This document shows positions 1 to 64,000 of a stretch of DNA of 64,000 nucleotides, piece by piece. Both the position numbers and the translations under genes were made by a program. Each line of letters opens with the position of its first letter. Positions within the stretch are counted from its first letter, which is position 1. A model generated the notes under the pieces. The model made no database searches and was not told the DNA's origin. It saw only the letters and a program-made list of their open reading frames with translations. The DNA lies in the IMG/VR virus record IMGVR_UViG_3300031576_000001, positions 124,001 to 188,000 of that record; one strand, 5' to 3'.

Positions 1-1
1 A

Positions 2-772
2 GAGCTTGGTCCTGATGGTACACCCGTACAGAAAGCACAGGCGGCGGCTGGGTTGGGCTCCGTGGCATTCTTGTTTGAGCTTGCGACACCCAACGCCAAC
101 GACACCAATGAGGGGCTCAACCCCACCAAGGCCAAGGACTTCTTGACCAAGGTGGATCGTTTTGCGCAGAAGGCTGAAAAGCTCTACATCAACCTGGAGA
201 AATGGGAGACCGAGCAAAAGCAACTGCCCCCTGACCAGCGTGAAAAGAAGCCAAATTGTGTCACGCTTTCAACTTGTCACTCGGTTAAAGGTCTCGAATG
301 GAAAAACGTCACGGTGTCCATGCCTACTGGCAAGTTTCCGCTCCCTCTTCGCGTGGACCCGGATGACCCCCCTCCGACCCCTGAGCAAGTGGCAGAGCAC
401 AACACCGCCGAGCTAAACCTCGCCTACGTAGCCATGACCCGCGCCGCAGAAACCCTGAAGATTGTGTGCCCCATGCACGTTGACGGTAAACCCGCAGGCC
501 CCTCTGAGTTTGTGTTTCAAGCCGGTCTAGAGAGGGGCGAGAACGTAGCCAAGGTTAGCCAGGGCAGCGCCGAGGACAAGCTGCCCCCGGGCTACTTTGA
601 AGATACGGAATGGTCTGACACCGACTTTTCCGATACCACCCTCACGGCAAGCGAGGCTGACTACTACGCCCGTATGGAAAGGGAGCACCCTTCTCAGCTA
701 GCCTGGGATGCCACGCCTGGCGAGCTTGGCGTAGTGGAGCCCACCGTAACCGCTACCAAGTGGGACGCCTGA
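2..772 (+). CDS. UvrD/Rep-family (SF1) helicase, C-terminal part (5'-truncated by window)
   Basis: Frame open from base 2; SF1 motif V STCHSVKGLEW and motif VI ELNLAYVAMTRA; acidic tail; ends TGA. Confidence 0.85.
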   Translation, partial: ELGPDGTPVQKAQAAAGLGSVAFLFELATPNANDTNEGLNPTKAKDFLTKVDRFAQKAEKLYINLEKWETEQKQLPPDQREKKPNCVTLSTCHSVKGLEWKNVTVSMPTGKFPLPLRVDPDDPPPTPEQVAEHNTAELNLAYVAMTRAAETLKIVCPMHVDGKPAGPSEFVFQAGLERGENVAKVSQGSAEDKLPPGYFEDTEWSDTDFSDTTLTASEADYYARMEREHPSQLAWDATPGELGVVEPTVTATKWDA

Positions 773-786
773 GAGGAACAGAACCG

Positions 787-1188
787 ATGACCACTACAAC
801 ACCCAAGAAAGCCGCTGCTACATTCGTAGGCTTCACCCTTGAAGAGTTTGACAAGTACATCAAACGCGCCTTCCGGGCCTTCAAGCCTACCCAGGTGAGA
901 CTAGGCAACGAGTTTGCCTACGTCCTTCACCTCTCAGAGCGGATCAAGATCCTCATCCAGTCGAGTATACACTCCTCGGGGTACGCCGCCGGCTCTGGTA
1001 CGGACCCGATCCGTGTGGGTTTTATGTACGCTGAGTCCAAAGGTGGCTCGCTCAGACCCCTCAAAGGCAAGAGCTTTCCCATTGTCAAGCGCACCGAAAA
1101 CTGGCGCGACAACCTGGAAGACCGCGTGAATGACTACCTAGAGGAGTACGAGTCCAACCGGGGCAACTACAAGGACACGTTTGACTGA
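787..1188 (+). CDS. hypothetical protein
   Basis: ATG at 787 after GAGGAA; typical codon usage; ends TGA. Confidence 0.75.
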   Translation: MTTTTPKKAAATFVGFTLEEFDKYIKRAFRAFKPTQVRLGNEFAYVLHLSERIKILIQSSIHSSGYAAGSGTDPIRVGFMYAESKGGSLRPLKGKSFPIVKRTENWRDNLEDRVNDYLEEYESNRGNYKDTFD

Positions 1189-1269
1189 GAGGGTGTCCTA
1201 CTGGGGTGGTTCCGTCTACGCTCCCCCTGAGCGTGCTGAGCTAGCTGCCCCTGTGCTACCCTCCCCAGG

Positions 1270-1989
1270 GTGACACCCTCCTACGCACCCCTCCCCTTGC
1301 ATTTGCGATACGACCCCATTACTCGCCCCTCACCCCAAGAGGCGGACACCGGGGTCGTGGTCTTTTCAACGCTGCCCGCGTTGTACGAGAGCCTCATCCT
1401 CGGTGCGCCCCTACCAAGCACCCTGGTCATCCGGCACTTGACCACGCCCACCCTCTTGGCAGGTACCCTCTTCCTTCACCGGGAAACGCTACTCTCACCC
1501 CTCACGCTGCCCCTGGTTTACGGTCTCGACCTCGCTGAGCGTGAGGGCTTCCCAGCGACGGCTCACCTACCGTCCCTCCCCGAGCTAAGGCTACCCTATG
1601 CCTCTCAGCCCAAGCCAGAAATCACTGCCCGCATAGGGGCTACCGTCGCCACGCTAAGAGACTACCTCGCCTGTCCACCCCCAGAACTACCCAAGGGCGC
1701 CTCTGTGCTTGACGTAGGCTCCAACGGGTTCGTTGTGGCTGAGGGTCTACGCACGCCCCTCCCCCTCTACCAGCAAGGCTACCTGCGGGGTGTCATCTTC
1801 CCCGTAGCCCCCTTCACTACAGTCACCATCTTCAAGAAAAGCCGCCTCGTCCCCATGGACCTTGGCTGCGCGCAACGCTACCTCAAAGCCCTCGACTCTA
1901 GCCTTGGTGTCGCCTTTGACCCCCTCTCCCTCTTGGTGCAAACCCGGCTCACCCGCGAAGAGGTAGTCAAGGTGCTCACCTACTGCTGA
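1270..1989 (+). CDS. hypothetical protein
   Basis: 239-aa ORF preceded by TGTGCTACC extended -10-like motif at 1252. Confidence 0.65.
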   Translation: MTPSYAPLPLHLRYDPITRPSPQEADTGVVVFSTLPALYESLILGAPLPSTLVIRHLTTPTLLAGTLFLHRETLLSPLTLPLVYGLDLAEREGFPATAHLPSLPELRLPYASQPKPEITARIGATVATLRDYLACPPPELPKGASVLDVGSNGFVVAEGLRTPLPLYQQGYLRGVIFPVAPFTTVTIFKKSRLVPMDLGCAQRYLKALDSSLGVAFDPLSLLVQTRLTREEVVKVLTYC

Positions 1990-2038
1990 CCCCCCCCCTG
2001 TGCTAACGCCCACACACCCTCTTGGTAGCGTTACATAA

Positions 2039-2170
2039 CCTATACAGGGTTTCCATACGGGTCAAAGATGACCTTGCCACTATTTACGATGTTTTTATCA
2101 CTGTGCCCCTGGGCGGGGACTCCAGTGACGATCAAGCGGAAACTGTCAAAGTGTATGGAAGCTCAGGGGT
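2039..2170 (+). repeat. dispersed ~130-bp intergenic element, copy 1
   Basis: Near-identical to 21867-21998; invariant core TTTACGATGTTTTTATCA; TTCCATAC (2051) and GTATGGAA (2153) inverted boxes; GGTCA-AAGA-TGACC and CACTG...CAGTG palindromes. Confidence 0.9.
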
Positions 2171-2221
2171 CTCACCTTACCCCTCATGCAGGTGCAACCC
2201 TTTGCTACCTGGCGCTAAGGG

Positions 2222-2992
2222 GTGCGGCGCAAGATCGTAACCATTGGTACGGACGGCTTCTGTGACTACCTGCGGGTAGACGAGGCCAAGTACAACCTGG
2301 GGGCGGTCTCTGTGTTGAAGCTGGTCACGGAGACGAGCGCTGACATTTGGGAAGCCAAGGACACGGTAGAGGCGTTCTTGCGTGACGGTGAGGCTACTTT
2401 TGCTGCTGACCTGGACAGGGTAGACGAGCTTTGCGCGCCAGCGCGCCCACGGTTTGCGTTTCAGTGGGACTGGTCAGCTCCCCCGCGCCCTGAGAGCAAA
2501 CACCTTTCCCCGGAGACAGTTTACATGGCACACGACCCTCTAAGCGACGCTACAAAGCAAGGCATTGCGAACATTGAGCGTGAGATTGGGCTCCTTGAGC
2601 AGTCCGCGCGTGACAACAAGGGCATCACGGCGGACCAAGCCAAGAGCACCGTCGCCGTACTCAAGAAGATCATCGGGGAAATGCGGTCCCCCGGGGGGTC
2701 TATCGCTGGCAAGGACCAGAGCGATAACAGCACGTACTACAAGCTAGGCGCAGAGGGTGAGCAGATCGAGGGTGTCTTTACCAAGATGCACAAGACGGCT
2801 GACAAGATTCGCGCCCTGTCTGCCGCTGGCAAGAACTTCAACGCCAAGAGGGCTCTTGACGACGTGTACGAGGTGACCACGGGGGTCACGGCGCTCCTAG
2901 ACACGCCCGACCTGGCTACGGTAACGCCCGAGATTCAGAAGCTAGCGAGCAGGGCGGACCACCTACACGGGCTGTTCTTCCCCAAGGGTTGA
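2222..2992 (+). CDS. hypothetical protein
   Basis: 256-aa ORF, GTG start after TGCTACCT motif at 2203, ends TGA. Confidence 0.7.
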   Translation: MRRKIVTIGTDGFCDYLRVDEAKYNLGAVSVLKLVTETSADIWEAKDTVEAFLRDGEATFAADLDRVDELCAPARPRFAFQWDWSAPPRPESKHLSPETVYMAHDPLSDATKQGIANIEREIGLLEQSARDNKGITADQAKSTVAVLKKIIGEMRSPGGSIAGKDQSDNSTYYKLGAEGEQIEGVFTKMHKTADKIRALSAAGKNFNAKRALDDVYEVTTGVTALLDTPDLATVTPEIQKLASRADHLHGLFFPKG

Positions 2993-3014
2993 GGCTGTGC
3001 TACTTGCGTGGGCG

Positions 3015-4103
3015 ATGACCCAAACCAAGCTGTGCCAAAGGTGCATAAAAGACCTCCCTCTAGAGTCTTTTTACACCCACAACGGCAAGTCGTCCTCCGC
3101 AGTCTGCAAGCCGTGCAAGCTCGAAGAGAGCAAGCTCAAGTACCACGACCCAGAGGAGCACAAGCGCCAGCTTGAAGTGCGCCTTGCTGCCCAAGCTCAG
3201 CGCAAGCTCGACGAGAAGCAAGTTCGCACCCACAAGACCTGTACCCTCTGCCACCAAGAGAAGCCCCTGGGTCAGTTCTACAAGGCGTTGGGCGCACCGC
3301 GACCTAGCTGCAAGGTGTGCGACGACTCCCGACGTAAACCTACACCCAAAGTGATAGCCCGCAAAGAGGCATGGGCCGCGAAGGTTGCGGAGCGCGAAGC
3401 TCAGGAAGCTCTGGCTTTGCAAGCCGTGGGCGAAACCAAGTTCTGCGAGGAGTGTCGTGTAGACCGCCCTGTGGCGTGCTTCTACGTACCCAAGAAAGGC
3501 AAGCCTTGTAGCCCCCTCTGTAAGTCCTGCCTACGCGAGGACTTGAAGCTCAGCCGGTCTGACCCAGAGCAACACCGGCAGAAGGTAGCTCTACGCCTTG
3601 AGGAGCGTCTAGCGCGCGACGTGCTGGCGCAAGAAGCTGAGAAGCTGATTGCCGCGAAGGTGTGTACCTGTTGCAAGGTCGAGAAAACTCTTGGTGCGTT
3701 TAGGGCGCACCGTGGCCTTTATGGTCGAAGTTCATACTGCCGAAGGTGTGAACAAAAAGCCGCCCGAGAGTATTGCAAGCAAAACGGAGAGGCTTTGCGC
3801 GCACGGGCTAAGGTCTGGCGTGATGCCAACCCTGAGAAGATCAAGGCTATCATCCACCGTCGTCGAGCACGGCAAGCCGCGCTCCCTGACACGCTGACGG
3901 AAAATCAGTGGAAAGACATTCTGGTGTACTTTGACTACCGCTGTGCATACTGCCTCAAGAAGCTAAACTCCCCCACACTCGACCATGTTATTGCAATGGC
4001 TCGCGGCGGTGGGACTACAGAGGAAAACTCCGTACCGGCCTGTGGTTCTTGCAATAGCAGTAAACATGATCGTCTTATCTTTAGCATGTTGGAAAGGGCT
4101 TAA
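3015..4103 (+). CDS. HNH endonuclease with four N-terminal CxxC...F...CxxC zinc-finger repeats
   Basis: C-terminal CAYC...TLDHVIAMARGG...NSVPACGSCNSSK HNH motif; repeated CxxC units; preceded by TGTGCTACTT at 2996. Confidence 0.9.
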   Translation: MTQTKLCQRCIKDLPLESFYTHNGKSSSAVCKPCKLEESKLKYHDPEEHKRQLEVRLAAQAQRKLDEKQVRTHKTCTLCHQEKPLGQFYKALGAPRPSCKVCDDSRRKPTPKVIARKEAWAAKVAEREAQEALALQAVGETKFCEECRVDRPVACFYVPKKGKPCSPLCKSCLREDLKLSRSDPEQHRQKVALRLEERLARDVLAQEAEKLIAAKVCTCCKVEKTLGAFRAHRGLYGRSSYCRRCEQKAAREYCKQNGEALRARAKVWRDANPEKIKAIIHRRRARQAALPDTLTENQWKDILVYFDYRCAYCLKKLNSPTLDHVIAMARGGGTTEENSVPACGSCNSSKHDRLIFSMLERA

Positions 4104-4106
4104 CTC

Positions 4107-4790
4107 ATGGCAGGCATTGAAACTCGTTACCCGTACAAGGTCGGAACGTCGAGCCAGACCCACTCGGTGGTGTCGCAGAAGAACAAAGTCTACTCGTACC
4201 AAGTCGGGAAGAATCAATACCAGCAAATCGGGGTAATGACCACGTTTGGACTCGACGAGTCTCGCACGGTGGACGTTGTTCGGGGTGTGGGTTTTGGTGA
4301 CCAGATTGCCGAGCTAGTCCCCGGTAACACGGAACCTGTGAGCATTTCCGTAGAGAAGACCTTGCTGTACCTTCTGAACCTATTTCAGGCCATGGGGTAC
4401 AAGGGTGGTGTTGACGGTCTAGCGCGTTCACTCAAACACCACCGCTGGCCGTTTGACATCAAGCAAGAAATGGTGTTCTCGGAGCTAGCTAGTATTGATG
4501 CCCAAGCCTACCCAGGTGCAAAAGCCGCTTCTATTGGTTTCCTCCAACCCGGTATGACTCTCGTACCACAAGAGGTGAAGGCGCTCTTTACCATCTTTGA
4601 GGCGTGCTGGTTTGAGCAGTACGGAACCAGCTATGGCGCGGATCAAGGCATGGTAGCAGAGTCCTCTTCGATTAAAGCCTCAGATGTAGTAGACGGAACA
4701 TCGCAGTACGGTGAGTATATTGACACAGGACTTGCACCAAACATCCAAGGTGCCGGTGCTGGAAAAGGATTCTCCATACGCTTCGGTTTA
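4107..4790 (+). CDS. putative tail tube protein
   Basis: Size, beta-rich character, 'GDQIAELVPG', 'PFDI' and 'EACWF' resemble gp19-like tubes; precedes chaperones and tape measure. First in-frame TTA 4788-4790 (standard code ends 4805). Confidence 0.7.
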
Positions 4791-4834
4791 CCCCTCTTAG
4801 TGTAACCCCATTTTCGTGGGAGTCCCAAATACAG

Positions 4835-5728
4835 ATGAAAACACTAAATAGCTCGATTCTTGACTCCATTCTCGCCCAAGGTGCGAACCTCGGTATCGTA
4901 GAGGAGACCTTGGTTATCCAGGGTCTTACGCTGGTTCTGCGTAGCCTACGCCCCTCGGAGCACCAAGCAGCGGCACTGGCTCTCAAAGAGGTAGACGAGA
5001 ACGACTACCTCTACGAGCACATGCTGGAATACGTCTCCCGGTCCATCGTCGCCGTCAACGGTACGGACCTTCGCGGCGTGGTCACCATCGCTACCGAAGA
5101 GGAGGACGACAAGGGCAACCTACGCAAGGTCAAGCGTGAGCTACATGCCTACCTCAGAACCCACCTTGTCAGCACTTGGGGCAGAGAGGCGCTGACTACG
5201 TGCTACAGGAAGCTCCTAGAGGTCTTTGACCACGCTGAGGAAGAGTCCAAGAAGGGCGTGGTCTTCCACATACCGGACGAGTCTGGCGACGAGAAGATCC
5301 GCAGGCTTCTCACGGAGCTACGTGAGGCTACCCAGGAGGTGCCCCACGACCTAGCCAGGCGGCTCCTAGAGGAGCACGGGTTCTACCTGGGCGCTGACAA
5401 GGAAGAGGTTGAGAATGTCGAGGCTAAGCTAGCCTCCCTGTCACCCACAGAGGAAGCCCCTGCGCCGGTAGCTGAGCCTGTAGCCCGTGTCCCTGTGTAC
5501 GCTGCTACGCCCGCGGTCAGCCCTGGTCCTCCTACGGACGACGAGAAGGTGACTTCAACCAGGGCACAAGAGGCGGCTGACCTGGAGTCTCTTCCCGGTG
5601 ACCTACCCTCTCCCGGCAAGTCGGGCACCCCTGTGGTGGCACGTCAGGCGCCCCGTAGCATCGTCGGGCTAGACGCCCCTCCAAAGGGGGGGATCAACCC
5701 CAGGTTCGCTAGTCCGAGGCGTGCGTGA
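4835..5728 (+). CDS. putative tail assembly chaperone
   Basis: Between tube and tape measure; 'LRSLRPSE' motif; Pro/Ala-rich disordered tail. Confidence 0.55.
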   Translation: MKTLNSSILDSILAQGANLGIVEETLVIQGLTLVLRSLRPSEHQAAALALKEVDENDYLYEHMLEYVSRSIVAVNGTDLRGVVTIATEEEDDKGNLRKVKRELHAYLRTHLVSTWGREALTTCYRKLLEVFDHAEEESKKGVVFHIPDESGDEKIRRLLTELREATQEVPHDLARRLLEEHGFYLGADKEEVENVEAKLASLSPTEEAPAPVAEPVARVPVYAATPAVSPGPPTDDEKVTSTRAQEAADLESLPGDLPSPGKSGTPVVARQAPRSIVGLDAPPKGGINPRFASPRRA

Positions 5729-6987
5729 CAAGTGCTGCCTCTGTCAAAGAGGCATATGAGCGTGAACAAGAAAAGCTACGACACGAAGGCAACCTAGAGG
5801 ATGACGACAGTTCGTTTCCTCTCCCCCAGGAGCCCGAGGTGGACCCCCGGGTCTACAAAAGTGTTGAGCCGCTCTTGTTCCGTGGCTTTCTTGCGTTGCC
5901 TGCCACGCTGGGCGATAACCTACGGGTCGTCTACAAGAGCCTCAACCACCATGAGTATGAGCGCCTACAGCTAACCCATGGGTCAAGGGACACTGACTTT
6001 TACGTAGACTTCCTGGCGCAGTCCACGTACCTCTTGGGGGGTCAGAACGTACTCTCTTGGGAGCACCGTGAGAAGGTCAAGCGGTTTTATGGGGAGGTGC
6101 CCCCTCCATTGCGTAACCGGATCTTGACCACGCTCTCTGAGTTGAACCGGCAGGCCAGTGACGGGGTGCGGCTCGTCGAGGCGTACGCCATGGAGACCCT
6201 CTCTCGGCTACGGTGGGTTCAATTGTACGGTCTGGACCTCACGTCAACGGCGGTAACGGGGGTAGAGGGCTCTTCCTTGCTGGGGTACAACTGGGGTCAG
6301 CTTCTCTGGCGGGCATTGAACCGGTACCAGGACACCCGAGAGGACATGGACAGGCATTGGGAGAACGCCAAATTCATCGGGGGGTGCTTTGCAGGCAAGG
6401 GTATCAACAAGGTCCATAACCAGGACCGGCGCCGCAAGCGCGAAGAGATTGAGAACCGTATCGCGCGGAAGGACCAAATCTTGCGTGAGGTTGTGCTACT
6501 TGAGAAGAGCCCTGAGAGGCGTGTCATGCGGGACGGGCACGTAGTCAAGTCAGCTCAAACGACCGAGGAGCTAGCCACCCAGCTTGAGCAGTCACTAAAG
6601 GGTGAGGAGGACTTTCACGACCGGGTTGTACGGGCTGTCGAAGAGTACCACGCCAAGGTCAGGGTTGACCGTGAGGCTGAGCTACAGCGGCTCTATGACG
6701 AGGCTGCCAGCAAGGCACAGGGTCAAGGGCTCACGGGCATTGTGGACCGTAAGGGTCTCTCCCGCGAAGAGGTTGAGCAGCGTATCGCCCGGACGAGGGC
6801 GATCATGGCTCAAGGAACGGCACAGAGAATGGTACGCCCCCCGCCGCCTAGTGAGAACCCCTACGAGCGTTTCCGTCAAGCGCCCGAGCAAAGCGAGCAA
6901 AGCGAGCAAAGCGAGCAAAGCGAGCAAAGCGAGCCTGGTAGCCCCAAGGGTGAGGTTCGTCCTTTGCCCCCTCTTAGGTCAAGATTA
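5725..6987 (+). CDS. putative second tail assembly chaperone
   Basis: GTGA-coupled to upstream gene; 'YKSLNHHE' resembles the motif in 4835; first in-frame TTA 6985-6987 overlaps the tape-measure ATG as TT-ATG (standard end 7011). Confidence 0.55.
6886..6934 (+). repeat. 9-bp tandem repeat GAGCAAAGC x5 (EQS repeats)
   Basis: Five perfect copies plus GAGC, directly visible. Confidence 0.95.
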
Positions 6988-9900
6988 TGGCAAAGGACAC
7001 TGAGGTTCTGAAGTTTGCGGTCGAGCTAGACCCCAAGAAGGCTATCAAGGCTGCCAAACAGCTACAGACCTCTTGGCAAGAGCTTCAGAAGATACCCAAG
7101 GACTACGCCAAGGACAGCAAGAAGTCCCTTGAGGGTGTGCTCACCAACTTCAATAAGCTCACTCGCGGGATGGAGGACTTCAACAAGGCGGCACTCCAAG
7201 CCAAGAAGAACCCCTTCTTGGATTCCAGCCAAAAAGGCGCCATTCAGAAGACCAAAAACCTGAGCCTGATGTTCGCCAGGCTTAACCACCAAACCAAGGC
7301 GCTAGCCAAGGCAAGGGAGAAGGTACAAGCTAAGTGGGACGACGCTAAGGCAAGCGGGGACACGGCTGAGCTAACTAAACAAGCCAGAATCCTGGGGGAC
7401 ATGGAAGCCAAGGAGCAGAAACTCCTGGCGGCTTTTCAGAAGGAAGCTAAGGCTGCTTCTTCGATTGCAGCGGCGTCCAAGGTGGCGGTAGCCGCTTCAG
7501 CGCAAATACTCAAAGAGGCTAGCGAGAATCTAGAGGAGTATGAGGAGCGCTCGGTCAAGCGTGCCAGTGAGCTACGCAAGGAGCTGATGGGTTACGGGGG
7601 TGAGGAGTTTGGTAAGGACTTCACAGAGAACCTGGAGGGGGGTATGTCTGCCCTAGCCTCTAAGTCAGGGGGTGATTTTGCTAAGTCTGTCATGGGACTC
7701 CTCAAGTCCGGGGGGAAGGGACTAGCTGGCATTAGTACAAGAATGCAAGCTAAAGCTGCTATAACCGGCAAGGAGCCCGGCATGATGGGCAAAGCTGCTG
7801 GGGCGGCTGGCGCGGGTATCGGTAAGATTATGGGGGTATTCTCCAAGCTCGGTCCAGTTATAGGGCTGGTCTCTTCTGCTGTGGTGGGTCTGGTCAAGCT
7901 ATTTATAGATGCGCAAGCCGCTGCCAAGGAGTTCAACAAGGAAATACTCACGGGTGCCTCTACGGCTGAGTTTCTGGCCGCGTCCGGGGGTAAGAGCGCC
8001 ATAGCGTTTGCCAACTTGGAGGACACCATGAAGCAGCTACGGGACGCCGCGTTTGACTACACAACCAATACAGACCTTGGAATATCAAGCAAGGAGCACG
8101 CAGCATTCACCAACACACTGGCCAAAGAGGGTGTATCCCTCAAGCAAATCACAGACGAGGCTGCGCGCTCCAATAAAAGCGTGGGTGACTTTGAGAAGAC
8201 CTTGATTACCTCTGGTGTTGTGTACTCCCGTGTTTTCGGGGTGTCTCTGGACGAGATTGCCTCACTTCAGGCTACTATGCAGGCGGACCTGGGTGTTTCA
8301 TTGAAGACCGCAACCGACCAGTTTGCTGAGATCAATATCGCGATGAAGGACTCGGGTATTGCCGCAAACAAGTTCTTTGGTATCGTGCGTAACCTCTCAT
8401 CCGACATGGGTTTTTTCAATCTTCGTATGGCTGAGGCTGGTAAGCTCTTGAAACTTGTGAGCAAGAGCATGAACGCCAAGCAAGCGGAGAAGTTCATTCA
8501 GAACCTCTCCGGGCACTTCAAGGGCCAGAGCTACGCTGACCGTATCCGTGCAACGCTGGTAGCTGGCAAGGGTCAAAAGGGTGGCGCCATTGCTACAGCC
8601 AAGAACCTGGAGGGTGAGCTACAGGGCAAGATCAAGACCCTTGCCACAGAGGCTCAAGGTAAAGGGGTGAACCCAGAGGGTCTACGTAAAGCTATTGCCG
8701 CTGGGGGTAAAGACCTCACCGACTTTATGGCAGCTAATGCAGAAAAGATGACGGGTGCCATGCGTAGTGAGGTTATAGATGCCTCCAAGCAGTCCCAGCT
8801 TGTCCAGGGTGGCAAGAAAGGCGACCTCTTCAGCTCTGCGCGTGGTTTGAAGAACGCGGGTCCAATAGCCGCCCTCAAGCAATTGGACTCCATTGCTGGC
8901 AATATGTTCGAGGGTAAGAAGTTCAACGAACTTTCAGGGAAAGAGCACTTTGCAATGACTAACCTCCCTGGAGGCGGGACGGAAGAATTGATGGACGAGG
9001 TTGACAAATTCCGCAAGGGTGTTGCGGTGTCAAAAGCGGAGATGCTAAACAAAATCAAAAACGACAAGGCCCTTAGTGAGGATGAGGGGCGTTTGCTCGC
9101 ACAGCTAGGGCTCACGGGTAAGAGCAAAGAGGAAATCTCTAAGGGCGTGGCTGGTGCAGACGAGGAGGACTTTTTCAACTCCATGTCAGCAGATCAAAAG
9201 CGTATTGCACTAGAGGGTGAAAACGCTACGGACTTCGCTAAGAAGCAAACGGGTCTAACGGACACATTGATTTCTAAGCTAGAGCGCCTCAGTGAGTTCT
9301 TGATGAATAAGTATTACAATATAATCGTAGACGTGTATGATGCACTTACTGACATGCCTGGTATGGGGGGCTCCTCTAGGAAAGAGCAAATACGTCAAGA
9401 GACTCTTTCTATGGGCGGTGGGAAACAAATGCTAGACATGCTCACAGGGGGTAGAGGCACTCTGCAAGGCTTGCAAGCTAGCTACTCTAAGGAAACGGAC
9501 CCTCAGAAGCAAGCACAACTGGCTATAGACGTGAACAAGCAACAGATGGCAGTAAACGAAGCCTCTGGAAAAGTGTTGAAAGCTATTACAGGTAAGGGGG
9601 GCACTTTCGGCATTGGGACAAGCGATGCTGAAATGGCTCAGAAGGCGGGTGTGAAAGCTGGGCTATCTGAGGACATGAATCGTAACTTTTCGACGTGGAT
9701 CAAAAAAGGGAAAACAGGAGAAGAAGCTGCAAAGCTCGCTGGTCTCTCTGATGATCAGATGGCAAGAGTTGCTGCGGAGGCTATGAAGACAATGGATGTT
9801 CAAGCTCTTCGGACAGTAACAAGTTGGGGTGTAACAAACACGGGTGTTGGTGCCACCCCTACTGCTAGCACCCCAGGCACTACCCAGGAGCTACCACCGC

Positions 9901-10445
9901 CAGCGCCCGAGGCACAGAAAACTGCCGAAGAGACCGCCAAAGCCGCACAAGCCCAGGTCGCAGCTACCGAGGAGCAAACCAAGGTTCTTGACACCAAGGG
10001 CATCAAGCTCGACAAACCCTTCCTCAAGACCAAGATTGGTCCTCAAGTAGAGGAAAGTACCCTCTCGGCGCTACGTACCGCCCTCTTTGAGTTCTACGTT
10101 CTACAACATACACCGCTGGCAGACGTGGCTGAGGCGATCAAGGGGGGTCTGGACCCCAAGAGCGCAGGCGAGAAGCTAGTCGCCGGCATGAAAGAGCAAG
10201 GCAGTGCATTCAATGCTGGCGAGACCGTCAAGGCTAACGCAGCCGGAGGCACCGTCATGCGTCCCGCCCCAGGTGAAGCGTTTGCCTCCGTAGCCCCAGG
10301 GGAGACAATCGTACCCAAAGGTGGCGGCGCGGGGGGCATCACGATCAACGTCAACGTAGGGGGCGCACCGCTCGCTACGATCATCGAGGGTAAGGTCAAA
10401 GAGGGTATCGAGATTTGGCAACGCCGTGAGGCGATGAGAGCCTTA
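6987..10445 (+). CDS. tape measure protein
   Basis: ~1150 aa, Ala/Lys/Gly-rich and helical, with central hydrophobic segment; first in-frame TTA 10443-10445 followed by CCCC-GTG of next gene (standard code runs to 10733, a 284-nt overlap). Confidence 0.85.
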
Positions 10446-10449
10446 CCCC

Positions 10450-11349
10450 GTGGGAAACTTCACCCTACGCAACCCAGAGAACCTACCCAGGCTAGACGCC
10501 CCCGGGGTAGACGCGAAGTACCGTCACGGAGCCGAAGGGCTCCGAGGGGGGGTGCCCATGGTCTTTCAAGTGACCTCTCCGCTGGACGAGCGCACCCTTC
10601 TCTTGCCTCACGCCCTGGTCTTGCATATCAACCCCAAGAGCCTGGACGAGTCGTTCACCAAGAAGGTCGAGCGTATTCAGACCCGGGGCGGTTTCGTCGA
10701 GCAACACTGGTGGGAAGACCTCACCAGCATTAGCGCCTCAGCTACAACGGGTGCCTTCGTCAACATAAGGACCGGGCTAGCCTCCGTCCTACGTAGAGAG
10801 ACCATCGCCTATGACCGGTTTCAAGACCTGAGAGACCTGTACCGTAACAATGGCTCCCTCTACGCACCCAACGGGCAAATCGTGCTTCAGGGCTACATCA
10901 TGCTCCTTTACGACCGGGGCACCTACCTCGGTACGTTCAGGTCGTTTAACTTCGAGGAAACCGATGACAGCCCCTTTGCGTTCTCCCTCAATTGGGAGTT
11001 CAAGGTCGAAAAGACCATCCTCAAGGTGCCCACGGCTCTCGTAGGTCGTAACCTACCCACGCCAGCTTTGCTACAGACGAACCCTCTTGGCAAGACAGAG
11101 CCTACCCCTGACGCCATTGCTGCCAAGCTAAGAGAGTCCGCTGAGAAGGCAGCGCGCGAGACGGCAAACGAGAAGGAGCACCAACGGGAAGTGTCGGGCT
11201 ACATTGCAGAGGGCCCAGCTTTGAAAAGGGCACTTGAAACGGACGTTATCTTTGGCAGCACCACCCCGGACAGCTTTGAGGCTCGCCAGCAAGCAAGGAA
11301 CCTAGCCAAGGGTCTACCTATCACGGGGGGGTTGCGTCCCCCACGTTGA
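10450..11349 (+). CDS. putative tail tube initiator / baseplate hub-associated protein
   Basis: 'LHINPKSL...IQTRGGFVEQHW...YLGTFRSFNFEE..DSPF..S.NWEFKV' tube-like pattern; directly after tape measure. Confidence 0.6.
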   Translation: MGNFTLRNPENLPRLDAPGVDAKYRHGAEGLRGGVPMVFQVTSPLDERTLLLPHALVLHINPKSLDESFTKKVERIQTRGGFVEQHWWEDLTSISASATTGAFVNIRTGLASVLRRETIAYDRFQDLRDLYRNNGSLYAPNGQIVLQGYIMLLYDRGTYLGTFRSFNFEETDDSPFAFSLNWEFKVEKTILKVPTALVGRNLPTPALLQTNPLGKTEPTPDAIAAKLRESAEKAARETANEKEHQREVSGYIAEGPALKRALETDVIFGSTTPDSFEARQQARNLAKGLPITGGLRPPR

Positions 11350-11378
11350 TCCGTGAGGCTGCGCCCTAGACAAGAACC

Positions 11379-13445
11379 ATGCCAGACTATCGCCCCGGTC
11401 AACGTGTTACAACCTCTTTGGAGGACAACGCCAAGTATTACGACCCTGACCTGTACAGTGCGCTCCTTACGTTTTCTAACTCGCTGACACTGGACCCGGA
11501 CGAGCTAAGCGAGAACTTCCTACCTCTTCATGGGGCGAAGCCTAACCCAAAGCCCTTTGTGGTGGGCGTACTACCCCCCAACTTGCCTATCACAGGGCGC
11601 ATTCTGGATCGGTCTGCGTCTATTGCGGCTCAGGAGCAGCTAGGTACGGCTGTCCCACAGACCGTGCCGGCGGGTCAAGCTGTCCCTGGTAACCCCGGTG
11701 CCGCTGGCGCGGGTGGTCCTAACGCTCTCTCCACCGATGCACAGCCTGGCGTGGGGGGAGCCAACCTGCCCCCGTCGTTCTGGAACAAGTACGTAGAAAT
11801 GTGCAACAGGTTGGGTATTCACCCCCTGGAACTGGTCATTGTGATCAACAATGAGTCAGGGTTCAAGCCGGGTAGTCAGAATTTCACCACCAAGAAGGGG
11901 CGTGCCAAAGAGGCGGTAGCCAAGGGGTTGAACCAGCTTACCAAGGCGACGGCTAAGTCCAAAGGAATGACCGAGGAGGAGTGGTCCACCTACCAGAACA
12001 TGAGTGCCGAGGACCAACTCTACTGGGTTGAGAAATTCTACCAGGGTCACGGCGGCAAGGACACACTTGACCTCTACAGGGTTACCTTTGGGGGGTACGC
12101 TGGGCACAAGGATGAGAAGCTCAACAACCCAGACGGTTCCCTCTACGCTTCCAAAGAATGGCAGGCTAAGTACACAGCAGATCATCCCGGTACGGTATGG
12201 CCCTTTCCAGGGAGTAACGACTCTTCCTACTACTCCAACATAAATCTCGACATAGCTGAAGGATCGTTTGCTGCGCTTGTCGGGCATATTGACCCCAAGA
12301 ATCCTCCACGCAAGGGCTGGATTGGTGAATCTGATTTGCGTAGAATCATTGGTAATGGGTACCCTTCTGACCTCAATGACCGTATAGAGGCTGCCCAGAA
12401 GGCAGTGGGTAACAGCAAGGGGACACCACCACAGCGCCCCGGGGCTGCCGGGGGTGGGGGCGCGGGGGGTACTACCAATGCTTGGGCTAGCGGGGGTAGT
12501 AGCGCCGCCCAGGCTGCACACCGCCGCATTAGTAAACTGGCTACAGGGGACGTGAACCTCACCACGGGGCTCGGTCAAGACCTCAGAACCCTCCAAGAGG
12601 CGTATATTCGCGAGGTCTCCGCTCAGGCGGCGGCCATGAGGGATGCGCCCCCCCTCCGCTTGCTCGTCAACCCTAGCTCCTTCAAGGTAGCCTCTGAGAA
12701 GGTCATATCTGATGGTACTGGGGGTAGGTACGGACCCATTGTTGAGCACTGGGGTGACGGTCAAGACAAAATAGACTTCTCTGGTAAGATTGCCGCCTTC
12801 TACACGGTGGACCCCGCGGGCGAGACAAGAGGTTCCGGGCTATCGCGCGCCAGCCGTAACTTCTCAGCCTCGTTCAAGAACTTCATGAGCCTGTACCTGC
12901 TCTATCGAAACAATGGGGCGTTGTACACGCTGGCAGACCCCACGCAGCCCCCCACATTTACCGCCGTGGGTACGGTCTACCTGTATTACGATGGCATTCT
13001 CTATCTGGGCTCCTTTGACACGTTTTCGATTACAGAGTCGGAGGATATACCGTACTCCCTGGAATACTCTCTCACGTTCACCGTGAGAATGGAGTTCCAG
13101 CTTGACTTGCAGATTGACGAGACGTTTGCTTACGGCGCACCACGAAACCTCAGCAAGCAACCCATACAAACTACCAGTGACCCCTTCAACCCCGCGCTAG
13201 CTACTGTCTACAACTCCACGGTCAGGAGCAATGTCAAGAGGTTCGAGGCCAGTCGCGATTGGATAGCAAAGCACCCTGACGAATGGGCTAAGTACATGAG
13301 CGGTACACCGCAGTCTACTACTACGCCCTCTCCGTTGCCAGGGACGGGGACGACCACGCAGCCTGCCACAGCCCCGGAGACCAAGGAACAGACCAACGCC
13401 AGGATCTTCCTCTTGATAAGCAACACCAACACGGGTAAGAAGTAA
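11379..13445 (+). CDS. tail hub protein with lytic transglycosylase-like domain and C-terminal tube-initiator-like domain
   Basis: 'INNESGFKP...GLNQL...MSAEDQL.WVEKFY' lysozyme-like motif; C-terminal domain paralogous to 10450 (LLVNPSS...VEHW...YLGSFDTFSITE..PY). Confidence 0.65.
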   Translation: MPDYRPGQRVTTSLEDNAKYYDPDLYSALLTFSNSLTLDPDELSENFLPLHGAKPNPKPFVVGVLPPNLPITGRILDRSASIAAQEQLGTAVPQTVPAGQAVPGNPGAAGAGGPNALSTDAQPGVGGANLPPSFWNKYVEMCNRLGIHPLELVIVINNESGFKPGSQNFTTKKGRAKEAVAKGLNQLTKATAKSKGMTEEEWSTYQNMSAEDQLYWVEKFYQGHGGKDTLDLYRVTFGGYAGHKDEKLNNPDGSLYASKEWQAKYTADHPGTVWPFPGSNDSSYYSNINLDIAEGSFAALVGHIDPKNPPRKGWIGESDLRRIIGNGYPSDLNDRIEAAQKAVGNSKGTPPQRPGAAGGGGAGGTTNAWASGGSSAAQAAHRRISKLATGDVNLTTGLGQDLRTLQEAYIREVSAQAAAMRDAPPLRLLVNPSSFKVASEKVISDGTGGRYGPIVEHWGDGQDKIDFSGKIAAFYTVDPAGETRGSGLSRASRNFSASFKNFMSLYLLYRNNGALYTLADPTQPPTFTAVGTVYLYYDGILYLGSFDTFSITESEDIPYSLEYSLTFTVRMEFQLDLQIDETFAYGAPRNLSKQPIQTTSDPFNPALATVYNSTVRSNVKRFEASRDWIAKHPDEWAKYMSGTPQSTTTPSPLPGTGTTTQPATAPETKEQTNARIFLLISNTNTGKK

Positions 13446-13449
13446 CCCC

Positions 13450-16400
13450 ATGGCTCGCAGTCCCTTCTCCGGCACGTTTACCCCCAACGTCAGACCTACC
13501 GTGGTCATGGCGCCTGACGCCAAGGTGCTCATCAACGGGGAGAGTGAGCTAATCGGGTGCCCCTCTTGCCGTAAGCAGTTTGACATCAACAAGTTTGTCA
13601 CCAGCGTTCAGGTGGACCTCAACGTAGACAGTGCCCCCGGTAGCGCCACGATTAGCCTCTCTGTACCCAGGCACACCGTAGACGACATCTTCTTTGACGG
13701 GGAGGTCATCCTGTCCCCCATGATGGAGATCGAGGTCTTTGCTAAAGGCTACTTCCTTGTCGAGGGCGTGCCTCAGTATTACCCTATATTCTGGGGATTG
13801 ATAACCGAGGTAGGTGTCTCTCAGTCGGGGAGTGACACCACGGTAAGCATTCAGTGTGCAGACATTCTCAAGTGGTGGGAGCTGTGCATGATCAACGTCA
13901 ACCCGGCGTACCTTTCCCCTGTGGGCACGGGTCAGCAAGGGTGGTCCATCTTCGGTAACGTGCTCTTCGGTCGTAACCCTTACGATATGATCTTCACCCT
14001 GGCTAACCAGTCCTTCGGGGACATCGTGGTTGGTACGGGCTCTCTGGTCTCCCTTCACAAAGAGGCTGACCAACCCAAGGTCTTCAAGGCTGCCATCGGG
14101 GAAATGATGCTCTACTGGGAAAAGAGGTTCTCCCGCATAAGAAGCAACCTCTTGCTGTACGGCGTGAACGGTGTTGCCGTCCGTGGGGCTTCTATCTCCG
14201 AGGAAGTCGCTGCGGGCAAAGCCAAGAACAAAGGCAACTTTGTCTCGTCCGTTATCTTCGGGGCAAATGGCTCTGACCCTCAGTCTGTCTTTGATCCGAC
14301 TAGCCCAGCCGTCACTGCGTTTCGTACACAATTCATGAATGCTGGCGACTTGAACTTTTACCAAGCGGAGTTTCAATCCAAGCTAGAGATCGCCAACCTA
14401 TGCAAGGACGCTATTGGGTTTGAGTTTTACATGGACGTGACGGGGGACATTGTATTCAAGCCCCCCTTTTACAACCTCGACGTGGTAGCTAACAAGCCGG
14501 TCTCTTGGATACAGGACATTGACATTATCTCGGAGGACTTCTCCGAGTCAGAAGCAGAAGTCATCACTCAGATCCAGTGTACCGGCTCACCCTACGGTAA
14601 CATTGACTACGGTATGCCCGAAGAGCTAACGCCCCACGTCACGGTCACGGACTATCACTTGCTAAGGCGTTACGGCTGGCGGACGCACTCTTACGACAGT
14701 ACCTTCATGGGGTCCAACGTGCAAATGTTCTACCACGGTATGGACATTTTGGACCGGATGAATGCAAAGAGACACCGCGGTACTGTGAGTATTCCTCTTC
14801 GCCCTGAGCTTAGGCTAGGCTTCCCGGTCTACATACCACACAAGGACCAGATTTGGTATGTCACGGGCATAAGTCACAATATCGAGTTTGGTGGGCGTGC
14901 GCAGACCACGCTGACGCTTACCGCCAAGAGGGGTAAGTTTCACGCCCCCAAGGGTATCGGTACGTTTCAGAGCAAAGGGCAAGCCAAGCCGCCCCAGGGT
15001 AAGCTCAACCCCAAGTCAATAAGGGCACAGAAGTTTGAACTAAAGCTAGGCGCTGCCGCTACCTTCCCGCCGGATGTACTACAGAAGGACGACGCACAGG
15101 GGGCAGCACCGTATGAGCCCCTCTTGCTCAGGCACCCCAAGACCGGGCGCTCTCTGGGTTACCCTAACGTGGTCATGGTGTACACCCGCCCCTTCAAGCC
15201 TGACCCTGCCACCATGGCTCAGACGCAAGGCAAGAAGCCCAATGGTCCTGTCTCGGCGGTAGCTAAGAAGCAACAAGCGGAGTACAAGGCGAACCAGAAA
15301 GCGGACGCCAAGAAGCAATCCGAGGGACTCAATGCTATCTTCGATGACGACAAGATACAACTTCTCAGGGAAAAGCTGGACCGTAACAAGTACAGCTACG
15401 GTCTTACCACGGCGGGCGTCTACGTCTACGCTTACGACAAGGGGGGCTGGATCAACCAGTTTGCCCTCGTCCCGGGTAGCAATATCTCGGTCCTCAACAG
15501 CCAGGGTGACCCTGACGCCAAGGTGGTACAGCAAAACCAGAGCGTTCTCATCCGTCCTGTGTCCGACGAGCGAGGCTTCGAGCTAGTGGGTAACTACCGT
15601 TACGGTCGAGGCGTCTCTTTGCGTGACGGTTCCCTTGTTATCACGAATGGCAAGACCAATGCGCTGGCGACCATTAGCCTGCAAACGGCGGTTTCCGGTG
15701 ATCTGTTTGCCACGCTAGCGGCTGCCTCTCAGGGGCTCACCACGATTTACACCGGAGAGGGTAACCCCGCCGAGACTTTGGCACAGTTGAACCCCACGCA
15801 AGACCGCGACTTGCAGACCGCGGTTACGCTTCAACCGGACGGGTCCGCTGTACTTATCCAGGGCACACCCAACTTCGTTGACGCCGCCCCGCTGGGCTCC
15901 CCCGAGGAGCAAGGCACCTTCCCCAGCGTAGAGGCGGGTCAACTGTCACGCGCCCTCACGCTAGCCGAGCTAGGCAGGTTCAACGAGAAGGCGCCGGAGG
16001 AGAACTGCGTGTGCCTCTCGGGGCGGCAAGAACTAGCCTTCTTGAACACGGGCTACCAAGTCGAGACGCTGACCGCCAGCGGAGCGGACCCCAGCAAGCT
16101 CTTCGGGAAGCTGGCGGACCTGGATATTACCGTTACTGCCTCTTCTACGGCTCGGTTTACGGGCGTTGACCCGGAGCACCGGAGCCCCCTCCAACCTACC
16201 AAGCTCTCCTACAAGGAGGTGCAGGGTAAGATAGACACCTTCCTTTACAACCTGTACAGCGCCCTAGACGCCCCTCACCAAGCCTACGAGCGCATTCTAC
16301 GTGGGCAACCCCTCTCCGAGGACGTTCTACCCACCACGCCAGGCGCGAGCCCGAATAGCGGCATAGCACCCCCCTTCAATGGGCTACGTAGGCAGGCTCT

Positions 16401-16686
16401 TGGTGACCCCGCTGCCATCGCTCAGGACTACCAGGCGAGCGGTAACCGGGTTGACCAAGTGCTCGACAAGTTCGCCAAGGATACCAAGAAGGGCGAGCAA
16501 TTGGCTAACCTGCAAGCCCAGATTGCACAAGCCAAGCTGGACAAGAAGCTGCTTGACATTGAGGTCAGCAGCCTTGGTCCCTCCGATTCTGAGGCTAAGA
16601 GGCAACAAGTGCTCAAGGCTCTCTTTGAGACAGAGCAGAATATAGCCAACTTGGAGCTACGCTACCAGCAAGCGGTCTCTTCGTGA
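13450..16686 (+). CDS. putative baseplate hub protein (gp27/late control D-like)
   Basis: 'FEFYMDVTGDIVFKPPFYN' and 'LRPELRLGFPV...WYVTGISH' hub motifs; position before spike. Confidence 0.7.
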   Translation: MARSPFSGTFTPNVRPTVVMAPDAKVLINGESELIGCPSCRKQFDINKFVTSVQVDLNVDSAPGSATISLSVPRHTVDDIFFDGEVILSPMMEIEVFAKGYFLVEGVPQYYPIFWGLITEVGVSQSGSDTTVSIQCADILKWWELCMINVNPAYLSPVGTGQQGWSIFGNVLFGRNPYDMIFTLANQSFGDIVVGTGSLVSLHKEADQPKVFKAAIGEMMLYWEKRFSRIRSNLLLYGVNGVAVRGASISEEVAAGKAKNKGNFVSSVIFGANGSDPQSVFDPTSPAVTAFRTQFMNAGDLNFYQAEFQSKLEIANLCKDAIGFEFYMDVTGDIVFKPPFYNLDVVANKPVSWIQDIDIISEDFSESEAEVITQIQCTGSPYGNIDYGMPEELTPHVTVTDYHLLRRYGWRTHSYDSTFMGSNVQMFYHGMDILDRMNAKRHRGTVSIPLRPELRLGFPVYIPHKDQIWYVTGISHNIEFGGRAQTTLTLTAKRGKFHAPKGIGTFQSKGQAKPPQGKLNPKSIRAQKFELKLGAAATFPPDVLQKDDAQGAAPYEPLLLRHPKTGRSLGYPNVVMVYTRPFKPDPATMAQTQGKKPNGPVSAVAKKQQAEYKANQKADAKKQSEGLNAIFDDDKIQLLREKLDRNKYSYGLTTAGVYVYAYDKGGWINQFALVPGSNISVLNSQGDPDAKVVQQNQSVLIRPVSDERGFELVGNYRYGRGVSLRDGSLVITNGKTNALATISLQTAVSGDLFATLAAASQGLTTIYTGEGNPAETLAQLNPTQDRDLQTAVTLQPDGSAVLIQGTPNFVDAAPLGSPEEQGTFPSVEAGQLSRALTLAELGRFNEKAPEENCVCLSGRQELAFLNTGYQVETLTASGADPSKLFGKLADLDITVTASSTARFTGVDPEHRSPLQPTKLSYKEVQGKIDTFLYNLYSALDAPHQAYERILRGQPLSEDVLPTTPGASPNSGIAPPFNGLRRQALGDPAAIAQDYQASGNRVDQVLDKFAKDTKKGEQLANLQAQIAQAKLDKKLLDIEVSSLGPSDSEAKRQQVLKALFETEQNIANLELRYQQAVSS

Positions 16687-16713
16687 CGCCCCGCGTGGTA
16701 CACTGAAAGCCCT

Positions 16714-18870
16714 ATGAGCACCTGGAATCAAGGCAAACCGCTGGGCGTCAACCCTTTCAGGGACTTCGTAGACCAAGACAACCCCTTCATGGGGCTACGC
16801 CTGGGTACAATCTCGCGCGTTGACCCCGTGAACATGAAGGTGGACGTGACCCTCCTTACCGGGGGCCCAAGCAAGAGGATCGAGGTCTCCCTTACCCAGG
16901 GGCTCGCCGGTCCCCGTAGCTTCCTTGGGGGCGTCCCCGAAGAGGGCTCTGTGGTGGTCTGTGGCTTCCGTCGTCAGCATAAAAACGCCTTTGACCTGCA
17001 CATTCTCGGCTACCTCTCCGTGGGTAACAAGACCGGGGCGAGGTTTGACCCCTTTGCCATCACGGACCCCGCCGAGCTTTCCCCCGAAGACAGGGAAGTC
17101 TACGACACCGTTTATGGTCCCCTTACCCGCATGAAGCGGTTGCAGCTTCGCCCAGGGGACATAGGCGCCATGAGTAGCTCTGGGTCTGAGATGACCCTCT
17201 CTCGTGATTTGCGCCTGTGTAACCGAGCGGGTGACTTGATTGAGCTTAGAGACGCCGAGAGGTCACTTGTTACCCAGGCTTTGCACCGGATAGGGTCAAC
17301 GGGCGCCGCGTACCTCTACTCTGGACCGATCCGGCGCGTTGCTTACCTTCCCCCGACCGAGATAACCAAAGAGGGCTCCCTGGCGTTTGCCAAGGGGTTT
17401 GAGGGTGCGGGCGTGTGGGAAGAGCGTGGCGCGGGGCAGGCGGGCTCTGTCTACCGCTACGCAAAAGACGGCTCACTGGCTAGCTTTCTCGTGGCGCCCT
17501 CGGTCACCACGCTGGCTAACCACCGAAGGGTCTCCTACACAACCCGCCTCTCCGGGGAGGTACCCGATGACCCGGAAGGCTCTGGGTTGGTTTTCACGGA
17601 GAACCGCACAGAGATTCGCCACCTTTCCGACCTCACGCTTGACACGCTCGACGAGATACATGGGTTCTCTTTGACCCGCCCCGTGTCCTACATTGAGCAC
17701 GTCATGGGTACTTTGGTAGGCAACGACGCGGACTCGGCTCAGGGTCAGAGGGTGTATGGCAAGGTACTCCGACCCCGCCTCTTCGCGGACTTCCTGTCTC
17801 ACACCCGGGGCGACTGGGCGCTAGAGGAGGTAGACCGCACCGGCTCTGACCAAGAGGTACTCACGGTCGCTGGCGCCCTCTTGACCAAACTGCAACCTAC
17901 CTACGGCAAGAGCCGGACCCCCTTTGCCTTCGCGGTCAACAAGCAGGGTAAGGTCTACCTCAACGTACCCAAGCCTGGCGTGGACCGTAGCAACCCAGGC
18001 GTATCCGCCGAGGTCAACCTGGAGGGTGCTCTCAAGGCGTACATCGGCGCTGCTAACCCTACTAACACCTCTCTGCACCTCACCCTTGAAGGGGGGGTCA
18101 AGGCTGACATAGGGCATAACACAGAGGGAGGTGGTCAGGGGGGGCAGGCTATCGAGGTCACCTATCACTCGGCGGTACGTCAGGCTTACCGGGGGGAGGG
18201 TAACGACGACAACCTCGCGCTGTCCACGGACGTACAGGGTAACCTGCGACTCACGACGACGGGCGAGCGTCAAGAGACCATCGGAGCCTCGTACTTGCTA
18301 AACGTCTCGGGGATGCTGCAAGCCGGCGCTGACCGGGTAAACGTCAACGCCTCCTCTGGGTACAGTGGAAATTACGGGGAGCTAAACCTGCTTGTCGCGG
18401 GCAAGAGTCAGCACAACTACGCGCTGGCGGTTCTGGAGACCATCGTGGCAGGGGGGCGCCAGACCACGGTTCTTGCTGGGGGCATGACGGAGACCATCGT
18501 GGTGGGCGCCAAGAGCTTCTCTGTCCTGGGGGGTGCCTTCCTGACCCATGTTGCCGCCGGGGCGTACACGGTCAGCGTGGGGACGGGGGCTATTACCCTG
18601 TCCACCGTGGCCGGCGCCGTGGTGGTTACCGCGGGCTCGGGGGCAATGACGCTTACCTCGGGTCTAGCGCTGGCGATAACGGCGGGTCTAGCCATGACAC
18701 TGACCGCCTCTACGCTCATCGCCCTCACGGCTCCCCAGGTTCTACTAGGCGCACCGATAGCCCCTCTGGGCGTGTGCCGCGGTGTCCCTCTTCTCCCCCC
18801 CGGGGTACCTACGCTTGACCTGATTACGGGACTGCCCTTGCCAGGCAGCCTCTTGGTTAGGTCTATTTAG
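16714..18870 (+). CDS. putative baseplate central spike (gp5/GpV/VgrG-like)
   Basis: N-terminal OB-fold-like 'GTISRVDP...GGVPEEGSVVVCGF'; C-terminal Gly/Ala/Thr/Val beta-helix-like repeats; preceded by TGGTACACT at 16696. Confidence 0.7.
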   Translation: MSTWNQGKPLGVNPFRDFVDQDNPFMGLRLGTISRVDPVNMKVDVTLLTGGPSKRIEVSLTQGLAGPRSFLGGVPEEGSVVVCGFRRQHKNAFDLHILGYLSVGNKTGARFDPFAITDPAELSPEDREVYDTVYGPLTRMKRLQLRPGDIGAMSSSGSEMTLSRDLRLCNRAGDLIELRDAERSLVTQALHRIGSTGAAYLYSGPIRRVAYLPPTEITKEGSLAFAKGFEGAGVWEERGAGQAGSVYRYAKDGSLASFLVAPSVTTLANHRRVSYTTRLSGEVPDDPEGSGLVFTENRTEIRHLSDLTLDTLDEIHGFSLTRPVSYIEHVMGTLVGNDADSAQGQRVYGKVLRPRLFADFLSHTRGDWALEEVDRTGSDQEVLTVAGALLTKLQPTYGKSRTPFAFAVNKQGKVYLNVPKPGVDRSNPGVSAEVNLEGALKAYIGAANPTNTSLHLTLEGGVKADIGHNTEGGGQGGQAIEVTYHSAVRQAYRGEGNDDNLALSTDVQGNLRLTTTGERQETIGASYLLNVSGMLQAGADRVNVNASSGYSGNYGELNLLVAGKSQHNYALAVLETIVAGGRQTTVLAGGMTETIVVGAKSFSVLGGAFLTHVAAGAYTVSVGTGAITLSTVAGAVVVTAGSGAMTLTSGLALAITAGLAMTLTASTLIALTAPQVLLGAPIAPLGVCRGVPLLPPGVPTLDLITGLPLPGSLLVRSI

Positions 18871-19063
18871 GCAAGCTGTCGATCTTGCTCTCAAGAAACT
18901 CTGCGGTCGCGTGGTTGAGCGTTATACCCGCGCAGGCGGTAGCTAGGGTTTGCGTAGAGACGCCAAACTCCTCTGCAATCTTGCCAAGGGTGCTGGCTTT
19001 CACGCGATTGGTCAGGAACACTTGGTACTGTGACGCTATGGGGCGACGACGAGACTTGCTCAT
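18863..19063 (-). CDS. small protein, possible helix-turn-helix
   Basis: 'LGKIAEEFGVSTQTLAT' HTH-like pattern. Confidence 0.55.
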   Translation of the reverse strand: MSKSRRRPIASQYQVFLTNRVKASTLGKIAEEFGVSTQTLATACAGITLNHATAEFLESKIDSLPK

Positions 19064-19104
19064 GGGGAAGTAGTTACACCGCTCACCCTTCTCACGGGTT
19101 AGGG

Positions 19105-19308
19105 CTACTTGATGGCTTCAAGGAGTCGCACTGCGTAGTTGTACCCGCACCTGAGCGAGCAGAAGAAGCTGTTGGACTGGTAACCGTACCCCAGCAACGC
19201 CCCCCTCTGAGCAACGGTTTTGAAGCCTTCCTCCGTGGTAATCTTGACGTAATCTACGTCGTACACGGCAACCAAAGGCTTTTCGCACGTCCGACACGTT
19301 AGCTTCAT
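19105..19308 (-). CDS. small Cys-containing hypothetical protein
   Basis: ATG after GGAG; CRTC and FCSLRC motifs. Confidence 0.6.
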   Translation of the reverse strand: MKLTCRTCEKPLVAVYDVDYVKITTEEGFKTVAQRGALLGYGYQSNSFFCSLRCGYNYAVRLLEAIK

Positions 19309-19325
19309 GGTCTTGTCTCCCCTTC

Positions 19326-19583
19326 TCACTGGTTACTCCGTACCACAGAGGGCTCAAACGCTAGCTCTTCGAGCTTGAACCGACCGAACGGCGTGCAACG
19401 AAACTCACCCTCTTTGACAGGCACGAGCGCCGAGAGGGGGAACCAACCTTGCTCCCCGTTCGCCTGACAGCGGAGAAGCACGGCTTTGCTGGTGCGCTTT
19501 ACCTCTGTGACCTTGAAGACACAGTGGGTGTGATACCCACGCCCGACAAGCGTGGCGGTTATCTTGTAGGTCGGGGCTACCAT
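19326..19583 (-). CDS. hypothetical protein
   Basis: 'TSKAVLL...WFPLS' pattern common in small phage proteins; tight operon spacing. Confidence 0.65.
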   Translation of the reverse strand: MVAPTYKITATLVGRGYHTHCVFKVTEVKRTSKAVLLRCQANGEQGWFPLSALVPVKEGEFRCTPFGRFKLEELAFEPSVVRSNQ

Positions 19584-19588
19584 GACGG

Positions 19589-19933
19589 TCAGCCCACCGC
19601 GAGGAGAGCGTGACCCTTGTCGGTGACGCGGTAGAGGGTGTGATGCTCACCGTAGACCTCCAGGTACCCCTGAGCGACGGCGCGGTCCACCACGTTGACC
19701 CCGTGGAGGGGGTTGTGTTTGGCGCGGGCCTGGACGCCCATCCACCCCTTCTCCCCGTAGGCAAAGTGCCCGAGGGTCTGGCGGGAAGCGGTGATGTGCT
19801 TGCGGCACCCCGCATTCTTGACCACCCAAGCCACGAGCCCTTTGACGTGGCGGGGCAGGATGTTCATGCCCTCGTGCGCCCGGTAGGGGTGCTCGGTGGG
19901 GAGGCTGCTGAGAGAGAAGGTGGAGGTTGCCAT
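19589..19933 (-). CDS. hypothetical protein (possible winged-helix C-terminus)
   Basis: Downstream of conserved promoter motif; 'QGYLE...YRVTDKG' wHTH-like end. Confidence 0.65.
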   Translation of the reverse strand: MATSTFSLSSLPTEHPYRAHEGMNILPRHVKGLVAWVVKNAGCRKHITASRQTLGHFAYGEKGWMGVQARAKHNPLHGVNVVDRAVAQGYLEVYGEHHTLYRVTDKGHALLAVG

Positions 19934-19935
19934 GA

Positions 19936-19968
19936 CCCCTCTTACGCTCAGCCTACCTCACGATTCAC
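19936..19968 (-). promoter_or_regulatory. GTGAAY-N16-YGTAAGAGGGG promoter/RBS motif
   Basis: GTGAAT-16nt-CGTAAGAGGGG-TC-ATG; same spacing at 22023 and 58756. Confidence 0.7.
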
Positions 19969-20354
19969 GGAATTCTCTGGTACGGGTCAGGGATGACCCT
20001 TGCCTTACGAGGGCTAGCGTCCGCCAAGAGGCTGTTTAGTTTCGTGGCTTGCTTTTGAAAAAACTGGGCTACGCGCTCCAATGCCCAGGTTTTTGCAACG
20101 TCGAGACTGCGCCTTGCGAGGCTTTTTGCGGGCATGTGCCAGACGGCAACCTCTTCGCAGGATTGGTAGCTCAACCAAGCGTACCACTTCCCGGTCAGCG
20201 CAGCGCCTTCCAGGGAAGGCGCGCCCCCCCAAGAGGACAGCTCGACGGCGAAGTTATGGTCAAGGTCATAGGTGTAGGTCGTAACACGCCCACACCCTTC
20301 CTGCTCGGTGTCGAGGAGAACCCTCCACCCCTTAGAGGCTTGTTTGTGGTTCAT
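19965..20354 (-). CDS. hypothetical protein
   Basis: TGATG coupling with upstream gene at 20354. Confidence 0.6.
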   Translation of the reverse strand: MNHKQASKGWRVLLDTEQEGCGRVTTYTYDLDHNFAVELSSWGGAPSLEGAALTGKWYAWLSYQSCEEVAVWHMPAKSLARRSLDVAKTWALERVAQFFQKQATKLNSLLADASPRKARVIPDPYQRIP

Positions 20355-20581
20355 CACCATGGACCCTCTCCAAGTGTCGAGGTCTCTTCCCACTTGATCG
20401 CCTTGAAGGACTCCAGGGAAATCCGGGTGTGGCACTCGGGGCAGAGGAGAAAGTAGGACGTGTCGGCAGCCGGGGTGTGATCGAAGTCCGTGGTACGACA
20501 GTCTTTGAGGGTGAAACCGATCCGGCTCCCGCACCTTTGGCAGGAGCACTGGGCAAACTTCTGTGAGATTTTGTACGCCAT
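20354..20581 (-). CDS. small zinc-ribbon protein
   Basis: CQRC...CPEC. Confidence 0.65.
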   Translation of the reverse strand: MAYKISQKFAQCSCQRCGSRIGFTLKDCRTTDFDHTPAADTSYFLLCPECHTRISLESFKAIKWEETSTLGEGPW

Positions 20582-20595
20582 GTGTGTCTCTTAGG

Positions 20596-20745
20596 TAAGC
20601 TGTCTTGCCTGTCTTCGTAAAACGCCTTGGGTTGAACACGCCACCATGGGGTAACCTGGCTACGTTCCTCTTCGCTCATGCCGTGCCAGAGGGCGTCCAG
20701 TCTGTCGATGAGGGTCAGGGTACCTACCCGCTGGTGACTACCCAC
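20596..20745 (-). CDS. small hypothetical protein (start uncertain)
   Basis: 'IDRLDALWHGMSEEER' looks protein-like; first in-frame TTA lies 14 nt before the next ATG at 20581 (standard code runs to 20332). Confidence 0.35.
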
Positions 20746-20827
20746 CCCTCGTCCACGCTTTGCCTGTGCTCGACCAAGATCCAGGCTGCATCGCTGTTGG
20801 TTTGACTCATGGTAGACTCCTTGTATC

Positions 20828-21394
20828 GTGCCTCTTACACCGCCCGGGGTAGCCGCCCCCCTCCTAGCCAGCCTTGTTTCCTTCGGTCACTTGGGTACAC
20901 ACACGCCCACCCTCGCTCAAGGCATTGCCCAAGGCGTAGTGACGTGGGCTCTCTCGGTTACCGTGACCACCGTGGACGTAGGGACGGCGGGCGCTGGGGT
21001 TGGACTTCTACCCCTACCACCCCCACCTACCTTGCTCGCGACTATGCAAGCGGGCTTCCTTGGTCAGGGTATCGTGGGTATCTTTGCACCCCTGACGGCA
21101 AACGCCATTGCCTCGGGGCTTACCGCCGGCTTCCCCCAGGCGCTCATCACCACGACCCACCCCACCGTGGGCGCAGGTACCGCCGTGGCTACCTTTACGG
21201 CTGCGCCCGCCGTGACCTTCCTCTTGGCGGGTTTTGCTTCCGTGGGTTGGACAGGCGCGGCGCTCCCCCAGCTAGCCAGCGCCATCGGTTTCGCCCTGGA
21301 CACGGCTTTCGCTAGTCACGTCGTACCCATCCCTATTGTTGGACCCCCCTCTCCGGTAGCTTCTGGTGGGTTTGGCTTTGGCAGCCTTCTGTGA
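20828..21394 (+). CDS. putative structural protein (spike-associated)
   Basis: Ala/Gly/Pro/Thr-rich with two internal repeats; same strand and composition as the tail module. Confidence 0.6.
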   Translation: MPLTPPGVAAPLLASLVSFGHLGTHTPTLAQGIAQGVVTWALSVTVTTVDVGTAGAGVGLLPLPPPPTLLATMQAGFLGQGIVGIFAPLTANAIASGLTAGFPQALITTTHPTVGAGTAVATFTAAPAVTFLLAGFASVGWTGAALPQLASAIGFALDTAFASHVVPIPIVGPPSPVASGGFGFGSLL

Positions 21395-21495
21395 TCTCTT
21401 AGCTAGCGGAGGGGTGGAATGTGACCCTACAGAAAGCCGTGGGGTAGCCTCCTTTGACAGAGAGGGCGAGCGCCAAGGGGTGTACTCCTCTTGGC

Positions 21496-21852
21496 ATGAG
21501 AAACCACATCCTCGCCCGAATCCCCACCGCCACCCTGGTCCGTGGCCCCGTTTGCAGCACGTTGACCCCCGAGCAGATCGAGCGCGCCAAGCGCTTCATC
21601 GGGGTCTTTGCCGAAGTCTCCTCGATGAGCCTGGAGAGCTTGACCCACGACGAAAACCCCGAGCGGGAGATCCGCATCTGGGAGGACATGGCGGTCGCCT
21701 ACACCAAGAGCGTCGGTAGCTGCAAGACCGCCGCAGACCGCAAGAAGCTCTACCTCAACATCCTTCAGAAGACCCTGGACGCCCCGGAAACGGCGATCAT
21801 CGTCAAGCCCGTAGGGCTGCGCCCGTGGCGGTCCCCCTTCAAGGGTGCTTAG
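21496..21852 (+). CDS. hypothetical protein
   Basis: Strong GC3 coding pattern; 'DENPEREIRIWE' motif. Confidence 0.7.
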   Translation: MRNHILARIPTATLVRGPVCSTLTPEQIERAKRFIGVFAEVSSMSLESLTHDENPEREIRIWEDMAVAYTKSVGSCKTAADRKKLYLNILQKTLDAPETAIIVKPVGLRPWRSPFKGA

Positions 21853-21866
21853 TAAGCCTACCTAAA

Positions 21867-21998
21867 CTATACAGTGTTCCCATATGGGTCAAAGATGACC
21901 CTGCCACTATTTACGATGTTTTTATCACTGAGCCCCGAGGCGGGGACTCCAGTGACGATCAAGCGGAAACCGTCAAAGTGTATGGAAGCTCAGGGGGT
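21867..21998 (+). repeat. dispersed ~130-bp intergenic element, copy 2
   Basis: Near-identical to 2039-2170. Confidence 0.9.
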
Positions 21999-22022
21999 GC
22001 AAGGCGACCCCAGCAGAAAGTT

Positions 22023-22055
22023 GTGAACGGTACCCTTGGTTGAGTGTAAGAGGGG
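22023..22055 (+). promoter_or_regulatory. GTGAAY-N16-YGTAAGAGGGG promoter/RBS motif
   Basis: GTGAAC-16nt-TGTAAGAGGGG-TT-ATG(22058). Confidence 0.7.
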
Positions 22056-22057
22056 TT

Positions 22058-22246
22058 ATGGAAAACCTCTCAGCCTTCAAGGTGACCGTCAAGGTGGGTC
22101 GCCGCACCCTGAGCTTTATCCGGTTCGCTCCTAGCCTGGAGGCGGTTGTGGTGGACGCCCACAGGGTTCTGAGCCAGGACTTTGCCCGCACCCAAGCCAA
22201 GCTCCTCTCGGTCGAGCCCACCCTGGACCCCCGGGTGACCTCGTGA
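22058..22246 (+). CDS. hypothetical protein
   Basis: ATG directly after the promoter motif; GTGA-coupled to next gene. Confidence 0.65.
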   Translation: MENLSAFKVTVKVGRRTLSFIRFAPSLEAVVVDAHRVLSQDFARTQAKLLSVEPTLDPRVTS

Positions 22247-22647
22247 CCCCGGAGAGGGCGTTGGCGGGCTACCCCGTGACAAGGGCGCAAGTCCAGTGGG
22301 GGCTAAAGCTCTACCGGTACGTGGCGGGGTTGCGCTTCTTTGACTTCCCGATCCGGTCGTGGGGCGATGTTCACCCTCACTTGAGGGATTCACCCTGGTT
22401 GAGTAACCAAGGCGTAGCGCCGACGCGCGAAGAGGTCACGGGGGCGTTGCACAACCTCTTGGACCGAGCGATCACGCACAAAGGTGCCGCGCCGACTCCG
22501 AGGAAAGCTGAGTTTGACTACCAGGCTCAGCTTTACCGTGACCAGTGCCGGCTGCAAGACATCGCAAAGAGGGTCCGTGTGTACCAGTTCGAGACCCGCC
22601 AGTGTCGCGAGCGCTTTTCGCACCTCTTGTCCAGGTACGACGACTAA
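22243..22647 (+). CDS. hypothetical protein
   Basis: 134 aa, ends TAA 22645-22647. Confidence 0.65.
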   Translation: MTPERALAGYPVTRAQVQWGLKLYRYVAGLRFFDFPIRSWGDVHPHLRDSPWLSNQGVAPTREEVTGALHNLLDRAITHKGAAPTPRKAEFDYQAQLYRDQCRLQDIAKRVRVYQFETRQCRERFSHLLSRYDD

Positions 22648-23019
22648 GGGCTTCTCGGGTTCACCCTCGGTTTGCCCCTCTGGGTCTGCTTTGCCTTCGG
22701 CGCCCTTGGTTTGGGTTGGACGCAGCCATTTATCCAGGTTGTTACCCAACCCAAACGCCTGGCGTTCCTGGGGGTTGAGCTTCAGGTAGGCGGACTTCAG
22801 CAGTTCCTTCGCGCTCGGGTATGGGCTAAGGACACCCCGGATGATGAACCTCGGCGTACCGTCAGCCTCGCAGAAGGTGAGACTGTGCCTCTCGGCACAC
22901 CCCTCGTGGGTACTAACCGTGTACAGGTGCAGATTGATCAAAGGGCCCCCGTCGTCAAGCTGCGCCTTGTACCAGTCAGCAAAGGTGTCAGCCGTAGAGA
23001 CTTCGTGCAACTCTTTCAT
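22645..23019 (-). CDS. hypothetical protein
   Basis: ATGA-coupled to 23016-23204; first in-frame TTA is the reverse complement of the convergent gene's TAA (standard code gives a 258-nt antisense overlap). Confidence 0.6.
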
Positions 23020-23204
23020 GCACCTTCTGTATATTCGGTAAAGTCCCCAAGGGAGAGAGTGAGCCTGTTAGTCAGCTCCTTTTTCAGATCCTCCGTGATG
23101 TCTGGGATCGTCTCATCACGGAGGATGTCGATAAGAGTACACGCTTCTTCGAAGTCGAGCGTGAAGGTGATGGTTTGCGGCGTCACTGTTGTTGTCACGA
23201 TCAT
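23016..23204 (-). CDS. hypothetical acidic protein
   Basis: 62-aa ORF coupled to downstream gene. Confidence 0.6.
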   Translation of the reverse strand: MIVTTTVTPQTITFTLDFEEACTLIDILRDETIPDITEDLKKELTNRLTLSLGDFTEYTEGA

Positions 23205-23353
23205 GGTACGCGCTTACTACACCAAGCAAGAGCACCCTTGGCAAGAAAAGGAAAATAACGACCCGACCCGACAGGTGGTGCTCTAGTGAGGGTGGTGACT
23301 CTTCCGACTACACACACTGGCCCTGGCTTTACCCTTGTGCTACCAAAGCGGGA

Positions 23354-26300
23354 ATGACCTTCAGCCTCTCAGGTTACGTGCTCTTCTCACCTCGGGTAGG
23401 GGGTGGGAATGGTCCCTACACGTCAACCCCAGACGCCGTGGTCCTTGACCAAGCGGCTTTTGACGCGGCGTACCCCTCCGACGAGTCGGTACCCCGTTGT
23501 GACTACCTCGTCCTACCCCTTACCCAGGGTGACCTCCACCAAGCCCAGTTTGGGTGGGTACGCAATGACACCCCGTTGGAGCGCTTTGGTTACGACGGGC
23601 GAGCGGATCACTTCCGACCCCTCCAGGGTGGACCCCCCCAAGAGGTAGGTGTTACTGGACCCACCAGTAACACGGACAGGATGGCGGTGCGCCCCATCCC
23701 CCTCTTGCCATTGTCTCCCTCTCAGCCGGTCAGGGTATTCTTGTCGTCGGGCTTTGAGCTTACAGTGCAAACCAAGACCCTTGACGCTGACTTTACCGTG
23801 GGTGGTCCGCTCCCTGGGTTTGTCGAGGTCTCTCTAGAGACCGGCAGACTCAACTTTGCTACGGCGGACCTCACCTCCTTTAATAGGCAGGGGGTACGCT
23901 ACCAGGGGCAACGGTACGCGGGCGACAGTAACCACCCTCTTGGCTTTTACGGTCTGGACACGCTGTACCTCAACCCTCTCCCTGGGACGGGGCAGTACCC
24001 CCTGGTCAAGGTCGAGGAGGGCGTGTGGCTCACCCCCGTAGAGGTTCCTGATGAGGGTTCCTTTACAGTGCCCGCTGCTGGTACGTTCCAATGGGCTCGC
24101 GACACAGGCAAGGTAAACGTCCCCTCTGACGTGGACCTCCTCGGGCTGCGTGTCTTTTACGATGGTGTACTTCTCGCCGCGCCCCTCTCGGTACCCTCGG
24201 CTCCCCTGGGAATGGTTCAGGCGAGCAGACTGACCAGCGCCAACGTACCCCTCTCCTTGTTGGTTCCGGGTGCGGACCTTTGGCTACGGGTGGGCTCTAC
24301 GCAACTGGCGGCAGTCAAGCTGGTGGCAGCTTTTGATGGTACGGCGGGGCAGGCTGGCGTGGTTGAGGTAGTAACCAGCACGGGGCAAGCGAAGCTAAGC
24401 CAGGTAGACACCAATGCTCTCCTCGGTCAGCCCGCCACGGTCTACTCCGGTGACCTCCCCATTGAGCGTGGCGTTGCACTCAGGCTCTTCCGTAGCCCCG
24501 TCAACCTGACGGGGGGTACCGTCAAGGACGTAACGACGACGTACACGGCTGAAAACGCTACGCTGGCAGCGCCCCTCTTGGGTACGCCCAGCGTGAGTCT
24601 TCCGCAGGTTCCCATTGACGACCGGCTTTACGATGACCCCGCCTGGCTAAACCTACTTGCTCTCCCCCCGCTGTCAGACCCCTCTACGGGAAGATTGCGC
24701 GTAGAGGTTACCCAAGGGACCGGTAGCGTTACAGGGGTACAGAAACGACTTGACTCCCCCGTAGCCCCCCCGGACGCAAACAGCGCTGGCGTGGTGCTGG
24801 ACGGGGCTAGTTTGTCCCTGGCAGAGCGCAAACTCGACGTGTTGGTTACGCCCACCACGCGCACCGGAAGCGTCACATTGCCTGACCCCGCCTTGGTTAC
24901 CTCTTCGCTAGAGAGGGAAACCTTCGCCGGGTCAGGCACCTTTGTACCGATAACCGAAGGCGTACAGTACAGCCTGGACCCTTTTAGCGGGGTGGTGTCC
25001 CTTATCACCTACCCTGGCACGCCCCTCGTTACGGACAAGGCGAGCGCCTCAGTCTCGGGCTTCGTCCTCACGGACACTTCCGGTGTCAACTTCCTAACAG
25101 AGGGGGTATCTTCCGACTCCCTGGTTATCGTCCGTAGCCCGCCCGTCGTCGAGGGTGTCTATGCCGTCATCGCCGTAGGCGCTACCACGCTTACCCTTGA
25201 CGTGTCGCTGCCTCCTACCGCCCCTGTAACTTACGAGGTCCGAAGCGAGCCCGAGATCCTGAGAGATCGGGTGTGGCGCCCATTTGCCCCCCTCGACCCG
25301 TCTTTCCAGCTAGAGCGGTACACCCCTCTAGGTACGGTGCAGAACGCGCCTCCGCTAACCACGGACACAGGGAATGCTCCAAGGTTGCGGTTCAAGATTG
25401 GCAACGCGCTAACGCCCCTTGTCACGGTCAAGCCGGATGACGCCAGCCTCACGCTAGCCGGCGCACTACCCTCCCTCTCCGTGGAGATTAGCCAAGAGAC
25501 AGGGCACCTTCGGTTCAGTGCGCTCGACCTGGGTTTCCCTCTAGCGCAAGCCGTAACCTTGAGAGACGGTGCAGATTACAAAGTCTCACCGGACCTTGGG
25601 TTTGTCTCCCTCGCCCGACCCTTTCTCTCCGGGGAGTCGGCGCTGGTGACGTACCGTCCCACGCTGGACGCTCCGACCGTGACGGAGCCGGTAGGCTTTC
25701 AGATCAGCCGAGAGGCGTTTACGGCGGTAGCCCCGACGACCACGGTACTTTTCAACCAAGCTGGGCTACCGGTAGCCCCTGCTCCGCCCCCTCTCACCCT
25801 AAGAGGGTCACGACCCCAGGTTGAAGGGGTTACGGTGGTAACGAACCTCGCCAATGGGACCGTGACCTTCTTGCCGTCCGCTCAGGTGACCAAGCACTTC
25901 CCCGCTGGTCCCTTGGAAATAGGGGAGACTGTCTACATAACGTATTTTGTGACGGTGGCGGCGGGGGGCGAAACCTCGTTTACCGTGTTGCAAGGCACCA
26001 TTGCTACCCAGCCGGTCACCCTCTCTCAGGGGGACGTGACCATCACCTTCCCGGGTGACGTGACGCTCACGCTGGCACCCTCCGTGGCTTTGCGAGTCAG
26101 TGTCTCTGACGTGTACCTCGTCCAAAGCTCGGCTTACAACGGCAGCGTGACAACGGCGACCCTGAGTACGCCTCTTCGGCAAAGCGTTACCGCCCCTCCC
26201 CTTGAGGTCACCTCCGGCCCCCTCTCCTCGTACTTCCTCCCTGACCTTGGCTTTTACGAGGCTTTGCCCAGGGGAGCCAAAGAGGCTCGGCTTGTCGGAG

Positions 26301-29146
26301 ACAGGGTAAAAAGCTACCCCCAAGGCACCCTTGTCCTTTGGGATGGTGAGCCGTACCACGTAGAGGGGGTCAAGCGAGACGGGGGGGTGACGGTGCTCTC
26401 CCTTGGCGCGGCAACCGACCGGGAGTACGCCGGGGTTTCACTGGCGCGCTCTATCCGACCCGTGCTCCCCGGGGGTGCTGCTGTCAGTACCCAGACGCCC
26501 CTCCTTGACGGTGTGGACCTCCTCTACCGCAAGGTGCCAGGTCAGGTAGGCTCCTTGCTAGAGGGGGTTACCGTGACAACCTCGGGTCAAGTGACGGGGC
26601 TACCCCCTCTGGGTGACAGCGAAGAGCAAGGGGTGGCTTACCGTGGGTACGGCAGCCTAGAGGCCGGGCAGAGTCTACGGGCGAGCTACACCGTTAAGAG
26701 GGTGCCTACGGCGAGCAATGGGTACGCCGGGCAAGTCTTGGTCGCCACGTACACCACATGGTCCCCCGATAGCTTTTACTTCCGAGTTGAGAAGCTGTCC
26801 GATGTGCGCGCAGAGGCAGCCCGGCGCCAGCAAGCCGAGGTTTCAGCGAGTCTACCCTCCTCGGGTCCAAGGCTGAGTAATGACCCTGGGTTGACACTAG
26901 CCGACAGGGGGCGAGCCTCGGTCTTCTACGAAGAGAGCGTGTACCGCAACGATGACGTGGCTTTCCGCTCCTTCCTGCTCTTTACCAATGACCTCGTTAC
27001 CCTCTTGGAGAACGCCAGGCTGGATGCTGTAGGGGTCAACGTGGGGGGGCGTGACGGTCAGCTACGGTTCAACGGCTCGCTAACGAACCCAGCGGTCGTG
27101 ACGGTCAGCGTAGCCCTCAATCAGATTGACGACCTGTACCAAGTAAGCCCTGGACCCTACGTGGTGACAGGTCCACCCTTTGTTGTTACGCCGCAGTACA
27201 CCTATGCCCCCGCGTGGACGCCTGCCCCGCAAAGCCGGTTCTTCAAAGCCAAGAGGCGTCCCTTTGGAGTAGCCTCTGTGGCTGCACTACCCGCGCAGGG
27301 TGACGTGGTTCTTGACCTGGGGGTCCGTAACTTGACCCAAGTGTCTTACGTGAGGGACCGGCAACCCTGGGCGCTTGTCACAGCGCCCGCAGCTTCGGGT
27401 GCCTTTACCGTGTCCGTGGATGACGCTGACGGCGACGCCTACCTCGTCCGCCCCAACTTCGGGGTGGGTAATCAAGTAGACCTCCTACGCCCCGATGGGT
27501 CCGTGGTTGGAGGTAGCCCTTACGAGATAGCCTCCCTCACGCCAACCTCCCTCACGTTCACGGTGGCTCTGACAGACAACGTACCCAGGGGGGCAACGGC
27601 GGTACGCTCTTTGGACGACCTGGCGTACTATCAAGTCGGAAAAGACCTTGGGCTAGACGCAACGGGTGGGCTTCTCACTTACATTGTGCCCTTTCCTCCG
27701 CTGGACGGTTCGGTCCCGCTTGTGCCGGCGGCGCTAGAGGTACTCCCCCCCAACCCGGGGCAGCCTCTTAGCACAGAGGTTTTCCTGTCCCCCGCAGCCA
27801 CCACGCCAGACCGCCCCCCGGTGCTGGACGGTCTAGACCTGGACGACGACGGCGAGGTTAGTTTTCCCTTGCAAAGCCCCACGGACGTTTGCGAGCAAAA
27901 CAGCTTGGGGGTGGGCAGGTTGCCTGACGTGTTTGCTCGGTATGCTGCCCTTGTGAGCGTGACGACACCCACGGAGACCTTCACGGCGAATTTGACGGCG
28001 CTCAACGTGATTACCCGGACAAGCGGGAACTTCGGAATCCTGCCGCTACCCGGTCAACTGGTCCGAATCCTCTCCGGGGTACACGCGGGCACCGCCTTTG
28101 TGCGGGTTGCCTCTGCAACCCTAACGGCGATCACGGTGGACGTACCCTACGGCAGCCTCGACACTGGCTTTACTGCGGTTGTAGGGGTCTCTTTGTTCGC
28201 CTTGACCGGCGCAGGCACCGTCATTGCTTTTGGTCTCACGTTGGAGGATGCCGTAGCTACCTTTCAGACCAACGGGGTTCTACCTGGGTACACCGTGGTC
28301 AATACGGTTACACTGGAGAGAAGCCAGGTCACGGCTGTACCGGACGAGACGCACCTGACGCTGGCTTCCCCGTTGACGCTGGGTGCTATCAATTACAGGG
28401 TAGAGAACCCGTTGTGCTCCTTCTCTGCGCTAACCACGCAGTCTACGGCACTCGACAAGCTGAGAGAGGTTGTGGCGACCAATGACCTCCCTGCCCTCCC
28501 CAGTGAGATAAGGGCGCTAGAGAGGGCGCTGGACCTCATATTCACGGACAGGGCAGGTAACCCGGAGTCTGTCACTGTTACGTTGCCCTCCACGGTAACC
28601 GGTCCCGTCTGGTCTGGCGTGACGCCAGGCGACACCGTGTTCTTCCGAGAGGGTGCAAACAGGGGCGTCTACACGGTGGCTTCCGTGGTGGGCACGGTTA
28701 TCACGGTTTCCGGGGCTCTTTCGCTAGCGGGCTCTGACTTCGTTCGGGTGGTCCAGCTAGAGGGCGTGAGCCAAGAGGGCGTAGTTACGCTGGCTAGCCT
28801 CCTCTTTGAAGTAGACGACTACAACTCGGCATTGATCGCGCTGTTGGTCCAACTAGCGAGCTTTCCAGTGCTTTCTGCATCCTACGCCAACAGGCTGGTC
28901 AGCTCAGAGCTGACCCCTTTGCTTGCGGTTCTTGCTGTGCGTGACCCGGCAGCTTGGGAAACTAGGGTCTTTTCCTTTCTCCGTGGGGGAGAGCGTTTGT
29001 ACGACAAGAGGTTTGCGTGGATAGACGGCAGATTGAACAAGTTGACGGGGACGCTGGCTCGGATAGCGCAGGCAAGGCAACGCCGGCTACAGAACCAGGC
29101 CAGCCTGACCAACCAATTGATACGCCTCCTCAGCCTCAGTGGGTTA
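23354..29146 (+). CDS. very large beta-rich virion structural protein (baseplate/tail associated)
   Basis: ATG at 23354 after TGTGCTACC; ~1930 aa of repeated beta domains with helical C-terminus; first in-frame TTA 29144-29146 (standard end 29254). Confidence 0.7.
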
Positions 29147-29268
29147 GGCGTGACAAGCTGCCTATCCAAGAGAAGCTCTCCGACGTGCTTAGAGCCACCA
29201 TTGAGGCTACCAGACAACAAATTGCGCACGAGAAAGCCAAGCTCGCCAGGATGACAGGGAGACGCTAG
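29017..29268 (+). CDS. small coiled-coil protein, start unresolved
   Basis: 'QWVRRDKLPIQEKLSDVLRATIEATRQQIAHEKAKLARM' is helical and TAGTG-coupled to 29268; no clean start outside the upstream gene. Confidence 0.45.
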   Translation: MDRRQIEQVDGDAGSDSAGKATPATEPGQPDQPIDTPPQPQWVRRDKLPIQEKLSDVLRATIEATRQQIAHEKAKLARMTGRR

Positions 29269-31406
29269 TGGCGGATTGGAAGACCTACAAGCTAACCATA
29301 CCGGGCACGGACCTCTTCAAGAAGGTCAGGGACGCCCTAGAGGTACTTGTCGCGCTGTTGGACTTCCTCAAAGCCCTGCTCAACACGGTCAAGGTCTTCC
29401 TGGTAGACTTCGGTAACCCGCTCATCGCGCTCATTCAGGCGCTCATTCTCCTGCTGGAAGCCTTTATCAACTCACTGCGGGCCACGGGGCTATTTGGTTT
29501 GTACCATGTACCGCCCGTGACGTGGGATGACTTCCTCGACTTTTTCAACGGTACGGCGCCCTTTACGGAAGTCTTCAAAGCCAGCCTCTTTGACGGCAAG
29601 GACTACAACCGCCCTCAGCCTATAACGGGGGCTACCAAGAGCGGGTTTATCTTGCTCGTTGTGGATGCTTCCGACGTGGCTACCCTGGTCAGGCGCATAC
29701 AACAACTCCTTGCCCTCTTCGGTAAAGAGTTTGCCGCCCCAAGGCTAAGAGCCCCTCAGAACGTCAAGGTCTTTCCGCTGGACGGTGGCAAAGACCCCTT
29801 GCTGTCACTGCCCGCGGTCTTCGGGTCACCTACCAAGGCTTTGGCAGTCGAGTGGTCCAACCCTACCCAGATTCTCCCGCCGGACCCTGGCTTTGAGGGG
29901 CAGCTAACCTCTCTCCGTGATGAGTTTACCGCCCCTGGCTACCTCATCGAGCGTACCGAGGAGCCCACGGGCAAGACGGTGACCCACGGTGTCGAGCAAA
30001 CCGACCTGAGAGGCAGGGTGAGTACGGCACAGTTTGTAGTCAGGGAGGACAGCGGCAGGCTCTTCAGGGAGTACAGCGCTTACTTCGGGGTCGCTCCGGG
30101 TGACTTTACTGCGACTTTCTTGCTCGGCTCGCTGGGTACGTTCCGGTTTATCGACGACACGGTTGAGAAAGGTAAGCGGTACACTTACCGGGTGAGACCC
30201 TTCCTGGGCGAGCTAGGTCTGGACCCTGTGTTCCATGAAATGCCCTTCCCCCCTCTCCGTGAGAAGCGGTTTGGTTTGCGGCAGTTTGTTCAAGACTACC
30301 CCGGCAAGAACCTGATTCTGGGCGACCCCTCGCCCGAGGCGTCTGGCGTAGTGGCGGACCTCCCGCTTGACTTTGACGTGCTCAACTCGCTTCGCACCCT
30401 GTTCAAGACAGCGTTCTCACTGAACTTTCATTTGCCTTTGCCAGTGGGAGCGACCTTCGATAACAAGGGGTTTCCCACGGGAGTCACGAGCCCCTCTTCG
30501 GTAGGCAAGGGCTCTCTTCTGCCTCTGGCGTCCTCACTGTCCCAGCTTGTGGGTGAGCCTGTTGCGCAGGAAATCCCCCTCACGATAGACAAGACCCCGC
30601 CTGGCGCTGTGCAAAGCTACGAAGAGATAGGCAACCTGCCCCCCAGTAGAGTACCCAAGTTTCCTTGGCAAACCTTTACGGTAAGGCGTCGGGCGAACCA
30701 GCTAGCCATACAAATTGCGGGCGCCATGCTGGACAACCAAGGGACTGCCTCTCGGTACAAGGCGCTCATGACGGGCGGGCTACCCTTCGGTCAAGTGCAG
30801 TTTGGGATTCTGACGAGCGCGATTAACATAGAGGGTCTTACCACGGGGCTAGTACGAGACCCTGGCCCGGGGCTACCGGTAGAGACCCTCAACGGGGCTT
30901 ACAACCTGTACTTCATGGACCCCGTCTACCGGCTCAATGTGCTCGCCGCTGTCAAGTTTGCGTTGACGCTGGCCAGCGTGGGTACGCCGCCAAACTGGGT
31001 AAGCATCTCGGTCTTCAGGGACATTGTGCCGTGGCTGGGGGAGATATTCAACGACATACTCGCCAAGATTCAAGCCCTTGTGGACGCCTACAACGGGGCA
31101 ATCAAGGAGATCAAGGCGTACATTGACTTGATCCAGCGCAAGATTGACGCCCTGGAAAACTTCTTGAAGTTCCTTATCTCGATTCTGGACCAGATCGAGG
31201 CGTTGGAGCTTACCGTTAGCGTGCTCAACTCGGGCACGGTCAACGTGGATGCCTCCGGGTGGGCTGACATTGTGGACAGCGCCTCTACGCAACCCGCCGC
31301 CCCCTCGCGTGACCCTAACGGCTACTCAGCCGGCGTCGCGCTGGCTTACGTAGGCTCCGACGTAAAGGCTTTCGAGACCGCCCTAGAGGCTCTCTTCGGC
31401 AAGTAA
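29268..31406 (+). CDS. putative virion structural protein with N- and C-terminal amphipathic helices and an Fn3-like core
   Basis: 'FIDDTVEKGKRYTYRV' Fn3-type motif; paired helical ends. Confidence 0.65.
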   Translation: MADWKTYKLTIPGTDLFKKVRDALEVLVALLDFLKALLNTVKVFLVDFGNPLIALIQALILLLEAFINSLRATGLFGLYHVPPVTWDDFLDFFNGTAPFTEVFKASLFDGKDYNRPQPITGATKSGFILLVVDASDVATLVRRIQQLLALFGKEFAAPRLRAPQNVKVFPLDGGKDPLLSLPAVFGSPTKALAVEWSNPTQILPPDPGFEGQLTSLRDEFTAPGYLIERTEEPTGKTVTHGVEQTDLRGRVSTAQFVVREDSGRLFREYSAYFGVAPGDFTATFLLGSLGTFRFIDDTVEKGKRYTYRVRPFLGELGLDPVFHEMPFPPLREKRFGLRQFVQDYPGKNLILGDPSPEASGVVADLPLDFDVLNSLRTLFKTAFSLNFHLPLPVGATFDNKGFPTGVTSPSSVGKGSLLPLASSLSQLVGEPVAQEIPLTIDKTPPGAVQSYEEIGNLPPSRVPKFPWQTFTVRRRANQLAIQIAGAMLDNQGTASRYKALMTGGLPFGQVQFGILTSAINIEGLTTGLVRDPGPGLPVETLNGAYNLYFMDPVYRLNVLAAVKFALTLASVGTPPNWVSISVFRDIVPWLGEIFNDILAKIQALVDAYNGAIKEIKAYIDLIQRKIDALENFLKFLISILDQIEALELTVSVLNSGTVNVDASGWADIVDSASTQPAAPSRDPNGYSAGVALAYVGSDVKAFETALEALFGK

Positions 31407-31676
31407 GGGTTGTCCTAGGTTACAGGTTCCTCTTTGGTACCCTACGCGGTTTGACGTCCAGGCAACTACGCGCGTATTTGGCGTACATGGACGAGAGCCC
31501 GTCGTGCGAGAAGTCCGTGAGAACTTCTTCGCCCGCGCTGCGTTGGCTGCTGTAGAGGAGAACCGTGTGGTTAGGGGTCATGGTATCCGCTCATACGCCC
31601 GCACCTCTTGGCGATTCACGACTATTTCTTGTGCTACCCTTACCTACACGACTCCCACGGAGAGGTTACGCCTACC

Positions 31677-32432
31677 TTGCCCCACGCAGACATACATGGC
31701 ACCTACAACCGCTCACAACTCACGCGGTTCCTGACCTACGCCCGCTCACAGCTACCTTACGTAGAGGGGCGTATCCTACACCTAGAGGCTGAGGTTGAGC
31801 GTACCGGTCAGCTACTCATGGCACTTGACGCCAGCGGTAACCCTCTTGGGTACTCCTCGACCCCCCCTGGCTCGGTCGTTGACCGGCTTTTCAAGAGTTA
31901 CCTGGCGCAAGGCGGCTCCCCTCTCTTTGATTTGCAGCTACGGGCGATGTCTCAGCCCGTGTACTTGCAGAAGGGGGACGAGACGACGGCGCCTCAGCTT
32001 TTCAACAACGGAGAGGTTCTAGGCAGGGGCTACAACCTGGACGCCACGACGGGCGAGCTAATGTTTGGGGTACGGACCTGGCTAGATGACGCGCTGGGGA
32101 GCCGGCTTGGGTGGTTGGAGCGCCAGATCCGGCGCCACCAAGACTACCGTGACCAGCTTAGCGCTGAGGTTGCCCTACTCAGGCTCATCACTAGCCCGGC
32201 GGACACAGGGGGCTCCCTTGCAAACCTAGCTAACGAGCTAACTACCCTTCTCAGTGACCCCTTGTACCGCGCCGTCTATGACGACCTGGGCAAAGACCCC
32301 TTCGGTCGGCTCACCGCGGCGCCCTTTGCCGCGTATGACACCACGGGGGAGGCTGGCGAGACAAGAGCCCCCCAAGAGGAGTACGTGAAAACCAGCAAGG
32401 GTGTCGTGGTCCCTGGTCAGCGTAGCGTGTAA
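31677..32432 (+). CDS. hypothetical protein (start uncertain, 31608 or 31677)
   Basis: Helical ORF in the structural module, ends TAA. Confidence 0.6.
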   Translation: MPHADIHGTYNRSQLTRFLTYARSQLPYVEGRILHLEAEVERTGQLLMALDASGNPLGYSSTPPGSVVDRLFKSYLAQGGSPLFDLQLRAMSQPVYLQKGDETTAPQLFNNGEVLGRGYNLDATTGELMFGVRTWLDDALGSRLGWLERQIRRHQDYRDQLSAEVALLRLITSPADTGGSLANLANELTTLLSDPLYRAVYDDLGKDPFGRLTAAPFAAYDTTGEAGETRAPQEEYVKTSKGVVVPGQRSV

Positions 32433-32484
32433 TAGCGCGCCCCTTCCCTCTGAGCGTCCCCCTTATGTTGAGCCTCTAGGTAAG

Positions 32485-33543
32485 ATGTTTTTCACGAGAC
32501 AAGCCCCAATCATAGTCAGACGCTACCTGGACCGGGTAGCCCAAGGTCAAGGTCAGGGTGACTCTGGTAAGGGGGGCGTCCCCGCGCAGTGGGTAGAATG
32601 GCTCAAAGCAGAGCACCAAGGCGGCAAAGAGAAGGTCGGCAACCCTAACGCTGACACCAAGAGCCGTTTCCCCCAGGTAAGCTACTCGACGGCGTTGAAG
32701 TATAAGCCCTTTTATCAGAAAGCGCTTGAGGAGTACAAGGAGTGGGTCAAAGATCAAGCTGGCAAGGGTAAGAAGGAAACCAAGCCCAAAGAGGAAGAGC
32801 CTAAGCCCGCCAAGAAAGCTGGCACGTCTATCTTGAAGACCGGGAAGCGTACCGTGGGCAAGGTGACTTACGAGTCCAAGCTAGACGAGCGCACCAAGAA
32901 GACGGTGGAGTCCCTGTGGGGCAAAGAGCCTCCTAGCATGGAGGACTTTCACGCAATGTTTGATATTGGGGGCGACCGCAAGACAAGTGTTCTCCTCAAA
33001 AATGGGTACAAGCCAGGCTCGATTGCGGTAGAGCTTACCTTTGAGGACAACAGCGGGAAAACCGTAGGTGCAGTCACCCGACTCTTTCACAAGTCGGGTG
33101 ACAAGCTACAGGTAACGCACGACCTTTTCAAGCTGGACGAGAGCCTACAAGGGAAAGGCGTGGGGCGTAAGGTTATCGAAAAGAGCCTCGATGACTACAA
33201 GAAAATGGGCGTTTCGCAAGTCAAGCAAGAGAGTGCGTGGGTGGGGCGGTACACTTGGGCGAAGATGGGCTATCAAGCTGACAACATGGACGAGGTTAAA
33301 GAGGGAGCCCGCACCCCCCTCTTGTCGCTTGGTTATTCGGAGAAGCAAGTAGACGACATTTTGCGGGACGAAGTACCAAACCTGAGTGCGCTAGCTGACC
33401 TGACTACCCCCTCTGGGCGCAAGATCGGCAAGGAGGTTCTCCTCCATGACGACATGCCCAACGTCATGGTACACCTCAACCTGGACGAGAGTGACCCAGG
33501 GTACAAGCGTATGAAAGCCTACCTGGCAAAGGACAAGAGCTAA
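32485..33543 (+). CDS. protein with C-terminal GNAT-like acetyltransferase domain
   Basis: 'LDESLQGKGVGRKVI' acetyl-CoA motif A, followed by 'VGRYTWAKMGY'. Confidence 0.6.
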   Translation: MFFTRQAPIIVRRYLDRVAQGQGQGDSGKGGVPAQWVEWLKAEHQGGKEKVGNPNADTKSRFPQVSYSTALKYKPFYQKALEEYKEWVKDQAGKGKKETKPKEEEPKPAKKAGTSILKTGKRTVGKVTYESKLDERTKKTVESLWGKEPPSMEDFHAMFDIGGDRKTSVLLKNGYKPGSIAVELTFEDNSGKTVGAVTRLFHKSGDKLQVTHDLFKLDESLQGKGVGRKVIEKSLDDYKKMGVSQVKQESAWVGRYTWAKMGYQADNMDEVKEGARTPLLSLGYSEKQVDDILRDEVPNLSALADLTTPSGRKIGKEVLLHDDMPNVMVHLNLDESDPGYKRMKAYLAKDKS

Positions 33544-33545
33544 TT

Positions 33546-33770
33546 ATGGACACGGTAGCAGCCAAGAAGAAAGACAAGACGCCAAAGGCACCCGCCCAGG
33601 ACGATCTAGCGAAAGACCTTGAGGATCTAGCGGACAAGGGCAAAGAGAAAGTCACCGTGCCTGCGCCCGCCTCCAAGGGTGACAAAAAGAAGCCCAAGCA
33701 GAAGAAAACAGCGGCAGAAGCCATTGTGGACCGGTATCTTGGGGTATCCGACGACACTGAAGCTGTGTAA
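33546..33770 (+). CDS. small Lys/Asp-rich protein
   Basis: ATG 2 nt after upstream TAA. Confidence 0.6.
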   Translation: MDTVAAKKKDKTPKAPAQDDLAKDLEDLADKGKEKVTVPAPASKGDKKKPKQKKTAAEAIVDRYLGVSDDTEAV

Positions 33771-33797
33771 ACCCATAGCCTCTTCGTAAAGACCTAG

Positions 33798-34919
33798 ATG
33801 AGTTTTGACCGGCAGATAGACCAAGCGTGTCCGCACCAAGTCCACGAAGAGGTACTCTTTACCGAGGATGACCTTCGTACCGTGAGACCCTTGCGTCCCA
33901 TTGCCTCTGCGGGCTCTGTGAGGGTGTGGCTCAACGGTCAAACCTCCCCGGTGCCCTCGTTTGGTACACTTCTGCCTGCTGTGCTGCCAGGCACCCGCAG
34001 TGGACCTTTCACGTACCCCACCGGCAGCCTCTTGCTCCGGGTCAACGGGGCAGCCCCACAGACAATCCTCTTCCCTGGCGCCACGGGCGAGAGTCCTGAA
34101 AGGGTAGCCAGGCTGTGCAACGTCCAGGTCAAGGGTTGCCGTATGACCGTGAGCAACCAAAGGCTCATGTTGACCACGGATGAGGCTGGCAGACCGTCAA
34201 CCCTCTGGCTAGAGCCTACCCCCCTCGCGACCACGCTAGGCTTCAAGGCACAGAGGGAGGTACGGGGTCAAAGTCTACACCCAGGGTGGGTCTTGGTAAG
34301 GGACCAGAACACGCTAGACGACCGACCAACCCGGCTCATTCTCTTTGATAAGCCTCTCACGGCGTACATGAACCACGTAGAGGTCTCCTACAGCACGATC
34401 CAGCAAGAGTGCCGGCGCTGCGGGGGCACGGGGTACGAGTACGACTGGCGCTTGACGCGCAAGGGTAACTACGTAGAGGTACGTGACGAGGCACTACTCA
34501 TTCAGGAGTTCCTCAAGGACTTGCTGACCATACGTGGCTCTAACCCTTTTCACGGGTGGTATGGCTCTGAGCTAATCGAGCGCATAGGGTCCAAGATTGT
34601 GGACGGCGCCCTTCTACAGAACCTCATTGCCTCGGACGTTAGCCAGACGTTCAATCTCTGGCAGACGGTCAAGAAGGGGCAAGAGACGGTGCAACGACTC
34701 TCGGATGAGGAGTACCCTTACCGGCTCCTTTCGGTGCGTGCCAGGCAAAGCCAGGAAGACCCTACGGTGGTCTTTGTAGAGTTTACGGTGCAAAACCGGT
34801 CCCTGAAGAACATCATCCTAGAGAGGGGCTTCCGTGTTCCTGACGCTAGCGGGCTCCTTCTCTCGGCGGGGCAGGGTACGTTGCGGCAGTCCCTTCTATC
34901 GCCCACGCTGGTAGCGTGA
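33798..34919 (+). CDS. putative baseplate wedge protein with gp25-like C-terminal domain
   Basis: 'LLTIRGSNPFHGWYGSEL' gp25-type motif; CRRCGGTG; directly before baseplate J. Confidence 0.7.
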   Translation: MSFDRQIDQACPHQVHEEVLFTEDDLRTVRPLRPIASAGSVRVWLNGQTSPVPSFGTLLPAVLPGTRSGPFTYPTGSLLLRVNGAAPQTILFPGATGESPERVARLCNVQVKGCRMTVSNQRLMLTTDEAGRPSTLWLEPTPLATTLGFKAQREVRGQSLHPGWVLVRDQNTLDDRPTRLILFDKPLTAYMNHVEVSYSTIQQECRRCGGTGYEYDWRLTRKGNYVEVRDEALLIQEFLKDLLTIRGSNPFHGWYGSELIERIGSKIVDGALLQNLIASDVSQTFNLWQTVKKGQETVQRLSDEEYPYRLLSVRARQSQEDPTVVFVEFTVQNRSLKNIILERGFRVPDASGLLLSAGQGTLRQSLLSPTLVA

Positions 34920-34948
34920 AAGACGTAAAAGGGTCAGGCTAGGTTGCA

Positions 34949-37900
34949 ATGGCTACAGCTCCCCAAGTTTACAGCCGCGACGGTGTAACCCTCGTTACCA
35001 ACCTGACGTACACCACCAACGAGACCGCTGTGACCATCACGGGCGTAGTCACGGTGCAAACGGTGGACATTCAGGTTTCGGTCAACGGGGGTAACTTTGT
35101 ATCCGACCCCGCCCTCATCCTCTTTGACCTGACCGCTTTCACGTTTCCCAACCCGGCTAGCTACCCCACGGGGTTCGTTCTTCAGCCTGGGACCAACACG
35201 TTTCAGTTCCGAACCATTGACATTCTTGGTGCCGTGTCCCCTCCGGCGACCGTGACGGTCCTTAGCATTGCCGCCTCTTTCATCAACAACGTCACCGTCC
35301 CTAGCGGTATCCGCCTGCGTAGACGCCGCGACGCAATAGACCTCCTCATCGCCAAGCCGGGGTTGGAGTTCTCAGCCAACGGGACACCGCTACCCAGCAC
35401 CTTCCGGGGGTATAACGTGTACGCCTCTTCGTCGCCAGGGGGCGAGGGTACGGGGTACTACAAGGTCAACGAGAACCTGTTGACCCTCACGGACGGGGCG
35501 TACTTTGAGGAAGACGCCTCCACGGTGTTCTCCGACACGACAACCTGGGCAAACACCAACCAACAGCTTCTCCGGGTCAAGGTCTCCGAAGAGGATGAGT
35601 TTGGTAACGAGCTAGCGATCAGGCTGGACAGAACCTACGCAATAGGCATTTACAGCGACAAGCTACGCTACACGTCGGGCGTAGAGACCGTCACTTTGAT
35701 TGACTTCGTTAGGTTTAGGCACACGCGCACGGGGGGCGTGGGTCTCATCAATGAAGACCAGTTCTCCAACGTAGATGACACAGAGCCGCTGTACTACGTG
35801 GTCACGGGCGTTTACTTTGACCCTCTGACCAACACGGTCTTTGAGTCACCGTACAGCCAAGAGGTACTGGGGGCTCCCCTTGTTCTGGACACTGCCATTC
35901 TGGACTTGCCGCAGGTGACCAGGCTGCAAATCCAGACGAGCTTTATCCAGTCGGTCAACCGGGTTTTGCAAGAGCTGTCCCTGATACCGGGCTCGACCAT
36001 GAGGGACGTAACGATTGACCCCTTCTCCTCTGAGTTTGAGCGGGTGTGGTTTCTCCTCGACTTTGTTCACCGTAGCCAGAGCTTCCTCACGCTCTTGCAG
36101 ATTGACGACCCTAACGGGGACGGTACCAGCGACCCCGTAGCCCAGACAGCGTACAAGGTAGCCCTCAAGGCGGCTCTGGGTTTTACGTCGGACAGCGCCA
36201 CGCAAGCGCTCATTGACACGGCGTTTGAGAAACTAGGGTCCAACCAGGACGTAACACGGCTCCCCGGCAGACCCGCGGTAGGTCAGGCTGTTTTTTACAG
36301 TGAGGCGCGGCCCACCGTGGACCTCACTGTGCCTGCGGGCACCACGGTTACCTCTCGGGCGGACGAGGATCTAGGGCTCTCCACCCAGAGGTTCCGGGTG
36401 GGGGGCTCCTTCGTACTCACCGCGGCGAACGCAGACGCCTTCTACAATTTTGACACCAAGAGGTACGAGATTGTAGCGGACATTGTAGCCGAGTCCAGTG
36501 GAGGGGCGGGTAACGTGCCAGCGGGTCAGATTGACTCGGCTAGCGGTGTCAATGGGCTCTCCGTGATCAACACGGAGGCTACCGTGTTCGGGCTAGACCG
36601 GGAGACCAACGCTCAGCTAGCGGAGCGAGCCATCCTCAAGACCTCTTCGGTGGACACGGGCACAGAGGGGGGCTACCTCCTGGCGGTCATCGGTCAGCCC
36701 GGGGTGCTCAAAACCAAGATCGTCAAGTCGGGTGACCCCCTCATGATGAGGGATTACGACGATCTACGCAAGAAGCACATTGGCGGGAAGGTGGACATCT
36801 GGATACAAGGGCTAAGGGAGCGTCAGGTCACGGAGCAGTTTGCGTTCACCTTTGAGATAGCCCGCGACGTGCTTTGCACCATCGTGGACCTCCCTACGTT
36901 GACGCTCCGTGTCAACGACTCACGGGTAACGCCTACCACGCCGATCCTCGAAATCCTGAACAACCCGGTCAATGGGTTGGGGGTACGAAACGTCACACTG
37001 GGTCAGGATTACGACGTGACAGGGGTAATCATCATTGACTACCAGACCTTCAAGCTCAACACGGCGATACCTCAGCCCGTGACCTTCAAGGATGACCTGA
37101 TTATTGCGGACTACAGGTTCCGTAGTTCGCCCGACTTTGCATTCACCTTTCAGCCGATCAGAAGGGTTACCTCTGTGGTGGGTGAAGTCTCGGGCTCACT
37201 CAACTCCACGACAGGCTACAAGGTGTTCAAGGCAGAAGACCCCTTGTTCAACGGGGAGAGCACGCTAGCCAAAGACTTCCTCAGAATCACACAGAGCAAT
37301 GGGGTGCCCACGGGTCAGGGCATAGCGGTCAACGCAGAGGTGCATGTGCTCATCGGGTTCTTTGAGGAGCCCTTGAACTTTATCGGGATCAACACCCAGA
37401 CCATCAGGGTCTTCTCGGCTGACCGTACCGTGGAGTACAACGGACCTGAAGACCCCTTGCCGGACTTCACGATTGTGGTGGGTACCCCTACGCGCCCTGT
37501 GAAGATCGTAAGGACGCCCGCCTCTCTCATCGTCAATGGCCAGACGGTGAGCGTGGATTACGAGCACGACGAGAACATGGTGGTGACCTACGTGGTCAAT
37601 GACCTCCTCCAAACCGTGCAAGGCGTCGTCAACAAGATGCGTCACGTCACGGCGGACGTGGTAGTCAAACAAGCCGTGGACAACCCCCTCTCTTTGGAAA
37701 CCACGGTTCAACTAAAGGCTGGCGCCACCAAAGATAAGGTGGACCCCCAGATCCGTACCAGGGTCAGCCAAGAGCTAAACCAAAAACTCATCGGTCAAGG
37801 GAGCGCTCAGTCCGACATTATCGCCGTGGTAGACAACACCAGCGGGGTTGACTTTGAGATCGTACCCCTCGCCAGAATGGCGTACAGCGACGGCGCCCGG

Positions 37901-38395
37901 AGAATCCGTGAGACTCTTGCCTCAGAGTTCTTGCCCGTGCCCGCCATGAACCAGGGAGGTCAGTCGGTTTACCTTTCAGAGGTATCCTTGCAGTTCCCTA
38001 CCACGGACGGCGGGGGTAACGAGACCGAGCACAAAGGCGTCTTCCAAGACGATGTAGCCCTCACCCTCTCCGCTGACACGGTAAGCGTAGGCGCTGCGCC
38101 TGACCAAGCCTTCATTATCGGAGCGAAAGGTGCCTCCCTCCCGGGCTACAGTGATGACGTGACCCTGCAAAACGCGGGCTTTGTCACGGTAGAAGCACGG
38201 GACGCAGAACGGGCGAAGAGGTCCGGTAACCGTGTCCTTGTGGCCCTGCTCACCCCAGACACGCCAGCCTCGCACCTCTACGCCGTCTCCTACGTGGTCA
38301 GGGGCGACAAGGGCGCCAAAGACATACCCGCCGCCCAGGTCGAAGCGATCAGCCTGGGTTCCCTGGTTATTACCTACTCCACGCCCAAGATTTGA
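34949..38395 (+). CDS. baseplate J-like wedge protein
   Basis: 'G.AGNVPAGQI...G.DRETNAQLAER...GGKVDIWI' baseplate-J motifs. Confidence 0.85.
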   Translation: MATAPQVYSRDGVTLVTNLTYTTNETAVTITGVVTVQTVDIQVSVNGGNFVSDPALILFDLTAFTFPNPASYPTGFVLQPGTNTFQFRTIDILGAVSPPATVTVLSIAASFINNVTVPSGIRLRRRRDAIDLLIAKPGLEFSANGTPLPSTFRGYNVYASSSPGGEGTGYYKVNENLLTLTDGAYFEEDASTVFSDTTTWANTNQQLLRVKVSEEDEFGNELAIRLDRTYAIGIYSDKLRYTSGVETVTLIDFVRFRHTRTGGVGLINEDQFSNVDDTEPLYYVVTGVYFDPLTNTVFESPYSQEVLGAPLVLDTAILDLPQVTRLQIQTSFIQSVNRVLQELSLIPGSTMRDVTIDPFSSEFERVWFLLDFVHRSQSFLTLLQIDDPNGDGTSDPVAQTAYKVALKAALGFTSDSATQALIDTAFEKLGSNQDVTRLPGRPAVGQAVFYSEARPTVDLTVPAGTTVTSRADEDLGLSTQRFRVGGSFVLTAANADAFYNFDTKRYEIVADIVAESSGGAGNVPAGQIDSASGVNGLSVINTEATVFGLDRETNAQLAERAILKTSSVDTGTEGGYLLAVIGQPGVLKTKIVKSGDPLMMRDYDDLRKKHIGGKVDIWIQGLRERQVTEQFAFTFEIARDVLCTIVDLPTLTLRVNDSRVTPTTPILEILNNPVNGLGVRNVTLGQDYDVTGVIIIDYQTFKLNTAIPQPVTFKDDLIIADYRFRSSPDFAFTFQPIRRVTSVVGEVSGSLNSTTGYKVFKAEDPLFNGESTLAKDFLRITQSNGVPTGQGIAVNAEVHVLIGFFEEPLNFIGINTQTIRVFSADRTVEYNGPEDPLPDFTIVVGTPTRPVKIVRTPASLIVNGQTVSVDYEHDENMVVTYVVNDLLQTVQGVVNKMRHVTADVVVKQAVDNPLSLETTVQLKAGATKDKVDPQIRTRVSQELNQKLIGQGSAQSDIIAVVDNTSGVDFEIVPLARMAYSDGARRIRETLASEFLPVPAMNQGGQSVYLSEVSLQFPTTDGGGNETEHKGVFQDDVALTLSADTVSVGAAPDQAFIIGAKGASLPGYSDDVTLQNAGFVTVEARDAERAKRSGNRVLVALLTPDTPASHLYAVSYVVRGDKGAKDIPAAQVEAISLGSLVITYSTPKI

Positions 38396-38414
38396 GTAAG
38401 TGCCTCGCCCCGTG

Positions 38415-38708
38415 TAAGCAAGGCGTGGTGTCGGAACCCTCTTCGGTCGCCGTGCTGGACAACTTCTGCGGAGAGAGCAGCATACTGGCGTAAGCCTTGC
38501 ATACGAGAACGTCGAGACGGCGTAGACGATTAGCCTCTTTGCTCAGGCGGATAGCCTCCGCTTGGTCGCGTGCCTGGCAGATCAGGTCGGCAACATCCCT
38601 CATGTGGATCACGCCCAAGAGGAGGTACATGAAGTTCTCGACGACTCCGTTGAGCTTGTCTAGCTCGTAAGGGGTGGCGCCGTGGTTGGGTTTGGGGTTC
38701 TCGGTCAT
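38415..38708 (-). CDS. hypothetical protein
   Basis: ATG at 38708 coupled to upstream gene; first in-frame TTA 38415-38417 removes overlap with baseplate J (standard end 38370). Confidence 0.55.
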
Positions 38709-38974
38709 AACTCGTCCTCTACACCGCAGGCGTTCAGGTCGCTCGGAGGGAACACACGCACTTCCACCGTCTTGACCTCGGGCGTGACCCCAAGGTACTT
38801 TTTGACCCAAGCCTCCCCGTTGCCCTTGCGCACGTCCATCTTGAAGACCGGAGGCAGCCCGTGAAACCTTGGGTAGGGTAGCGGGGCGTCGCCCGGGGGG
38901 TACAGGAACACCTTGTCATGCGTGGGGTACACGTAAACCACCACGCGAGCAATCGGCAGACTGAGAGGCAACAT
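38708..38974 (-). CDS. hypothetical protein
   Basis: ATG after GTGTAAGGGGG; ends GAG-TTA-TGA (standard end 38705). Confidence 0.65.
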
Positions 38975-39052
38975 GACACCCCCTTACACCGCCTCTCGGG
39001 GGGTTGTCTAGAGCCCTGTAGTATGGGTCTCTTTACACCCACCTCGACCTAC

Positions 39053-39183
39053 AAGTGTATGGAGAAATTCTGTCGGTGCACACTGGAGTCCTCCCCTCGG
39101 GGCTCACTGATAAAAACATCGTAAAAAGTGGCAGGGTCATCTTAGACCTACCCGGAAGTTCCATATGGGTCTGTATGGAAACC
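39053..39183 (-). repeat. dispersed ~130-bp intergenic element, copy 3
   Basis: Reverse-strand copy with invariant core; 3' AAGTGTATGGA box inverted relative to the other copies; extra 5' CATATGGAA box. Confidence 0.85.
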
Positions 39184-39193
39184 AAGAGGGCTC

Positions 39194-39403
39194 TCAGGTC
39201 TTCAAGAGACGACCATCGCACCCTCGGTGGAAGGTGGGTATGTACACGCCCTCTCTAGAGGGACCGCCCGGGGGGTGCCGTCTGTACTCTTTTCCGCAGA
39301 GGTGGCAGAGCGCGCCGCCGTTTACTCGGTGGCACTCTTCTACGGTGTCGCACCAGTCAACGAACCAGGGGCATCCTCCCACAGGGAGCACCACGCATCG
39401 CAT
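39194..39403 (-). CDS. small Cys/His-rich protein
   Basis: CHLCGKEYRRHP...HRGCDG. Confidence 0.55.
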   Translation of the reverse strand: MRCVVLPVGGCPWFVDWCDTVEECHRVNGGALCHLCGKEYRRHPPGGPSREGVYIPTFHRGCDGRLLKT

Positions 39404-39438
39404 CTTTAGTTCTTTCCTGCTACCTGTAGGCAGAGTGC

Positions 39439-40602
39439 ATGACTGAGGGTTACGGACGAGACGACTACGGCAGGGGTCGCTACGGCTCTACGCCAGCGCT
39501 GGGGCTTACCAATGCCTTCTCGCTGGGTCCAACCTCGGCGGTATTGCAGTTCACGGCGCCCCTGGACCTTACCCACGGGTCCACGCTGGACCCGCTGTCC
39601 TACAGTATACCGGGGCTCACGGTTCTCTCGGTCCAAGTCCTCTTCCCTGACGTACTCCGGCTGGTCACGACGGTTCAAGGGTGGGTTCTGTACGAGGTCA
39701 CGGTACACCCCTCAGTCAGGAGTACCTCTCGGCTACCCATAGAGATTGACCAGCGCGTAGACACCTTCTCTGGGTACGCCACGACCCCCTCCTTCTTTGC
39801 TACGGCGCAAAGCAGCACAAGGGTCCAGGTCATTGCCGGGGCGGACCTCCTTAGTGACCTGGCGCTGGCCGCAGCCTCGTCCTACCAAGTCTTTGACCTC
39901 CTGGGCAACCCGGTACCCGTCATCCTGGCGACGCCTCGTACCTACCTTGGGGTGACAAGGCGGGTAGACCTTGACCTGGGCGTAGCCCTCCTACCCAACC
40001 AGTTCTACCGGGTGGTCGTGGCCAACGTGGTTTTCACGGTGGACGGTCGAAACCTCGTGCCTAACGAGGCAACCTTCCTGTGGAAGCCCAAGCCGTTGAC
40101 GGTAGCGGCAGCCATCCCCGACTTCAGCGGAGAGGTCTCCGGGGGGCTCTTTGGTACGCCGGCAGGCTTGGTCTTCTTCTCGCCCTCCCTAGAGGACGTA
40201 GCCCCTCTCAGCGCTATACAGATCGACGAGCTATCGGTTTGTAGTCGTGCCTACGAGGTCTATGAGTACCCAAAGCCAGTTGACCCCTTGCCCCTGTCCA
40301 CCTTCGGGGGCTACAACCCAGGGCAGACCAACAACACGGCGTATGTCCTGTGGGCTCCCTTCCCCAGACTAAACGAAGCCAAGATGGCGCTGTCTGCCAT
40401 CTACCCCGAGGTCTACGCCGGGGCTAACAGTGGTCGCTGCGTTGCCGTGCTAGACGAGCCTCATGACCCCCTCTTGGTATCCCTGCTCAATAACCCCTAC
40501 TGGCAGACCTTCGGTACGGGCGTCCTGCACCCCTTCAAGACAGCTAGTAACCTGGCACCTATACCAGCCGGCACCACAACCACAATCACCATCGTCCCCT
40601 TA
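39439..40602 (+). CDS. Ig-like-domain virion protein
   Basis: YG-repeat N-terminus; two Ig-like repeats; first in-frame TTA 40600-40602 (standard end 40635 overlaps next ATG). Confidence 0.65.
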
Positions 40603-40625
40603 TCCCCTACCGTGAACTACGCACA

Positions 40626-41267
40626 ATGTACATGAAAGAAATCGCAAACCGCGCACTCGCCAAGGTGGCCATGCAACTAGGCTACCGCCCCCTGGAGGAT
40701 ACTGTCTCTGGCTTCCGCGGAGAGGTCTTCATGGAGCTACGCGACGGTGCGTCTGGTAAGCTGATAGACAAGAGGCACCAAAAAAACCTGATTGTTAAGG
40801 ACTTTTCAGTACTTCTTGCCCGCTTGGCAAAGAACAATCAGGAGCCCCCAAAGGGTCTTTTCTGTCTTGCTGTGGGCACTGGTGACATAGGGTGGAACCC
40901 CATGGCGCCCCCAGCGCCAACGAACACCCAGAGGTCACTCTACGCTGAAATCTCGCGTAAGGTGTTCGCTAGCACCACGTTTATTGACGGCGCTGGTATC
41001 CCTGTAGGCATACCGACTAACGTGGTGGACTTCACGACCACGTTTACAGAGAGCGAGGCTGTTGGACCTCTGGTGGAAATGGGTTTGCTGGGGGGTAACA
41101 TCTCAACAAACCTGGCTATAAAGAACCCTACGCTGCCACCAAACGGACCGTACAATCCCCTAACGGACCTCACACTAACCGAGTCGCTTGGGAATTACTT
41201 GACGTTCGCTGTTTTGAATAAGCCGCCTACGGCGACCCTCACGATTACCTGGAGAATTCAGTTCTGA
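40626..41267 (+). CDS. putative tail fibre attachment/collar-type protein
   Basis: 'KNLIV...LAVGTG...FTESEAVGPLVEMGL...NK...LTITWRIQF' typical pattern. Confidence 0.7.
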   Translation: MYMKEIANRALAKVAMQLGYRPLEDTVSGFRGEVFMELRDGASGKLIDKRHQKNLIVKDFSVLLARLAKNNQEPPKGLFCLAVGTGDIGWNPMAPPAPTNTQRSLYAEISRKVFASTTFIDGAGIPVGIPTNVVDFTTTFTESEAVGPLVEMGLLGGNISTNLAIKNPTLPPNGPYNPLTDLTLTESLGNYLTFAVLNKPPTATLTITWRIQF

Positions 41268-41302
41268 TATGTACTCTTTCTTTCACCTAGAGGGCTTCTG
41301 AC

Positions 41303-43909
41303 ATGACATTCAAAGAATACGGTCCTGGGGTGTCTGGTTACCTCGACCCCGAGGAAAGAGCATTCCTGACAGGTGTATTTCAGTCCGCCAAGCCAGTGCT
41401 TGACACAGAGCTGAACCTGGCTTCAGACCTTGAGGACCAGATTAGCCAGGGAGTCCCTCTCAGTGGTACACCCTCTGGGTGGCTCACGCGAGACGCTATC
41501 GACCAGCCTGATAACTTCCCCATCTTTCAGGCTGTAGGCGCGTCAAATACCCTGCAAGTCTCAGGTCCGCTACTAGCTAACGTGAATGGTTGGCTTGTCC
41601 GTGTCACCAACACGGGTATCGCCCCTGGTAACCAGCTAGACCTTGGGGCGGGACCGGCGGGTGCGGCTTCCAAGAGGGTGGACTTTGTACTTCTAGAGGT
41701 TTGGCTAAGGCTTCTCTCGGCGGCTCCGTCTACGGTAGGCAAGAGCCCAGCGGCTCGAATCTGGCGTAACGGTAACGTCAAAGTGTCTCCGGCTGACGAT
41801 CTGGTAGTCAACTTCCCTGATGACATACTCGACGTGAATGTGGGCTCCGAGACGACCAAGAGGGTACAGGTACAATACCGTCTCAGGGTGGTTCAGGGGG
41901 TGGACCTCTTTAGTTACCCGGACGGGATGAGTGACCCCCTCATTGTAGCCCGCACGGTGCCCCCCAACGCGGCGACCCCAGACGGGGCAGTGCCCCCGGC
42001 GCTCTACCCTTACCAGAACCAGGACGCTAACGGGGACACTGGGCTCTGGCGGGCTGGCCTTGGGGACGCAACGTCGGCTTCCGACCTGGGGACCGTGGAT
42101 GGGTTTATGTACGCCATCCCCTTTGCGGCTGTTTTCCGTAGAAACACAACCGCTTTTGCCAAGAACAGTAACCATAATGGGGGTATACTCTCCCCCGGAC
42201 CTAGCGACCGCCCCGATGGTCTCTTTCACAACGTCATTGTCCTAGACGACGTGGCGGACCTACGGCGCCTTGTAGCCTCGGAGTCGTGGTCCCTTCCCGA
42301 AGTTCTACAGCGCAACCTTCGGCTCATGCTGGACAACCAACTGAGAACCGAGTGGGAAGAGACCCCCAACGGGGGCGGGGTGTGGGGTCACAGTAATCTC
42401 TGGGCAGACGAGATTGGGCCCGTAGACACGCCTGGCGCTACACTCATCGGTGATTTTGACGCAGTGCTCCGTAGGTTCAGTGACCGGGCTGTCCTAGAGA
42501 TAGCCACGCTGAGGATCACTGGACCCTTCGTGGACGGGCAAGTCATCACCCTCAACCCCACCGTGCTCCCTGTCTACCCTTACGCGGCTTTCAACTGGGC
42601 GTCCTTTGCACCCTCTGAGGTACGCTGGCTCGACGTGGTAAGCGCCCGCTTTGACGGAGAGGGTGTTGCCGGGGCTACCCACGTTGACGCCCCTATCGTG
42701 ACCATGACCGGCTTTGGTACGGACCCGGTAGGTCCAGTGACACTCACGCTGGGCACGGTCTCGACCATACCCATCACGACGGAGGCGCTCTACGTTGACC
42801 TCCTGATAGCATATCCCAACTTTAGGGGTGCTCAAGGCAGTGGCTTGACCCGTACCCCAGTAGCTAACTACCCCTTGGACGTTACCGGGGCGAGCGGGGC
42901 GGTACAGATCAACAACCCGGTGCAACTACCGGCTGCCGCACCCATCCTCTTTAGCCAGCTAAACGTGGGGTCAGACTTCTCACACCGAGAGGTACGGCTA
43001 CAATACGAAACCCTCTCTCAGGTCGTGCTGGTCAATGCCCCGGCTGCCGTGGGTGTCTCGACGATTGACCTCCCCGAGAGGGCACTAGCTATAACGCTCA
43101 TTGAGCGTAGTCCTTTCCCTGGTCCGTTTGCACCCATCGTGGGGGGGTTTACAATAGACGCCTCGGGGCGCGTAGTCACGCTGACCAACCCGGCAGACTT
43201 TACAACCACCGTGTTGGATCGATGGCGCGTGACCCTGCAAGCGGTGCGCCCTCTACCGCAAAACGGCGAGCAACTGACGCTGTACTACCCCGCGAGGGCA
43301 CCCCAGGCGGTACGAAGTGCCTTGCTGGGCGTCGCCAAGGTTTTTCACCCCAAGCTCGTTGGGGACACCTTGCTAGCCATCACTACGGGTAGCGGTAGCC
43401 AGGGAGAGGGTTACCCATTCCCTTACGCTTACGTGCAAACAGGGGGTGTTTACCCCACGTCAATTGGTACGTTTGGCGGTGAGCATGAGCTAGACGGTCC
43501 CGCGACTCTCTCTGTGTCGGACTTCAACGCCACCACAGGCTGGCTCAAACTTCACCCCTACGTGGGGTACGAGCCCACTGGACCTGTCACCTTTACCAGG
43601 GCGCCCACCGACGCTGACATAGAGGGACGTAGCTTCTTTACGGGCGTACCACCTGGGGACTACATACCCAACACGTTTGCACAATTGCTGAGCGACCCCT
43701 CGCGTCACAAAAACGTACTACCCCTCCTCTTGGAGCTACCGTTTGCCAGTCCGCCTCTGGGCTCGCAGGGTGCCTTGTACTTCGGAATCCTCATGAGGTG
43801 GGCCATGGACGCTCAAAACTCGGTCGTTATGAACCCCGACTTGACACTCAACACCACCACACTGTCCATCTTCCGTACCAAGGGTCTCTTGACCGGAAGG
43901 AAGGCGTTA
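41303..43909 (+). CDS. tail fibre/baseplate-attached protein, paralog of 53823
   Basis: N-terminal 'VFQSAKPVLDTELN' baseplate-docking-type motif; first in-frame TTA 43907-43909 overlaps next ATG as TT-ATG (standard end 43993). Confidence 0.7.
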
Positions 43910-46083
43910 TGCCCTCAAGTGCAAACCCCGCCATCGTCGTCAACCCGGGTCCAGGTAAGTCTCTCCCTGGTCAGGTACAGGTGGGCTCACTAGGAGGGAT
44001 TATCAGTACCAGCGCTGACCTGTCAGCGCACATTTTGGACCCCCAGGACGCTCACTTTGCTGGCGCTATCGGGGTACCGACGACCTACCCCCCCACGGGG
44101 GCGCCCCTCCTCTCCTCGGTGGGGGGTCCGTTTGACGGGGAGTCGGTTCTGGACGTTTTGGTTCAAGTTGCCGGCTTGTTGCCCTCTGCGCCTGACCGTC
44201 TAGGCTTTGACGGCGCCGTGGTCAACTCAGGGGTCACCAATTGGGGTGCCCTTGGGTTGAACGCTCTTACGGGGGGGTTTGCTAACGGAGCCGCGGTACG
44301 GTTCACCAAGAACCTGTTGCCTGACCCTGTCGCTAGCTTTACGGCGCAAGGTAACCTTTACCCTGCTGACCGTGGGGTCTTGGCCGTGTACACCAGCACA
44401 ACGGGCAACTTCCTTGACGGTGCCTCTACGCTGGTTGGCGCTCTTTGGCTAGGAAGCACCGCGAGTCAGCCGGTAGCGCTCACGGTAGCCTCAGCGAACT
44501 TCTCAGAGATAAACCGTGATGCCGGGCAGGGGGACTATGTACCCTCTCTGGTAGGTACGGACAAGCTAGCCCTGACCTTCCGGCTGCCTGTGCTCTCTGA
44601 CTACAGTGCCTTTCCGCTATCAGGGTACGCTAACTTCCCTCAGAGGTTTACGCACTACCAGCTAGCACAGTACGCAATAGCGTCACCCGCGCTGGCCCCA
44701 GGCGACAACGGCTCCATTCTCTTCGCGCATTGGAAGCCAGCCTTTGCCGTGTCGGATGCCGCGATTGCAGGTGGCAACCTTACCCTGGTAACGCTGACCA
44801 GTACCAATGCTTACTCAGCAGTACCCACGCTAGGTGACTTTGACACCGGGGACGTGGTTACCCTCAATAGGCGGTTTATCTTCAGTGACGCGGACAGCGG
44901 TACGGCACCTTCGGGGGTTGGTTTCGCTTCCGCTCTGGCCAACTCCCCGAGCACCAAGTTTCTGTCGGGCATAGCCTACATGGACGGTGCGGCGGCACCC
45001 CTATTCAACATTGACGTGCAGTTCAATGACTTGTTCAACGACTCGTTCAACACGGACGCTACGCCTGACGGGGTGAATACCCCTCTTGGGTTTGGTTCCC
45101 TGGTCAACCCCGTAGCCCTTGACTTCTCCCGGCTAGGCAACAGCACACTGCAAGAGAAGAGCTACAACGAGCTACAGCAAGCCGGCGGTTCACCGTACAC
45201 CCCTGCCTTCTCCCCGCAACCCGGACACACCGGAGAGCTATCTTTGCTAGGCATTAGCCCCGGTGTGCTCTCCCCTATCTTCACTCGCACCGGAACGATC
45301 AGGGTACACCTACGCAAGCCGTACCAACCAGCGGTCTTGTATATCGACACCACCAACTTCCTGGTCAATACGTACCCCAACCCGCCCTCTGTGCTCAACC
45401 CCACCACGGAAACCAAAGAGACCTTCAAGGACGAGTTCTACCGTTACCTAACCACGGTAAGCGTAGCGACCACCAAGGATCTCGTACCAGGGGGCGGTGA
45501 TGTTTACGTTTCCGCCTCTACGCTGGCGCTGGGTGACGGCAACCTCCAAGTAGATGCCTCCAAGCTAGTGTACCCCCAAGGGGACTACAGCAGCCCCGCC
45601 CTGTACCTACCCACACCTCAGCCGGATTACTCTAGCTTTCCAGCGTCAGACCCCTTGAGCCACATTCGGAGCTACGTCCGGGCGTTCAACACAACTCAGG
45701 TGGTCAACAAGGGAAAACTACGGATCAAGGGCGTAGTGCCCGCTGCCTTTGCAGCTACCACCGCTTGGACGGGGGACCGGGTGGCGGACCACCTAGGGGG
45801 GATGGTGGTCGAGTTGTTCTTCCAAGACGCTGACGGACCCACGGTCAAGCGTGCTGACCTGGGGCGACCCAAGGGGAGCCCGGACCTTCTCTCCGAGGAC
45901 ACGCGCGGCTGTCTGGTAGGCAAAGAGGGTTCTGGCGTGGACTGGACGTACACGTTTGAGCTTCCGTGGTTCAACTGGAAAGCTGCGAGTGGTAAGTGCC
46001 CCCTATTTGTCAGGGTCTCGTACTTCAAGAGCGCTGGCGTAAGTCACGAAGTCACGGAAGTTGAGTACCTTCCTCTTGTCTAA
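43909..46083 (+). CDS. virion structural protein (fibre-associated)
   Basis: ATG at 43909 after GGAAGG; 'AHILDPQDAHFAGAI' His motif typical of trimeric fibres. Confidence 0.65.
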   Translation: MPSSANPAIVVNPGPGKSLPGQVQVGSLGGIISTSADLSAHILDPQDAHFAGAIGVPTTYPPTGAPLLSSVGGPFDGESVLDVLVQVAGLLPSAPDRLGFDGAVVNSGVTNWGALGLNALTGGFANGAAVRFTKNLLPDPVASFTAQGNLYPADRGVLAVYTSTTGNFLDGASTLVGALWLGSTASQPVALTVASANFSEINRDAGQGDYVPSLVGTDKLALTFRLPVLSDYSAFPLSGYANFPQRFTHYQLAQYAIASPALAPGDNGSILFAHWKPAFAVSDAAIAGGNLTLVTLTSTNAYSAVPTLGDFDTGDVVTLNRRFIFSDADSGTAPSGVGFASALANSPSTKFLSGIAYMDGAAAPLFNIDVQFNDLFNDSFNTDATPDGVNTPLGFGSLVNPVALDFSRLGNSTLQEKSYNELQQAGGSPYTPAFSPQPGHTGELSLLGISPGVLSPIFTRTGTIRVHLRKPYQPAVLYIDTTNFLVNTYPNPPSVLNPTTETKETFKDEFYRYLTTVSVATTKDLVPGGGDVYVSASTLALGDGNLQVDASKLVYPQGDYSSPALYLPTPQPDYSSFPASDPLSHIRSYVRAFNTTQVVNKGKLRIKGVVPAAFAATTAWTGDRVADHLGGMVVELFFQDADGPTVKRADLGRPKGSPDLLSEDTRGCLVGKEGSGVDWTYTFELPWFNWKAASGKCPLFVRVSYFKSAGVSHEVTEVEYLPLV

Positions 46084-46096
46084 GGTCTAAGCGAAG

Positions 46097-49000
46097 ATGA
46101 GCGCCACACACACACCGACTACGACCGAGACCAATCTGACGGTGCCCGAGAGGGAGGCTTTGCGTCATGCCGACCTCTTCTCTCAGGAAAAAGCTCTCAC
46201 GCTGGGCGGCAACGAACCCTTTACCACGGGGGTTAGCCAGACCTTTGCAGACCATCTTTCCCCTACGCCCACCGAAGAACCGGGTAAGGGGTTGGGGACG
46301 TTTACCAAGGTGAATCTGCCCGCTGAGGTAGCCTCTTGGTACGGACCCACGCAGCCAACCCAAGGCACAGAGGGTCGGGCGCTCAACATCTCGACCTGGC
46401 AAGACCTTACCCAGACTTTTGGGCTTTCAGTCTTGCCAGGGGACGTACTCTTGGTAAAAGCCAAGAGCGGGTCTACGACGGACAACGCTTACGCGGTGGG
46501 CACTGTGTCTGCACTGACAGGCACAACCCTCACGCTGACCAACATTGTCAACCCCTCCAACGTGGGCTCCGAGGATGAGCTAGACCCCGCGCCCCTAGAG
46601 GTAGGCTGGAGCTACATCGTCATCCGTCCTAACGCCAAGAGGCTCTTTGCGCTTCCTGGGTCTGGACCCTTGGGGAGTGAGCAAGCCTTTCTCTTCGTGG
46701 ACAGCTCGGCGCCTCACACGGTCGCAGCCCCCAGGCTCGACGGTATCGAGGGCGCCCGTATCACCAAGATCGTACCCCCTCAGCTTGGTACGGGCGACAG
46801 GGCGGACTCGGTTTACGACTTCGGCGCACGCACGGGGCTAGACAAGCTGGGGTACAGGGTCGTCTTGTACCCTGATAACGGGGCAGGCGCACCAGACCTT
46901 ACCAAGCCGATCACGTCCACCACGCCGGTTCTGGACAGCACCAAGCCGGCGGCGGACCAGAGGATGACGGTGGACTACCACGCTGGCGTGGTACGGTTTG
47001 CCATCCCTCCGGTGACGGGTAGTGAGGTCAAACCCAGTGCCCTCTGCGTGGAACCTGCCACAGGGAGGCTGCGCCTCTATGCTGTCTACTGGGCTTCGCA
47101 ACCCACGGTAGCTCCTTACGTAGAGGGCGCTCCCAAGGAGCTTTACCACGTAAGGTCGGATGAGTACGACGCTAAGGCGGCGGGCTTTGTCCGGTACGAC
47201 GCTGCCCGCGAGGCTTGGTTGCTAGGGGCTACTGACACCGGAGAGGAACTTTACGTCCAGGCGCTCACAGGGACGGGGGTTACGTACTTTGGGGTCCAAG
47301 ACAGCACTACACCGCTCTCGACGGAGAGATACTTTGCGTACACTCAGGGCGATAACGCTTGGAAGTTCAAGAGGCAGCCGCTAACTGAGCCGGTGACAGA
47401 CCCCGCTACGTCCATGGACCTTGTGGTCGCGGACAAGACGGCGTTTACGGTGGGCGCGGGCGCTAACCCCCCGCAGAACCCCGGGGGGGACTACAACCCC
47501 TCTGGGCTGGTAGGCTACCGAGACCCCACGACCAAGCTGCAAGAGGCAGTCAAGGCTGCGATTCTTGACGGTTACGGCGAGGTTCATCTTCGGAGAGGGG
47601 AGTACCGTTTGACCAGCACGGTCACGGTGCCCCCTGGCGTGAAGATCACTGGCGAGGGTGCGGCTACCAGGGTGGTCTCTAAACCGGATGGTGCTGGCGA
47701 CGCTCACGCCCTCTTCAAGTTTGGCGCAAACACGCCTTGGGGGGTGTGGGACGCTGATTACCCTCTCTCAGGGAGCTACACCCCTCCTAGCGTAACTCTT
47801 GACCCTACGGCAAGGATTGAGGGGTATGATATTGTTTGGAACCCTGTACGCCGTGTATGGGGTGTAACGTGGGCGGACAGTGTAGCTAACGAGGTTTACT
47901 TCCGAGAGGTGGACCTACAGGGTCAGTGGTCCTCTCAGACTCTCACGGTAGCGACGCTCCCCCTCTTTACTCGCTTCACGGCGCACGCTCTAGCTCCGCA
48001 CCATACCACGGGCCACTACCCCAGGATGGTTCACGTAGAGGGTACGGATGAGTACGTCGTGGTTTACGTGCGCGACACAGGTGCCGGGCCAGAGTCCGTT
48101 ATCGAGACGGTAAAACGGTTGGCTGGTGCTTTCAGTTTGAAGTTCCCGTCCACCACAGTTACGGGGGACTACGCAAATAACAGTACGCCAAGTCTAGCCT
48201 CTTCGGGCTCCGAGGTACGTCTGGCGTTCTCCTCGTTTGCTTCCGATTACAGCACGGTGAGTGTACAGACGGCGAGCTATGATGTAGGCACAGGTCTTCT
48301 TACACCGGTAGACACCACGGGGGACCGTGACGCAAATCGCATCATCACGTCCGTGGACATCGCGGCTAAGAACGACAGCACCTACGCCGTGGTCTGGTCC
48401 GAGAGACAAGGACTCCTTGTTACGTCGGTCTGTGGTACAACGGTAAGCTCAAATGTGGTTACCGTTGGTGGGATTATTGTGCTCCTACTGCTCCCTGGGA
48501 TGCGCTTTCTCTGTCACGACAACTTGGCCTCCGTGGATAACGGTAGGAGCGGGGTCATCGTAGGCGTGGCGGGGCTGAACGTCACGGTGGCTTTTGATGA
48601 TGGTGACCAATTCTTTCACTCGAATACCGCGGGTTTCAACTTCTCAGCGGCGCCCCTGTCCACGATATACGCAGCGACTTCAACCGATATGGCAGGGGGG
48701 AGCACGCTCCTTGTCGTGGTTGCTGGTGGTGAAATTACTTCTTTCTACAGTAGAGACGAGCGCGAGCCTGACTTTGTTAGGATTTGTCGTGGGGGTGACG
48801 GCTGGCTCATTGTGTACCAACTGTTTGACACCGTGGCTCGTCTAGCGGGCGACACCATGCGGAACCTTGACGACGGTTTCAACACAGTGTTTTACGACAG
48901 TAGCGCCACCTACCCCCCGGACGGTGACGTACCGTTGGCCAGCCTCTCGGTACACAGAGAGTACCTCTCTACGTGCTTTGCTTTGCTGGGGGACAACTTT

Positions 49001-52000
49001 ACACTCACGGGGCCAACACCTTCCGACAGAACAGGTCTCAACCCCACCAGCCTCTCAGACTTCCCTGCGATGGGTGCGGACACACACCGTACCGGGCGAG
49101 TGCTAGGGGGTCGTAAGCCTATCCGGGTTCCTTGGGCAAACAGCGTTCTCAACACGTCGCGCCCTGAGCTAGAGGTCTCTGCCAGGAATTACTGCCACGC
49201 TTGGAACCTTGTAGACGACAAAGTACCCTCTTTGTTGCCCGACGTGACGTGGACCGGAGAGGATTGGATGGTGGTCTCTCCGACCATGGCGGGCATTTGG
49301 TCGGACACGGGGGTAATCAGTAATGACGCGGGCACCGAGATCCTGACTGACGAGAGCTTCATCTTTGGTACAGGGTCAAGCCCAACGTCCAACAATGATG
49401 GGTCTTTTCTACCCCTCACGGTTACACCCTTCTCTGACGCGGTTTACTTTCCAGTCACGGGTGAGACTGTTTTGATTACGGGGGTGCGCAGCGAGCACGT
49501 AATTGAACTCGCTTCTATTCCCGTTGCGCCCGTGGGTATCCCTGGGAGCCAGAAAGAGTGGTGTTTGGTTAACGGTAGCACCACACTAGGACTATCGGGG
49601 GGAATGCCTAACCTGGGTTTCCGGGTCTCTACCAAGGGTGAGGTACTCACTACCTCTTCGTACCTCACCTTCGCCATCCCCGAATCCGTTTCGACTTCTC
49701 GCCCGCGTAGCCAAGAGGTTCTCAACCGTAGCCTCTGGGGTGACGCTACCTTTTCAACCCGAAAGTACGGGGACACCAGCCTCTCTTGGAATGACCAAGT
49801 AAGCACGTCCAAGCTCGCCGCGGACCTCACGGTACAAGGTGTCACTTTGGGCGCCCCTAAGCCTACCTCGGAGCAAGCCCGGCTAGAGAGCCCCCTCTGT
49901 GCCATTGCGTGGGGTGAGAACACCTACGGACTGGTAGACCGGATCACGGGGGGTATCGGTGGGGGTCGCGTCAACAAGCTCAACTTCTACCGCCAGAGCT
50001 TCGGACGGTGGAACTCCTCTCTGGAGAGCATGACCCTTACCGGGGGCGCGGCTACCCTGAGCCAAGAGTCCTTCGAGCACGTCTACACCCGTCACGGGTG
50101 GGTCACGTCAGCGCAAGTGGGGTGGTCCACGGACGGCTACCGCACCTTCTTCCCCCATTTCACAGCCCGCTTCTTGAAGGGGCTCATGAACACGGGCAGC
50201 CTCTTTGACCTTGCGTCCGGTGACCCTGCTCGCGATACAGATTGGTTTGTTGACCTCTCAGCGATGGTTGCTGACCAAGAGGGTGGTCATGGGGTCAGGG
50301 TCCGGGGCACACCGTTTGCGCTAACACCCACGAGAGACCCCACGGACAACTTCTTGGGGATTGCCAACGTGCCAGGGGTCGGCTTGACCAACCTGAACAC
50401 GATGCAACCCAAGTCTCTTTGGAATGGTCGTGACTGGGTAGTCTTCTTCCCGGGGGTTTTGGTCAACGCGCAGCCCGCGAACGCCATTTCGATTGAGAAG
50501 ATGATGCACCACCGTGGGGTCATATCCATGGTGGTCTTCCCCGGAGAGGGTCTGGAAATGGACGGGGCGTTGGTAGGTGACGAGCTTACCAACCCGGCGG
50601 CACTGGCGACCAACCTACGGTCAGCCAAGGTGGTAGCCACGGGGCACATAACCTGCGGGGCGTACAACCTGAGCATGAACCGAGAGGTAGTCTTGCTTGA
50701 CGTAGCCTACTCGGGCAAGACGTACTGCGTTGTGTGGTCGATGGGGCTACAGACCACGGACCCTTCTACAGTGAGCACGGCGTTCACGGGTGCCAATGGT
50801 GGTAACCTCATAGGGTACACTCTATTTCACGACAGCACCGGAACCACGACAGCCTTTGGTAACGTGGTGTCTGGTAGCATTTCCGCACCAGACACCTTTG
50901 ACCCGGGAGGAGGGGTGACACACCTCCTAGAGCTTGACTCTACCATCCCGGGCTTGACGGTAGACAACCAGCAACGCAAGGCGAGGTTCTTGTCACCCAA
51001 GATTATTTGGGATGGTAAGCAATTTCAAATCTTCGTGGTTCACCGTGACGACAACTACGGCGCGCTGGCTACAGACCACGGTTTCATGAAACAGGTTGCA
51101 GTGGCAGAGGATGGCAGTGGGCACACATTGCAAATGCGGAATGCTGCAAATCGCTATGTCCCAGTGGCGGGATACGGCACGGCAAGGGTGCTAGGGCAGT
51201 TCACCATTGACCCCTACTTGAAGCCCGCGGGTGCGAAGCTGGTGTTGAGGCTCAACCTCACGACTTCAGGGCCATTCGGAGAGTATGGTGGTGTTGTGCT
51301 GCCTGGGGACACTTTGGTCATAACCAAAGTAACGGATTTGCTGGGCACTTTGGAGGAATTCAAGCTCGCTGGCGTTTACACGGTAACGGATTACGATGCA
51401 CAGAACGGTTATGTTTCCCTTTCCGCTGACTTCGATAGCACGCTAGCAGGGCCGTCTTACCTGGCATACGGCTATCTTCTCTCTGGGGGTATGGCCGCCA
51501 AGAGGGATGCTCCCTCCGGGGCGTTGACTAACGCCGGTCAGAACTACCTACAGACGGTGGTTTCCACCGAGCCCACTTCCACGTTGCAAAACATGGTCCG
51601 TATCTGGGACACCGCCTACAACGAAGAGAATGGGGAGTATACCCTCTTGGTGGAAGCCGAGGGCGACGGGGGCTTTTTCCTCGGGCTTCTAGCCTTCTCA
51701 CGGTCTACAGGGTCCGTTGTCCGTGAAGTCGAGCTGGCAGGTATAGTTGGACCCGTTACCTACCTTGACGCCTCTCTAGCTTGGAACGGCGACCGTTACT
51801 TCGTCGCCGCTGCCAAGAAAGACGCCATCGCAGGGGAGTCTGTGGACACCTACCTCGTCAGCCGTGACTTCATGGTCGAAGAGGCTAATGCACCGGCCTA
51901 CGTGCCCACTGACTTCGTGGGTAACACGGGGCGGAAGATGCCTGGACCTGGGTACGGGGCGTACTCCGCAGCTTCCAACCTGCCGCTGGCTAGTTTCCGG

Positions 52001-53188
52001 GGCGTCAAGGTCAAGTGGAACCCTGTCCTTGGACGGTGGGGTCTGGCGGTCTCTCTTGTGTGGTCCGGTCACGGGGCGGCTCAACTTTACCAGACCGGGT
52101 GGAATGTCAGGTCTCTTCTCGACGAGCCGGCAACAACCCTTGGGGTGGGTGTCCGGGTAGGTCGCGACTTCGGTTTGACTGTGGGAACTGCGTACCGCCA
52201 GCCTGGAATGCGCTTCTTGACGCAGAGGCTCACCCCCCTCTTTGGTCTCACGGCGCCAGACTTTGCATCTAGCTTGCCCCAGGTTATCGCGGATACCGTA
52301 ACCTTGGTCAACTCCTCTCAAAACGCCAAGGTGGGCGACCTCTTTGCAGTTGCAGGGAGAGGGCCAGGGGGCACAGATATTCGCAGAACCGCCACCCTTT
52401 TCGGGGGCGCGGCGCTGGACAATGCCAGCGTGGACATGCCGTGGAATGACGCAACGAACGCCATTGATGTGGCAGTGGGTGATTATGACGCTGTGCCCCC
52501 GGACGGAACCTTTACTGTTGTGGGACGCCTCGCTCAGTACAATTTGCTGTTCAACGAAGGCGCTGGCGTTACCTATACCGCGACAAGTCTTACGGATACT
52601 GATGTCTTCCCAGGGTTCATTACCATGGGAGTGCAACCAGGGGACCGTGTTTACGTGGGCGGTAACGCTTTGGTCTACGTGCTGTCCGTGGCGCCCACCG
52701 TGCTCACCACAACACCCTTTGGGGTGCTCCCCCCCGCAGGCACGCACTACACGGTCACACGTCCCTCCTCTTACCTCTACAACCTGAAGTCCTCGCTAAG
52801 CACAATCTTGCTCACGGGTGACGTGGATGCCGCTACCCAGCGCACCCCCCTCTTGGAGTCTACCGGGGGACACACCCTGGAATTCCTACCCAGAGAGGAC
52901 GTGTTCCTGATTACGCTTGGGTACGGCACGCCTTGTGTAGAGGTAGACGGAGCCGAAGGCGTCGCTCTAAGTAACCTCACCCTCGGGGGTAGCCAGGACA
53001 TCACGGTCAAAGTAGCTCAACACCCCTGGCTTGCTCAGTCCGGGCTTGCCGTGGGCTGCGTTGACTCCGGCTCCCCCCTCTACCCCAAGAGACCTTCTCT
53101 GGCTTTCAGGTTCCCCGTGCCTAGAGAAGCCCCCGTGACGCTAAGCAATGTGGTAAGCCGCACCAAAATGCGGTACAAGGGAGTCTTA
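46097..53188 (+). CDS. very large tailspike/fibre-like protein
   Basis: 'VHLRRGEYRLTSTVTVPPGVKITGEG' beta-helix entry motif and many 'W.G..Y.V.W' propeller-like repeats; first in-frame TTA 53186-53188 follows ~2360 TTA-free codons. Confidence 0.7.
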
Positions 53189-53191
53189 GCC

Positions 53192-53809
53192 ATGGGCGCC
53201 ACCCTCTACCTCATTGACCTTTACAACGACGAGATCAATGCAGCCCTGTCGGACAGCGCCGCTGCCCTGACCAGCAAAGAGGTCACCGGGAACTACGTCA
53301 TCCCCTACGGGCTCTCCCTACCCCTCTTGGCGCCCCCTACAAGCCGAGCCAACTTGCTCTTGCAGAAGCATCAAGGGCTCCTGGCCATGCACCCTGGCTT
53401 TACGAACCAAGCCTACGATGACTGCCTGGACGCCAACGGCTTTGACCTGACCTACCCCTTCACCCTCGGCTCTTTCGGGGAGCGGGGCTCTATCAAGTTC
53501 AACACGGCGCAAACCGTCATGGTGCCGCTGGCGTTCGCGCCAGCCCAGGTCGTTCTCAACTTCGAGCCGTACACGTACAGCGACAGTGACAACGCGACGG
53601 GCTTGTACCAGCGAACCTACCAAGAGGTTGCACCCTCGGTCTTTACTGCCACGGCGAGCTTCAACAATGGGGCTACCTTCGTTAGCCTCTTGGCAGGCGG
53701 TTTGGAGAGCATCCCCCTGGCAGACCAAGGAAACCAGTTCATTCTGAGGCTGACACTGGCGTTCCCTGGTCCTCACGTCGGGCTTGCAGGTTGGTCCTTG
53801 CTATACTAA
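53192..53809 (+). CDS. hypothetical structural protein (205 aa), separate gene under TTA-stop reading
   Basis: AAGGGAG SD at 53177-53183, then TTA-GCC-ATG; fused in frame to 46097 under the standard code. Confidence 0.6.
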   Translation: MGATLYLIDLYNDEINAALSDSAAALTSKEVTGNYVIPYGLSLPLLAPPTSRANLLLQKHQGLLAMHPGFTNQAYDDCLDANGFDLTYPFTLGSFGERGSIKFNTAQTVMVPLAFAPAQVVLNFEPYTYSDSDNATGLYQRTYQEVAPSVFTATASFNNGATFVSLLAGGLESIPLADQGNQFILRLTLAFPGPHVGLAGWSLLY

Positions 53810-53822
53810 AGCCTTAGCCAAG

Positions 53823-56800
53823 ATGAGTAACGACAACCTGGGACCAGGGGTCTCTCGTGTTCTCGACCCCACGTCAACACAGTACGACCTCGTTGTCTGG
53901 CAAGCGGACAAGCCTCCGCTCGATTCCGAGCTGAACCTGCTTCAACAGCTAGCCACGCAAGGGCTAGCTCAGTCCCATCACGTCAACACGCCCTCCGGGT
54001 GGCTCTCCAACAGCACCAACCCCAGCGACGTTTACGAAACCAACCCCCTCTGGTCCAACTGGTTCAAGTTTGGTCACCAAGGCTCTGGCGAGAAACGTGC
54101 CATCCCCTGGGCTGTCGTCAACGGGTGGTATATCCCGGTCACCGCTACCCAAACAGGCACCCCCCCGGGTAGCGCAGACAACACAGCGACTTGGAACCGG
54201 GTTACACTAGACCCCCCTCCCCTGAACGCAGGGGACAAGCGGGTTGACTTCATTTTCCTAGAGGCGTGGCGAGCCCGCGTACCCACGGGGGTTGCCGCCT
54301 CTAAGCCAGAGGCCGCCTCCGTGTACCGCTTTGGTAACGTAGAGGGGGGCACGTCCTACCTACCCGACGACCTACAAGACCCTGAGATCGGAGTCGAGAC
54401 TACCCAGAGGGTACAGGTTCAGTACCGGCTCAGGGTAGTCACGGGGCTTCTAGGGCTCGCGGCGTACCCTGATGGTTTTGACATCACCAAGGTTTTTGCG
54501 AGGGGGCTAGCTGCCGTACCTGGGAGCTACACGTTCGCCAACATGAGGCAAGAGCTAGGTGACCCTGGGCTCTGGCGCGCTGGTGACGGCTCGCTACCTG
54601 CCCAGACCGCCCTTGGCACGGTAGACGGCTACACTTACGCAATCCCGCTGGCTTTCATCTTCCGGCGCAACGGAGTGGCGTGGAATGGTGACCCCTTCGC
54701 TAACTTGAATGGGGGGGTCAATCGCAACCCTACGGCCACCTCTCGGGCGGGTTTCAAGACGTTTTCTGCGATGCCCACGCTGGCAACAGATTTGTCGTCA
54801 ACAAGTTTGTCGTCAACTTTGTCAGCCTACACGGCGAACACGTTGCCTTTGCCAGCCACCCCTACCTCTCCGGTGCTCCTCAAGATTGGGGACGAGCTAG
54901 TCACCTACCAAACCGTCTCAGGCACGACGTTGACGCTGGTAGCCCGTGGGGTCAACGGTACCAGGGCAGAGACCCACAAGGCGGGCACGCCGGTAGAAAT
55001 TGTGCCTGGGCGACCCGATGGTTACTTTGCAGACCAGATTGCAGCCACGGACATTCTGGACGCTAGGCACGTCGTAAGCCCCCAGGGGTTTGACTACAAC
55101 GCCCTTCTTAGGGGGGCACTAGGCAAGCTCCTGAGAGGGGACTTGCAGGCTAATTGGAAGAGTGCAGATCAGACCCAGGGTCCGTGGCTTCTCTACCAGG
55201 ACAAGGTAACAGATGGGGCGGTGGCCCTCGGGGTAACCAAGCTGGACGGTCCTAACCTTGTCAGGCGCGTTTGGAGTGACGCCTCTACGCTGGAAACGGT
55301 GGACACCCACGTCACCCCTTCGCCTGGCATCGTCCCCGGTCCCGGGGCAGTTCAGATTGCAACCCCGTGGTCCTTGTCGCTACCCGCAGAGACCACGTTT
55401 CAGTCGGTACCGAATGAGTTTAACTCAGGGGACATTATCAGGATTCAGCCTAACGCCTTTCAGCAAGGGCTAGGCGCGGACACCGACCAAGTACGGTTTG
55501 TCAACGATGGCTTGGCTGGGGCGGTACAGGTTCGTATCCGAGGTCAGTCCTTTTCGATAGACCCCATTTTCATCACAGTAACCCCCCTAAACCCCAACCC
55601 TGGAGACCCTCTAGTCATTACCTTTGTGGGTTCTGGGATCTACCCCATTGCGGGCGACGTGGCGATCACGGTGAGGGTGCTGTACGGACCCGGTAGAGGC
55701 ACGTCACGCAAGTTTGACAGCGTACACTCCCTGGCGATGCTGACGAATGCCGGGGGTGAGTACCTCTTGGCGGGTCCGACAGTACCGGCTAGCAACGTGC
55801 CGCTTCGCGCGGCTTGGCTCCCTCTGTGGTCCAGGTTCCGTAACACCCTCTTTGCAGGACAATGGCCCACTACCGCAGAGGCTTACGCTGACGCTTCTAG
55901 CAAGACGGTGGCTATCCAGCCTTTCCGTCGCATCACGTTCCCCCAGGCAGTAACGCAGGACGGCAACGCCGTAAACGGTTATGGTAACGTGACCTACGTG
56001 GGTGCAAACGCTACCACCAATGGCTCAGACACCCTCAGTAAGGTGGATGGCACCTTTGCCGGCTTTCTGGTGGGTTTTGCCCTGGTCATTACGAGTGGGC
56101 CCGCCAAGGGTCGTTACACTGTGACAGCCGTACCCAATCCTCTACAAGTACAGGTTGAGGGCATCTTGCCCTCAACACTGCCTCTAGGTATACCTGTATC
56201 AGCCTTCCACTTTGAGGACGCACGGGGTATCATGCCCACGGTGGACAGCAACTTGCTGCCAAAGTGGGTTACCACGGACCCCTTGGGGCTATTTGCTGGG
56301 AGTGTCATTGGACCGCTCAACAACGCATTCCAGCGGAACCTGTACGTTACACTGCCCCGTCACCTTGTACCGGGGTGGGGTGACATTCTCTCCCCGGTCA
56401 TGTTGCCCGGGGGCTCTGTGGTGTTTGACGAGGGTGTCAACTTCGGGTTGCAGTCTAAACAGGGTAGCGTCTATTCGGATACCAACCACAACCCACAGTA
56501 TATCAACTACGTTAACGCACCCTACACTAACGCGGTCTTCTCGACGCACAACCTCACTTCCCTGCCTGGTACGGTAGCGGCGACATACAACGCGGTTACA
56601 CCCTCTCCGGGTGTAGCGGGTGCAAGGTTTTACTCTGACCCCACGGGTAGAGCGGGCGTCGAGCTACCCCCGTTCTATGGTGTGGCTCGCCTCTGGGCAG
56701 TGTACGAGGCTCAGGACTACCTGACCAATGGCAGCGCTTACGTTAGTGCGACGAGAAGCCCACTGGTCATTGGAAGCCCGGCTCAGAACCTTCTACGGCA

Positions 56801-58142
56801 AAACTTTGAGGGTCCGTTCTTCTTCATCACGAAGGACGATGACGGTGACAGCACGTTCGTACTCAACGCCAACGCGCTGGACCTCAGCAAGTCTACCCTC
56901 GTACCCATTCCCACCTTTACCGCAGGACGGTACGTTATCGAGGCGAGCATCTTCGGTTTTGACCGTAACTCGTTCAACGTAAACTCAGATTTCCGGCTTG
57001 TCCTCTCGCGAAACCGCACGCTGGCGAACAGCTCTGGACCGCTACGCAGCGCTAATCTGGGCGTTACCCTCCCTGGGGTGACGGCGATACTCCCTGGACC
57101 TTTGGCTGCCTCTGACGGCGTGGTCATCAATTACAGTCGAGCGGCTTACCAGGGCGATGCTTGGGGTAGTGAGACGACTTACACGGACACTGCGCAGCGC
57201 ATGGGACCGCTAAGTTCCGTTGATGCATACCAGCTAAGCGCCACACAACTTGACCAGAACGCCCTGACGCGACCTTACCAGAAGCCCCTAGAGGTTCTCG
57301 CCTCTGTGTCATTCCAGACCACGGCTGGCACGGGTAGGTTGGGGATGGAGGCATCGTCGGGTCTAAATGTGCTGAACATTGGGTACGAAAATCCCGCGGT
57401 CTACCCACCACCCTCCCCCGTGGCGGCCCGTCCGAGGAGCATTCTTGGCGCGCTGGTGGGCATCACTGAGTCCTACGGTACAGACCTGTCAGCGTGTACG
57501 TCCAGGCTACCTCTTGGGGGTCTCTTCCGCGATAAAGACTTCCGGGGTGAGCCGGTAGCCACGGGTAAGTCAGCCTTCGTCGTGGAGCCTGGCGAAACGA
57601 ACCTTGGTCTAGCCTCACTGTCCCCAAGAGGGCGCCAAGAGGTAAGGGAGCTACCTGTGACCCCCGTAACGTCTTGCAGCGGAGAGGCTGGTGACGTGAT
57701 TGTCCACGTTGACGGCGAGCAGTCAAGCTACGTGCCCCTTGTGAACTATCGCACCACGCGGGGGGGCTCTTTGTACAGCGCGACGTTGCCCCGTCCGGGT
57801 GGCGAGGTCTCTGCCAGGATGAGCCAGATCACAACGCCCGTAGCCAACCACCCCAACGTGCTCTCTGTCAAAGCCCTGCTTGTTCGCAACGCTTTGACTC
57901 AGAACGGGTTCGGTGAGGTCTCTTCGGGTGGGGAGCTTATGATGCTCATTGCTACCGAGGTTCACCGGCTGAACGTCTCTGGAATCCTGACCGCTACAGG
58001 GGGCGTGACTATCTCGACCAATGGCACCAAAGAGGGTTACAGCGCCGCTGATCTATACCGGATCGAGGGTCGCCCGCTAGAGTCAGACCACGTAGGGCTC
58101 AGGGTCAACCCCTTTGGTATTACCCTGACAAGGCGTGCATTA
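53823..58142 (+). CDS. large tail fibre/baseplate-attached protein, paralog of 41303
   Basis: 'VVWQADKPPLDSELN' N-terminus; first in-frame TTA 58140-58142 (standard end 58148). Confidence 0.7.
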
Positions 58143-58160
58143 GGCTAAGACTAGCTGACC

Positions 58161-58409
58161 TAAGCCCCCTTTGACCGTGTAGCGTAGAGGGTGGGGCGCT
58201 GTCGCGGGCTGCGTGGGGCTGCGCCCTTCAAGCGAGGCGCACCACGCGAGCGTGACCCGGGCTTCCTCTTCGGAGGGGGCTTCTACCTCGTCGAGATACC
58301 AGAGCTTCTTTAGCCAGGCCGGCGCCCGGTATACCAGGCAGAACAGGTTGTCCCACCACCGGGTATTCTGGTTTGCTGGGTCCACCGTGAAAACGTGCTT
58401 GGTAGCCAT
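58161..58409 (-). CDS. hypothetical protein
   Basis: ATG at 58409 after GAGG; first in-frame TTA 58161-58163. Confidence 0.55.
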
Positions 58410-58420
58410 GAGGTAACCTC

Positions 58421-58720
58421 TCAGGGGGTAACGGTTTTCTTGCTCTGGCGCGGGAGGCTGATACGCCCGACCCCGCGGATCTTGGCGAGCGCCGCACAAG
58501 CCTCTTTGAGGCTGCTGCACTCTTTGACCGCTTTGCAGGCAGTACGGCAGTCGTAGATCGTCCAGGCAATGTACTTGACCGGACCACCGCCCAGCTTAGC
58601 GTGTCCAGACCAGTAACGCCCCACCTCGAAGCTGACCATGTACGCCTGGTCGGCGGTCTTGTACGCCCTCTCCCCCCAGGGGATGAGCTTCTCGGTCTTG
58701 GTGCTGTCGGTGGTGTCCAT
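58421..58720 (-). CDS. hypothetical protein
   Basis: ATG directly after the conserved promoter motif. Confidence 0.65.
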   Translation of the reverse strand: MDTTDSTKTEKLIPWGERAYKTADQAYMVSFEVGRYWSGHAKLGGGPVKYIAWTIYDCRTACKAVKECSSLKEACAALAKIRGVGRISLPRQSKKTVTP

Positions 58721-58723
58721 GCC

Positions 58724-58756
58724 CCCCTCTTACGCTTACCCTAGCTCCGAATTCAC
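58724..58756 (-). promoter_or_regulatory. GTGAAY-N16-YGTAAGAGGGG promoter/RBS motif
   Basis: GTGAAT-16nt-CGTAAGAGGGGGG-C-ATG. Confidence 0.7.
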
Positions 58757-58773
58757 AACTTTTGTTGGGGTCA

Positions 58774-58910
58774 CCTTGTACCCCCGGCGTCTCCATACAC
58801 TTTCACGGTTTCCGTGTTCTGCACACTGGAGTCCCCCTCTAGGGGCTCAGTGATAAAAACATCGTAAAATGTGCCAGGGTCATAGGAGACACCTCCGGTT
58901 TTTCCATACG
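58774..58910 (-). repeat. dispersed ~130-bp intergenic element, copy 4
   Basis: Reverse-strand copy with invariant core; 5' box reads CGTATGGAAA, inverted relative to copy 1. Confidence 0.85.
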
Positions 58911-58912
58911 TC

Positions 58913-59299
58913 CTAGGTAGGCTCACCAAGAGGGTTGCGTTCGTTGTAGAGCCGGCAAGCGGTCTCGTGGGTACAGGGGAGACGTTGCCACCAAAGAACC
59001 CCCTTGTCGGGCACGCTGGTGTACCCCCAGAAGGTGTTCTCTCCCTCGTAGGGGACGGCGGGTACAAGCCAGCCGATCTGGTCACCCTCCCCGCTAGCGT
59101 AGGGGCTACGCCAGCCGGGGTCGTGGCTCTTGGCTTGGGCTTTCTCAGCGCAGAGCGCGCAGAAGAGGTCCGTGTAGTTTGCGCAAGTGTTGTGCTCACG
59201 CCACAGGCGGACGTCCCTCGCGCCGCACCCGTCGCAGGCGTAAGCCTGGGGTGTCGCCGGGTTCTGGTAGCTGAAGTCTCGGAAGTTGCGTTCTGGCAT
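58913..59299 (-). CDS. zinc-binding hypothetical protein
   Basis: CDGC...CALC plus Trp-rich 'GDQIGWLVPAVP...WGYTSVP'. Confidence 0.7.
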   Translation of the reverse strand: MPERNFRDFSYQNPATPQAYACDGCGARDVRLWREHNTCANYTDLFCALCAEKAQAKSHDPGWRSPYASGEGDQIGWLVPAVPYEGENTFWGYTSVPDKGVLWWQRLPCTHETACRLYNERNPLGEPT

Positions 59300-59768
59300 A
59301 GCCCTCAACTACACCGAGGATCTCTTGGGCTGCCGTGATGAGGTCTGAGGTGAGACCTACCCGGGGGTCGGTTTGCAGGAAGTTAGGACTACCTACAAAG
59401 AGGGGTAGGTCATCAATCACCACGTAGGTTTGGCATGGCGTAAGGTGAGCTTGAAGGAACCTGCGGATTTCCTGGGCCTTATTGGGTGTACCTGTGCGTG
59501 GGGTAACGTGGGCTAGTTCCCCGAGAAAGCCGTGGGTTGAGAGCCACCCTTGACACTGCTCGACGGAGAACAGGGGGTACCAGTGAGAGGAGAGCACGAA
59601 CACTACGCCCTCTTGGACGAGACCATTAAGGAGGCACACCTTGGAGGTCATGAGGAGTCGCCCGGGGTAGAAGCTGTCCACGTCCCGCTGGCGACTTTGG
59701 CGGCAAAGGTGCTCCGTGGTGTTGAGCACACCGTCAAAATCCACGAGAACGAAGCGCGGTAGGGTCAT
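59241..59768 (-). CDS. HAD-family phosphoesterase (Swiss-Army-Knife RNA-repair type)
   Basis: DFDGVLN, VLSSHW, K..EI and YVVIDD motifs; first in-frame TTA 59241-59243 (standard end 59196). Confidence 0.75.
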
Positions 59769-59819
59769 GTGGGTTAGACTCCTTCTGTACACCCTCTGAG
59801 AGAGGAAAGGTTACACACG

Positions 59820-59987
59820 ATGATCCATCACATGACACATACCGACGTACCCCTACAGCTACGCCAGCGCACAGCCAAAGAGGCATGTACCAAGCTCAAA
59901 GAGAAGCTAAGTGATCCCACGCTGAGTCAGGCTCAGAGGCGGGTGCTACGGGCTCAGTTGACAAAGATCGAGGAATGGGGTAGCTAA
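59820..59987 (+). CDS. small helical hypothetical protein (55 aa, below ORF-track cutoff)
   Basis: MIHHMTHTDVPLQLRQRTAKEACTKLKEKLSDPTLSQAQRRVLRAQLTKIEEWGS*. Confidence 0.5.
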   Translation: MIHHMTHTDVPLQLRQRTAKEACTKLKEKLSDPTLSQAQRRVLRAQLTKIEEWGS

Positions 59988-60128
59988 ACTATGCCTGCGG
60001 TGATGCCTTCGGGCGTTGAGCACTGCCTCTCGTGCAAAAGGCGTGTCCTGCGTACCTCTACTGAGAGGGGGGTATATCTGGAACCCCCTCTGTCTGAGGC
60101 TCTTATACCTCAGACAGAGGGGAACACC

Positions 60129-60449
60129 ATGGAAGCAGCCTTTAGTATTTTCATGTCCTGGCAGGCGGTCTTTACCTGTCTCGTGGTAGCGGGTCTGACC
60201 TACGTGCTGCGTACCGCCGCCGAGGGTGCCGCCCCTGGGCTAGCGTCCGCCTCTTGGTGGACCAAGGCAGCGGTGCCGCTGGCGCCTCTGTGCAACGGGG
60301 CTCTCCTCGGGGTGGTCCCGGGCTACCCCTGGCCAGAGCAAGTGAGCACGCTGGCAGCCCGTATCTTCTTTGGGTTTGTCTGCGGGATGTTTTCCATGAT
60401 TGTCTACGCAAGGGCGCGTGACTTCATGAAGGGGCAACAAGGCGGCTGA
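60129..60449 (+). CDS. holin-like membrane protein
   Basis: ATG after GAGGGG; three hydrophobic segments and basic C-terminus. Confidence 0.55.
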   Translation: MEAAFSIFMSWQAVFTCLVVAGLTYVLRTAAEGAAPGLASASWWTKAAVPLAPLCNGALLGVVPGYPWPEQVSTLAARIFFGFVCGMFSMIVYARARDFMKGQQGG

Positions 60450-60534
60450 CCGACAAGGTTAGCAGTTGGTAGGAGTTAGCTATGATCAACATAGCAGTCG
60501 GCACTTTGCAACAAGCTGGAGAGTCTTTCTGAGT

Positions 60535-61059
60535 ATGGTCACCTGTGCGGGTATCAAAGAGGCTAGTTTCTGGGTCTTCCGGTGGTTTGTAGCCCCCATC
60601 GTCGCCCTAGGGCTCATTCTCTTGGCGCTGACCTCCTCGGGCTTTGGTAAGACGTTCCCCATCGGGGGCTTGCTTCGCAGGCTCTTCGGCAAAGAGGCTC
60701 CTGAGCGCACCAAGGCTGAGGTCGCCTCGTCCCTTGACCCTGAGAGGGTGGACCCCGCGGGTAACCTCATTCCTCTGGGTACGCCCGACGCCAAGGGGTT
60801 CGCTCAGTTCCCTGTGGTGCCTATCGCAGTGCCCGATGTCTTTGATGACCCGGAGACGGTGACGTTCACCACGCCCGCAGGCGTAATAAAGACTGTGGAC
60901 CTCCCCAAGGGTGTAACCAGCGACAAGGTGGACAAGGTGGACAAGGTGCTTATCATTACCCCAAGTGTCGTCGTGGTGACCGTAAAAGACAGCAGCACAG
61001 TAAAAGCAGCTACCGTTGACGAATTGCTTGAACGCTACAGCAAAGAGGGCGTAGGATAG
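60535..61059 (+). CDS. membrane-anchored hypothetical protein (start uncertain)
   Basis: One transmembrane segment 'FVAPIVALGLILLALT'; follows holin-like gene. Confidence 0.55.
   Translation: MVTCAGIKEASFWVFRWFVAPIVALGLILLALTSSGFGKTFPIGGLLRRLFGKEAPERTKAEVASSLDPERVDPAGNLIPLGTPDAKGFAQFPVVPIAVPDVFDDPETVTFTTPAGVIKTVDLPKGVTSDKVDKVDKVLIITPSVVVVTVKDSSTVKAATVDELLERYSKEGVG
60922..60948 (+). repeat. 9-bp tandem repeat GACAAGGTG x3 (DKV)
   Basis: Directly visible. Confidence 0.9.
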
Positions 61060-61061
61060 CC

Positions 61062-61409
61062 ATGACCACGATAGCTGAACGTGTTGCCAGTCGCGCCGCC
61101 GCCTCTCCGCAGAACGGAGTGCAGTGGGTACGTGATGAGATCCTCATTCAGAAGTGCTCTACGGGGAAGACACCTATCGTCGAGGTCGCGGCGTACTTGC
61201 ACAACATCATCAAGAGCAGCCAAGAGATACACAAGCTGCTTAGTGAGGCTACAAAGAATGCCCAGGATGCCGTGAGTGGTGGCGACACTATCACGGCTCA
61301 GGATTTGGAGAGGGCGATCTACAAAGAGGCTGTGCTGCCGGCGGGGGGTGAAGACCCTCTGGGCAAGCTGCTCGCCAAGGTGATTGCCCATGGGGACTAC
61401 GTTTACTTA
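61062..61409 (+). CDS. hypothetical protein
   Basis: ATG 2 nt after upstream TAG; first in-frame TTA 61407-61409 (standard end 61448). Confidence 0.65.
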
Positions 61410-61996
61410 CCCTTGGCTTTGGAAACGGGCGCAGTCCCCTTCTTGTGACTACGTGCCTTGACGGGTTTGAAGTGCTCAGGGGGTGGCTCCCTGGGTCGCT
61501 TGATCTTGGTGACGGGCTTAGCTGACGGGTCGAGGAGGTTGATTGCCTGGCAGAGGTTCTCTGAGCAAAGACCTAGCGCCGGGTTGACCTTGACGAGGCG
61601 GGGGGCGTAGTCAGGCATGAACTTGAAGACCTCTTCGCTGTCCAGGGCGACCCAAGAGGTTGCGGGGTGCTCAGCGAGGAACCTGCGGATCGTGGTGGCT
61701 TTGGCGGGCTCTAGCTTGTGATTGACCAGGGCAGACACTTCCCCAGTAAAGCCGTGGCTTTTCAGGTGCGTGTTTAGCTGCTCCACGTCATACCGTGCCC
61801 ACCACCGAGAGGTCACCACGACCTTACCCTTACCTACCAAGTAGTTCAGCCTGCGAACTAGAGGAGGGCAGAGGCGTTGAGCAGGTTGTCTCTTGAGCCC
61901 CTCTGGTGACAGCCTCTTGGCTAGGTTGCTCAGGTACACAGGGGTATTCAATACCCCATCCAGTTCTAGGAAGATGAACTTTACGGGCTCCGTCAT
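61403..61996 (-). CDS. degenerate HAD-family (Swiss-Army-Knife type) paralog
   Basis: ELDGVLN (first Asp replaced by Glu), VVTSRW, WVALDS. Confidence 0.7.
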   Translation of the reverse strand: MTEPVKFIFLELDGVLNTPVYLSNLAKRLSPEGLKRQPAQRLCPPLVRRLNYLVGKGKVVVTSRWWARYDVEQLNTHLKSHGFTGEVSALVNHKLEPAKATTIRRFLAEHPATSWVALDSEEVFKFMPDYAPRLVKVNPALGLCSENLCQAINLLDPSAKPVTKIKRPREPPPEHFKPVKARSHKKGTAPVSKAKGK

Positions 61997-62066
61997 GGTT
62001 TTCAGACTCAGAAAGTACACCGAGGTAGCCTCTTCGCCTGAGAGGGGGTAGCCTTAGCCTTTAGCC

Positions 62067-62663
62067 ATGAGATACCGAGTCCTCCTTGCTGTTACCCTCT
62101 TCGCCCCCACCGTGCTCGCCCAAGACCCTGTGCAAACCGAGAACCCCGCGGCTTGTACGTCGGACAGTGTTTGCATACCCAGGGAGGATCTAGCTGTTTT
62201 CGTTCAACTTTTGAAAGAGCGGCAGTGCTTGGTACGCACCAAGCCTGAGATTACCCTCTCGCCCATCCCGCTGGTCATTGACCGACAGGGTAGAGTCTAC
62301 GGAGAGACAAAGACCACCCTACTCATACAATGGTGTAACTTTGAGATTACAGGGGGTGGGCCCGTCAAGATTGACGTGGCGGTACAGGATGAGCCCGTGC
62401 CCCCACCACCCAAGCCGTCCCTCTGGCAGCCCGCGCTAAGGCTAGGCGTGGGCTACACAGTGCAAGCCTCTTGGGATGCTTTCTTGCTAGTCTCCCCTCT
62501 GGCGTACCGGGGCGTGAGTCTCAACGGTCACGCTGGGGTGCGCTCCATAGGTGGCGGTTTGGGCTACGGTGTAACCTCTTACGGAGGCTTTTACGCTGGG
62601 TACAGCTACAGCTACGAGGGTAAGCACGGGGCTACGCTGGGCGTATACGGCCGGCTCTGGTTA
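62067..62663 (+). CDS. secreted / outer-membrane-type protein
   Basis: Signal peptide, Pro linker, amphipathic Gly/Tyr beta strands; ends in Trp at first in-frame TTA 62661-62663 (standard end 62717). Confidence 0.6.
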
Positions 62664-62674
62664 GTCCACCCCGC

Positions 62675-63298
62675 TAAGAGGGTGCTACCGACTAGAAAAG
62701 CGTCTTCACCAAGGTAGCGCTCGTACAAGGCGCTTAGCTCGTCGCAGGTTTGCTGGACTTGACTCTGGTAACTCTCGTCGATGCGACAACCCCAGAGGTA
62801 CAGCGACTTGTAGAGACCGTCCCTTGTCACGTTGTGGAGTGTGTTAGCCAGCGCTCCGTGCCCCAAGGAGTTACCAACCCCACCAAAACCGCGGGTAACC
62901 CCCCTACCCAGCGTCAACTCGCAACGGTACACGGCACCCTCTTTGGTGACCGTCACTTTGGAACCCAGCCTGTCCCTATCGCCCTTAGCCCAGAGGGTAG
63001 CCAGACTTATCGCCAGGTGCTCCATCCCAGGCACGTTTCTCTTTTTGTCCAAGAGAACCCGTCGCAGTCTGTTCCATTGGCTTTCACTGATACGGTCGGA
63101 CCAGAAGTTGTCTGCATAAAACCTGTCCCCCAGGTGCTCAAGGAACGCCTCTCGGTAGGACGCCCCGTTGGTTTTCCGCACCGGACCCTCTGCAAACCGA
63201 GCCGTGAGCGAGAAAAGCCCGTTTCGTTCCTGGCAGGTTAGCTGCCAGTCCCTCTTGACGTTGTTTATCACGATGGCTGTGCTCAAGTAATCCAGCAT
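62675..63298 (-). CDS. hypothetical protein
   Basis: First in-frame TTA 62675-62677 leaves an 11-nt gap to the convergent gene (standard end 62612). Confidence 0.6.
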
Positions 63299-63339
63299 GG
63301 CGTGTGGGGTCTCCAAAAGGGGTTCTGCACGGCTTTGCC

Positions 63340-63657
63340 ATGGTGGTACACCTTTTCCCGGCAGCTAGGGCTGTGCAACGCCGTATCGTAGCAAGATGGG
63401 TAGACAAGGGCACGCGAAAGCTGTCACGAGAGGTATACCGTCGCATCGGGGAAGACCCGCAAAGCGCTCAGTACCTCTCCGGGCTTCTACGGCGTCAAGC
63501 TGGTGACGTAGTGTCACTCCCCCCCTACGACCCCGCCCCGTTCAAGGAGATCGTAGACACTTGCCTCATGGTGACTGACCGTGACCCGGCGCGACTAAGA
63601 GACCTTGGATCAGCCTTGGACAGCCTGGCGCAAGCTGGGGCTAAAGCTACCGGGTGA
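63340..63657 (+). CDS. hypothetical protein
   Basis: Helical ORF filling the gap between flanking genes. Confidence 0.5.
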   Translation: MVVHLFPAARAVQRRIVARWVDKGTRKLSREVYRRIGEDPQSAQYLSGLLRRQAGDVVSLPPYDPAPFKEIVDTCLMVTDRDPARLRDLGSALDSLAQAGAKATG

Positions 63658-63702
63658 CAGCGGTGACGGGTGACAGCACGGTTTGCGGTATCTGCCGCGA
63701 GC

Positions 63703-63981
63703 TAAGCTCCAGATGTAGCTGAGGAGCCGGAAGAACATGCGCGAGACAAAGCCCTCTTCCTCGACGGGGCTTGGCGTCACGGGCGAGGGGGCGTCGTACA
63801 CGACCGGGGGTTCCTCTTCGGGTTCAGTCTGGACGCTGGGTTCCGTGGTCGTCACGCTCGGGGCAACCAAGGTGACGTGGCTCACGTAGAGTTTGCCGTC
63901 CCTACGGACCTCTTTGTTGGACACGGCGGCACCGAGGCGGGTACCGATGATGTGCGGGTGCGTACCGAAATGTGACGCCAT
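63703..63981 (-). CDS. hypothetical protein
   Basis: ATG after GAGGG; Pro/Glu linker and amphipathic C-terminal helix ending at first in-frame TTA 63703-63705 (standard end 63610). Confidence 0.55.
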
Positions 63982-64000
63982 ACCCTCGACCGTGCTACCC

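What the first reader, a model, noticed from the sequence alone, without database searches (positions are those of the whole stretch)
2039..58910. Four-copy ~130-bp non-coding element with invariant AT-rich core, always upstream of co-oriented genes
Copies lie at 2039-2170(+), 21867-21998(+), 39053-39183(-) and 58774-58910(-), spaced about 17-20 kb apart. Shared layout: CCATA box, ATGACCYTGSCAC, invariant TTTACGATGTTTTTATCA, GC-rich palindromic segment ending GACTCCAGTG, and a GTGTATGGA box. Each precedes genes in the same orientation, and two sit just upstream of the ECF-like promoter. No transposase or target-site duplication is evident. Candidates: regulatory enhancer/operator cassette, structured RNA, distributed replication or recombination site, or a genome-organisation anchor (regular spacing).
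Basis: partly seen in the sequence, partly recalled or inferred. Interest (0 to 1): 0.7.

Follow-up and report, generated by a model that had tools for sequence, protein, structure and literature searches.

The report
Repeated regulatory cassette of jumbo phage
A non-coding cassette of about 215 bp with a nearly invariant 60-bp core is repeated six times (plus two decayed copies) in one uncultivated jumbo-phage genome, always at a fixed distance in front of unrelated small genes. It is most likely a shared transcription-control region that also acts as a recombination patch, like cassettes known from T4-type phages and mycobacteriophages.

Summary
The repeat is real. The invariant 18-mer occurs 4 times in the window against 0 expected by chance. 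It occurs 6 times in the 322,633-bp phage record, and two decayed relatives are also present.

The conserved unit is longer than reported, about 215 bp. It runs from a CCCTCTTGG word, through a swappable module, a 60-bp core (AT-rich 18-mer plus GC hairpin), a second swappable module and a second hairpin, into a two-box ECF-sigma-type promoter-like motif that abuts the start codon. The core lies 139-151 nt before the start codon in all six copies. The downstream genes are unrelated ORFans.

Five of the six copies sit in ORFan islands between conserved structural operons, which explains the 17-20 kb spacing in the window. Spacing is not periodic genome-wide.

There is no Rfam hit, no significant covariation, no terminal repeats with target duplications, no recombinase, and no homologue in 31 related phages, metagenomes or bacterial genomes. 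Flanking modules are recombined across the invariant core.

Best reading (about 0.45): a DNA-level upstream control cassette attached to a phage-specific promoter class, doubling as a homology patch for gene shuffling. Rivals are a structured leader or ncRNA, a MITE-like element, and a replication origin.

The parts
2017..2224 (+). Copy 1 (g126083), whole cassette: CCCTCTTGG word 2017-2025; type-A module 1 with TTCCATAC box 2051-2058; core 2068-2127; type-A1 module 2 with GTATGGAA box 2153-2160; hairpin E about 2166-2183; degenerate two-box motif 2192-2221; GTG start 2222.
2083..2100 (+). Invariant AT-rich 18-mer of copy 1.
2099..2127 (+). Hairpin P1 of copy 1 (CACTG..CCCC, 5-nt loop, GGGG..CAGTG, two bulges), -14.7 kcal/mol.
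21844..22060 (+). Copy 2 (g145910), whole cassette. The 5' end overlaps the stop codon of the upstream ORF 21454-21852. Core 21895-21954; 18-mer 21910-21927; P1 21926-21954; hairpin E about 21993-22010; GTGAAC box 22023-22028; GTGTAAGAG box 22044-22052; ATG 22058 of a 62-aa ORFan.
38972..39191 (-). Copy 3 (g163108, type B), whole cassette: CCCTCTTGG word 39183-39191; local TTCCATA/TATGGAA hairpin in module 1; core 39081-39140; 18-mer 39108-39125; weakened P1 39081-39109; CCATACAC box in module 2 (39038-39078); hairpin E about 39025-39042; degenerate two-box motif; ATG 38974 of an 89-aa ORFan (38705-38974).
58718..58934 (-). Copy 4 (g182851, recombinant: B-like module 1 with A2 module 2). CCCTCTTGG word 58926-58934, which codes the C-terminus of the upstream 131-aa ORF (58913-59308). 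Core 58824-58883; 18-mer 58851-58868; P1 58824-58852; hairpin E about 58768-58785; TGTGAAT box 58751-58757; GCGTAAGAGGGG 58724-58735; ATG 58720 of a 99-aa ORFan.

Best explanation
The element is a lineage-specific cis-regulatory DNA cassette of an uncultivated jumbo myovirus-like phage, estimated at about 470 kb.

It is the upstream extension of one promoter class. That class is CGTGAAY, 16 nt, GCGTAAGAG, GGGTT, ATG, with about two dozen sites in the record. It is probably read with a phage protein that carries a sigma-70 region-4 domain.

In six of these sites, about 165 bp of extra conserved DNA sits 30-190 bp upstream of the start codon. This DNA holds an invariant AT-rich 18-mer, a GC-rich palindrome, and two or three CCATAC boxes in either orientation.

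Inferred mechanism: a phage or host DNA-binding factor occupies the boxes and core. It switches these six small ORFan genes on or off together, as one temporal or conditional sub-regulon. Alternatively, the core is a second, earlier promoter placed in tandem.

Because the 60-bp core is kept nearly identical, it also serves as a homology patch. Flanking modules and downstream genes are exchanged across it, which places and reshuffles accessory genes in the islands between conserved structural operons.

Shown: the repeat, its anatomy, fixed geometry, context, mosaicism, and lack of RNA covariation. Inferred: factor binding, co-regulation, and a role in shuffling.
For: Fixed geometry:
- The 18-mer lies 139-151 nt before the start codon in all six copies, always co-oriented. 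The six downstream proteins (62-256 aa) are unrelated and have no Pfam or PHROG match.
- There are no length changes across about 150 aligned columns, even where modules A and B are only 32-39% identical.

Link to a promoter class:
- The 3' end of the cassette is the genome-wide two-box motif, with 23 regex hits, most directly before ATG.
- The record encodes a 215-aa protein with Sigma70_r4 (E 1e-13).

Arguments for a DNA-level role:
- Copies g244996 and r94 fill divergent intergenic regions, leaving no room for an upstream promoter. Their 5' halves cannot easily be RNA.
- The CCATAC(AC) box occurs in both orientations at about the same place.
- Eight of the 11 TTCCATAC sites in the genome lie in the copies.
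- Hairpin P1 is degraded in type B (-8.8 kcal/mol, z -0.07), although the sequence is otherwise kept.
- The covariation score is 0.101, equal to the shuffled mean.

Context and exchange:
- Five of six copies lie in ORFan islands between genes that are syntenic with the complete relative G001.
- Module identities cluster incongruently. Copy g182851 pairs with g2232 in module 2 (88%) but not in module 1 (44%), while the core is 80-99% identical in all pairs.
Against: - No sigma-70-type promoter is predicted in copy 1, and no factor that binds the boxes or core is identified.
- The sigma-like protein is not a canonical ECF sigma. Region 2 was not found.
- The two GC hairpins and the inverted repeats that flank the core in some copies would also suit an RNA or single-stranded DNA structure. 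These repeats are 8 nt in copy 1, 9 nt in copy 4, and 23-nt arms in r94.
- No transcript data exist.
- With only 3-4 independent sequence types, the absence of covariation is weak evidence.
Confidence: 0.45

Rival explanations
1. Structured RNA. The cassette is transcribed, from read-through or its own promoter, as a long 5' leader or an ncRNA of about 170 nt. Its folds would be the P0 and P1 hairpins, a small triloop hairpin, hairpin E, and a long-range helix made by the CCATA boxes. These would control stability, processing or translation of the downstream gene, for example by pairing CCCUCUU or the core with the AAGAGGGG region.
For: - RNAalifold predicts four hairpins plus pairing of the core with the start region.
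- P1 folds at -15 to -18 kcal/mol with z of -1.9 to -3.6 in four copies.
- Non-homologous inverted repeats enclose about 90 nt in copies 1 and 4, and r94 has 23-nt arms.
- A few G-U changes lie on the sense strand, and a triloop hairpin sits at the same position in types A and B with two double changes.
- The type-B pair is 97.6% identical over a sharply bounded 166 nt that ends at hairpin E.
Against: - No Rfam match at the gathering threshold or at E up to 10.
- The alifold covariation term is unfavourable (+1.17).
- The covariation score equals the shuffled mean, 253 of 500.
- Whole-leader z-scores are only -1.6 and -2.0.
- P1 is at chance level in type B, r94 and r300.
- Cognate upstream/downstream windows pair no better than non-cognate ones.
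- Copy 4 has both boxes in the same orientation.
- Two copies have no space for an upstream promoter.
- No hairpin is followed by a U-tract.
Confidence: 0.2
2. Mobile DNA. The element is a miniature non-autonomous element or selfish promoter cassette that copies itself into intergenic sites of the phage genome.
For: - It is dispersed and lineage-specific, and it is the only dispersed repeat family of the record.
- It is absent from 31 related phages.
- It lies in ORFan islands, and copy 1 is 0.8 kb from an HNH endonuclease gene that the relative lacks.
- Some copies have flanking inverted repeats.
- The left border coincides with the genome's hyper-abundant CCTCTTGG word.
Against: - There are no consistent terminal inverted repeats and no target-site duplications.
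- Position and orientation are locked to start codons and to the promoter-like motif.
- No resolvase or tyrosine-integrase domain is present in the record.
- There is no copy in bacterial genomes or metagenomes other than its own contig.
Confidence: 0.1
3. Distributed replication-initiation or single-strand initiation sites. The AT-rich core would be an unwinding or priming site flanked by protein-binding repeats.
For: - The AT-rich invariant segment sits in a 59% GC genome and is flanked by repeated boxes and palindromes.
- The cumulative GC skew of the record has its minimum at about 180-185 kb, next to copy g182851.
Against: - The AT-rich stretch is only 18 bp.
- No DnaA-box-like or iteron arrays were seen by eye.
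- Orientation and distance are tied to downstream start codons.
- Only one of six copies coincides with a skew extreme, and skew in this genome follows transcription blocks.
Confidence: 0.05

Closest known systems
PeSL (promoter-early stem-loop) cassettes of T4-type phages (PMC2839356, PMC4122927)
   Same: - Repeated intergenic regulatory motifs concentrated in hyperplastic ORFan regions between conserved core blocks.
- A GGGG...CCCC stem-loop, followed by an A/T-rich stretch and then a promoter.
- Proposed to act as homology patches for modular shuffling. Here the 3' part (hairpin E, AGAAAGTT, two-box motif) has this order, and the modules are mosaic.
   Different: - PeSLs carry a consensus sigma-70 early promoter and a tested terminator. 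Here no sigma-70 promoter or U-tract terminator is predicted, and the promoter-like motif is of the ECF type.
- This cassette has an extra 165-bp upstream part with a 60-bp invariant core that has no PeSL counterpart.
- There are only 6-9 copies.
- No sequence homology.
SAS / ESAS repeats of Cluster K mycobacteriophages (PMC3203893)
   Same: - A short conserved sequence lies directly before the start codons of a subset of genes (11-19 per genome). About half of these carry an additional upstream feature with imperfect inverted repeats.
- One orientation relative to the gene.
- Function unknown.
- Here about 23 start-linked motifs exist, and six carry the upstream extension.
   Different: - ESAS is a pair of 17-bp inverted repeats with a 4-13 bp spacer directly upstream of the SAS. 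This extension is about 165 bp with an asymmetric invariant core.
- The sequences are unrelated (the SAS is GGGATAGGAGCCC).
- ESAS sites are conserved at orthologous genes across a phage cluster. This element is absent from all 31 relatives tested.
Operator-flanked looped promoters and phage stoperators. The gal repressosome and mycobacteriophage L5 stoperators are cited from general knowledge, not tested here.
   Same: Short asymmetric protein sites repeated at many promoters or intergenic sites of one genome. Two sites about 100 bp apart flank an AT-rich segment.
   Different: No repressor has been identified. The boxes are confined to the 6-8 cassettes rather than spread over the genome. 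This is a resemblance only.
T7 RNase III processing sites (general knowledge)
   Same: Dispersed hairpins with internal loops that are co-oriented with transcription and lie between genes.
   Different: The helices here have 11 or fewer base pairs with bulges, which is too short for RNase III. Structure is not conserved in all copies.

Membership tests
PeSL (T4-type phages) | Repeated intergenic motif enriched in hyperplastic regions next to ORFans | tested here: met
   Five of six copies lie in ORFan islands between genes syntenic with G001. All downstream genes lack Pfam and PHROG hits.
PeSL (T4-type phages) | Contains a consensus sigma-70 early promoter | tested here: not met
   The scan of window 1800-2400 found 0 sigma-70-type sites. 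The attached motif is CGTGAAY-N16-GCGTAAG.
PeSL (T4-type phages) | Adjacent GC-rich stem-loop acting as a terminator | tested here: inconclusive
   GC stem-loops P1 and E are present. No T-run follows them, and 0 terminator-like sites were found.
PeSL (T4-type phages) | Recombination between copies (shuffling, mini-circles) | tested here: inconclusive
   Mosaic module pattern. Contig-level DNA data show no joints. Mini-circle PCR cannot be done here.
SAS/ESAS (Cluster K mycobacteriophages) | 13-bp GGGATAGGAGCCC directly upstream of start codons | tested here: not met
   The start-linked motif here has a different sequence, GCGTAAGAGGGGTT. It is an analogue, not a member.
SAS/ESAS (Cluster K mycobacteriophages) | A subset of start-linked motifs carries an upstream inverted-repeat feature that is conserved at orthologous genes in related phages | tested here: not met
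   Six of about 23 sites carry the extension. However, no relative has it.
MITE / non-autonomous transposon | Terminal inverted repeats and target-site duplication | tested here: not met
   Inverted repeats are internal, differ between copies, and are absent in copies 2 and 3 at 8 nt or more. Flanks show no duplication.
MITE / non-autonomous transposon | Cognate transposase or recombinase in the genome, and insertion independent of gene starts | tested here: not met
   No Resolvase or Phage_integrase domain. Only 68% of the genome is present, and Y1/TnpB-type enzymes were not searched. All copies are locked 139-151 nt before a start codon.
Any Rfam RNA family | Covariance-model match | tested here: not met
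   0 matches at gathering scores in the window. No consistent match at E up to 10 in the six loci.
Replication origin | Extended AT-rich unwinding region with initiator-box arrays, at a skew switch | tested here: inconclusive
   The AT-rich core is only 18 bp. The skew minimum lies near one copy only. Initiator sites are unknown for this phage.

The most novel reading that the evidence does not exclude
The cassette is a new kind of phage control element. In this reading it is a long, orientation-locked upstream platform (a nucleoprotein 'enhancer' or a cis-acting RNA domain). It gates a subset of possibly leaderless promoters read with a phage sigma-like factor. It spreads by copy-and-paste recombination that starts at the genome's hyper-abundant CCTCTTGG word, so regulation and gene acquisition in jumbo phages would be coupled through one element.
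Probability: 0.12. Interest if true: 0.65.

Novelty: new variant of a known kind. Interest (0 to 1): 0.4.

Why it matters
Jumbo phages carry hundreds of ORFans, and neither their regulation nor their route of acquisition is understood. A promoter-linked cassette with an invariant core, sitting exactly at the ORFan islands between conserved structural operons, points to a co-regulated set of accessory genes. It also gives a concrete substrate for modular gene exchange. This would extend the PeSL and ESAS idea from T4-type phages and mycobacteriophages to a large, uncultivated soil and cave phage lineage. The invariant 18-mer and the boxes are ready-made probes for finding the regulator.

Tried and rejected
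- **Regular spacing or anchor:** rejected. Intervals in the record are 124, 19.8, 17.2, 19.7 and 62 kb, with decayed copies at 94 and 300 kb.
- **Paralogous genes dragging their upstream regions:** rejected. Similarity stops at the start codon.
- **Small ORF in the core (ATGACC...):** rejected.
  - The stop position varies from 14 to 65 codons, with a TAG inside the loop in copy 4.
  - There is no ribosome-binding motif.
  - The 18-mer shows no synonymous variation even though it uses AT-rich codons.
- **Exact or near-exact copies elsewhere:**
  - IMG/VR gave one chance hit in an AT-rich giant-virus bin.
  - JGI metagenomes gave only the element's own contig.
  - Bacterial genomes gave three chance hits in low-GC taxa.
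- **Homologues in relatives:** none credible.
  - nhmmer on 58 loci and on the whole of G001 found nothing.
  - A covariance model run on 31 records gave a best per-genome E of 0.035, and the six best-scoring hits inspected look like ordinary coding sequence.
- **Closing-helix co-evolution:** RNAduplex on cognate versus non-cognate windows gave no signal except in r94.
- **T7-like RNA polymerase, RpoB and sigma region 2 in the record:** none found. The giant proteins in the window gave no polymerase hit.
- **RNA evidence:** none was listed.
- **DNA contigs:** they break at the repeat and show no alternative joints.
Full report
**What the window is.** The window is bases 124001-188000 of a 322,633-bp IMG/VR virus record from a cave metagenome, estimated 68% complete.
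- It encodes baseplate-J/wedge, baseplate-hub/lysozyme-like and tail proteins.
- It belongs to a large family of jumbo phages of about 410-450 kb. The baseplate protein is 49-59% identical across 54 of the 58 related loci found in IMG/VR (four distant ones are 31-33%), and several of those records are complete with terminal repeats.
- GC content is about 59%.

**Observation check.** The four copies align as described. The 18-mer TTTACGATGTTTTTATCA occurs exactly four times in the window, against none in 100 shuffles. It occurs six times in the record, at 2232-, 126083+, 145910+, 163108-, 182851- and 244996+.
- A profile built from these copies finds two further decayed copies on the + strand: r94 at 94253-94444, and r300 at about 299940-300060 (E 6.5e-6).
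- In the source DNA run the flanks have word depth of about 12, and the core reaches about 103. The complete genome probably has 8-9 copies. Strain variants in the sample could inflate this figure.
- Self-BLAST shows this is essentially the only dispersed repeat family of the record.

**Anatomy.** Read 5' to 3' on the strand of the downstream gene, the cassette has these parts:
1. A CCCTCTTGG word. In copies 2, 4 and g2232 this region overlaps the last codons or the stop codon of the upstream ORF.
2. Module 1, about 36 nt, in types A, B and B'.
3. A 60-nt core that is 80-99% identical between all pairs. It consists of a small GGTC/GACC hairpin overlapping ATGACC, then TGCCAC, the invariant 18-mer, and hairpin P1. 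P1 has 11 pairs, two bulges and a variable 5-nt loop.
4. Module 2, about 41 nt, in types A1, A2 and B.
5. Hairpin E, of the form GGGGT-N8-ACCCC.
6. An A-rich stretch and a two-box motif, GTGAAY-N16-GCGTAAGAG, followed by GGGTT and the start codon.

The 18-mer lies 139-151 nt before the start codon in every copy. There are essentially no indels over about 150 columns, although modules A and B are only 32-39% identical. The downstream proteins (62, 89, 99, 99, 166 and 256 aa) are unrelated ORFans.

**The 3' motif is a genome-wide class.** About two dozen sites share CGTGAAY-N16-GCGTAAGAG-GGGTT-ATG.
- Their G-run sits at -8 to -3 with TT before the ATG. Ordinary genes of this phage instead show G enrichment at -11 to -8 and C at -1. 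These sites may therefore start transcription at or next to the ATG; this is an inference.
- The record encodes a 215-aa protein with a sigma-70 region-4 domain.
- No region 2, T7-type polymerase or RpoB was found.
- The six-copy element is thus an upstream extension carried by a quarter of this promoter-like class.

**Context.** I made an approximate gene call and ran tblastn against the complete relative G001, which I fetched whole. The structural module is collinear between the two genomes.
- Copies g145910, g163108 and g182851 lie in small islands of ORFans that interrupt the long + strand structural operons.
- Copies g2232 and g244996 lie in ORFan-rich regions.
- Only g126083 sits between two conserved genes, and an HNH endonuclease gene that G001 lacks lies 0.8 kb downstream of it.
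- The 17-20 kb spacing in the window is simply the length of the structural operons. It is not periodic elsewhere.

**Is it a structured RNA?** The evidence is weak.
- Rfam gives nothing at gathering scores and nothing consistent at E up to 10.
- RNAalifold proposes four hairpins and a pairing of the core with the start region, but with an unfavourable covariation term.
- Whole-leader z-scores are -1.6 and -2.0.
- For P1 across eight copies, 79.5% of cells pair against 74.8% in shuffles (13/500). The covariation score equals the shuffled mean.
- P1 folds well in four copies (-14.7 to -18.2 kcal/mol). It is at chance level in type B, r94 and r300.
- Inverted repeats enclose the core in some copies: 8 nt in copy 1, 9 nt in copy 4, and 23-nt arms in r94. 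Cognate flanks nevertheless pair no better than non-cognate ones.
- The CCATAC(AC) box occurs in either orientation at about the same position, and copy 4 has both of its boxes in the same orientation. That pattern suits a protein site better than a helix.
- In g244996 and r94 the cassette fills a divergent intergenic region, so nothing upstream could transcribe its 5' half.

**Is it mobile, or borrowed from a host?** I found no support.
- There are no consistent terminal repeats or target duplications.
- No resolvase or integrase domain is present.
- No copy exists in IMG/VR, JGI metagenomes or 185,579 species genomes beyond chance hits and the element's own contig.
- None was found in 58 related loci, in the whole of G001, or in 31 related records searched with a covariance model.
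- The relative G001 has no comparable repeat family.

**Mosaicism.** Segment-wise identities are incongruent.
- In module 1, g2232, g126083 and g145910 cluster at 75-83%, and g182851 stands apart at 39-53%.
- In module 2, g182851 pairs with g2232 at 88%.
- The two type-B copies are 97.6% identical over a sharply bounded 166 nt.
- Exchange across the invariant core, or gene conversion, has therefore occurred.

**Mechanism.** I commit to a DNA-level upstream control cassette of a phage-specific promoter class, with confidence of about 0.45.
- A factor would bind the boxes and core to co-regulate six to nine accessory genes. The core might instead be a tandem earlier promoter.
- A by-product role, possibly itself selected, is as a homology patch that places and reshuffles ORFans between conserved operons.
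- Shown: anatomy, geometry, context, mosaicism, and the lack of RNA covariation.
- Inferred: factor binding, co-regulation, and shuffling.
- Rivals: structured leader or ncRNA (0.2), MITE-like mobile cassette (0.1), replication or priming site (0.05). The remainder is unknown.

**Comparison with known systems.**
- PeSL cassettes of T4-type phages have a stem-loop, an AT-rich stretch and a sigma-70 early promoter. They lie in hyperplastic ORFan regions and mediate shuffling (PMC2839356, PMC4122927). The order and the context are the same here, but the defining sigma-70 promoter and the terminator are not met.
- The SAS/ESAS repeats of Cluster K mycobacteriophages (PMC3203893) share the logic of a start-linked motif with an upstream extension in a subset of genes. 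They share neither the sequence, the size, nor conservation across relatives.
- The element works like these systems but is a member of neither.

**Verdict.** The feature is real. It is a new variant of a known kind and is restricted to one lineage, with no experimental handle yet. Interest 0.4.

**Limits.** The analysis rests on one genome that is 68% complete, on 3-4 independent sequence types, on no RNA data, on an unknown host, and on a home-made gene call.

Noticed in passing
whole record; in the window e.g. 2017-2025, 39183-39191, 58926-58934: The octamer CCTCTTGG and its reverse complement CCAAGAGG form the most over-represented 8-mer of the record. It occurs 262 times against 12.4 expected from composition (z 71). 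It is evenly spread on both strands and lies inside genes in both orientations, with a frame preference. The equally GC-rich relative G001 has only 44. The 5' border of the cassette is one instance. The meaning is unknown; a Chi-like hotspot, a nicking motif or a modification motif are possibilities.
   Followed up: partly
G000 record, about 23 sites; in the window 19936-19969(-), 22022-22055(+), 31587-31620(-), 58724-58757(-): A promoter-like class, CGTGAAY-N16-GCGTAAGAG-GGGTT-ATG, has fixed geometry relative to start codons. The G-run lies closer to the ATG than the ribosome-binding signal of ordinary genes, which suggests leaderless or near-leaderless transcripts.
   Followed up: partly
G000:58756-59403 (+), outside the window (L095:1363-2010): A 215-aa protein has a Sigma70_r4 / r4_2 domain at residues 47-95 and no detectable region 2. 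It is a candidate reader of the CGTGAAY box.
   Followed up: partly
G000:94253-94444 (+) and about 299940-300060 (+), outside the window (L096, L097): Two decayed relatives of the element. They keep ATTTnnCGATGTTTTT, the GCCCC-loop-GGGG hairpin core and the CCATA boxes, but lack the two-box motif. In r94 the core is enclosed by 23-nt imperfect inverted arms, and r94 fills a divergent intergenic region.
   Followed up: yes
window 2997-4103 (+): A free-standing HNH endonuclease gene (PF01844, E 9e-10) with many CxxC pairs lies between conserved structural genes. The relative G001 has no counterpart.
   Followed up: partly
G000 about 22,000-32,000, outside the window: Long stretches without ORFs are rich in tRNA T-arm words such as GGTTCGAATCC. 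This probably marks a large tRNA gene cluster. It was not checked with ARAGORN.
   Followed up: no
window 38396-39438, compared with G001:293627-312831: The gap after the baseplate-J gene is a hyperplastic site. It is about 1 kb in this phage (89-aa ORFan plus copy 3) and about 19 kb in relative G001.
   Followed up: no
window 61403-62020 (-): A 205-aa protein carries a HAD_SAK_2 domain, the HAD domain of 'Swiss Army Knife' RNA-repair proteins (E 9e-15).
   Followed up: no
G000:300504-300682 and 304568-304687, outside the window: Short tandem repeat arrays lie in long intergenic regions near the decayed copy r300.
   Followed up: no

What the first reader, a model, noticed from the sequence alone, without database searches (positions are those of the whole stretch)
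4788..63705. TTA (normally Leu) appears to be a fourth stop codon in this phage
Seen: scanning every 'tta' by frame in the confident genes (about 16,000 codons, by eye) found no internal in-frame TTA, although CTA, TTG, ATA and AGA are used freely. In 18 genes the first in-frame TTA lies at or near the expected end. Plus strand: 4788, 6985, 10443, 29144, 40600, 43907, 53186, 58140, 61407, 62661. Minus strand: 20596, 22645, 38415, 38708, 58161, 59241, 62675, 63703. Under the standard code many of these genes run on into non-protein-like tails overlapping neighbours (284 nt for the tape measure, 85 nt for 41303, 258 and 106 nt for convergent pairs). TAA, TAG and TGA still end other genes. Established: TTA=stop is known from Thraustochytrium mitochondria (NCBI table 23), whereas the phage recodings I know are stop-to-sense (TAG to Gln, TGA to Trp/Gly). 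Inference: a sense-to-stop reassignment in a phage or its bacterial host; I know of no described case. Alternatives: UUA is simply undecoded and ribosomes are rescued or drop off, or a systematic TAA-to-TTA base-calling/assembly artefact.
Basis: partly seen in the sequence, partly recalled or inferred. Interest (0 to 1): 0.98.

Follow-up and report, generated by a model that had tools for sequence, protein, structure and literature searches.

The report
Jumbo phage uses TTA as stop
In this 322-kb environmental jumbo phage the leucine codon TTA is never used inside genes and instead ends about 30% of them, exactly where related phages have ordinary stop codons; this would be the first sense-to-stop change of the genetic code seen outside mitochondria and plastids.

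Summary
The window is contig Ga0247727_10000022 / IMGVR_UViG_3300031576_000001, positions 124,001-188,000, from a phage-G-like jumbo phage with 58% GC.

- **Codon count:** In 16,955 confident codons TTA occurs 0 times against 88.8 expected (P~3e-39), although 317 TTA trinucleotides lie off-frame. All 60 other sense codons keep their standard meaning.
- **Homologues:** In-frame TTA sits at gene ends. Relatives have TGA/TAA/TAG within -1..+2 codons of the TTA at 10443 (45/45) and -2..+3 codons of the one at 43907 (43/44). TTATG replaces their TAATG/TGATG at 6985.
- **Same-frame split:** TTA at 53186 separates a 2363-aa gene from a 205-aa gene. That gene's 165 homologues are nearly all standalone proteins.
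- **Wider genome:** Coding potential collapses after the TTAs. Across 193 kb of the genome, 56 of 183 genes end in TTA.
- **Not an artefact:** Three assemblies agree, and other phages from other samples share TTA stops, some at the same positions.
- **Mechanism unresolved:** I found no tRNA, tmRNA or release factor in 60% of the genome and no canonical RF motif in the whole contig. The favoured model is a host release factor with broadened specificity, as in organelles that read UUA as stop. The main rival is an undecoded codon resolved by rescue.

No phage or bacterial case was found in the literature.

The parts
4107..4790 (+). 227-aa conserved structural gene ending in TTA at 4788-4790
   Evidence: In-frame TTA, with a second TTA and a TAA 3 and 5 codons later. 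Homologues have variable C-termini about 10 aa longer, so this site is uninformative by homology.
5725..6987 (+). 420-aa gene ending in TTA at 6985-6987, forming a TTATG stop-start overlap with the next gene
   Evidence: Relatives have TGATGG/TAATGG at the same junction and converge on ~420 aa.
6987..10445 (+). 1152-aa tape-measure-like gene ending in TTA at 10443-10445; the next gene starts at 10450
   Evidence: 45/45 relatives have TGA/TAA within -1..+2 codons. The 95-codon tail has a negative coding score (-0.51) and only +2-frame shadow hits.
20596..20745 (-). Doubtful 49-aa ORF ending in TTA (TAA on + at 20596-20598)
   Evidence: In-frame TTA confirmed, but the body coding score is -0.02 and the ORF is not in my gene model.
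22645..23019 (-). 124-aa gene ending in TTA (22645-22647). The same triplet read on + is the TAA stop of the convergent gene 22243..22647.
   Evidence: Coding score 0.30.
23189..29146 (+). 1985-aa gene ending in TTA at 29144-29146
   Evidence: No in-frame TTA in 1985 codons against 51 off-frame. Tail of 34 codons scores -0.34.
38415..38708 (-). 97-aa gene starting at the ATG of a TTATG overlap and ending in TTA (38415-38417)
   Evidence: frame arithmetic from the sequence.
38708..38974 (-). 88-aa gene ending in TTA (38708-38710) in a TTATG overlap with the next gene
39439..40602 (+). 387-aa gene ending in TTA at 40600-40602
   Evidence: The sister phage L235 and L099 have TTA at the homologous position (offset 0), in a similar context CCC TTA TCC CC. 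Other relatives have variable C-termini.
41303..43909 (+). 868-aa gene ending in TTA at 43907-43909, in a TTATG overlap with gene 43909..46083
   Evidence: 43/44 relatives stop within -2..+3 codons. L084 also has TTA there. The tail has no homologues.
46097..53188 (+). 2363-aa gene ending in TTA at 53186-53188
   Evidence: The next gene lies in the same frame two codons later (TTA GCC ATG). The standard code would fuse them into 2570 aa.
53192..53809 (+). 205-aa gene (TAA stop) separated from the upstream giant ORF only by TTA-GCC
   Evidence: 165 homologues, nearly all standalone 200-220 aa proteins aligned end to end.
53823..58142 (+). 1439-aa tail-like gene ending in TTA at 58140-58142, with a TAA two codons later
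   Evidence: (weak phrog_1101 tail protein hit).
58161..58520 (-). 119-aa ORF ending in TTA (58161-58163); moderately supported
   Evidence: body score 0.11. It competes with 58421..58720 in my gene model.
59241..59792 (-). 183-aa gene ending in TTA (59241-59243)
61062..61409 (+). 115-aa gene ending in TTA at 61407-61409, convergent with 61403..62020 (-)
62067..62663 (+). 198-aa gene ending in TTA at 62661-62663
   Evidence: (tail -0.42).
62675..63316 (-). 213-aa gene ending in TTA (62675-62677), convergent with the previous gene. Under the standard code the pair would overlap.
63703..64000 (-). 3' part of a 411-aa gene (it runs beyond the window) ending in TTA (63703-63705)

Best explanation
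SHOWN by comparative genomics: in this phage UUA no longer encodes leucine. It marks the functional 3' end of about 30% of genes, alongside UAA, UAG and UGA. The code is therefore bacterial table 11 plus TTA = stop.

Ancestrally TTA was Leu. Relatives with lower GC use it at positions where this phage has CTC, CTG, CTA, CTT or TTG. The codon was first purged: many relatives with higher GC are TTA-free. It then reappeared at stop positions by single-base changes from TAA or TGA. It now interchanges with the standard stops at homologous gene ends among related phages.

INFERRED mechanism (about 45% of my belief): in the infected cell no tRNA-Leu(UAA) competes for the codon, and a class-I release factor with broadened second-position specificity recognises UUA and releases the peptide. 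An RF2 type altered in or near its SPF motif is the candidate, as proposed for labyrinthulean mitochondria and peDinoflagellate plastids.

The factor is more likely host-encoded than phage-encoded, for three reasons:
- 60% of the phage genome holds no tRNA, tmRNA or RF.
- The whole contig lacks the canonical RF motifs.
- Sporadic TTA stops occur in several independent TTA-free phage lineages.

Because nothing but the triplet is conserved around the sites, the signal is the codon itself.
For: - **Codon statistics:** 0 of 16,955 in-frame against 88.8 expected, with 317 off-frame. The 60 other sense codons are standard.
- **Homologous stops at the TTA:** 45/45 at 10443, 43/44 at 43907, TTATG against TAATG/TGATG at 6985. 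Control genes with standard stops behave identically.
- **Same-frame splits:** the 205-aa family is standalone, and ThyX|TTA|CxxCxxCC splits cleanly in Pfam. SD plus start follow every apparently internal TTA that lies within coding sequence; the remaining case lies 5' of the true start.
- **Coding potential:** +0.23 before and -0.24 after the TTAs.
- **Out-of-window confirmation:** 56 of 183 genes end in TTA over 193 kb, with near-zero overlaps under the four-stop model.
- **Not an artefact:** JGI, ENA and Logan assemblies agree.
- **Same trait elsewhere:** TTA stops occur in other contigs, including at homologous sites: L005, L084, L054/L092, L099, L235.
- **Ancestral meaning:** relatives' TTA codons align to window Leu in 1116 of ~2400 cases.
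- **No special context:** no conserved flanking signal or structure.
- **No phage-borne factor found:** no tRNA or tmRNA, no Rfam family, no RF Pfam among called genes, no canonical RF motif in the contig.
- **Organelle precedent:** RF-mediated UUA termination (PMC12574857).
Against: - There is no direct evidence of termination: no proteomics, Ribo-seq or release assay.
- The host is unknown. The only hint is that the sister phage contig is binned in a Lysinibacter MAG, and other relatives are binned with unrelated phyla, so binning is unreliable.
- No release factor with an altered motif has been seen.
- 40% of the phage genome was not inspected for tRNAs or non-canonical factors.
- Relatives use TTA stops only sparingly (0-3 per 20 kb). 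That would also fit a merely tolerated, inefficient terminator.
- Two of the 18 sites are weak, and two homology tests (4788, 40600) were uninformative because the C-termini vary.
Confidence: 0.85

Rival explanations
1. UUA is simply unassigned: the infected cell has no functional tRNA-Leu(UAA), either naturally or because it is destroyed during infection. Ribosomes stall at UUA and are resolved by drop-off, peptidyl-tRNA hydrolysis, ArfB-like or tmRNA rescue, with no release factor that specifically reads UUA. Genes still end there functionally.
For: The TTA-free state is common and polyphyletic among relatives, as expected for a codon with no decoder. Relatives have only a few TTA stops, as if they were tolerated and not favoured. 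No RF variant was found. Streptomyces phages are known to lack UUA because the host decodes it poorly (PMC10732093).
Against: 31% of genes, including giant structural genes and genes in TTATG translational coupling, end in TTA. In E. coli with an unassigned UAG, stalled ribosomes give read-through, frameshifting and degradation tagging, and this obstructs viruses that carry that codon (PMC6207430 abstract). That would be costly at this frequency. There is no excess of nearby backup stops after TTA compared with normal stops.
Confidence: 0.3
2. A phage-encoded factor in the unseen 40% of the genome, or among the many unannotated proteins, makes UUA a stop during infection. Candidates are a divergent release-factor-like protein, a tRNA mimic, or a nuclease that removes tRNA-Leu(UAA). 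This would also shut off host genes that contain UUA.
For: Most proteins of this phage have no Pfam or PHROG hit. Jumbo phages can carry RF genes. The window phage uses TTA stops far more than any relative.
Against: No canonical RF motif (AGGQHVN / RSQHKNK) anywhere in the 322-kb contig. No tRNA, tmRNA or Rfam RNA in 193-210 kb. The trait is scattered over independent lineages, which fits a host property better.
Confidence: 0.15
3. TTA is still Leu and a very rare, slowly decoded codon (bldA-like regulation). The post-TTA tails are translated, giving C-terminally extended or fused proteins.
For: Rare UUA with regulatory roles is established in Streptomyces (PMC10732093). Some tails are short (1-5 codons) and would be harmless.
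Against: Homologues end at the TTA. Tails lack coding potential and conservation and overlap downstream genes by up to 284 nt. Same-frame neighbours would be fused, giving 2363+205 aa and ThyX+CxxCxxCC. There are zero TTAs at any internal position in ~58,000 codons of the four-stop model.
Confidence: 0.04
4. Ribosomes pausing at UUA shift +1 onto an overlapping UAG or UAA (TTA-G / TTA-A), so termination is really at a standard stop.
For: G follows 26 of 56 terminal TTAs, against ~10% after off-frame TTAs. A similar idea was raised for Streptomyces uORFs (PMC10732093).
Against: 29 of 56 sites are followed by C or T (UAC/UAU = Tyr), including the best-supported ones at 6985, 10443 and 43907. A follows only once.
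Confidence: 0.03
5. Sequencing or assembly artefact converting TAA to TTA.
For: None beyond the single-base relationship between TAA and TTA.
Against: Identical sequence in JGI, ENA (MEGAHIT) and Logan assemblies. The errors would have to know reading frames on both strands. TTA sense codons are also missing. Other phages from other samples share TTA stops.
Confidence: 0.01

Closest known systems
UUA = stop in labyrinthulean (Thraustochytrium) mitochondria, NCBI table 23, attributed to substitution of the Ser of the RF2 SPF motif in mtRF2a (as summarised in PMC12574857)
   Same: The same codon changes meaning in the same direction (Leu to stop). The codon is absent internally and present at homologous stop positions. 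The standard stops are kept.
   Different: That is an organelle with a tiny genome and its own RF. Here it is a 322-kb dsDNA phage translated by a bacterial cytoplasmic system. No RF variant has been identified, and TTG stays Leu.
UUA/UCA = stop in peDinoflagellate plastids (pRF2 Ser204 substitution) and UUA/UUG = stop in Marsupiomonadales and Pseudoscourfieldia mitochondria (altered mtRF1a) (PMC12574857)
   Same: Sense-to-stop reassignment involving UUA. The evidence is of the same kind (codon only at 3' ends defined by homologues). Over a third of genes use the new stop.
   Different: Those cases also reassign UCA or UUG. Here TCA (114 uses) and TTG (269 uses) remain sense. The paper calls the plastid case the first sense-to-stop change outside mitochondria; this one would be the first outside organelles.
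Stop-codon recoding in phages (TAG to Gln, TGA to Trp/Gly in Lak, crAss-like and other huge phages)
   Same: A phage genome whose genes cannot be called correctly with table 11. Possible interplay between phage and host translation.
   Different: The direction is opposite (stop to sense). Those phages carry suppressor tRNAs and often RFs. Here no in-frame TAG, TGA or TAA occurs, and no tRNA or RF was found.
Rare UUA codon / bldA tRNA-Leu(UAA) of Streptomyces and TTA-free actinophages (PMC10732093)
   Same: Phages that completely avoid TTA as a sense codon because the host decodes it poorly. There is a weak hint of an actinobacterial host (the sister contig is binned in a Lysinibacter MAG).
   Different: There UUA is still Leu and is not used to end genes. 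The genomes are ~70% GC and poor in all A-ending codons, whereas this phage is 58% GC and uses CTA, GTA, ATA and CAA freely.
Unassigned codons (CGG in Mycoplasma capricolum, AGA/AUA in Micrococcus luteus; own knowledge) and unassigned UAG in recoded E. coli (PMC6207430)
   Same: A codon without a decoder that halts ribosomes. This is a plausible intermediate stage (codon capture).
   Different: Those codons are avoided altogether and are not used as regular gene terminators.

Membership tests
Sense-to-stop reassigned genetic code (UUA = termination; table-23-like) | The codon is absent from internal, conserved positions of coding sequences | tested here: met
   0 of 16,955 codons against 88.8 expected. 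TTA is the only sense codon never seen in conserved alignment columns. All apparent internal cases in 193 kb resolve into gene boundaries.
Sense-to-stop reassigned genetic code (UUA = termination; table-23-like) | The codon occurs where homologues have termination codons | tested here: met
   45/45 at 10443 and 43/44 at 43907; TTATG against TAATG/TGATG at 6985; standalone homologues of the gene after 53186.
Sense-to-stop reassigned genetic code (UUA = termination; table-23-like) | No cognate tRNA (anticodon UAA) in the translating system | not testable with these tools
   No tRNA at all in 193 kb of the phage. The host genome is unknown.
Sense-to-stop reassigned genetic code (UUA = termination; table-23-like) | Release factor with an altered codon-recognition region (for example the SPF Ser in RF2) | not testable with these tools
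   No canonical RF in the phage contig. The host RFs could not be retrieved.
Sense-to-stop reassigned genetic code (UUA = termination; table-23-like) | Protein C-termini end at the residue before the codon | not testable with these tools
   Needs proteomics.
Stop-codon-recoded phages (TAG or TGA read as sense) | In-frame TAG or TGA inside conserved genes | tested here: not met
   TAA, TAG and TGA are all 0 in-frame in 16,955 codons. Standard-code ORFs are long and intact.
bldA-type rare-codon regulation (TTA = Leu) | TTA inside coding regions, aligning to Leu or hydrophobic residues of homologues | tested here: not met
   None in the window phage. This holds only in lower-GC relatives.
Programmed frameshift or bypass at a hungry codon | The conserved protein continues in another frame or after a gap downstream of the codon | tested here: not met
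   Homologues terminate at the site. Tail hits are only shadows of the next gene. There is no conserved context.

The most novel reading that the evidence does not exclude
A bacterial host lineage, together with several independent lineages of phage-G-like jumbo phages that infect it, uses a previously unrecognised cytoplasmic genetic code: table 11 plus UUA = stop, read by an altered release factor. This would be the first sense-to-stop codon reassignment outside organelles. It has gone unnoticed because gene callers silently extend ORFs to the next standard stop, and code-inference tools cannot see sense-to-stop changes.
Probability: 0.45. Interest if true: 0.95.

Novelty: new variant of a known kind. 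Interest (0 to 1): 0.9.

Why it matters
All natural code changes known in bacteria and phages are stop-to-sense or sense-to-sense. Sense-to-stop has been seen only in mitochondria and, since 2025, in one plastid lineage.

- **Biology:** A phage or bacterial case would show that release-factor specificity, or codon loss followed by capture as a stop, can evolve in large genomes with thousands of codons at stake.
- **Evolution:** It would give a natural test of the codon-capture model. The intermediates are visible among the relatives: TTA as Leu, then TTA-free, then TTA-free with a few TTA stops, then 31% TTA stops.
- **Annotation:** Standard gene callers mis-annotate about 30% of this phage's proteins. 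Examples are the called 2570-aa, 1177-aa and 490-aa fusions, false C-terminal tails, and overlaps that are not real.
- **Applications:** It also points to a natural release factor or rescue route for UUA that could be useful for engineered codes and for phage-host incompatibility.

Tried and rejected
- **DNA search against GenBank phages:** no match.
- **Pfam/PHROGs on the ten TTA-terminated proteins:** essentially nothing, so annotation could not define C-termini. I used relatives instead.
- **Homology test at 4788 and 40600:** uninformative, because the C-termini vary among relatives.
- **Relatives of the 46097/53192 region in IMG/VR:** none. The question was solved by the profile search.
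- **Apparent 1172-codon run-on in L028/L030:** this was a bug in my stop-walking script. A normal TGA is present.
- **Search for a closer relative in JGI metagenomes:** nothing closer than ~68%.
- **Contig walk for tRNA, RF or tmRNA:** 193 kb covered and nothing found. One look-up was wasted on a wrongly guessed start codon.
- **RecA as host probe against GTDB genomes:** no hit.
- **Structural-protein alignment against GTDB genomes:** MAG bins of five different phyla, so host inference from binning is weak.
- **Sample identifiers in the literature:** none found.
- **Rfam:** no family in 210 kb.
- **Phage-borne RFs elsewhere in IMG/VR:** they have canonical PxT or SPF motifs and sit in unrelated low-GC phages.
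- **Sequence or structure context around TTA stops:** none found.
- **My three-stop gene model with permissive overlap:** it over-called spurious ORFs, so the overlap comparison is only qualitative.


Full report
**Source**

The window is positions 124,001-188,000 of a 322,633-bp metagenomic contig, Ga0247727_10000022 = IMGVR_UViG_3300031576_000001. It was also assembled independently as ENA ERZ27247320 k141_3047311 (322,662 bp) and as part of Logan SRR8536157_35623. It is a jumbo phage with 58.5% GC. Its nearest cultured relatives are Bacillus phage G (40% identity in a conserved 213-aa virion protein) and an acidobacterial jumbo phage at 34%. Most of its proteins have no Pfam or PHROG match. 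The exceptions in the window are UvrD_C, HNH, SLT and Baseplate_J.

**Checking the observation**

- TTA is not rare as a trinucleotide: 411 on the + strand and 397 on the - strand.
- In the long ORFs it is almost confined to frames 2 and 3. In-frame copies lie only near 3' ends.
- In 16,955 codons of 25 confident genes cut at the TTA, TTA occurs 0 times against 88.8 expected from position-specific base frequencies (Poisson P ~3e-39).
- The only other absent codons are TAA, TAG and TGA. The next rarest sense codon, CAT, is used 35 times.
- A-ending codons are otherwise common: CTA 21% of CTN, GTA 22%, ATA 19%, CAA 44%.
- 317 off-frame TTAs lie in the same genes.
- The window is identical to separately fetched public copies over 49,349 nt, including 15 of the 18 sites.

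Two sites are weak. Site 20596 rests on a 49-aa ORF with no coding signal. Site 58161 competes with another ORF.

**Do genes really end at TTA? Homologues**

About 200 related loci from IMG/VR, JGI metagenomes and GTDB MAGs were fetched.

- **Site 10443.** For the 1152-aa tape-measure-like protein, all 45 relatives whose alignment reaches the C-terminus have TGA or TAA within -1..+2 codons of the window's TTA. The next gene's homologue starts a few bases later. The 95-codon read-through tail gives only weak hits, and these always lie in the +2 frame of the next gene's homologue, so they are shadows of that gene.
- **Site 43907.** For the 868-aa protein, 43 of 44 relatives stop within -2..+3 codons of the TTA. 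Control genes with standard stops behave the same way.
- **Site 6985.** The window has TTATGG where many relatives have TGATGG or TAATGG stop-start overlaps. The same TTATG arrangement occurs at 43907 and at 38708 on the minus strand.
- **Site 53186.** TTA-GCC-ATG is all that separates a 2363-aa ORF from a 205-aa ORF in the same frame. A full HMMER search of 1.84 billion representatives found 165 homologues of the 205-aa protein. Nearly all are standalone proteins of 200-220 aa aligned end to end.
- **Uninformative tests.** Sites 4788 and 40600 could not be judged this way, because the C-termini vary among relatives.

**Independent lines of evidence**

- A codon-usage score trained only on genes with standard stops is +0.23 over the last 60 codons before the TTAs and -0.24 in tails of 8 codons or more. 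Held-out genes score +0.29 in frame and -0.67 off frame. The one positive long tail is the same-frame 205-aa gene.
- A Codetta-style tally shows that all 60 other sense codons align to their standard amino acid in conserved columns. TTA is never seen there.
- Where relatives use TTA, it aligns mostly to window Leu (1116 of ~2400 positions, with most of the rest hydrophobic). The window has CTC, CTG, CTA, CTT or TTG at those positions. So TTA was Leu ancestrally.

**Beyond the window**

By walking the contig I covered positions 41,510-234,664 (193,155 bp). All overlaps between pieces from different assemblies were mismatch-free.

- The pattern holds out of sample.
- A four-stop gene model gives 183 genes ending in TGA 63, TTA 56, TAA 35 and TAG 29, with almost no overlaps.
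- Six standard-code ORFs seemed to carry internal TTAs. In five, the TTA is followed by a start codon, usually with a Shine-Dalgarno, in the same frame: TTA-CCC-ATG; TTA...AGGAGGGGCCAC-ATG; TTA...GGGAGAAGCC-ATG; TTA-GTG; TTA...GGAGGCAAGTGACC-ATG. In the sixth, the TTAs lie 5' of the true start.
- For the called 490-aa protein, Pfam places ThyX wholly before the TTA and the unrelated CxxCxxCC family wholly after it.
- TTA terminators occur in replication, nucleotide-metabolism and structural modules, in giant and small genes alike. Their spacing to downstream starts resembles that of ordinary stops.

**Not an artefact, and not unique**

Three assemblies agree. More tellingly, other phages from other samples share the trait.

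- Contig IMGVR_UViG_3300049491_000357 (L005/L084, 54.5% GC) has no TTA in ~7,900 homology-supported codons. It has TTA at the homologous ends of the 1152-aa, 213-aa and 868-aa proteins.
- L054/L092 have TTATG junctions.
- L099 and the sister phage L235 have TTA at exactly the homologous stop of the 387-aa protein, L235 in a similar context (CCC TTA TCC CC). L235 is a 205-kb contig in a Lysinibacter-labelled MAG, 71% identical, and joins the window with SH-aLRT 94.
- Among sister phages TTA and TGA interchange in both directions at orthologous gene ends.
- On a tree of the 213-aa protein, the TTA-free state is polyphyletic (at least 11 changes) and tracks higher GC. Sporadic TTA stops appear in several TTA-free lineages. 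The window phage is the extreme case at ~31%.

**Mechanism**

Only the triplet is conserved around the 56 sites. There is no flanking motif, no excess downstream structure and no excess of nearby backup stops. The next base is G in 26, C in 17, T in 12 and A in 1. A +1 slip onto UAG or UAA can therefore explain at most 27 of the 56 sites, and none of the best-supported ones.

The phage carries no tRNA or tmRNA in 193 kb, no Rfam family in 210 kb, and no RF or aminoacyl-tRNA-synthetase Pfam among its called genes. A scan of all IMG/VR for the RF motifs AGGQHVN and RSQHKNK found 26 contigs. Neither this contig nor its TTA-stop relatives are among them. Phage-borne RFs that do exist elsewhere have canonical PxT or SPF motifs.

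The literature held here describes UUA-to-stop only in organelles (PMC12574857):
- labyrinthulean mitochondria and peDinoflagellate plastids, both linked to substitution of the Ser of the RF2 SPF motif;
- UUA/UUG in some green-algal mitochondria, through an altered mtRF1a.

Streptomyces phages are known to avoid UUA altogether because the host decodes it poorly (PMC10732093). In E. coli with an unassigned UAG, stalled ribosomes are resolved by mistranslation and rescue, and this obstructs viruses that carry the codon (PMC6207430 abstract). Seven searches found no bacterial or phage Leu-to-stop case.

My best inference is that the infected cell lacks a competing tRNA-Leu(UAA), and that a release factor with broadened specificity, probably the host's, reads UUA. 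The main rival is a merely undecoded codon resolved by rescue or drop-off. The high frequency of TTA stops in essential, translationally coupled structural genes argues against that rival, but it is not excluded. A phage factor in the unseen 40% of the genome also remains possible.

**Comparison and novelty**

Functionally this matches NCBI table 23 for the codon concerned. It passes the two sequence-level membership tests for a sense-to-stop reassignment: the codon is absent internally, and it is present at homologous stops. The tRNA, release-factor and proteomic criteria could not be tested.

It fails the tests for three other classes:
- stop-codon-recoded phages, because there is no in-frame TAG or TGA;
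- bldA-type rare-codon use, because no TTA aligns to Leu;
- frameshift or bypass sites, because no protein continues downstream.

It is therefore a new variant of a known kind. The codon change is known, but this is a bacterial or phage translation system with a 322-kb genome, where it has not been described.

**Verdict**

- The molecular mechanism and the host are unresolved.
- Interest is high.

Noticed in passing
window 22645-22647: The same three base pairs end two convergent genes. Read on + they are the TAA stop of 22243..22647. Read on - they are the TTA stop of 22645..23019. Because TTA is the reverse complement of TAA, a TTA = stop code lets convergent genes share a stop triplet. A near-equivalent arrangement occurs at 61403-61409.
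   Followed up: partly
window, all genes; relatives: CTA is unusually frequent in this phage: 310 uses, 21% of CTN, about 1.8% of codons against ~0.6% in relatives. It is one of the main codons found where relatives have TTA, which suggests TTA was purged partly by T-to-C change to CTA.
   Followed up: partly
covered contig 41,510-234,664: The tetranucleotide TTAA is strongly depleted. Only 38 of 881 off-frame TTAs in genes, and 1 of 56 terminal TTAs, are followed by A. This may be avoidance of a palindromic restriction site or a context effect.
   Followed up: no
window 1-772 (C-terminus of a 1602-aa gene, L219:10635-15443); window 2997-4103; L227:7062-9998; L231:5432-7987; L234:1-346: The genome is rich in inteins and homing endonucleases. 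A UvrD-like helicase carries an intein plus LAGLIDADG. There is an HNH endonuclease gene. A 978-aa protein, an N6/N4 methyltransferase and the ribonucleotide reductase alpha chain also show Hint, intein or LAGLIDADG hits.
   Followed up: no
window ~6900-6960 (C-terminus of gene 5725..6987): A tandem Ser-Glu-Gln repeat (EQSEQSEQSEQSEQSE). The called product is 428 aa in the JGI assembly and 422 aa in the ENA assembly, which suggests repeat-number variation or an assembly difference.
   Followed up: no
window 23189-29146, 46097-53188, 53823-58142: Three giant genes (1985, 2363 and 1439 aa) have no Pfam hit. Only the last has a weak PHROG tail-protein hit. The 46097-58142 region has no relatives in IMG/VR, so it is probably a fast-evolving host-recognition module.
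   Followed up: partly
L005/L084, L054/L092, L099/L023, L235, L144 and others: Several other jumbo-phage contigs from different samples are TTA-free and carry one to three TTA-terminated genes per 20 kb. The TTA-free state is polyphyletic on the tree of the 213-aa protein. The trait may be widespread and overlooked.
   Followed up: partly
contig 41,510-234,664: There is no tRNA gene in 193 kb of a 322-kb jumbo phage (aragorn and Rfam). Phages of this size often encode many tRNAs.
   Followed up: yes
L219:100-1101 (contig ~109.4-110.4 kb): A 333-aa protein matches Pfam PF25216 (Volactin), next to a Vsr/NUMOD3 endonuclease gene.
   Followed up: no
L230:1268-4801, L233:10564-12036, L229:11271-13013, L233:14764-15663, L226:18734-19327: Public gene calls made with the standard code fuse neighbouring same-frame genes across TTA (1177, 490, 580, 299 and 197 aa). 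The database proteins for this phage are therefore chimeric or extended.
   Followed up: yes

What the first reader, a model, noticed from the sequence alone, without database searches (positions are those of the whole stretch)
6985..43911. TT-ATG translational coupling mimics TA-ATG/TG-ATG stop-start overlaps
Three junctions place the next gene's ATG on the last base of the upstream in-frame TTA: AGA-TTA-TG (6985, chaperone to tape measure), GCG-TTA-TG (43907) and GAG-TTA-TGA (minus strand, 38708). This is the geometry of 1-nt stop/start coupling, also seen here as TGATG at 20354 and TAGTG at 29268. It is independent positional evidence that ribosomes terminate at TTA.
Basis: partly seen in the sequence, partly recalled or inferred. 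Interest (0 to 1): 0.8.

Follow-up and report, generated by a model that had tools for sequence, protein, structure and literature searches.

The report
Phage uses TTA as stop codon
In this 323-kb phage from a cave metagenome, and in one related phage, the leucine codon TTA is essentially absent inside genes but ends about a quarter of them, so the TT-ATG junctions are real stop/start overlaps and the phage appears to use TTA as a fourth stop codon, a code so far listed only for one mitochondrion.

Summary
Two of them (6985 and 43907) are true gene boundaries. In the related phage G001:C1 the upstream genes end with TAG and TGA at the same codon, and the downstream N-termini are conserved. The third (38708, minus strand) reads TTA-TGA. 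It is also an ordinary ATGA overlap, so it decides nothing.

The three junctions are weak evidence alone, but the conclusion holds genome-wide:
- In-frame TTA is about 5-7 times rarer than off-frame TTA, and 59% of in-frame TTAs lie in the last 30 codons of standard-code ORFs (7% for all codons; p 3e-46).
- Coding signal stops at the TTA.
- No Pfam domain spans any of the internal TTAs tested, and only one orthologue alignment crosses a TTA as a sense codon. That single case also lies inside a Pfam domain.
- Over 100 DnaB homologues end exactly at a TTA.
- TTA interchanges with TAA/TAG/TGA at 21 of 57 orthologous gene ends.
- The window's own TAGTG junction (29268) is TTATG in the relative.
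- Eighty related huge-phage loci and the putative host lack the pattern.

The code equals NCBI table 23. How the peptide is released is unknown. I found no report of TTA as a stop in phages or bacteria.

The parts
6985..6989 (+). TTATG junction. TTA (6985-6987) ends the 420-aa gene 5725..6987, weakly like a tail-assembly chaperone. ATG (6987-6989) starts the tape-measure-like gene 6987..10445.
   Evidence: The G001 orthologue ends with TAG at the same codon, followed by a 10-nt spacer and an ATG with a conserved N-terminus. Protein-atlas features resemble tape measure proteins at 0.95 and tail-assembly chaperones at only 0.75. No Pfam or PHROG hit.
43907..43911 (+). TTATG junction. TTA ends the 868-aa gene 41303..43909. 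ATG starts the 724-aa gene 43909..46083, preceded by a GGAAGG ribosome-binding site.
   Evidence: The G001 orthologue (62% identity over 882 aa) ends with TGA at exactly this codon, then tcc ATG, with a conserved MPS start. The Logan assembly of the same run is identical here.
38705..38710 (-). TTA-TGA tandem with an ATG overlap between the small genes 38708..38974 and 38415..38708. It is not diagnostic because it is also an ATGA overlap in the standard code.
   Evidence: No orthologue in G001:C1.
10443..10445 (+). TTA end of the tape-measure-like gene. The next gene starts at GTG 10450. In the standard code the ORF would run 96 codons into that gene.
   Evidence: The orthologue also ends with TTA here, and the downstream gene is conserved in another frame.
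29144..29146 (+). TTA end of the 1922-aa gene 23378..29146.
   Evidence: The orthologue ends with TGA, with C-termini within 5 aa.
29266..29270 (+). Standard TAGTG 1-nt stop/start overlap: a small conserved gene followed by the 712-aa gene 29268..31406.
   Evidence: The same junction in G001 reads TTATG, with a conserved downstream N-terminus MA(D/T)WK.
53186..53194 (+). TTA gcc ATG. This ends the 2363-aa gene 46097..53188 and starts the 205-aa gene 53192..53809 in the same frame.
   Evidence: G001 has TTA tcgcc ATG, so the two genes lie in different frames there and are separate genes.
62661..62663 (+). TTA end of the 198-aa gene 62067..62663. The standard ORF runs 18 codons further.
   Evidence: Twenty-one homologues in other huge phages end at offset 0 from this TTA. 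The orthologue is TTA too.
58140..58142 (+). TTA end of the 1439-aa gene 53823..58142, with TAA two codons later, so it is not discriminating.
40600..40602 (+). TTA end of the 387-aa gene 39439..40602.
   Evidence: The orthologue ends with TTA at the identical position after a conserved ...TITxVP.
4788..4790 (+). TTA end of the 227-aa gene 4107..4790.
   Evidence: The orthologue pair is TTA/TTA.
61407..61409 (+). TTA end of the 115-aa gene 61062..61409.
   Evidence: gene model only.
22645..22647 (-). TTA end of the 124-aa gene 22645..23019. Further minus-strand TTA ends lie at 38415-38417, 58161-58163, 59241-59243, 62675-62677 and 63703-63705.
   Evidence: gene model only.
20352..20356 (-). 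In-frame ATG and GTG codons also lie 3-6 nt upstream.

Best explanation
In this phage lineage TTA no longer serves as a leucine codon. It marks the end of translation and is used alongside TAA, TAG and TGA, so the code is table 11 plus TTA as a stop, the same form as NCBI table 23. About 28% of the genes in this genome end with TTA. The TT-ATG junctions at 6985 and 43907 are therefore genuine 1-nt stop/start overlaps of the TAATG/TGATG kind, which fits termination-reinitiation coupling. Shown from sequence: genes end at TTA, and TTA is exchangeable with standard stops over evolutionary time. Inferred: the ribosome releases the peptide at UUA. The release route is unknown. My best guess is that UUA has no decoder in the infected cell and a host release or rescue activity ends translation there. 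The phage's own 38-tRNA array serves the five other leucine codons but not UUA.
For: (1) In 209 long ORFs in-frame TTA occurs 115 times in 84,212 codons, against 756 and 546 in the two off-frames. Of these, 68 (59%) lie in the last 30 codons, against 7.4% for all codons and 12.6% for the next-highest codon; p 3e-46.
(2) Coding log-odds are +0.34 per codon before the TTA and -0.13 between the TTA and the next standard stop.
(3) Of the in-frame TTAs in standard-code gene calls, 94 are ends of four-stop genes, 21 lie beyond such an end and 3 lie in the first 8-21 codons.
(4) No Pfam domain spans an internal TTA in the ten ORFs tested. One example is ThyX | TTA | CxxCxxCC.
(5) DnaB: about 120 homologues of 481-502 aa align over at least 94% of the 484-aa query. 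The eleven aligned, and 25 control-locus homologues (median offset 0), end at the TTA codon. The closest relative has TGA there. The next relative has TTA-TG plus a 110-aa junk tail.
(6) A 198-aa window gene: 21 homologues end at offset 0 from its TTA.
(7) Orthologues against the related phage G001:C1: 57 coincident C-termini. TTA pairs with TTA 12 times and with a standard stop 21 times. TTA is the only recurrent codion aligned exactly to the partner's stop, 8 times. No TTA-split ORF pair maps to one orthologue.
(8) Named junctions: TTA against TAG at 6985, TTA against TGA at 43907, TAGTG against TTATG at 29268, and a frame change at 53186.
(9) The relative shows the same bias, 41 of 74, p 7e-27. 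Eighty related huge-phage loci do not, including those at 55-60% GC.
(10) This is not an assembly artefact. A second assembler gives identical sequence, and the relative is an independent NCBI assembly.
(11) Extra in-frame standard stops just downstream are no commoner after TTA than after standard stops.
(12) The 39 phage tRNAs include Leu-GAG, Leu-UAG, Leu-CAG and Leu-CAA but no Leu-UAA.
Against: Nothing here observes translation; there are no proteomic or ribosome-profiling data. One gene, the L5 gp82-like PF25735 gene at genome 305121..305582, carries an in-frame TTA inside its conserved domain. That codon aligns to a CTG leucine in the relative. So TTA may sometimes be read as Leu, or this gene is broken. 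No release-factor domain is detected in the phage, and no GGQ motif is conserved in any of 123 orthologue pairs. The bacterium co-assembled with the relative is Lysinibacter-like. It has canonical RF1 and RF2 and uses TTA as Leu, even at the conserved Leu of RITHLPTG in prfB. A simple host-code explanation therefore does not fit that candidate host. Bacterial release factors are not known to accept U at the second codon position (my own knowledge). The genome is only about 68% complete.
Confidence: 0.85

Rival explanations
1. Hungry or conditional codon. UUA is still leucine in principle, but its tRNA is scarce, cleaved or excluded during infection. Ribosomes stall at UUA, and the protein is freed by rescue or drop-off, or is read through at a low level. 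TTA would then be a leaky or regulated terminator and not a reassigned stop.
For: The putative host reads TTA as Leu. The phage has no release-factor-like gene. One conserved-domain gene has an internal TTA aligned to Leu. Both phages carry RNA-repair-type genes: HAD_SAK_2, a 2H phosphoesterase and an AAA_33 domain. UUA pausing is used for regulation in Streptomyces and a Streptomyces phage (PMC10732093). TTA-ended genes are less often tightly followed by a start, 16% against about 32%.
Against: Backup standard stops are not enriched after TTA, as they should be for a leaky terminator. TTA is the most frequent or second most frequent gene end in both phages, 27 of 57 and 18 of 57 in orthologues, which is hard to reach if each use costs a stalled ribosome. 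tmRNA-type rescue would tag the products for degradation (my own knowledge).
Confidence: 0.3
2. Host-wide code. The real host is a bacterium whose own genetic code has TTA as a stop, and the phage simply follows it. Co-binning of the relative with the Lysinibacter-like genome would then be misleading.
For: It needs no phage-encoded machinery, and none was found. The host assignment rests only on co-assembly, similar GC, similar leucine codon preference and the shared cave habitat.
Against: No such bacterial code turned up in the literature searched. The only candidate host sequence available uses TTA as an ordinary sense codon with a flat positional distribution. G001 has just one RF1 and one RF2, so there is no sign of a second organism in that assembly.
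Confidence: 0.2
3. Standard code. TTA is a rare leucine codon, the ORFs run on to the next TAA, TAG or TGA, and the TT-ATG junctions are chance overlaps.
For: Every TTA-ended gene has a standard stop downstream, as expected by chance. The junction at 38708 is an ordinary ATGA overlap.
Against: The positional bias has p 3e-46. The tails are unconserved, non-coding-like and overlap downstream genes by up to 96-110 codons. Homologues end at the TTA. TTA is exchanged with stops, not with leucine codons.
Confidence: 0.03
4. Artefact. Systematic sequencing, assembly or base-modification error writes TTA where the DNA has a standard stop.
For: The genome is a single metagenome assembly at about 11x depth.
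Against: An independent assembler gives identical sequence over 38300-44200. An independent NCBI assembly of a relative, at about 50% protein identity, shows the same pattern. Motif-based errors cannot be frame-specific, yet there are roughly 1,300 off-frame TTAs against almost no internal in-frame ones.
Confidence: 0.01

Closest known systems
NCBI translation table 23 (Thraustochytrium aureum mitochondrial code)
   Same: The codon table is identical in form: the bacterial table 11 with TTA as an additional stop. I checked this with Biopython, and TTA is the only difference.
   Different: Table 23 belongs to an organelle with its own small translation system. Here the user is a 323-kb tailed phage that must use a bacterial host's ribosomes and, as far as can be seen, the host's release factors. 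The mechanism is unknown in both cases.
Stop-codon-recoded phages (TAG or TGA read as an amino acid; codes 15 and 4; Lak, crAss-like and other phages; e.g. bioRxiv 10.1101/2021.08.26.457843, PMC8346664)
   Same: It is a phage lineage whose code apparently differs from its host's. It has a large phage tRNA set and even carries a tRNA with a CUA anticodon.
   Different: The direction is opposite, sense to stop and not stop to sense. No in-frame TAG or TGA was seen in conserved genes of this genome. A suppressor tRNA cannot produce the effect. It needs loss of decoding plus release.
Unassigned codons in GC-rich or AT-rich bacteria (for example AGA and AUA in Micrococcus luteus, CGG in Mycoplasma capricolum; my own knowledge, not checked here)
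   Same: A rare codon disappears from coding sequence and has no tRNA. This is a plausible intermediate stage. The closest relative fragment L021 has no in-frame TTA at all.
   Different: Here the codon has been taken back into use in a positive way, at the ends of a quarter to a half of the genes.
UUA as a regulatory hungry codon in Streptomyces (bldA) and in Streptomyces phage terminase bypassing (PMC10732093)
   Same: The context is actinobacterial, UUA is rare, and effects at UUA depend on tRNA availability. That paper also describes a upstream ORF with a UUA a few nucleotides before a main-ORF start.
   Different: There UUA lies inside genes and is finally decoded as Leu or bypassed. Here it lies at gene ends, aligned with standard stops, and is absent from gene interiors.
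Stop/start overlaps used for translational coupling (ATGA, TAATG, TGATG)
   Same: The geometry is the same. The last base of the terminator is the first base of the next ATG, and the junction is interchangeable with TAGTG between orthologues.
   Different: The terminator is TTA, and only the 1-nt overlap is possible with it. Coupling itself was not tested.

Membership tests
Genetic code with TTA as stop (table 23 type) | TTA is absent from conserved sense positions of genes. | tested here: met
   Standard-model genes contain 94 TTAs at gene ends, 21 beyond an end and 3 near the 5' end. No Pfam domain spans a TTA in the ten ORFs tested. No orthologue alignment spans one, apart from the L5 gp82-like gene.
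Genetic code with TTA as stop (table 23 type) | TTA coincides with the C-termini of homologues and with standard stops of orthologues. | tested here: met
   DnaB, a 198-aa window gene, 21 TTA-to-standard-stop interchanges in 57 orthologue pairs, and the named junctions.
Genetic code with TTA as stop (table 23 type) | No tRNA decodes UUA. | tested here: inconclusive
   The phage tRNA set lacks Leu-UAA, but the genome is about 68% complete. The putative host uses TTA as Leu and so presumably has the tRNA. The host tRNA genes were not scanned.
Genetic code with TTA as stop (table 23 type) | A release activity acts at UUA, giving proteins that end before the TTA. | not testable with these tools
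   No RF-1 or PCRF domain is present and no GGQ motif is conserved. Showing release needs proteomics, ribosome profiling or in vitro release assays.
Stop-codon-recoded phage (TAG or TGA read as an amino acid) | In-frame TAG or TGA within conserved genes. | tested here: not met
   No stop-split ORF pair of G000 maps to one G001 orthologue. One TAG-split gene was seen in G001 only. TAG pairs with stops at orthologous gene ends.
Stop-codon-recoded phage (TAG or TGA read as an amino acid) | A suppressor tRNA is encoded. | tested here: met
   A tRNA with anticodon CUA lies at genome 307803-307877 (-), in an intergenic gap. Its function is untested.
1-nt stop/start overlap (translational coupling) | The upstream terminator shares its last base with the true start of a real downstream gene. 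| tested here: met
   At 6985 and 43907 the downstream N-termini are conserved from that ATG, and the upstream orthologues stop at the same codon. The junction at 38708 is ambiguous.
1-nt stop/start overlap (translational coupling) | Downstream translation depends on upstream termination. | not testable with these tools
   This needs reporter assays.
bldA-type regulatory UUA, or UUA-triggered bypassing or frameshifting | UUA lies inside a gene whose product continues beyond it, in the same or a shifted frame. | tested here: not met
   Sequence after the TTA is non-coding-like. Downstream genes have their own conserved starts, and their frame relative to the upstream gene varies between the two phages. 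The only candidate is the L5 gp82-like gene.

The most novel reading that the evidence does not exclude
A lineage of huge phages has reassigned a sense codon (UUA, leucine) to stop while infecting a bacterium that itself reads UUA as leucine. That would be the first sense-to-stop code change outside an organelle. It would imply that the phage, or the infected-cell state, removes UUA decoding and provides or recruits a release activity for a codon with U at the second position. Such a change could also shut down the roughly 40% of host genes I estimate to carry a TTA, including prfA and prfB.
Probability: 0.5. Interest if true: 0.95.

Novelty: new variant of a known kind. Interest (0 to 1): 0.9.

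Why it matters
All phage code changes described so far turn a stop codon into an amino acid and are explained by suppressor tRNAs. A sense codon turned into a stop is known only from a few mitochondria. It cannot be produced by a tRNA. It requires that the codon lose its decoder and gain a release route.

If confirmed, three things follow:
- It would give an experimentally approachable system for asking how a bacterial ribosome can terminate at UUA.
- It would show a new way for a virus to separate its own translation from its host's.
- It has a practical consequence now. Standard gene callers mis-annotate about a quarter of the genes of these phages, giving false C-terminal tails of up to 110 residues, fused genes and false long overlaps.

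The positional statistic used here is the share of a codon's in-frame occurrences that fall in the last 30 codons of ORFs. It is a cheap screen that could be run over all viral and bacterial genomes to find other sense-to-stop codes, which alignment-based code predictors cannot see.

Tried and rejected
- Close DNA relatives among GenBank phages: none.
- Related loci via the 868-aa window protein in IMG/VR: none.
- DnaB as a single query in IMG/VR, GTDB genomes and JGI metagenomes: only distant phages or the contig itself.
- PHROG and Pfam on most window proteins: almost no hits, so family-based C-terminus checks were limited.
- Phage-encoded release factor: no RF-1 or PCRF domain, and no GGQ motif conserved between the two phages.
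- A Pfam sweep of 69 conserved proteins found nothing related to translation termination.
- TAG recoding through the CUA tRNA: not supported in this genome.
- Backup-stop enrichment after TTA: not significant.
- A +1 frameshift to TAG at TTAG as the real terminator: rejected, because 37% of TTA ends are followed by C and 15% by T.
- A strict rule that TTA followed by A is sense: rejected, because two TTA-A ends in G001 are confirmed gene ends by orthology.
- Apparent sense TTAs in alignments: shadow ORFs opposite real genes or positions upstream of the true start, except one.
- Read laying gave only contigs of the source run, so it supports the assembly but is not an independent sample.
- No RNA run holding the sequence was listed, but that search (kind 'any') did not query RNA runs specifically.
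- Literature: no report found of TTA or UUA as a stop in phages or bacteria.
Full report
**What the window is**

The window is bases 124001-188000 of a single 322,633-bp contig with 58.6% GC. The contig is an IMG/VR virus record, judged about 68% complete, and was assembled from a cave metagenome. The window holds tail and baseplate genes:
- a gp6-like baseplate wedge protein;
- an SLT-domain protein;
- a 1152-aa protein whose language-model features resemble tape measure proteins at 0.95;
- upstream of it, a 420-aa protein with only a weak resemblance (0.75) to tail-assembly chaperones.

**The observation**

- At 6985 the standard-code ORF continues 8 codons past the TTA to a TGA.
- At 43907 it continues 28 more codons to a TAG. 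A GGAAGG ribosome-binding site precedes the ATG.
- At 38708 (minus strand) the TTA is followed at once by TGA. In the standard code this is an ordinary ATGA overlap, so it proves nothing either way. No orthologue could be found to test it.

| Junction | Count |
|---|---|
| TTATG | 5 |
| CTATG | 1 |
| GTATG | 1 |
| ATATG | 2 |

Fisher p is 0.03 against all NTATG sites and 0.004 given an upstream coding frame. By the ORF-end criterion there are 7 TTATG junctions in this genome and 12 in the related phage. This enrichment is real but modest.

**The genome-wide signal is far stronger**

- In 209 long, non-overlapping standard-code ORFs (84,212 codons), in-frame TTA occurs 115 times. The two off-frames have 756 and 546.
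- Sixty-eight of the 115 (59%) lie in the last 30 codons of their ORF. The figure for all codons is 7.4% and for the next most end-biased codon 12.6%. The binomial p is 3e-46.
- Codon-usage log-odds are +0.34 per codon in the 20 codons before such a TTA. They fall to -0.13 between the TTA and the next standard stop.
- When genes are called with four stops, 104 of 374 end in TTA (TGA 159, TAA 61, TAG 50), and long gene overlaps drop from 38 to 25.
- Of all in-frame TTAs inside standard-code gene calls, 94 are ends of four-stop genes, 21 lie beyond such an end, and 3 lie in the first 8-21 codons.
- Several internal TTAs are followed within a few codons by a ribosome-binding site and an ATG in the same frame, for example TTA gcc ATG at window 53186.
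- TTA ends are spread over the whole genome and all gene sizes.

**Homologues**

- No Pfam domain spans any internal TTA in the ten ORFs tested. In one 490-codon ORF, ThyX lies before the TTA and a CxxCxxCC domain after it. In another, a DNA polymerase III delta C-terminal domain ends 5 residues before the TTA.
- The DnaB helicase at genome 193819..195273 is decisive. About 120 homologues of 481-502 aa cover at least 94% of the TTA-terminated 484-aa query, whereas the standard-code call for this gene is 519 aa.
- In the alignment, eleven homologues end at the residue before the TTA.
- The closest relative is a 9.3-kb contig with 67% identity. It has GTG TGA where this phage has GTG TTA. The next relative has 52% identity and has ATC TTA TGG there, a TT-ATG junction. 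In the standard code that gene gains a 110-residue low-complexity tail.
- Using 80 related huge-phage loci as a reference set, 25 DnaB homologues end at offset 0 from the TTA. Twenty-one homologues of the 198-aa window gene 62067..62663 also end at offset 0, although its standard ORF runs 18 codons further.

**A related phage as an independent replicate**

The 52% relative is contig 1 (205,069 bp, 58.3% GC) of NCBI assembly GCA_040400085.1. It shows the same bias: 74 in-frame TTAs, 41 of them in the last 30 codons, p 7e-27.

Of 123 reciprocal-best orthologue pairs, 57 have coincident C-termini under the four-stop reading:

| Pairing of gene ends | Pairs |
|---|---|
| TTA with TTA | 12 |
| TTA with TAA, TAG or TGA | 21 |
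| Standard stop with standard stop | 24 |

- TTA is the only codon that recurs at the position aligned exactly with the partner's standard stop, 8 cases.
- No ORF pair split by a TTA maps onto a single orthologue.

- **6985:** the orthologue ends with TAG, followed by a 10-nt spacer and an ATG. The downstream N-terminus ...EVL(K/E)FA is conserved.
- **43907:** the orthologue ends with TGA at the identical codon, followed by tcc ATG with the conserved start MPS.
- **53186:** the downstream gene lies in the same frame here and in a different frame in the relative, so the two are separate genes.
- **29268:** the window's standard TAGTG junction is TTATG in the relative, with the conserved downstream start MA(D/T)WK.

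**Negative controls**

- Eighty loci from related huge phages (DnaB identity 30-54%, GC 31-68%) show no end bias. This includes loci at 55-60% GC, which have 9-28 in-frame TTAs of which 0-3 are terminal. The property is therefore specific to this small lineage.
- The closest fragment, L021, has no in-frame TTA at all in 2,269 codons. It may represent an unassigned-codon stage.

**Artefact excluded**

- A second assembler's contigs from the same run are identical over 38300-39065 and 39161-44200; only short fragments cover the gap between, one with a G>A difference.
- The relative is an independent assembly.
- A motif-level error could not be frame-specific.

**Host and mechanism**

The rest of GCA_040400085.1 is a bacterium. 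Its RF2 falls in a cluster at 90% identity or more with RF2 of Lysinibacter cavernae, a Microbacteriaceae species. L. cavernae was isolated from a cave (my own knowledge).

Its contigs have similar GC and the same unusual preference for CTC over CTG, but they use TTA as an ordinary codon. There are 77 in 50,654 codons with a flat positional distribution. One sits at the conserved Leu of RITHLPTG in prfB, and the RF1 and RF2 motifs are canonical (PAT, SPF, GGQ). If this bacterium is the host, the change is phage-specific.

What the phage does and does not carry:
- It carries 39 tRNAs. These include Leu tRNAs for CTN and TTG but none for TTA.
- It has no RF-1 or PCRF domain.
- No GGQ motif is conserved in any orthologue pair.
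- The shared proteins include RNA-repair-type domains but nothing that points to termination.

TTA ends have a weak sequence context:
- A is rare at the base after the codon (3% against 19-21% after standard stops, p 2e-5).
- The next three bases are C-rich.
- A Trp codon precedes 9 of 104 TTA ends (p 3e-5).
- Backup stops are not enriched.

How release happens is therefore open. I favour loss of UUA decoding in the infected cell combined with a host release or rescue activity. An unrecognised phage factor, or a different host with the same code, remains possible.

**The one exception**

An L5 gp82-like gene (PF25735, E 2e-22) has a TTA at codon 63 of its ORF. The codon lies inside the domain and aligns to a CTG leucine in the relative. 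Either this gene is inactivated, or TTA can still be read as leucine under some conditions.

**Comparison with what is known**

- The inferred table equals NCBI table 23, the Thraustochytrium mitochondrial code, which differs from table 11 only by TTA as a stop.
- Phage code changes described so far go from stop to sense.
- Full-text searches found no report of TTA or UUA as a stop in a phage or bacterium.
- The nearest actinobacterial phenomenon is UUA as a tRNA-limited regulatory codon in Streptomyces and a Streptomyces phage (PMC10732093). There the codon lies inside genes.

**Verdict**

The feature is a new variant of a known kind of system, an alternative genetic code in a virus, with a direction of change not previously seen outside organelles. 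What is shown is where the gene products end. That ribosomes release the peptide at UUA, and how they do so, is inferred.

Noticed in passing
L020:3803-3877 (genome 307803-307877, minus strand; outside the window): A tRNA with anticodon CUA, like an amber suppressor. It has a good cloverleaf and sits alone in an intergenic gap of about 700 bp, far from the 38-tRNA array at genome 21-31 kb. TAG still behaves as a stop in orthologue comparisons.
   Followed up: partly
L020:1121-1582 (genome 305121-305582, +); TTA at L020:1307-1309: An L5 gp82-like gene (PF25735) has an in-frame TTA inside its conserved domain, followed by A. The codon aligns to a CTG leucine in the related phage. It is the only credible sense-position TTA found.
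   Followed up: partly
window 59244-59768 (-), and elsewhere in the genome: A HAD_SAK_2 domain of the 'Swiss Army Knife' RNA-repair type. The proteins shared with the relative also include a 2H phosphoesterase (LigT-like), AAA_33 (PNK-like), NADAR and NUDIX domains. This hints that RNA or tRNA damage and repair matter in this phage-host pair.
   Followed up: no
genome-wide (104 TTA gene ends): TTA ends have a sequence context. A is almost absent at the next base and rare over the next four. A TGG (Trp) codon precedes 9 of 104 TTA ends. The related phage shows the same trend more weakly.
   Followed up: partly
window 6900-6935 (+): A 9-nt tandem repeat, AAGCGAGCA about four times, encodes SEQ repeats near the C-terminus of the chaperone-like gene.
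   Followed up: no
window 2997-4103 (+); genome 77631-80552 (+): An HNH / endonuclease VII-like gene lies among the structural genes. A 973-aa protein carries Hint/intein domains. SNF2 helicase, PolA and DnaB homologues in related phages also carry inteins.
   Followed up: no
L021 (Logan contig of SRR29476925, 9.3 kb): The closest DnaB relative (67% identity) has no in-frame TTA in 2,269 codons and no TTA gene ends. It may be a stage at which the codon is merely unassigned, or the sample may simply be too small.
   Followed up: partly
G001:C1, ORFs g1_314/g1_315: In the related phage one gene is split by a single in-frame TAG, while the orthologue here is continuous (residues 1-166 and 168-244). 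This could be a read-through, a suppressed TAG or a pseudogene.
   Followed up: no
L035, L036 (G001 contigs C9 and C17): The putative host's prfA and prfB each contain one TTA codon. In prfB it encodes the conserved Leu of RITHLPTG. Loss of UUA decoding during infection would therefore block new synthesis of the host's own release factors.
   Followed up: partly
genome-wide gene model: TTA-ended genes are followed by a start within -1 to +15 nt about half as often as genes with standard stops (16% against about 32%). This could be biological, or it could come from my crude start prediction.
   Followed up: no

What the first reader, a model, noticed from the sequence alone, without database searches (positions are those of the whole stretch)
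10437..13452. Identical spacer after TTA and after TAA in neighbouring junctions
Tape measure ends GCC-TTA-CCCC-GTG (10443-10452), while the gene two downstream ends AAG-TAA-CCCC-ATG (13443-13452). The junction template is the same, with TTA standing where TAA stands. The 96 codons after the TTA are Arg/Pro-rich off-frame-like sequence.
Basis: seen in the sequence. Interest (0 to 1): 0.7.

Follow-up and report, generated by a model that had tools for sequence, protein, structure and literature searches.

The report
Phage uses TTA as stop codon
In this giant cave phage and two sister phages, the leucine codon TTA sits where about 28% of genes end, including the tape-measure-like gene; I found no earlier report of such a sense-to-stop code change in a virus of bacteria.

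Summary
The tape-measure-like ORF has an in-frame TTA at 10443-10445, followed by CCCC-GTG. Two genes later comes TAA-CCCC-ATG (13443-13452). It is one instance of a genome-wide rule. In the 322,633-bp phage record, TTA is the rarest in-frame codon. 66% of in-frame TTAs lie in the last 40 codons of table-11 ORFs, against 12.5% for all codons (p~1e-53). Coding signal in the ORF frame collapses after TTA.

- **Tape-measure homologues:** nine of ten database homologues and 15 outgroup loci end within one residue of the TTA.
- **Sister phages:** one has TGA and the other TTA at that position. Across 172 orthologue pairs, TTA interchanges with TGA/TAA/TAG.
- **Re-annotation:** with TTA as a stop there are 363 genes, 103 of them (28%) ending in TTA.
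- **tRNAs:** the phage carries four Leu tRNAs but none for UUA.
- **More distant relatives:** they use TTA as an ordinary sense codon. So does the bacterial part of the MAG that holds the sister phage.

Verdict: TTA is a termination signal in this phage clade. The release mechanism is unknown; no release-factor domain was found. Complications: the sister phage has a lone UUA-reading tRNA, and there are no protein-level data.

The parts
6987..10445 (+). Tape-measure-like gene: 1152 codons plus a TTA terminator. The ATG start overlaps the TTA of the upstream gene (TTATG).
   Evidence: Homologues end here. Orthologues in L002 and L003.
10443..10445 (+). In-frame TTA acting as the stop of the tape-measure-like gene.
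10446..10449 (+). CCCC spacer between stop and next start. The spacer is 4 nt in all three phages: CCCC, GGCC, AGTC.
10446..10733 (+). Artefactual table-11 extension of the tape-measure ORF. It shows no coding signal or selective constraint in the tape-measure frame.
10450..11349 (+). Next gene (299 aa). It starts with GTG and its N-terminus is conserved in the sister phages, which start with ATG there.
11379..13445 (+). 688-aa protein with a weak SLT lytic transglycosylase domain. It ends with TAA at 13443-13445.
13446..13452 (+). CCCC spacer plus the ATG of the 1078-aa gene (13450-16686).
4788..4790 (+). TTA stop of gene 4107-4790.
6985..6987 (+). TTA stop of gene 5725-6987, overlapping the tape-measure ATG (TTATG). 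The orthologues end with TAG (L002) and TAA (L003).
29144..29146 (+). TTA stop of the roughly 1930-1985-aa gene that ends at 29146.
40600..40602 (+). TTA stop of gene 39439-40602.
43907..43909 (+). TTA stop of gene 41303-43909, overlapping the next ATG (TTATG).
53186..53188 (+). TTA stop that splits a naive 2570-aa ORF into a 2363-aa gene and a 205-aa gene (TTA-GCC-ATG, in frame). In L003's phage the two genes lie in different frames.
58140..58142 (+). TTA stop of gene 53823-58142.
62661..62663 (+). TTA stop of gene 62067-62663.
59241..59243 (-). TTA stop of the minus-strand gene 59241-59768.
62675..62677 (-). TTA stop of the minus-strand gene 62675-63298.

Best explanation
In this jumbo phage (a 322,633-bp IMG/VR record from a cave metagenome) and two sister phages, the codon TTA (UUA) no longer encodes leucine and serves as a fourth translation-termination signal. 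The tape-measure-like gene ends at TTA 10443-10445. Four bases later the next gene starts at GTG 10450. The 96-codon continuation is an artefact of reading with table 11.

Shown here:
- TTA has been purged from gene bodies and sits at gene ends.
- At orthologous gene ends, TTA interchanges with TGA, TAA and TAG.
- Sequence downstream of TTA behaves like sequence downstream of ordinary stops.
- The phage's own 38-tRNA cluster covers CUN and UUG but not UUA.

Inferred:
- In the infected cell UUA is not decoded, because host tRNA-Leu(UAA) is scarce, out-competed or inactivated.
- The finished chain is released at UUA by a release-factor-dependent route. This would use either an unrecognised phage adaptor that recruits host RF, or a factor encoded in the unsequenced third of the genome.
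- The only candidate host (an actinobacterial MAG labelled Lysinibacter) reads TTA as Leu, so the altered code would be the phage's own.
For: Genome-wide position and composition:
- 66% of in-frame TTAs lie in the last 40 codons of ORFs, against 12.5% overall.
- TTA occurs 6 times in 45,639 codons of ORF cores, against 723 in 91,278 off-frame triplets.
- After TTA, the ORF frame is the best-scoring frame in only 31 of 60 cases, against about 88-97% after four control codons.

Comparison with homologues:
- Nine of ten tape-measure homologues, and 15 outgroup loci, end within one residue of the TTA.
- At the tape-measure end, the window and L002 have TTA where L003 has TGA.
- Among 13 to 14 local orthologues and 172 reciprocal-best pairs, C-termini align while TTA swaps with TGA, TAA and TAG: 31 pairs TTA/TTA and 61 pairs TTA/standard.
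- Naive ORFs with an internal TTA resolve into two genes that are separate in the sister phage.

Gene organisation:
- With TTA as a stop there are 363 genes, 103 of them ending in TTA, spread evenly over the genome.
- The distance from TTA to the next standard in-frame stop is the same as after standard stops (median 15.5 against 18-19.5 codons, p=0.15).
- Gaps to the next gene resemble those after TAA and TAG, including 15 TTATG overlaps.

Other support:
- The tRNA set has Leu GAG, TAG, CAG and CAA but no UAA.
- Relatives at about 30-55% identity use TTA in ORF cores.
- The sequence is confirmed by an independent assembly.
- Substitutions after the TTA follow the next gene's frame.
Against: - There are no protein-level or ribosome data; everything is comparative.
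- No RF-1, PCRF or Pth domain was found in G000 or in the sister phage's contigs. No GGQ tripeptide is conserved in any orthologue pair.
- The candidate host has canonical RF1 (PAT) and RF2 (SPF) and uses TTA=Leu even inside prfA and prfB. How UUA would be read as a stop is therefore unexplained.
- The sister phage encodes a lone tRNA with anticodon UAA.
- G000 is only 68% complete.
- One or two TTAs are followed by coding-like sequence with no start codon, for example G000 290706-292328.
- The host assignment rests only on co-binning in a MAG.
Confidence: 0.82

Rival explanations
1. UUA is a conditional stop, a 'hungry' codon of the bldA type, not a dedicated one. Ribosomes stall at UUA when tRNA-Leu(UAA) is unavailable, and the chain is freed by rescue or drop-off. 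When a UUA reader is present (host tRNA, or the lone phage tRNA-UAA), read-through gives extended or fused products. TTA would then act as a regulatory switch.
For: - The candidate host is an actinobacterium. In Streptomyces, UUA decoding is stage-dependent, and a uORF carries a UUA about 5 nt before the main start (PMC10732093).
- The sister phage has a tRNA with anticodon UAA, and G000 has a syntenic tRNA with anticodon CUA.
- No release factor was found.
Against: - The tails after TTA show no coding signal or constraint. Distances to the next stop are the same as after true stops. Read-through products are therefore not under selection.
- Stalling followed by tmRNA rescue would tag 28% of the phage's proteins for degradation (my inference).
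- TTA use is the same in the phage with the UAA tRNA (30% of stops) and the phage without it (28%).
Confidence: 0.12
2. Termination happens through a +1 slip at UUA onto an overlapping standard stop (UUA-G gives UAG, UUA-A gives UAA). This would resemble the proposed reading of mitochondrial AGA/AGG and the idea raised for the adpA uORF.
For: G follows TTA in 43% of cases. PMC10732093 raises this idea for Streptomyces.
Against: 49% of TTA ends are followed by C or T, including the tape-measure junction (TTA-C), where the +1 codon is Tyr. A follows TTA in only 8% of cases.
Confidence: 0.03
3. TTA is an ordinary, very rare Leu codon, and the tape-measure protein really carries a 96-residue C-terminal extension that overlaps the next gene.
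For: Table 11 gives an open frame. The candidate host reads TTA as Leu.
Against: - The positional enrichment.
- Homologue and orthologue ends.
- No constraint in that frame.
- Relatives of the same G+C content scatter TTA through ORF cores.
Confidence: 0.02
4. The TTA is a sequencing or assembly error, or a one-off TAA-to-TTA mutation in this genome.
For: TAA and TTA differ by a single base.
Against: - An independent assembly of the same run gives an identical sequence.
- The same usage occurs at about 100 gene ends here, about 124 in a phage from a different assembly, and in a third phage from another run.
Confidence: 0.01

Closest known systems
Leu-to-stop reassignment of UUA in organelles: NCBI table 23 (Thraustochytrium mitochondria), pedinophyte-derived dinoflagellate plastids, and UUA/UUG in Marsupiomonadales mitochondria (PMC12574857)
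   Same: TTA stands where homologues have stops, disappears from gene bodies, and lacks a cognate tRNA in the genome's own tRNA set. It makes up a large share of all stops.
   Different: Here the genome is a virus of bacteria and not an organelle. The candidate host reads TTA as Leu. In organelles the change goes with a mutated RF (RF2 Ser204 or mtRF1a); no such RF was found here, and the candidate host's RF2 keeps SPF. TTG remains a frequent sense codon.
Stop-codon recoding in phages (TAG=Gln, TGA=Trp; crAss-like, Lak and other phages; bioRxiv 10.1101/2021.08.26.457843, PMC9523058)
   Same: The phage's code differs from the presumed host code. The genome is large, carries many tRNAs, and includes a lone tRNA that reads one of its own stop codons.
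   Different: The direction is opposite: sense to stop, not stop to sense. No in-frame standard stops occur in genes and no phage RF gene was found. The change is genome-wide and not confined to late genes.
bldA/UUA regulation in Streptomyces and proposed UUA-triggered bypassing in phage phiHau3 (PMC10732093)
   Same: The context is actinobacterial. UUA is exceptionally rare and its decoding is limiting. A UUA lies a few bases before a downstream start.
   Different: In those systems UUA still means Leu and affects a handful of genes. Here it ends about 28% of genes and is interchangeable with TGA, TAA and TAG.
AGA/AGG at the ends of vertebrate mitochondrial genes (from my own knowledge; not tested here)
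   Same: Unassigned sense codons lie at the ends of ORFs.
   Different: That case is explained by a -1 shift onto UAG, or by a specialised factor. Here the base after TTA rules out a general shift-to-stop mechanism.

Membership tests
Sense-to-stop (Leu UUA to stop) genetic-code variant | The codon stands where homologues have a stop codon, with aligned C-termini. | tested here: met
Sense-to-stop (Leu UUA to stop) genetic-code variant | The codon is absent, or nearly so, from conserved in-frame positions of genes. | tested here: met
   6 TTAs in 45,639 core codons against 723 in 91,278 off-frame triplets. Most internal TTAs separate two genes.
Sense-to-stop (Leu UUA to stop) genetic-code variant | No cognate tRNA (anticodon UAA) is encoded. 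| tested here: inconclusive
   G000 has none among its 39 tRNAs, but the record is 68% complete. The sister phage has no UAA tRNA in its cluster but carries a lone tRNA-UAA elsewhere.
Sense-to-stop (Leu UUA to stop) genetic-code variant | A release factor with an altered codon-recognition motif (in organelles, RF2 Ser204 or mtRF1a). | tested here: not met
   No RF domain was found in the phage contigs. No GGQ is conserved between orthologues. The candidate host's RF1 and RF2 carry the canonical PAT and SPF motifs.
Sense-to-stop (Leu UUA to stop) genetic-code variant | Protein-level proof of termination at the codon. | not testable with these tools
   No RNA or proteome data exist for the sample.
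Phage stop-codon recoding (code 15 or code 4 type) | In-frame TAG or TGA inside conserved genes. | tested here: not met
   Coding density is about 90% with standard stops. Apparent runs of in-frame TAG are antisense shadows of CTA codons. TAG aligns with the stops of orthologues.
Phage stop-codon recoding (code 15 or code 4 type) | A suppressor tRNA is encoded. | tested here: met
   A tRNA with anticodon CUA lies at G000 307803-307877. Its role is unknown.
Tape measure protein | A profile or structure match to a known tape-measure family. | tested here: not met
   No Pfam or PHROG hit. The label rests on length, position upstream of an SLT-domain protein and large baseplate-like genes, and Ala/Lys/Glu-rich composition.

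The most novel reading that the evidence does not exclude
The phage imposes a four-stop genetic code on a host that uses the standard code.

On this reading the phage abolishes UUA decoding in the infected cell, for example by neutralising host tRNA-Leu(UAA), while supplying its own TTA-free proteome and a tRNA set that skips UUA. It releases chains at UUA through a factor unrelated to class-I release factors, or through an adaptor that recruits them.

Host genes that contain TTA would be truncated, and so would those of competing phages. The candidate host's own prfA and prfB both contain TTA. The code change would then double as a host shut-off or exclusion weapon. The lone tRNAs (anticodon UAA or CUA) would act as controllable suppressors.
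Probability: 0.25. Interest if true: 0.97.

Novelty: new variant of a known kind. Interest (0 to 1): 0.9.

Why it matters
All alternative codes reported for phages so far turn a stop codon into a sense codon. Sense-to-stop changes are known only from organelles, where they go with mutated release factors. Six full-text literature searches found no report of TTA, or any sense codon, acting as a stop in a phage or bacterium.

- **For code evolution:** if confirmed, this shows that a virus can run a code with an extra stop in a cell that reads that codon as leucine. It also raises the question of how UUA is recognised without an obvious release factor.
- **For annotation:** standard gene callers give wrong C-termini, false gene fusions and displaced starts for about a quarter of the genes in these genomes. 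One example is the public call of the sister phage's tape-measure gene as 1184 aa.
- **For screening:** the end-enrichment statistic used here (share of in-frame TTAs in the last 40 codons of ORFs) is cheap and could be run over viral databases to find other such codes.

Tried and rejected
- **No near relatives in curated collections.** BLASTN of the region against the phage collection found nothing. A close-relative scan of IMG/VR with the 299-aa protein also found nothing.
- **No family annotation.** Pfam and PHROGs give nothing for the tape-measure-like protein and most of its neighbours. Rfam gives nothing in the window.
- **TAG recoding, suggested by the tRNA-CUA, rejected.** Runs of same-frame ORFs separated by TAG turned out to be antisense shadows of CTA-rich sense genes. 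TAG aligns with orthologues' stops.
- **Selected back-up stops after a leaky TTA, rejected.** Distances to the next standard stop equal those after true stops.
- **+1 slip onto TAG or TAA, rejected as a general mechanism.** Half of the TTAs are followed by C or T.
- **Phage-encoded release factor or peptidyl-tRNA hydrolase, not found.** No RF-1, PCRF or Pth domain and no conserved GGQ.
- **Altered host RF, not supported.** The candidate host's RF1 and RF2 are canonical.
- **Host tRNA-Leu(UAA), inconclusive.** A pattern search in the MAG gave only 4 matches, none of them a tRNA. The pattern was strict and the MAG may be incomplete.
- **Genes next to the lone tRNA, uninformative.** Apart from a weak sub-threshold zinc-knuckle match, the only hits were an ADP-ribosylglycohydrolase and a coiled-coil DUF.
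- **A wider clade, not found.** The next-nearest relatives, at about 53-55% identity in the 1078-aa protein, use TTA as a sense codon.
Full report
**What is at the coordinates**

The window is bases 124001-188000 of a 322,633-bp IMG/VR virus record. CheckV rates it 68% complete, its G+C is about 58%, and it comes from a cave metagenome.

The ORF 6987-10733 (1248 codons under table 11) has an in-frame TTA at 10443-10445, followed by CCCC and then GTG at 10450. That GTG starts a 299-codon ORF. Two genes downstream, the 688-aa SLT-domain gene ends AAG-TAA-CCCC-ATG at 13440-13452.

An independent assembly (Logan) of the source run is identical over 9000-12000, with no variants, at about 12x word depth.

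**The junction is one case of a genome-wide rule**

- TTA is the rarest in-frame codon in naive ORFs of 100 aa or more: 155 in frame, against 862 and 606 in the two off-frames.
- 102 of the 155 (66%) lie in the last 40 codons of their ORF. The figure is 12.5% for all codons and at most 18% for any other codon (p about 1e-53).
- In the cores of long ORFs there are 6 TTAs in 45,639 codons, against 723 in 91,278 off-frame triplets.
- In many cases the TTA is followed at once by a start codon: TTATG overlaps, TTA-CCC-ATG, TTA-GCC-ATG, or TTA followed by a Shine-Dalgarno sequence and ATG.
- After a TTA the coding score in the ORF frame falls from +0.20 to -0.06. The ORF frame stays best in only 31 of 60 cases, against about 88-97% after four control rare codons.
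- For the tape-measure-like gene the scores are +0.40 in the ORF frame before the TTA. After it they are -0.31 in the ORF frame and +0.32 in the next gene's frame.

**Homology at the tape-measure end**

- I searched with the last 399 residues of the naive ORF. Homologues covered at most 74% of the query, that is, up to the TTA.
- In the alignment, nine of ten homologues end within one residue of A1152. The tenth, P0004, has Leu plus an off-frame-like tail.
- P0004's DNA (L002) reads ...AGG ATG TTA GGCC ATG CCC AGA... The closest homologue (L003) reads ...AGG GCT TGA AGTC ATG GCT AGA.... TTA in two phages therefore aligns with TGA in the third. All three have a 4-nt spacer and a conserved N-terminus of the next gene.
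- In 15 more distant IMG/VR loci the homologue also ends, with TGA or TAA, within a residue of this point.
- After the TTA, differences between the phages fall on the third positions of the next gene's frame (50 against 21 and 15; 39 against 17 and 6). These are first positions of the tape-measure frame.

**Orthologues genome-wide**

L002 is contig 1 of GCA_040400085.1, titled 'MAG: Lysinibacter sp. isolate EUL_204'. Contigs 1 (205 kb) and 4 (127 kb) of that MAG are the sister phage.

- Contig 1 shows the same statistic: 62 of 93 in-frame TTAs lie in the last 40 codons.
- Around the window, orthologues of the three phages have aligned C-termini (offsets 0-2) while their stops interchange. One example is G000 TAG against TTA in both sisters. 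Another is G000 TGA against TTA in L003. A third is G000 TTA against TAG and TAA.
- Of 172 reciprocal-best pairs between G000 and the sister phage, 31 are TTA/TTA and 61 pair TTA with a standard stop. C-terminal agreement is at least as good as in standard/standard pairs.
- Naive ORFs with an internal TTA resolve into two genes. In the sister phage these lie in different frames or at different loci.
- The 2570-aa ORF at window 46097-53809 is really a 2363-aa gene and a 205-aa gene. They are separated by an in-frame TTA-GCC-ATG here and by TTA-GAAC-ATG, out of frame, in L003's phage.

**Re-annotation with TTA as a stop**

- Reading TTA as a stop gives 363 genes, against 340 under table 11, with slightly higher coverage. 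The stops are TGA 156, TTA 103 (28%), TAA 57 and TAG 47. The sister phage has 30% TTA stops.
- TTA ends are spread evenly along the genome and over both strands.
- The distance from a TTA to the next standard in-frame stop is the same as after true stops (median 15.5 against 18-19.5 codons, p=0.15).
- Gaps to the next gene resemble those after TAA and TAG, including 15 TTATG overlaps.
- In the window, 16 of 52 predicted genes end in TTA.

**Controls**

- Relatives found through the tape-measure C-terminus (35 IMG/VR loci), and the nearest relatives of the 1078-aa protein (53-55% identity), use TTA as an ordinary sense codon. It is scattered through ORF cores at similar G+C.
- Two relatives have almost no in-frame TTA but no end enrichment.
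- The trait is therefore confined to the three phages. It is not a by-product of composition or of this phage family.

**Translation apparatus**

- G000 encodes 38 clustered tRNAs, including Leu GAG, TAG, CAG and CAA but none for UUA. It also has a lone tRNA with anticodon CUA.
- The sister phage has the same kind of cluster, again without UAA. At the syntenic place, downstream of an ADP-ribosylglycohydrolase gene, it has a lone 76-nt tRNA with anticodon UAA. Each phage thus carries one tRNA that reads one of its own stop codons. I cannot say why.
- No RF-1, PCRF or Pth domain is present in the phage contigs. No GGQ is conserved between any orthologue pair.
- The bacterial contigs of the MAG use TTA inside genes, including prfA and the VRITH-L-PTG motif of prfB. 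Its RF1 and RF2 carry the canonical PAT and SPF motifs.
- If this bacterium is the host, the phage's code differs from the host's. The host link rests only on co-binning, similar G+C and the cave origin.

**Mechanism**

It is shown that TTA marks gene ends and is functionally interchangeable with stop codons.

It is inferred that UUA is not decoded in the infected cell and that the chain is released there. I favour a release-factor-dependent route involving an unrecognised phage component, or a gene in the missing third of the genome.

- A conditional, bldA-like hungry-codon mechanism is the main rival. The actinobacterial context makes it plausible (PMC10732093). The lack of any constraint on the tails argues against functional read-through.
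- A +1 slip onto TAG or TAA cannot be general. Half of the TTAs, including the tape-measure one, are followed by C or T.

**Comparison with what is known**

- UUA-to-stop is known in organelles (table 23; PMC12574857), where it goes with RF mutations.
- Phage code changes known so far are stop-to-sense (bioRxiv 10.1101/2021.08.26.457843; PMC9523058).
- Six literature searches found no sense-to-stop case in a phage or bacterium.

I rate this a new variant of a known kind. It is of high interest, and protein-level confirmation is still needed.

Noticed in passing
G000 307803-307877 (-), outside the window (L068:7803-7877); sister phage G001 C4 121826-121901 (+) = L066:1826-1901: A lone tRNA lies at a syntenic site downstream of an ADP-ribosylglycohydrolase gene. 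Its anticodon is CUA (amber reader) in this phage and UAA (UUA reader) in the sister phage. Each tRNA reads one of the phage's own stop codons. The two are not close in sequence.
   Followed up: partly
G000 21209-31256, outside the window: A cluster of 38 tRNA genes with four Leu isoacceptors (GAG, TAG, CAG, CAA) but none for UUA. It also includes Ile-TAT. The naive ORFs in this stretch are spurious.
   Followed up: partly
L002/L067 = JBBAQX010000001.1 (G001 C1) and G001 C4: About 332 kb of jumbo-phage sequence is binned inside the public MAG 'Lysinibacter sp. isolate EUL_204' (GCA_040400085.1). This is either contamination of the MAG or a hint to the host. Its bacterial contigs read TTA as Leu.
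   Followed up: partly
L002:9501-13866 and L083:3001-10660: Public gene calls in the sister phages are distorted by the TTA stops. The tape-measure gene is called as 1184 aa with a false tail. The next gene's start is pushed downstream in L002, and overlapping calls appear in L083.
   Followed up: yes
window 46097-53809: A naive 2570-aa ORF is really two genes (2363 aa and 205 aa) joined in frame by TTA-GCC-ATG. Neither part has a Pfam match.
   Followed up: yes
G000 290706-292328, outside the window: There is a TTA at codon 430 of 540. Coding-like sequence continues for about 40 codons and no start codon follows. The orthologue aligns only up to residue 380. This may be an exception or a read-through candidate.
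   Followed up: partly
genome-wide (G000, G001 C1 and C4): The base after a terminal TTA is G in 43%, C in 29%, T in 20% and A in only 8% of cases. TTAA is avoided at gene ends.
   Followed up: no
G002 (L069-L072) and G003 (L073-L077): Two distant relatives have almost no in-frame TTA (0.1-0.7 per 1000 codons) but no enrichment at gene ends. This could be a codon-disappearance stage that precedes capture of TTA as a stop.
   Followed up: partly
window 11379-13445: A 688-aa protein has a weak SLT lytic transglycosylase match (residues 144-200), just downstream of the tape-measure-like gene. This fits a tail or baseplate module.
   Followed up: no
G000 about 109-116 kb, minus strand: Long antisense 'shadow' frames interrupted only by TAG (the complement of CTA) give BLAST hits between phages and mimic TAG recoding. 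This is a trap for code-inference methods.
   Followed up: yes
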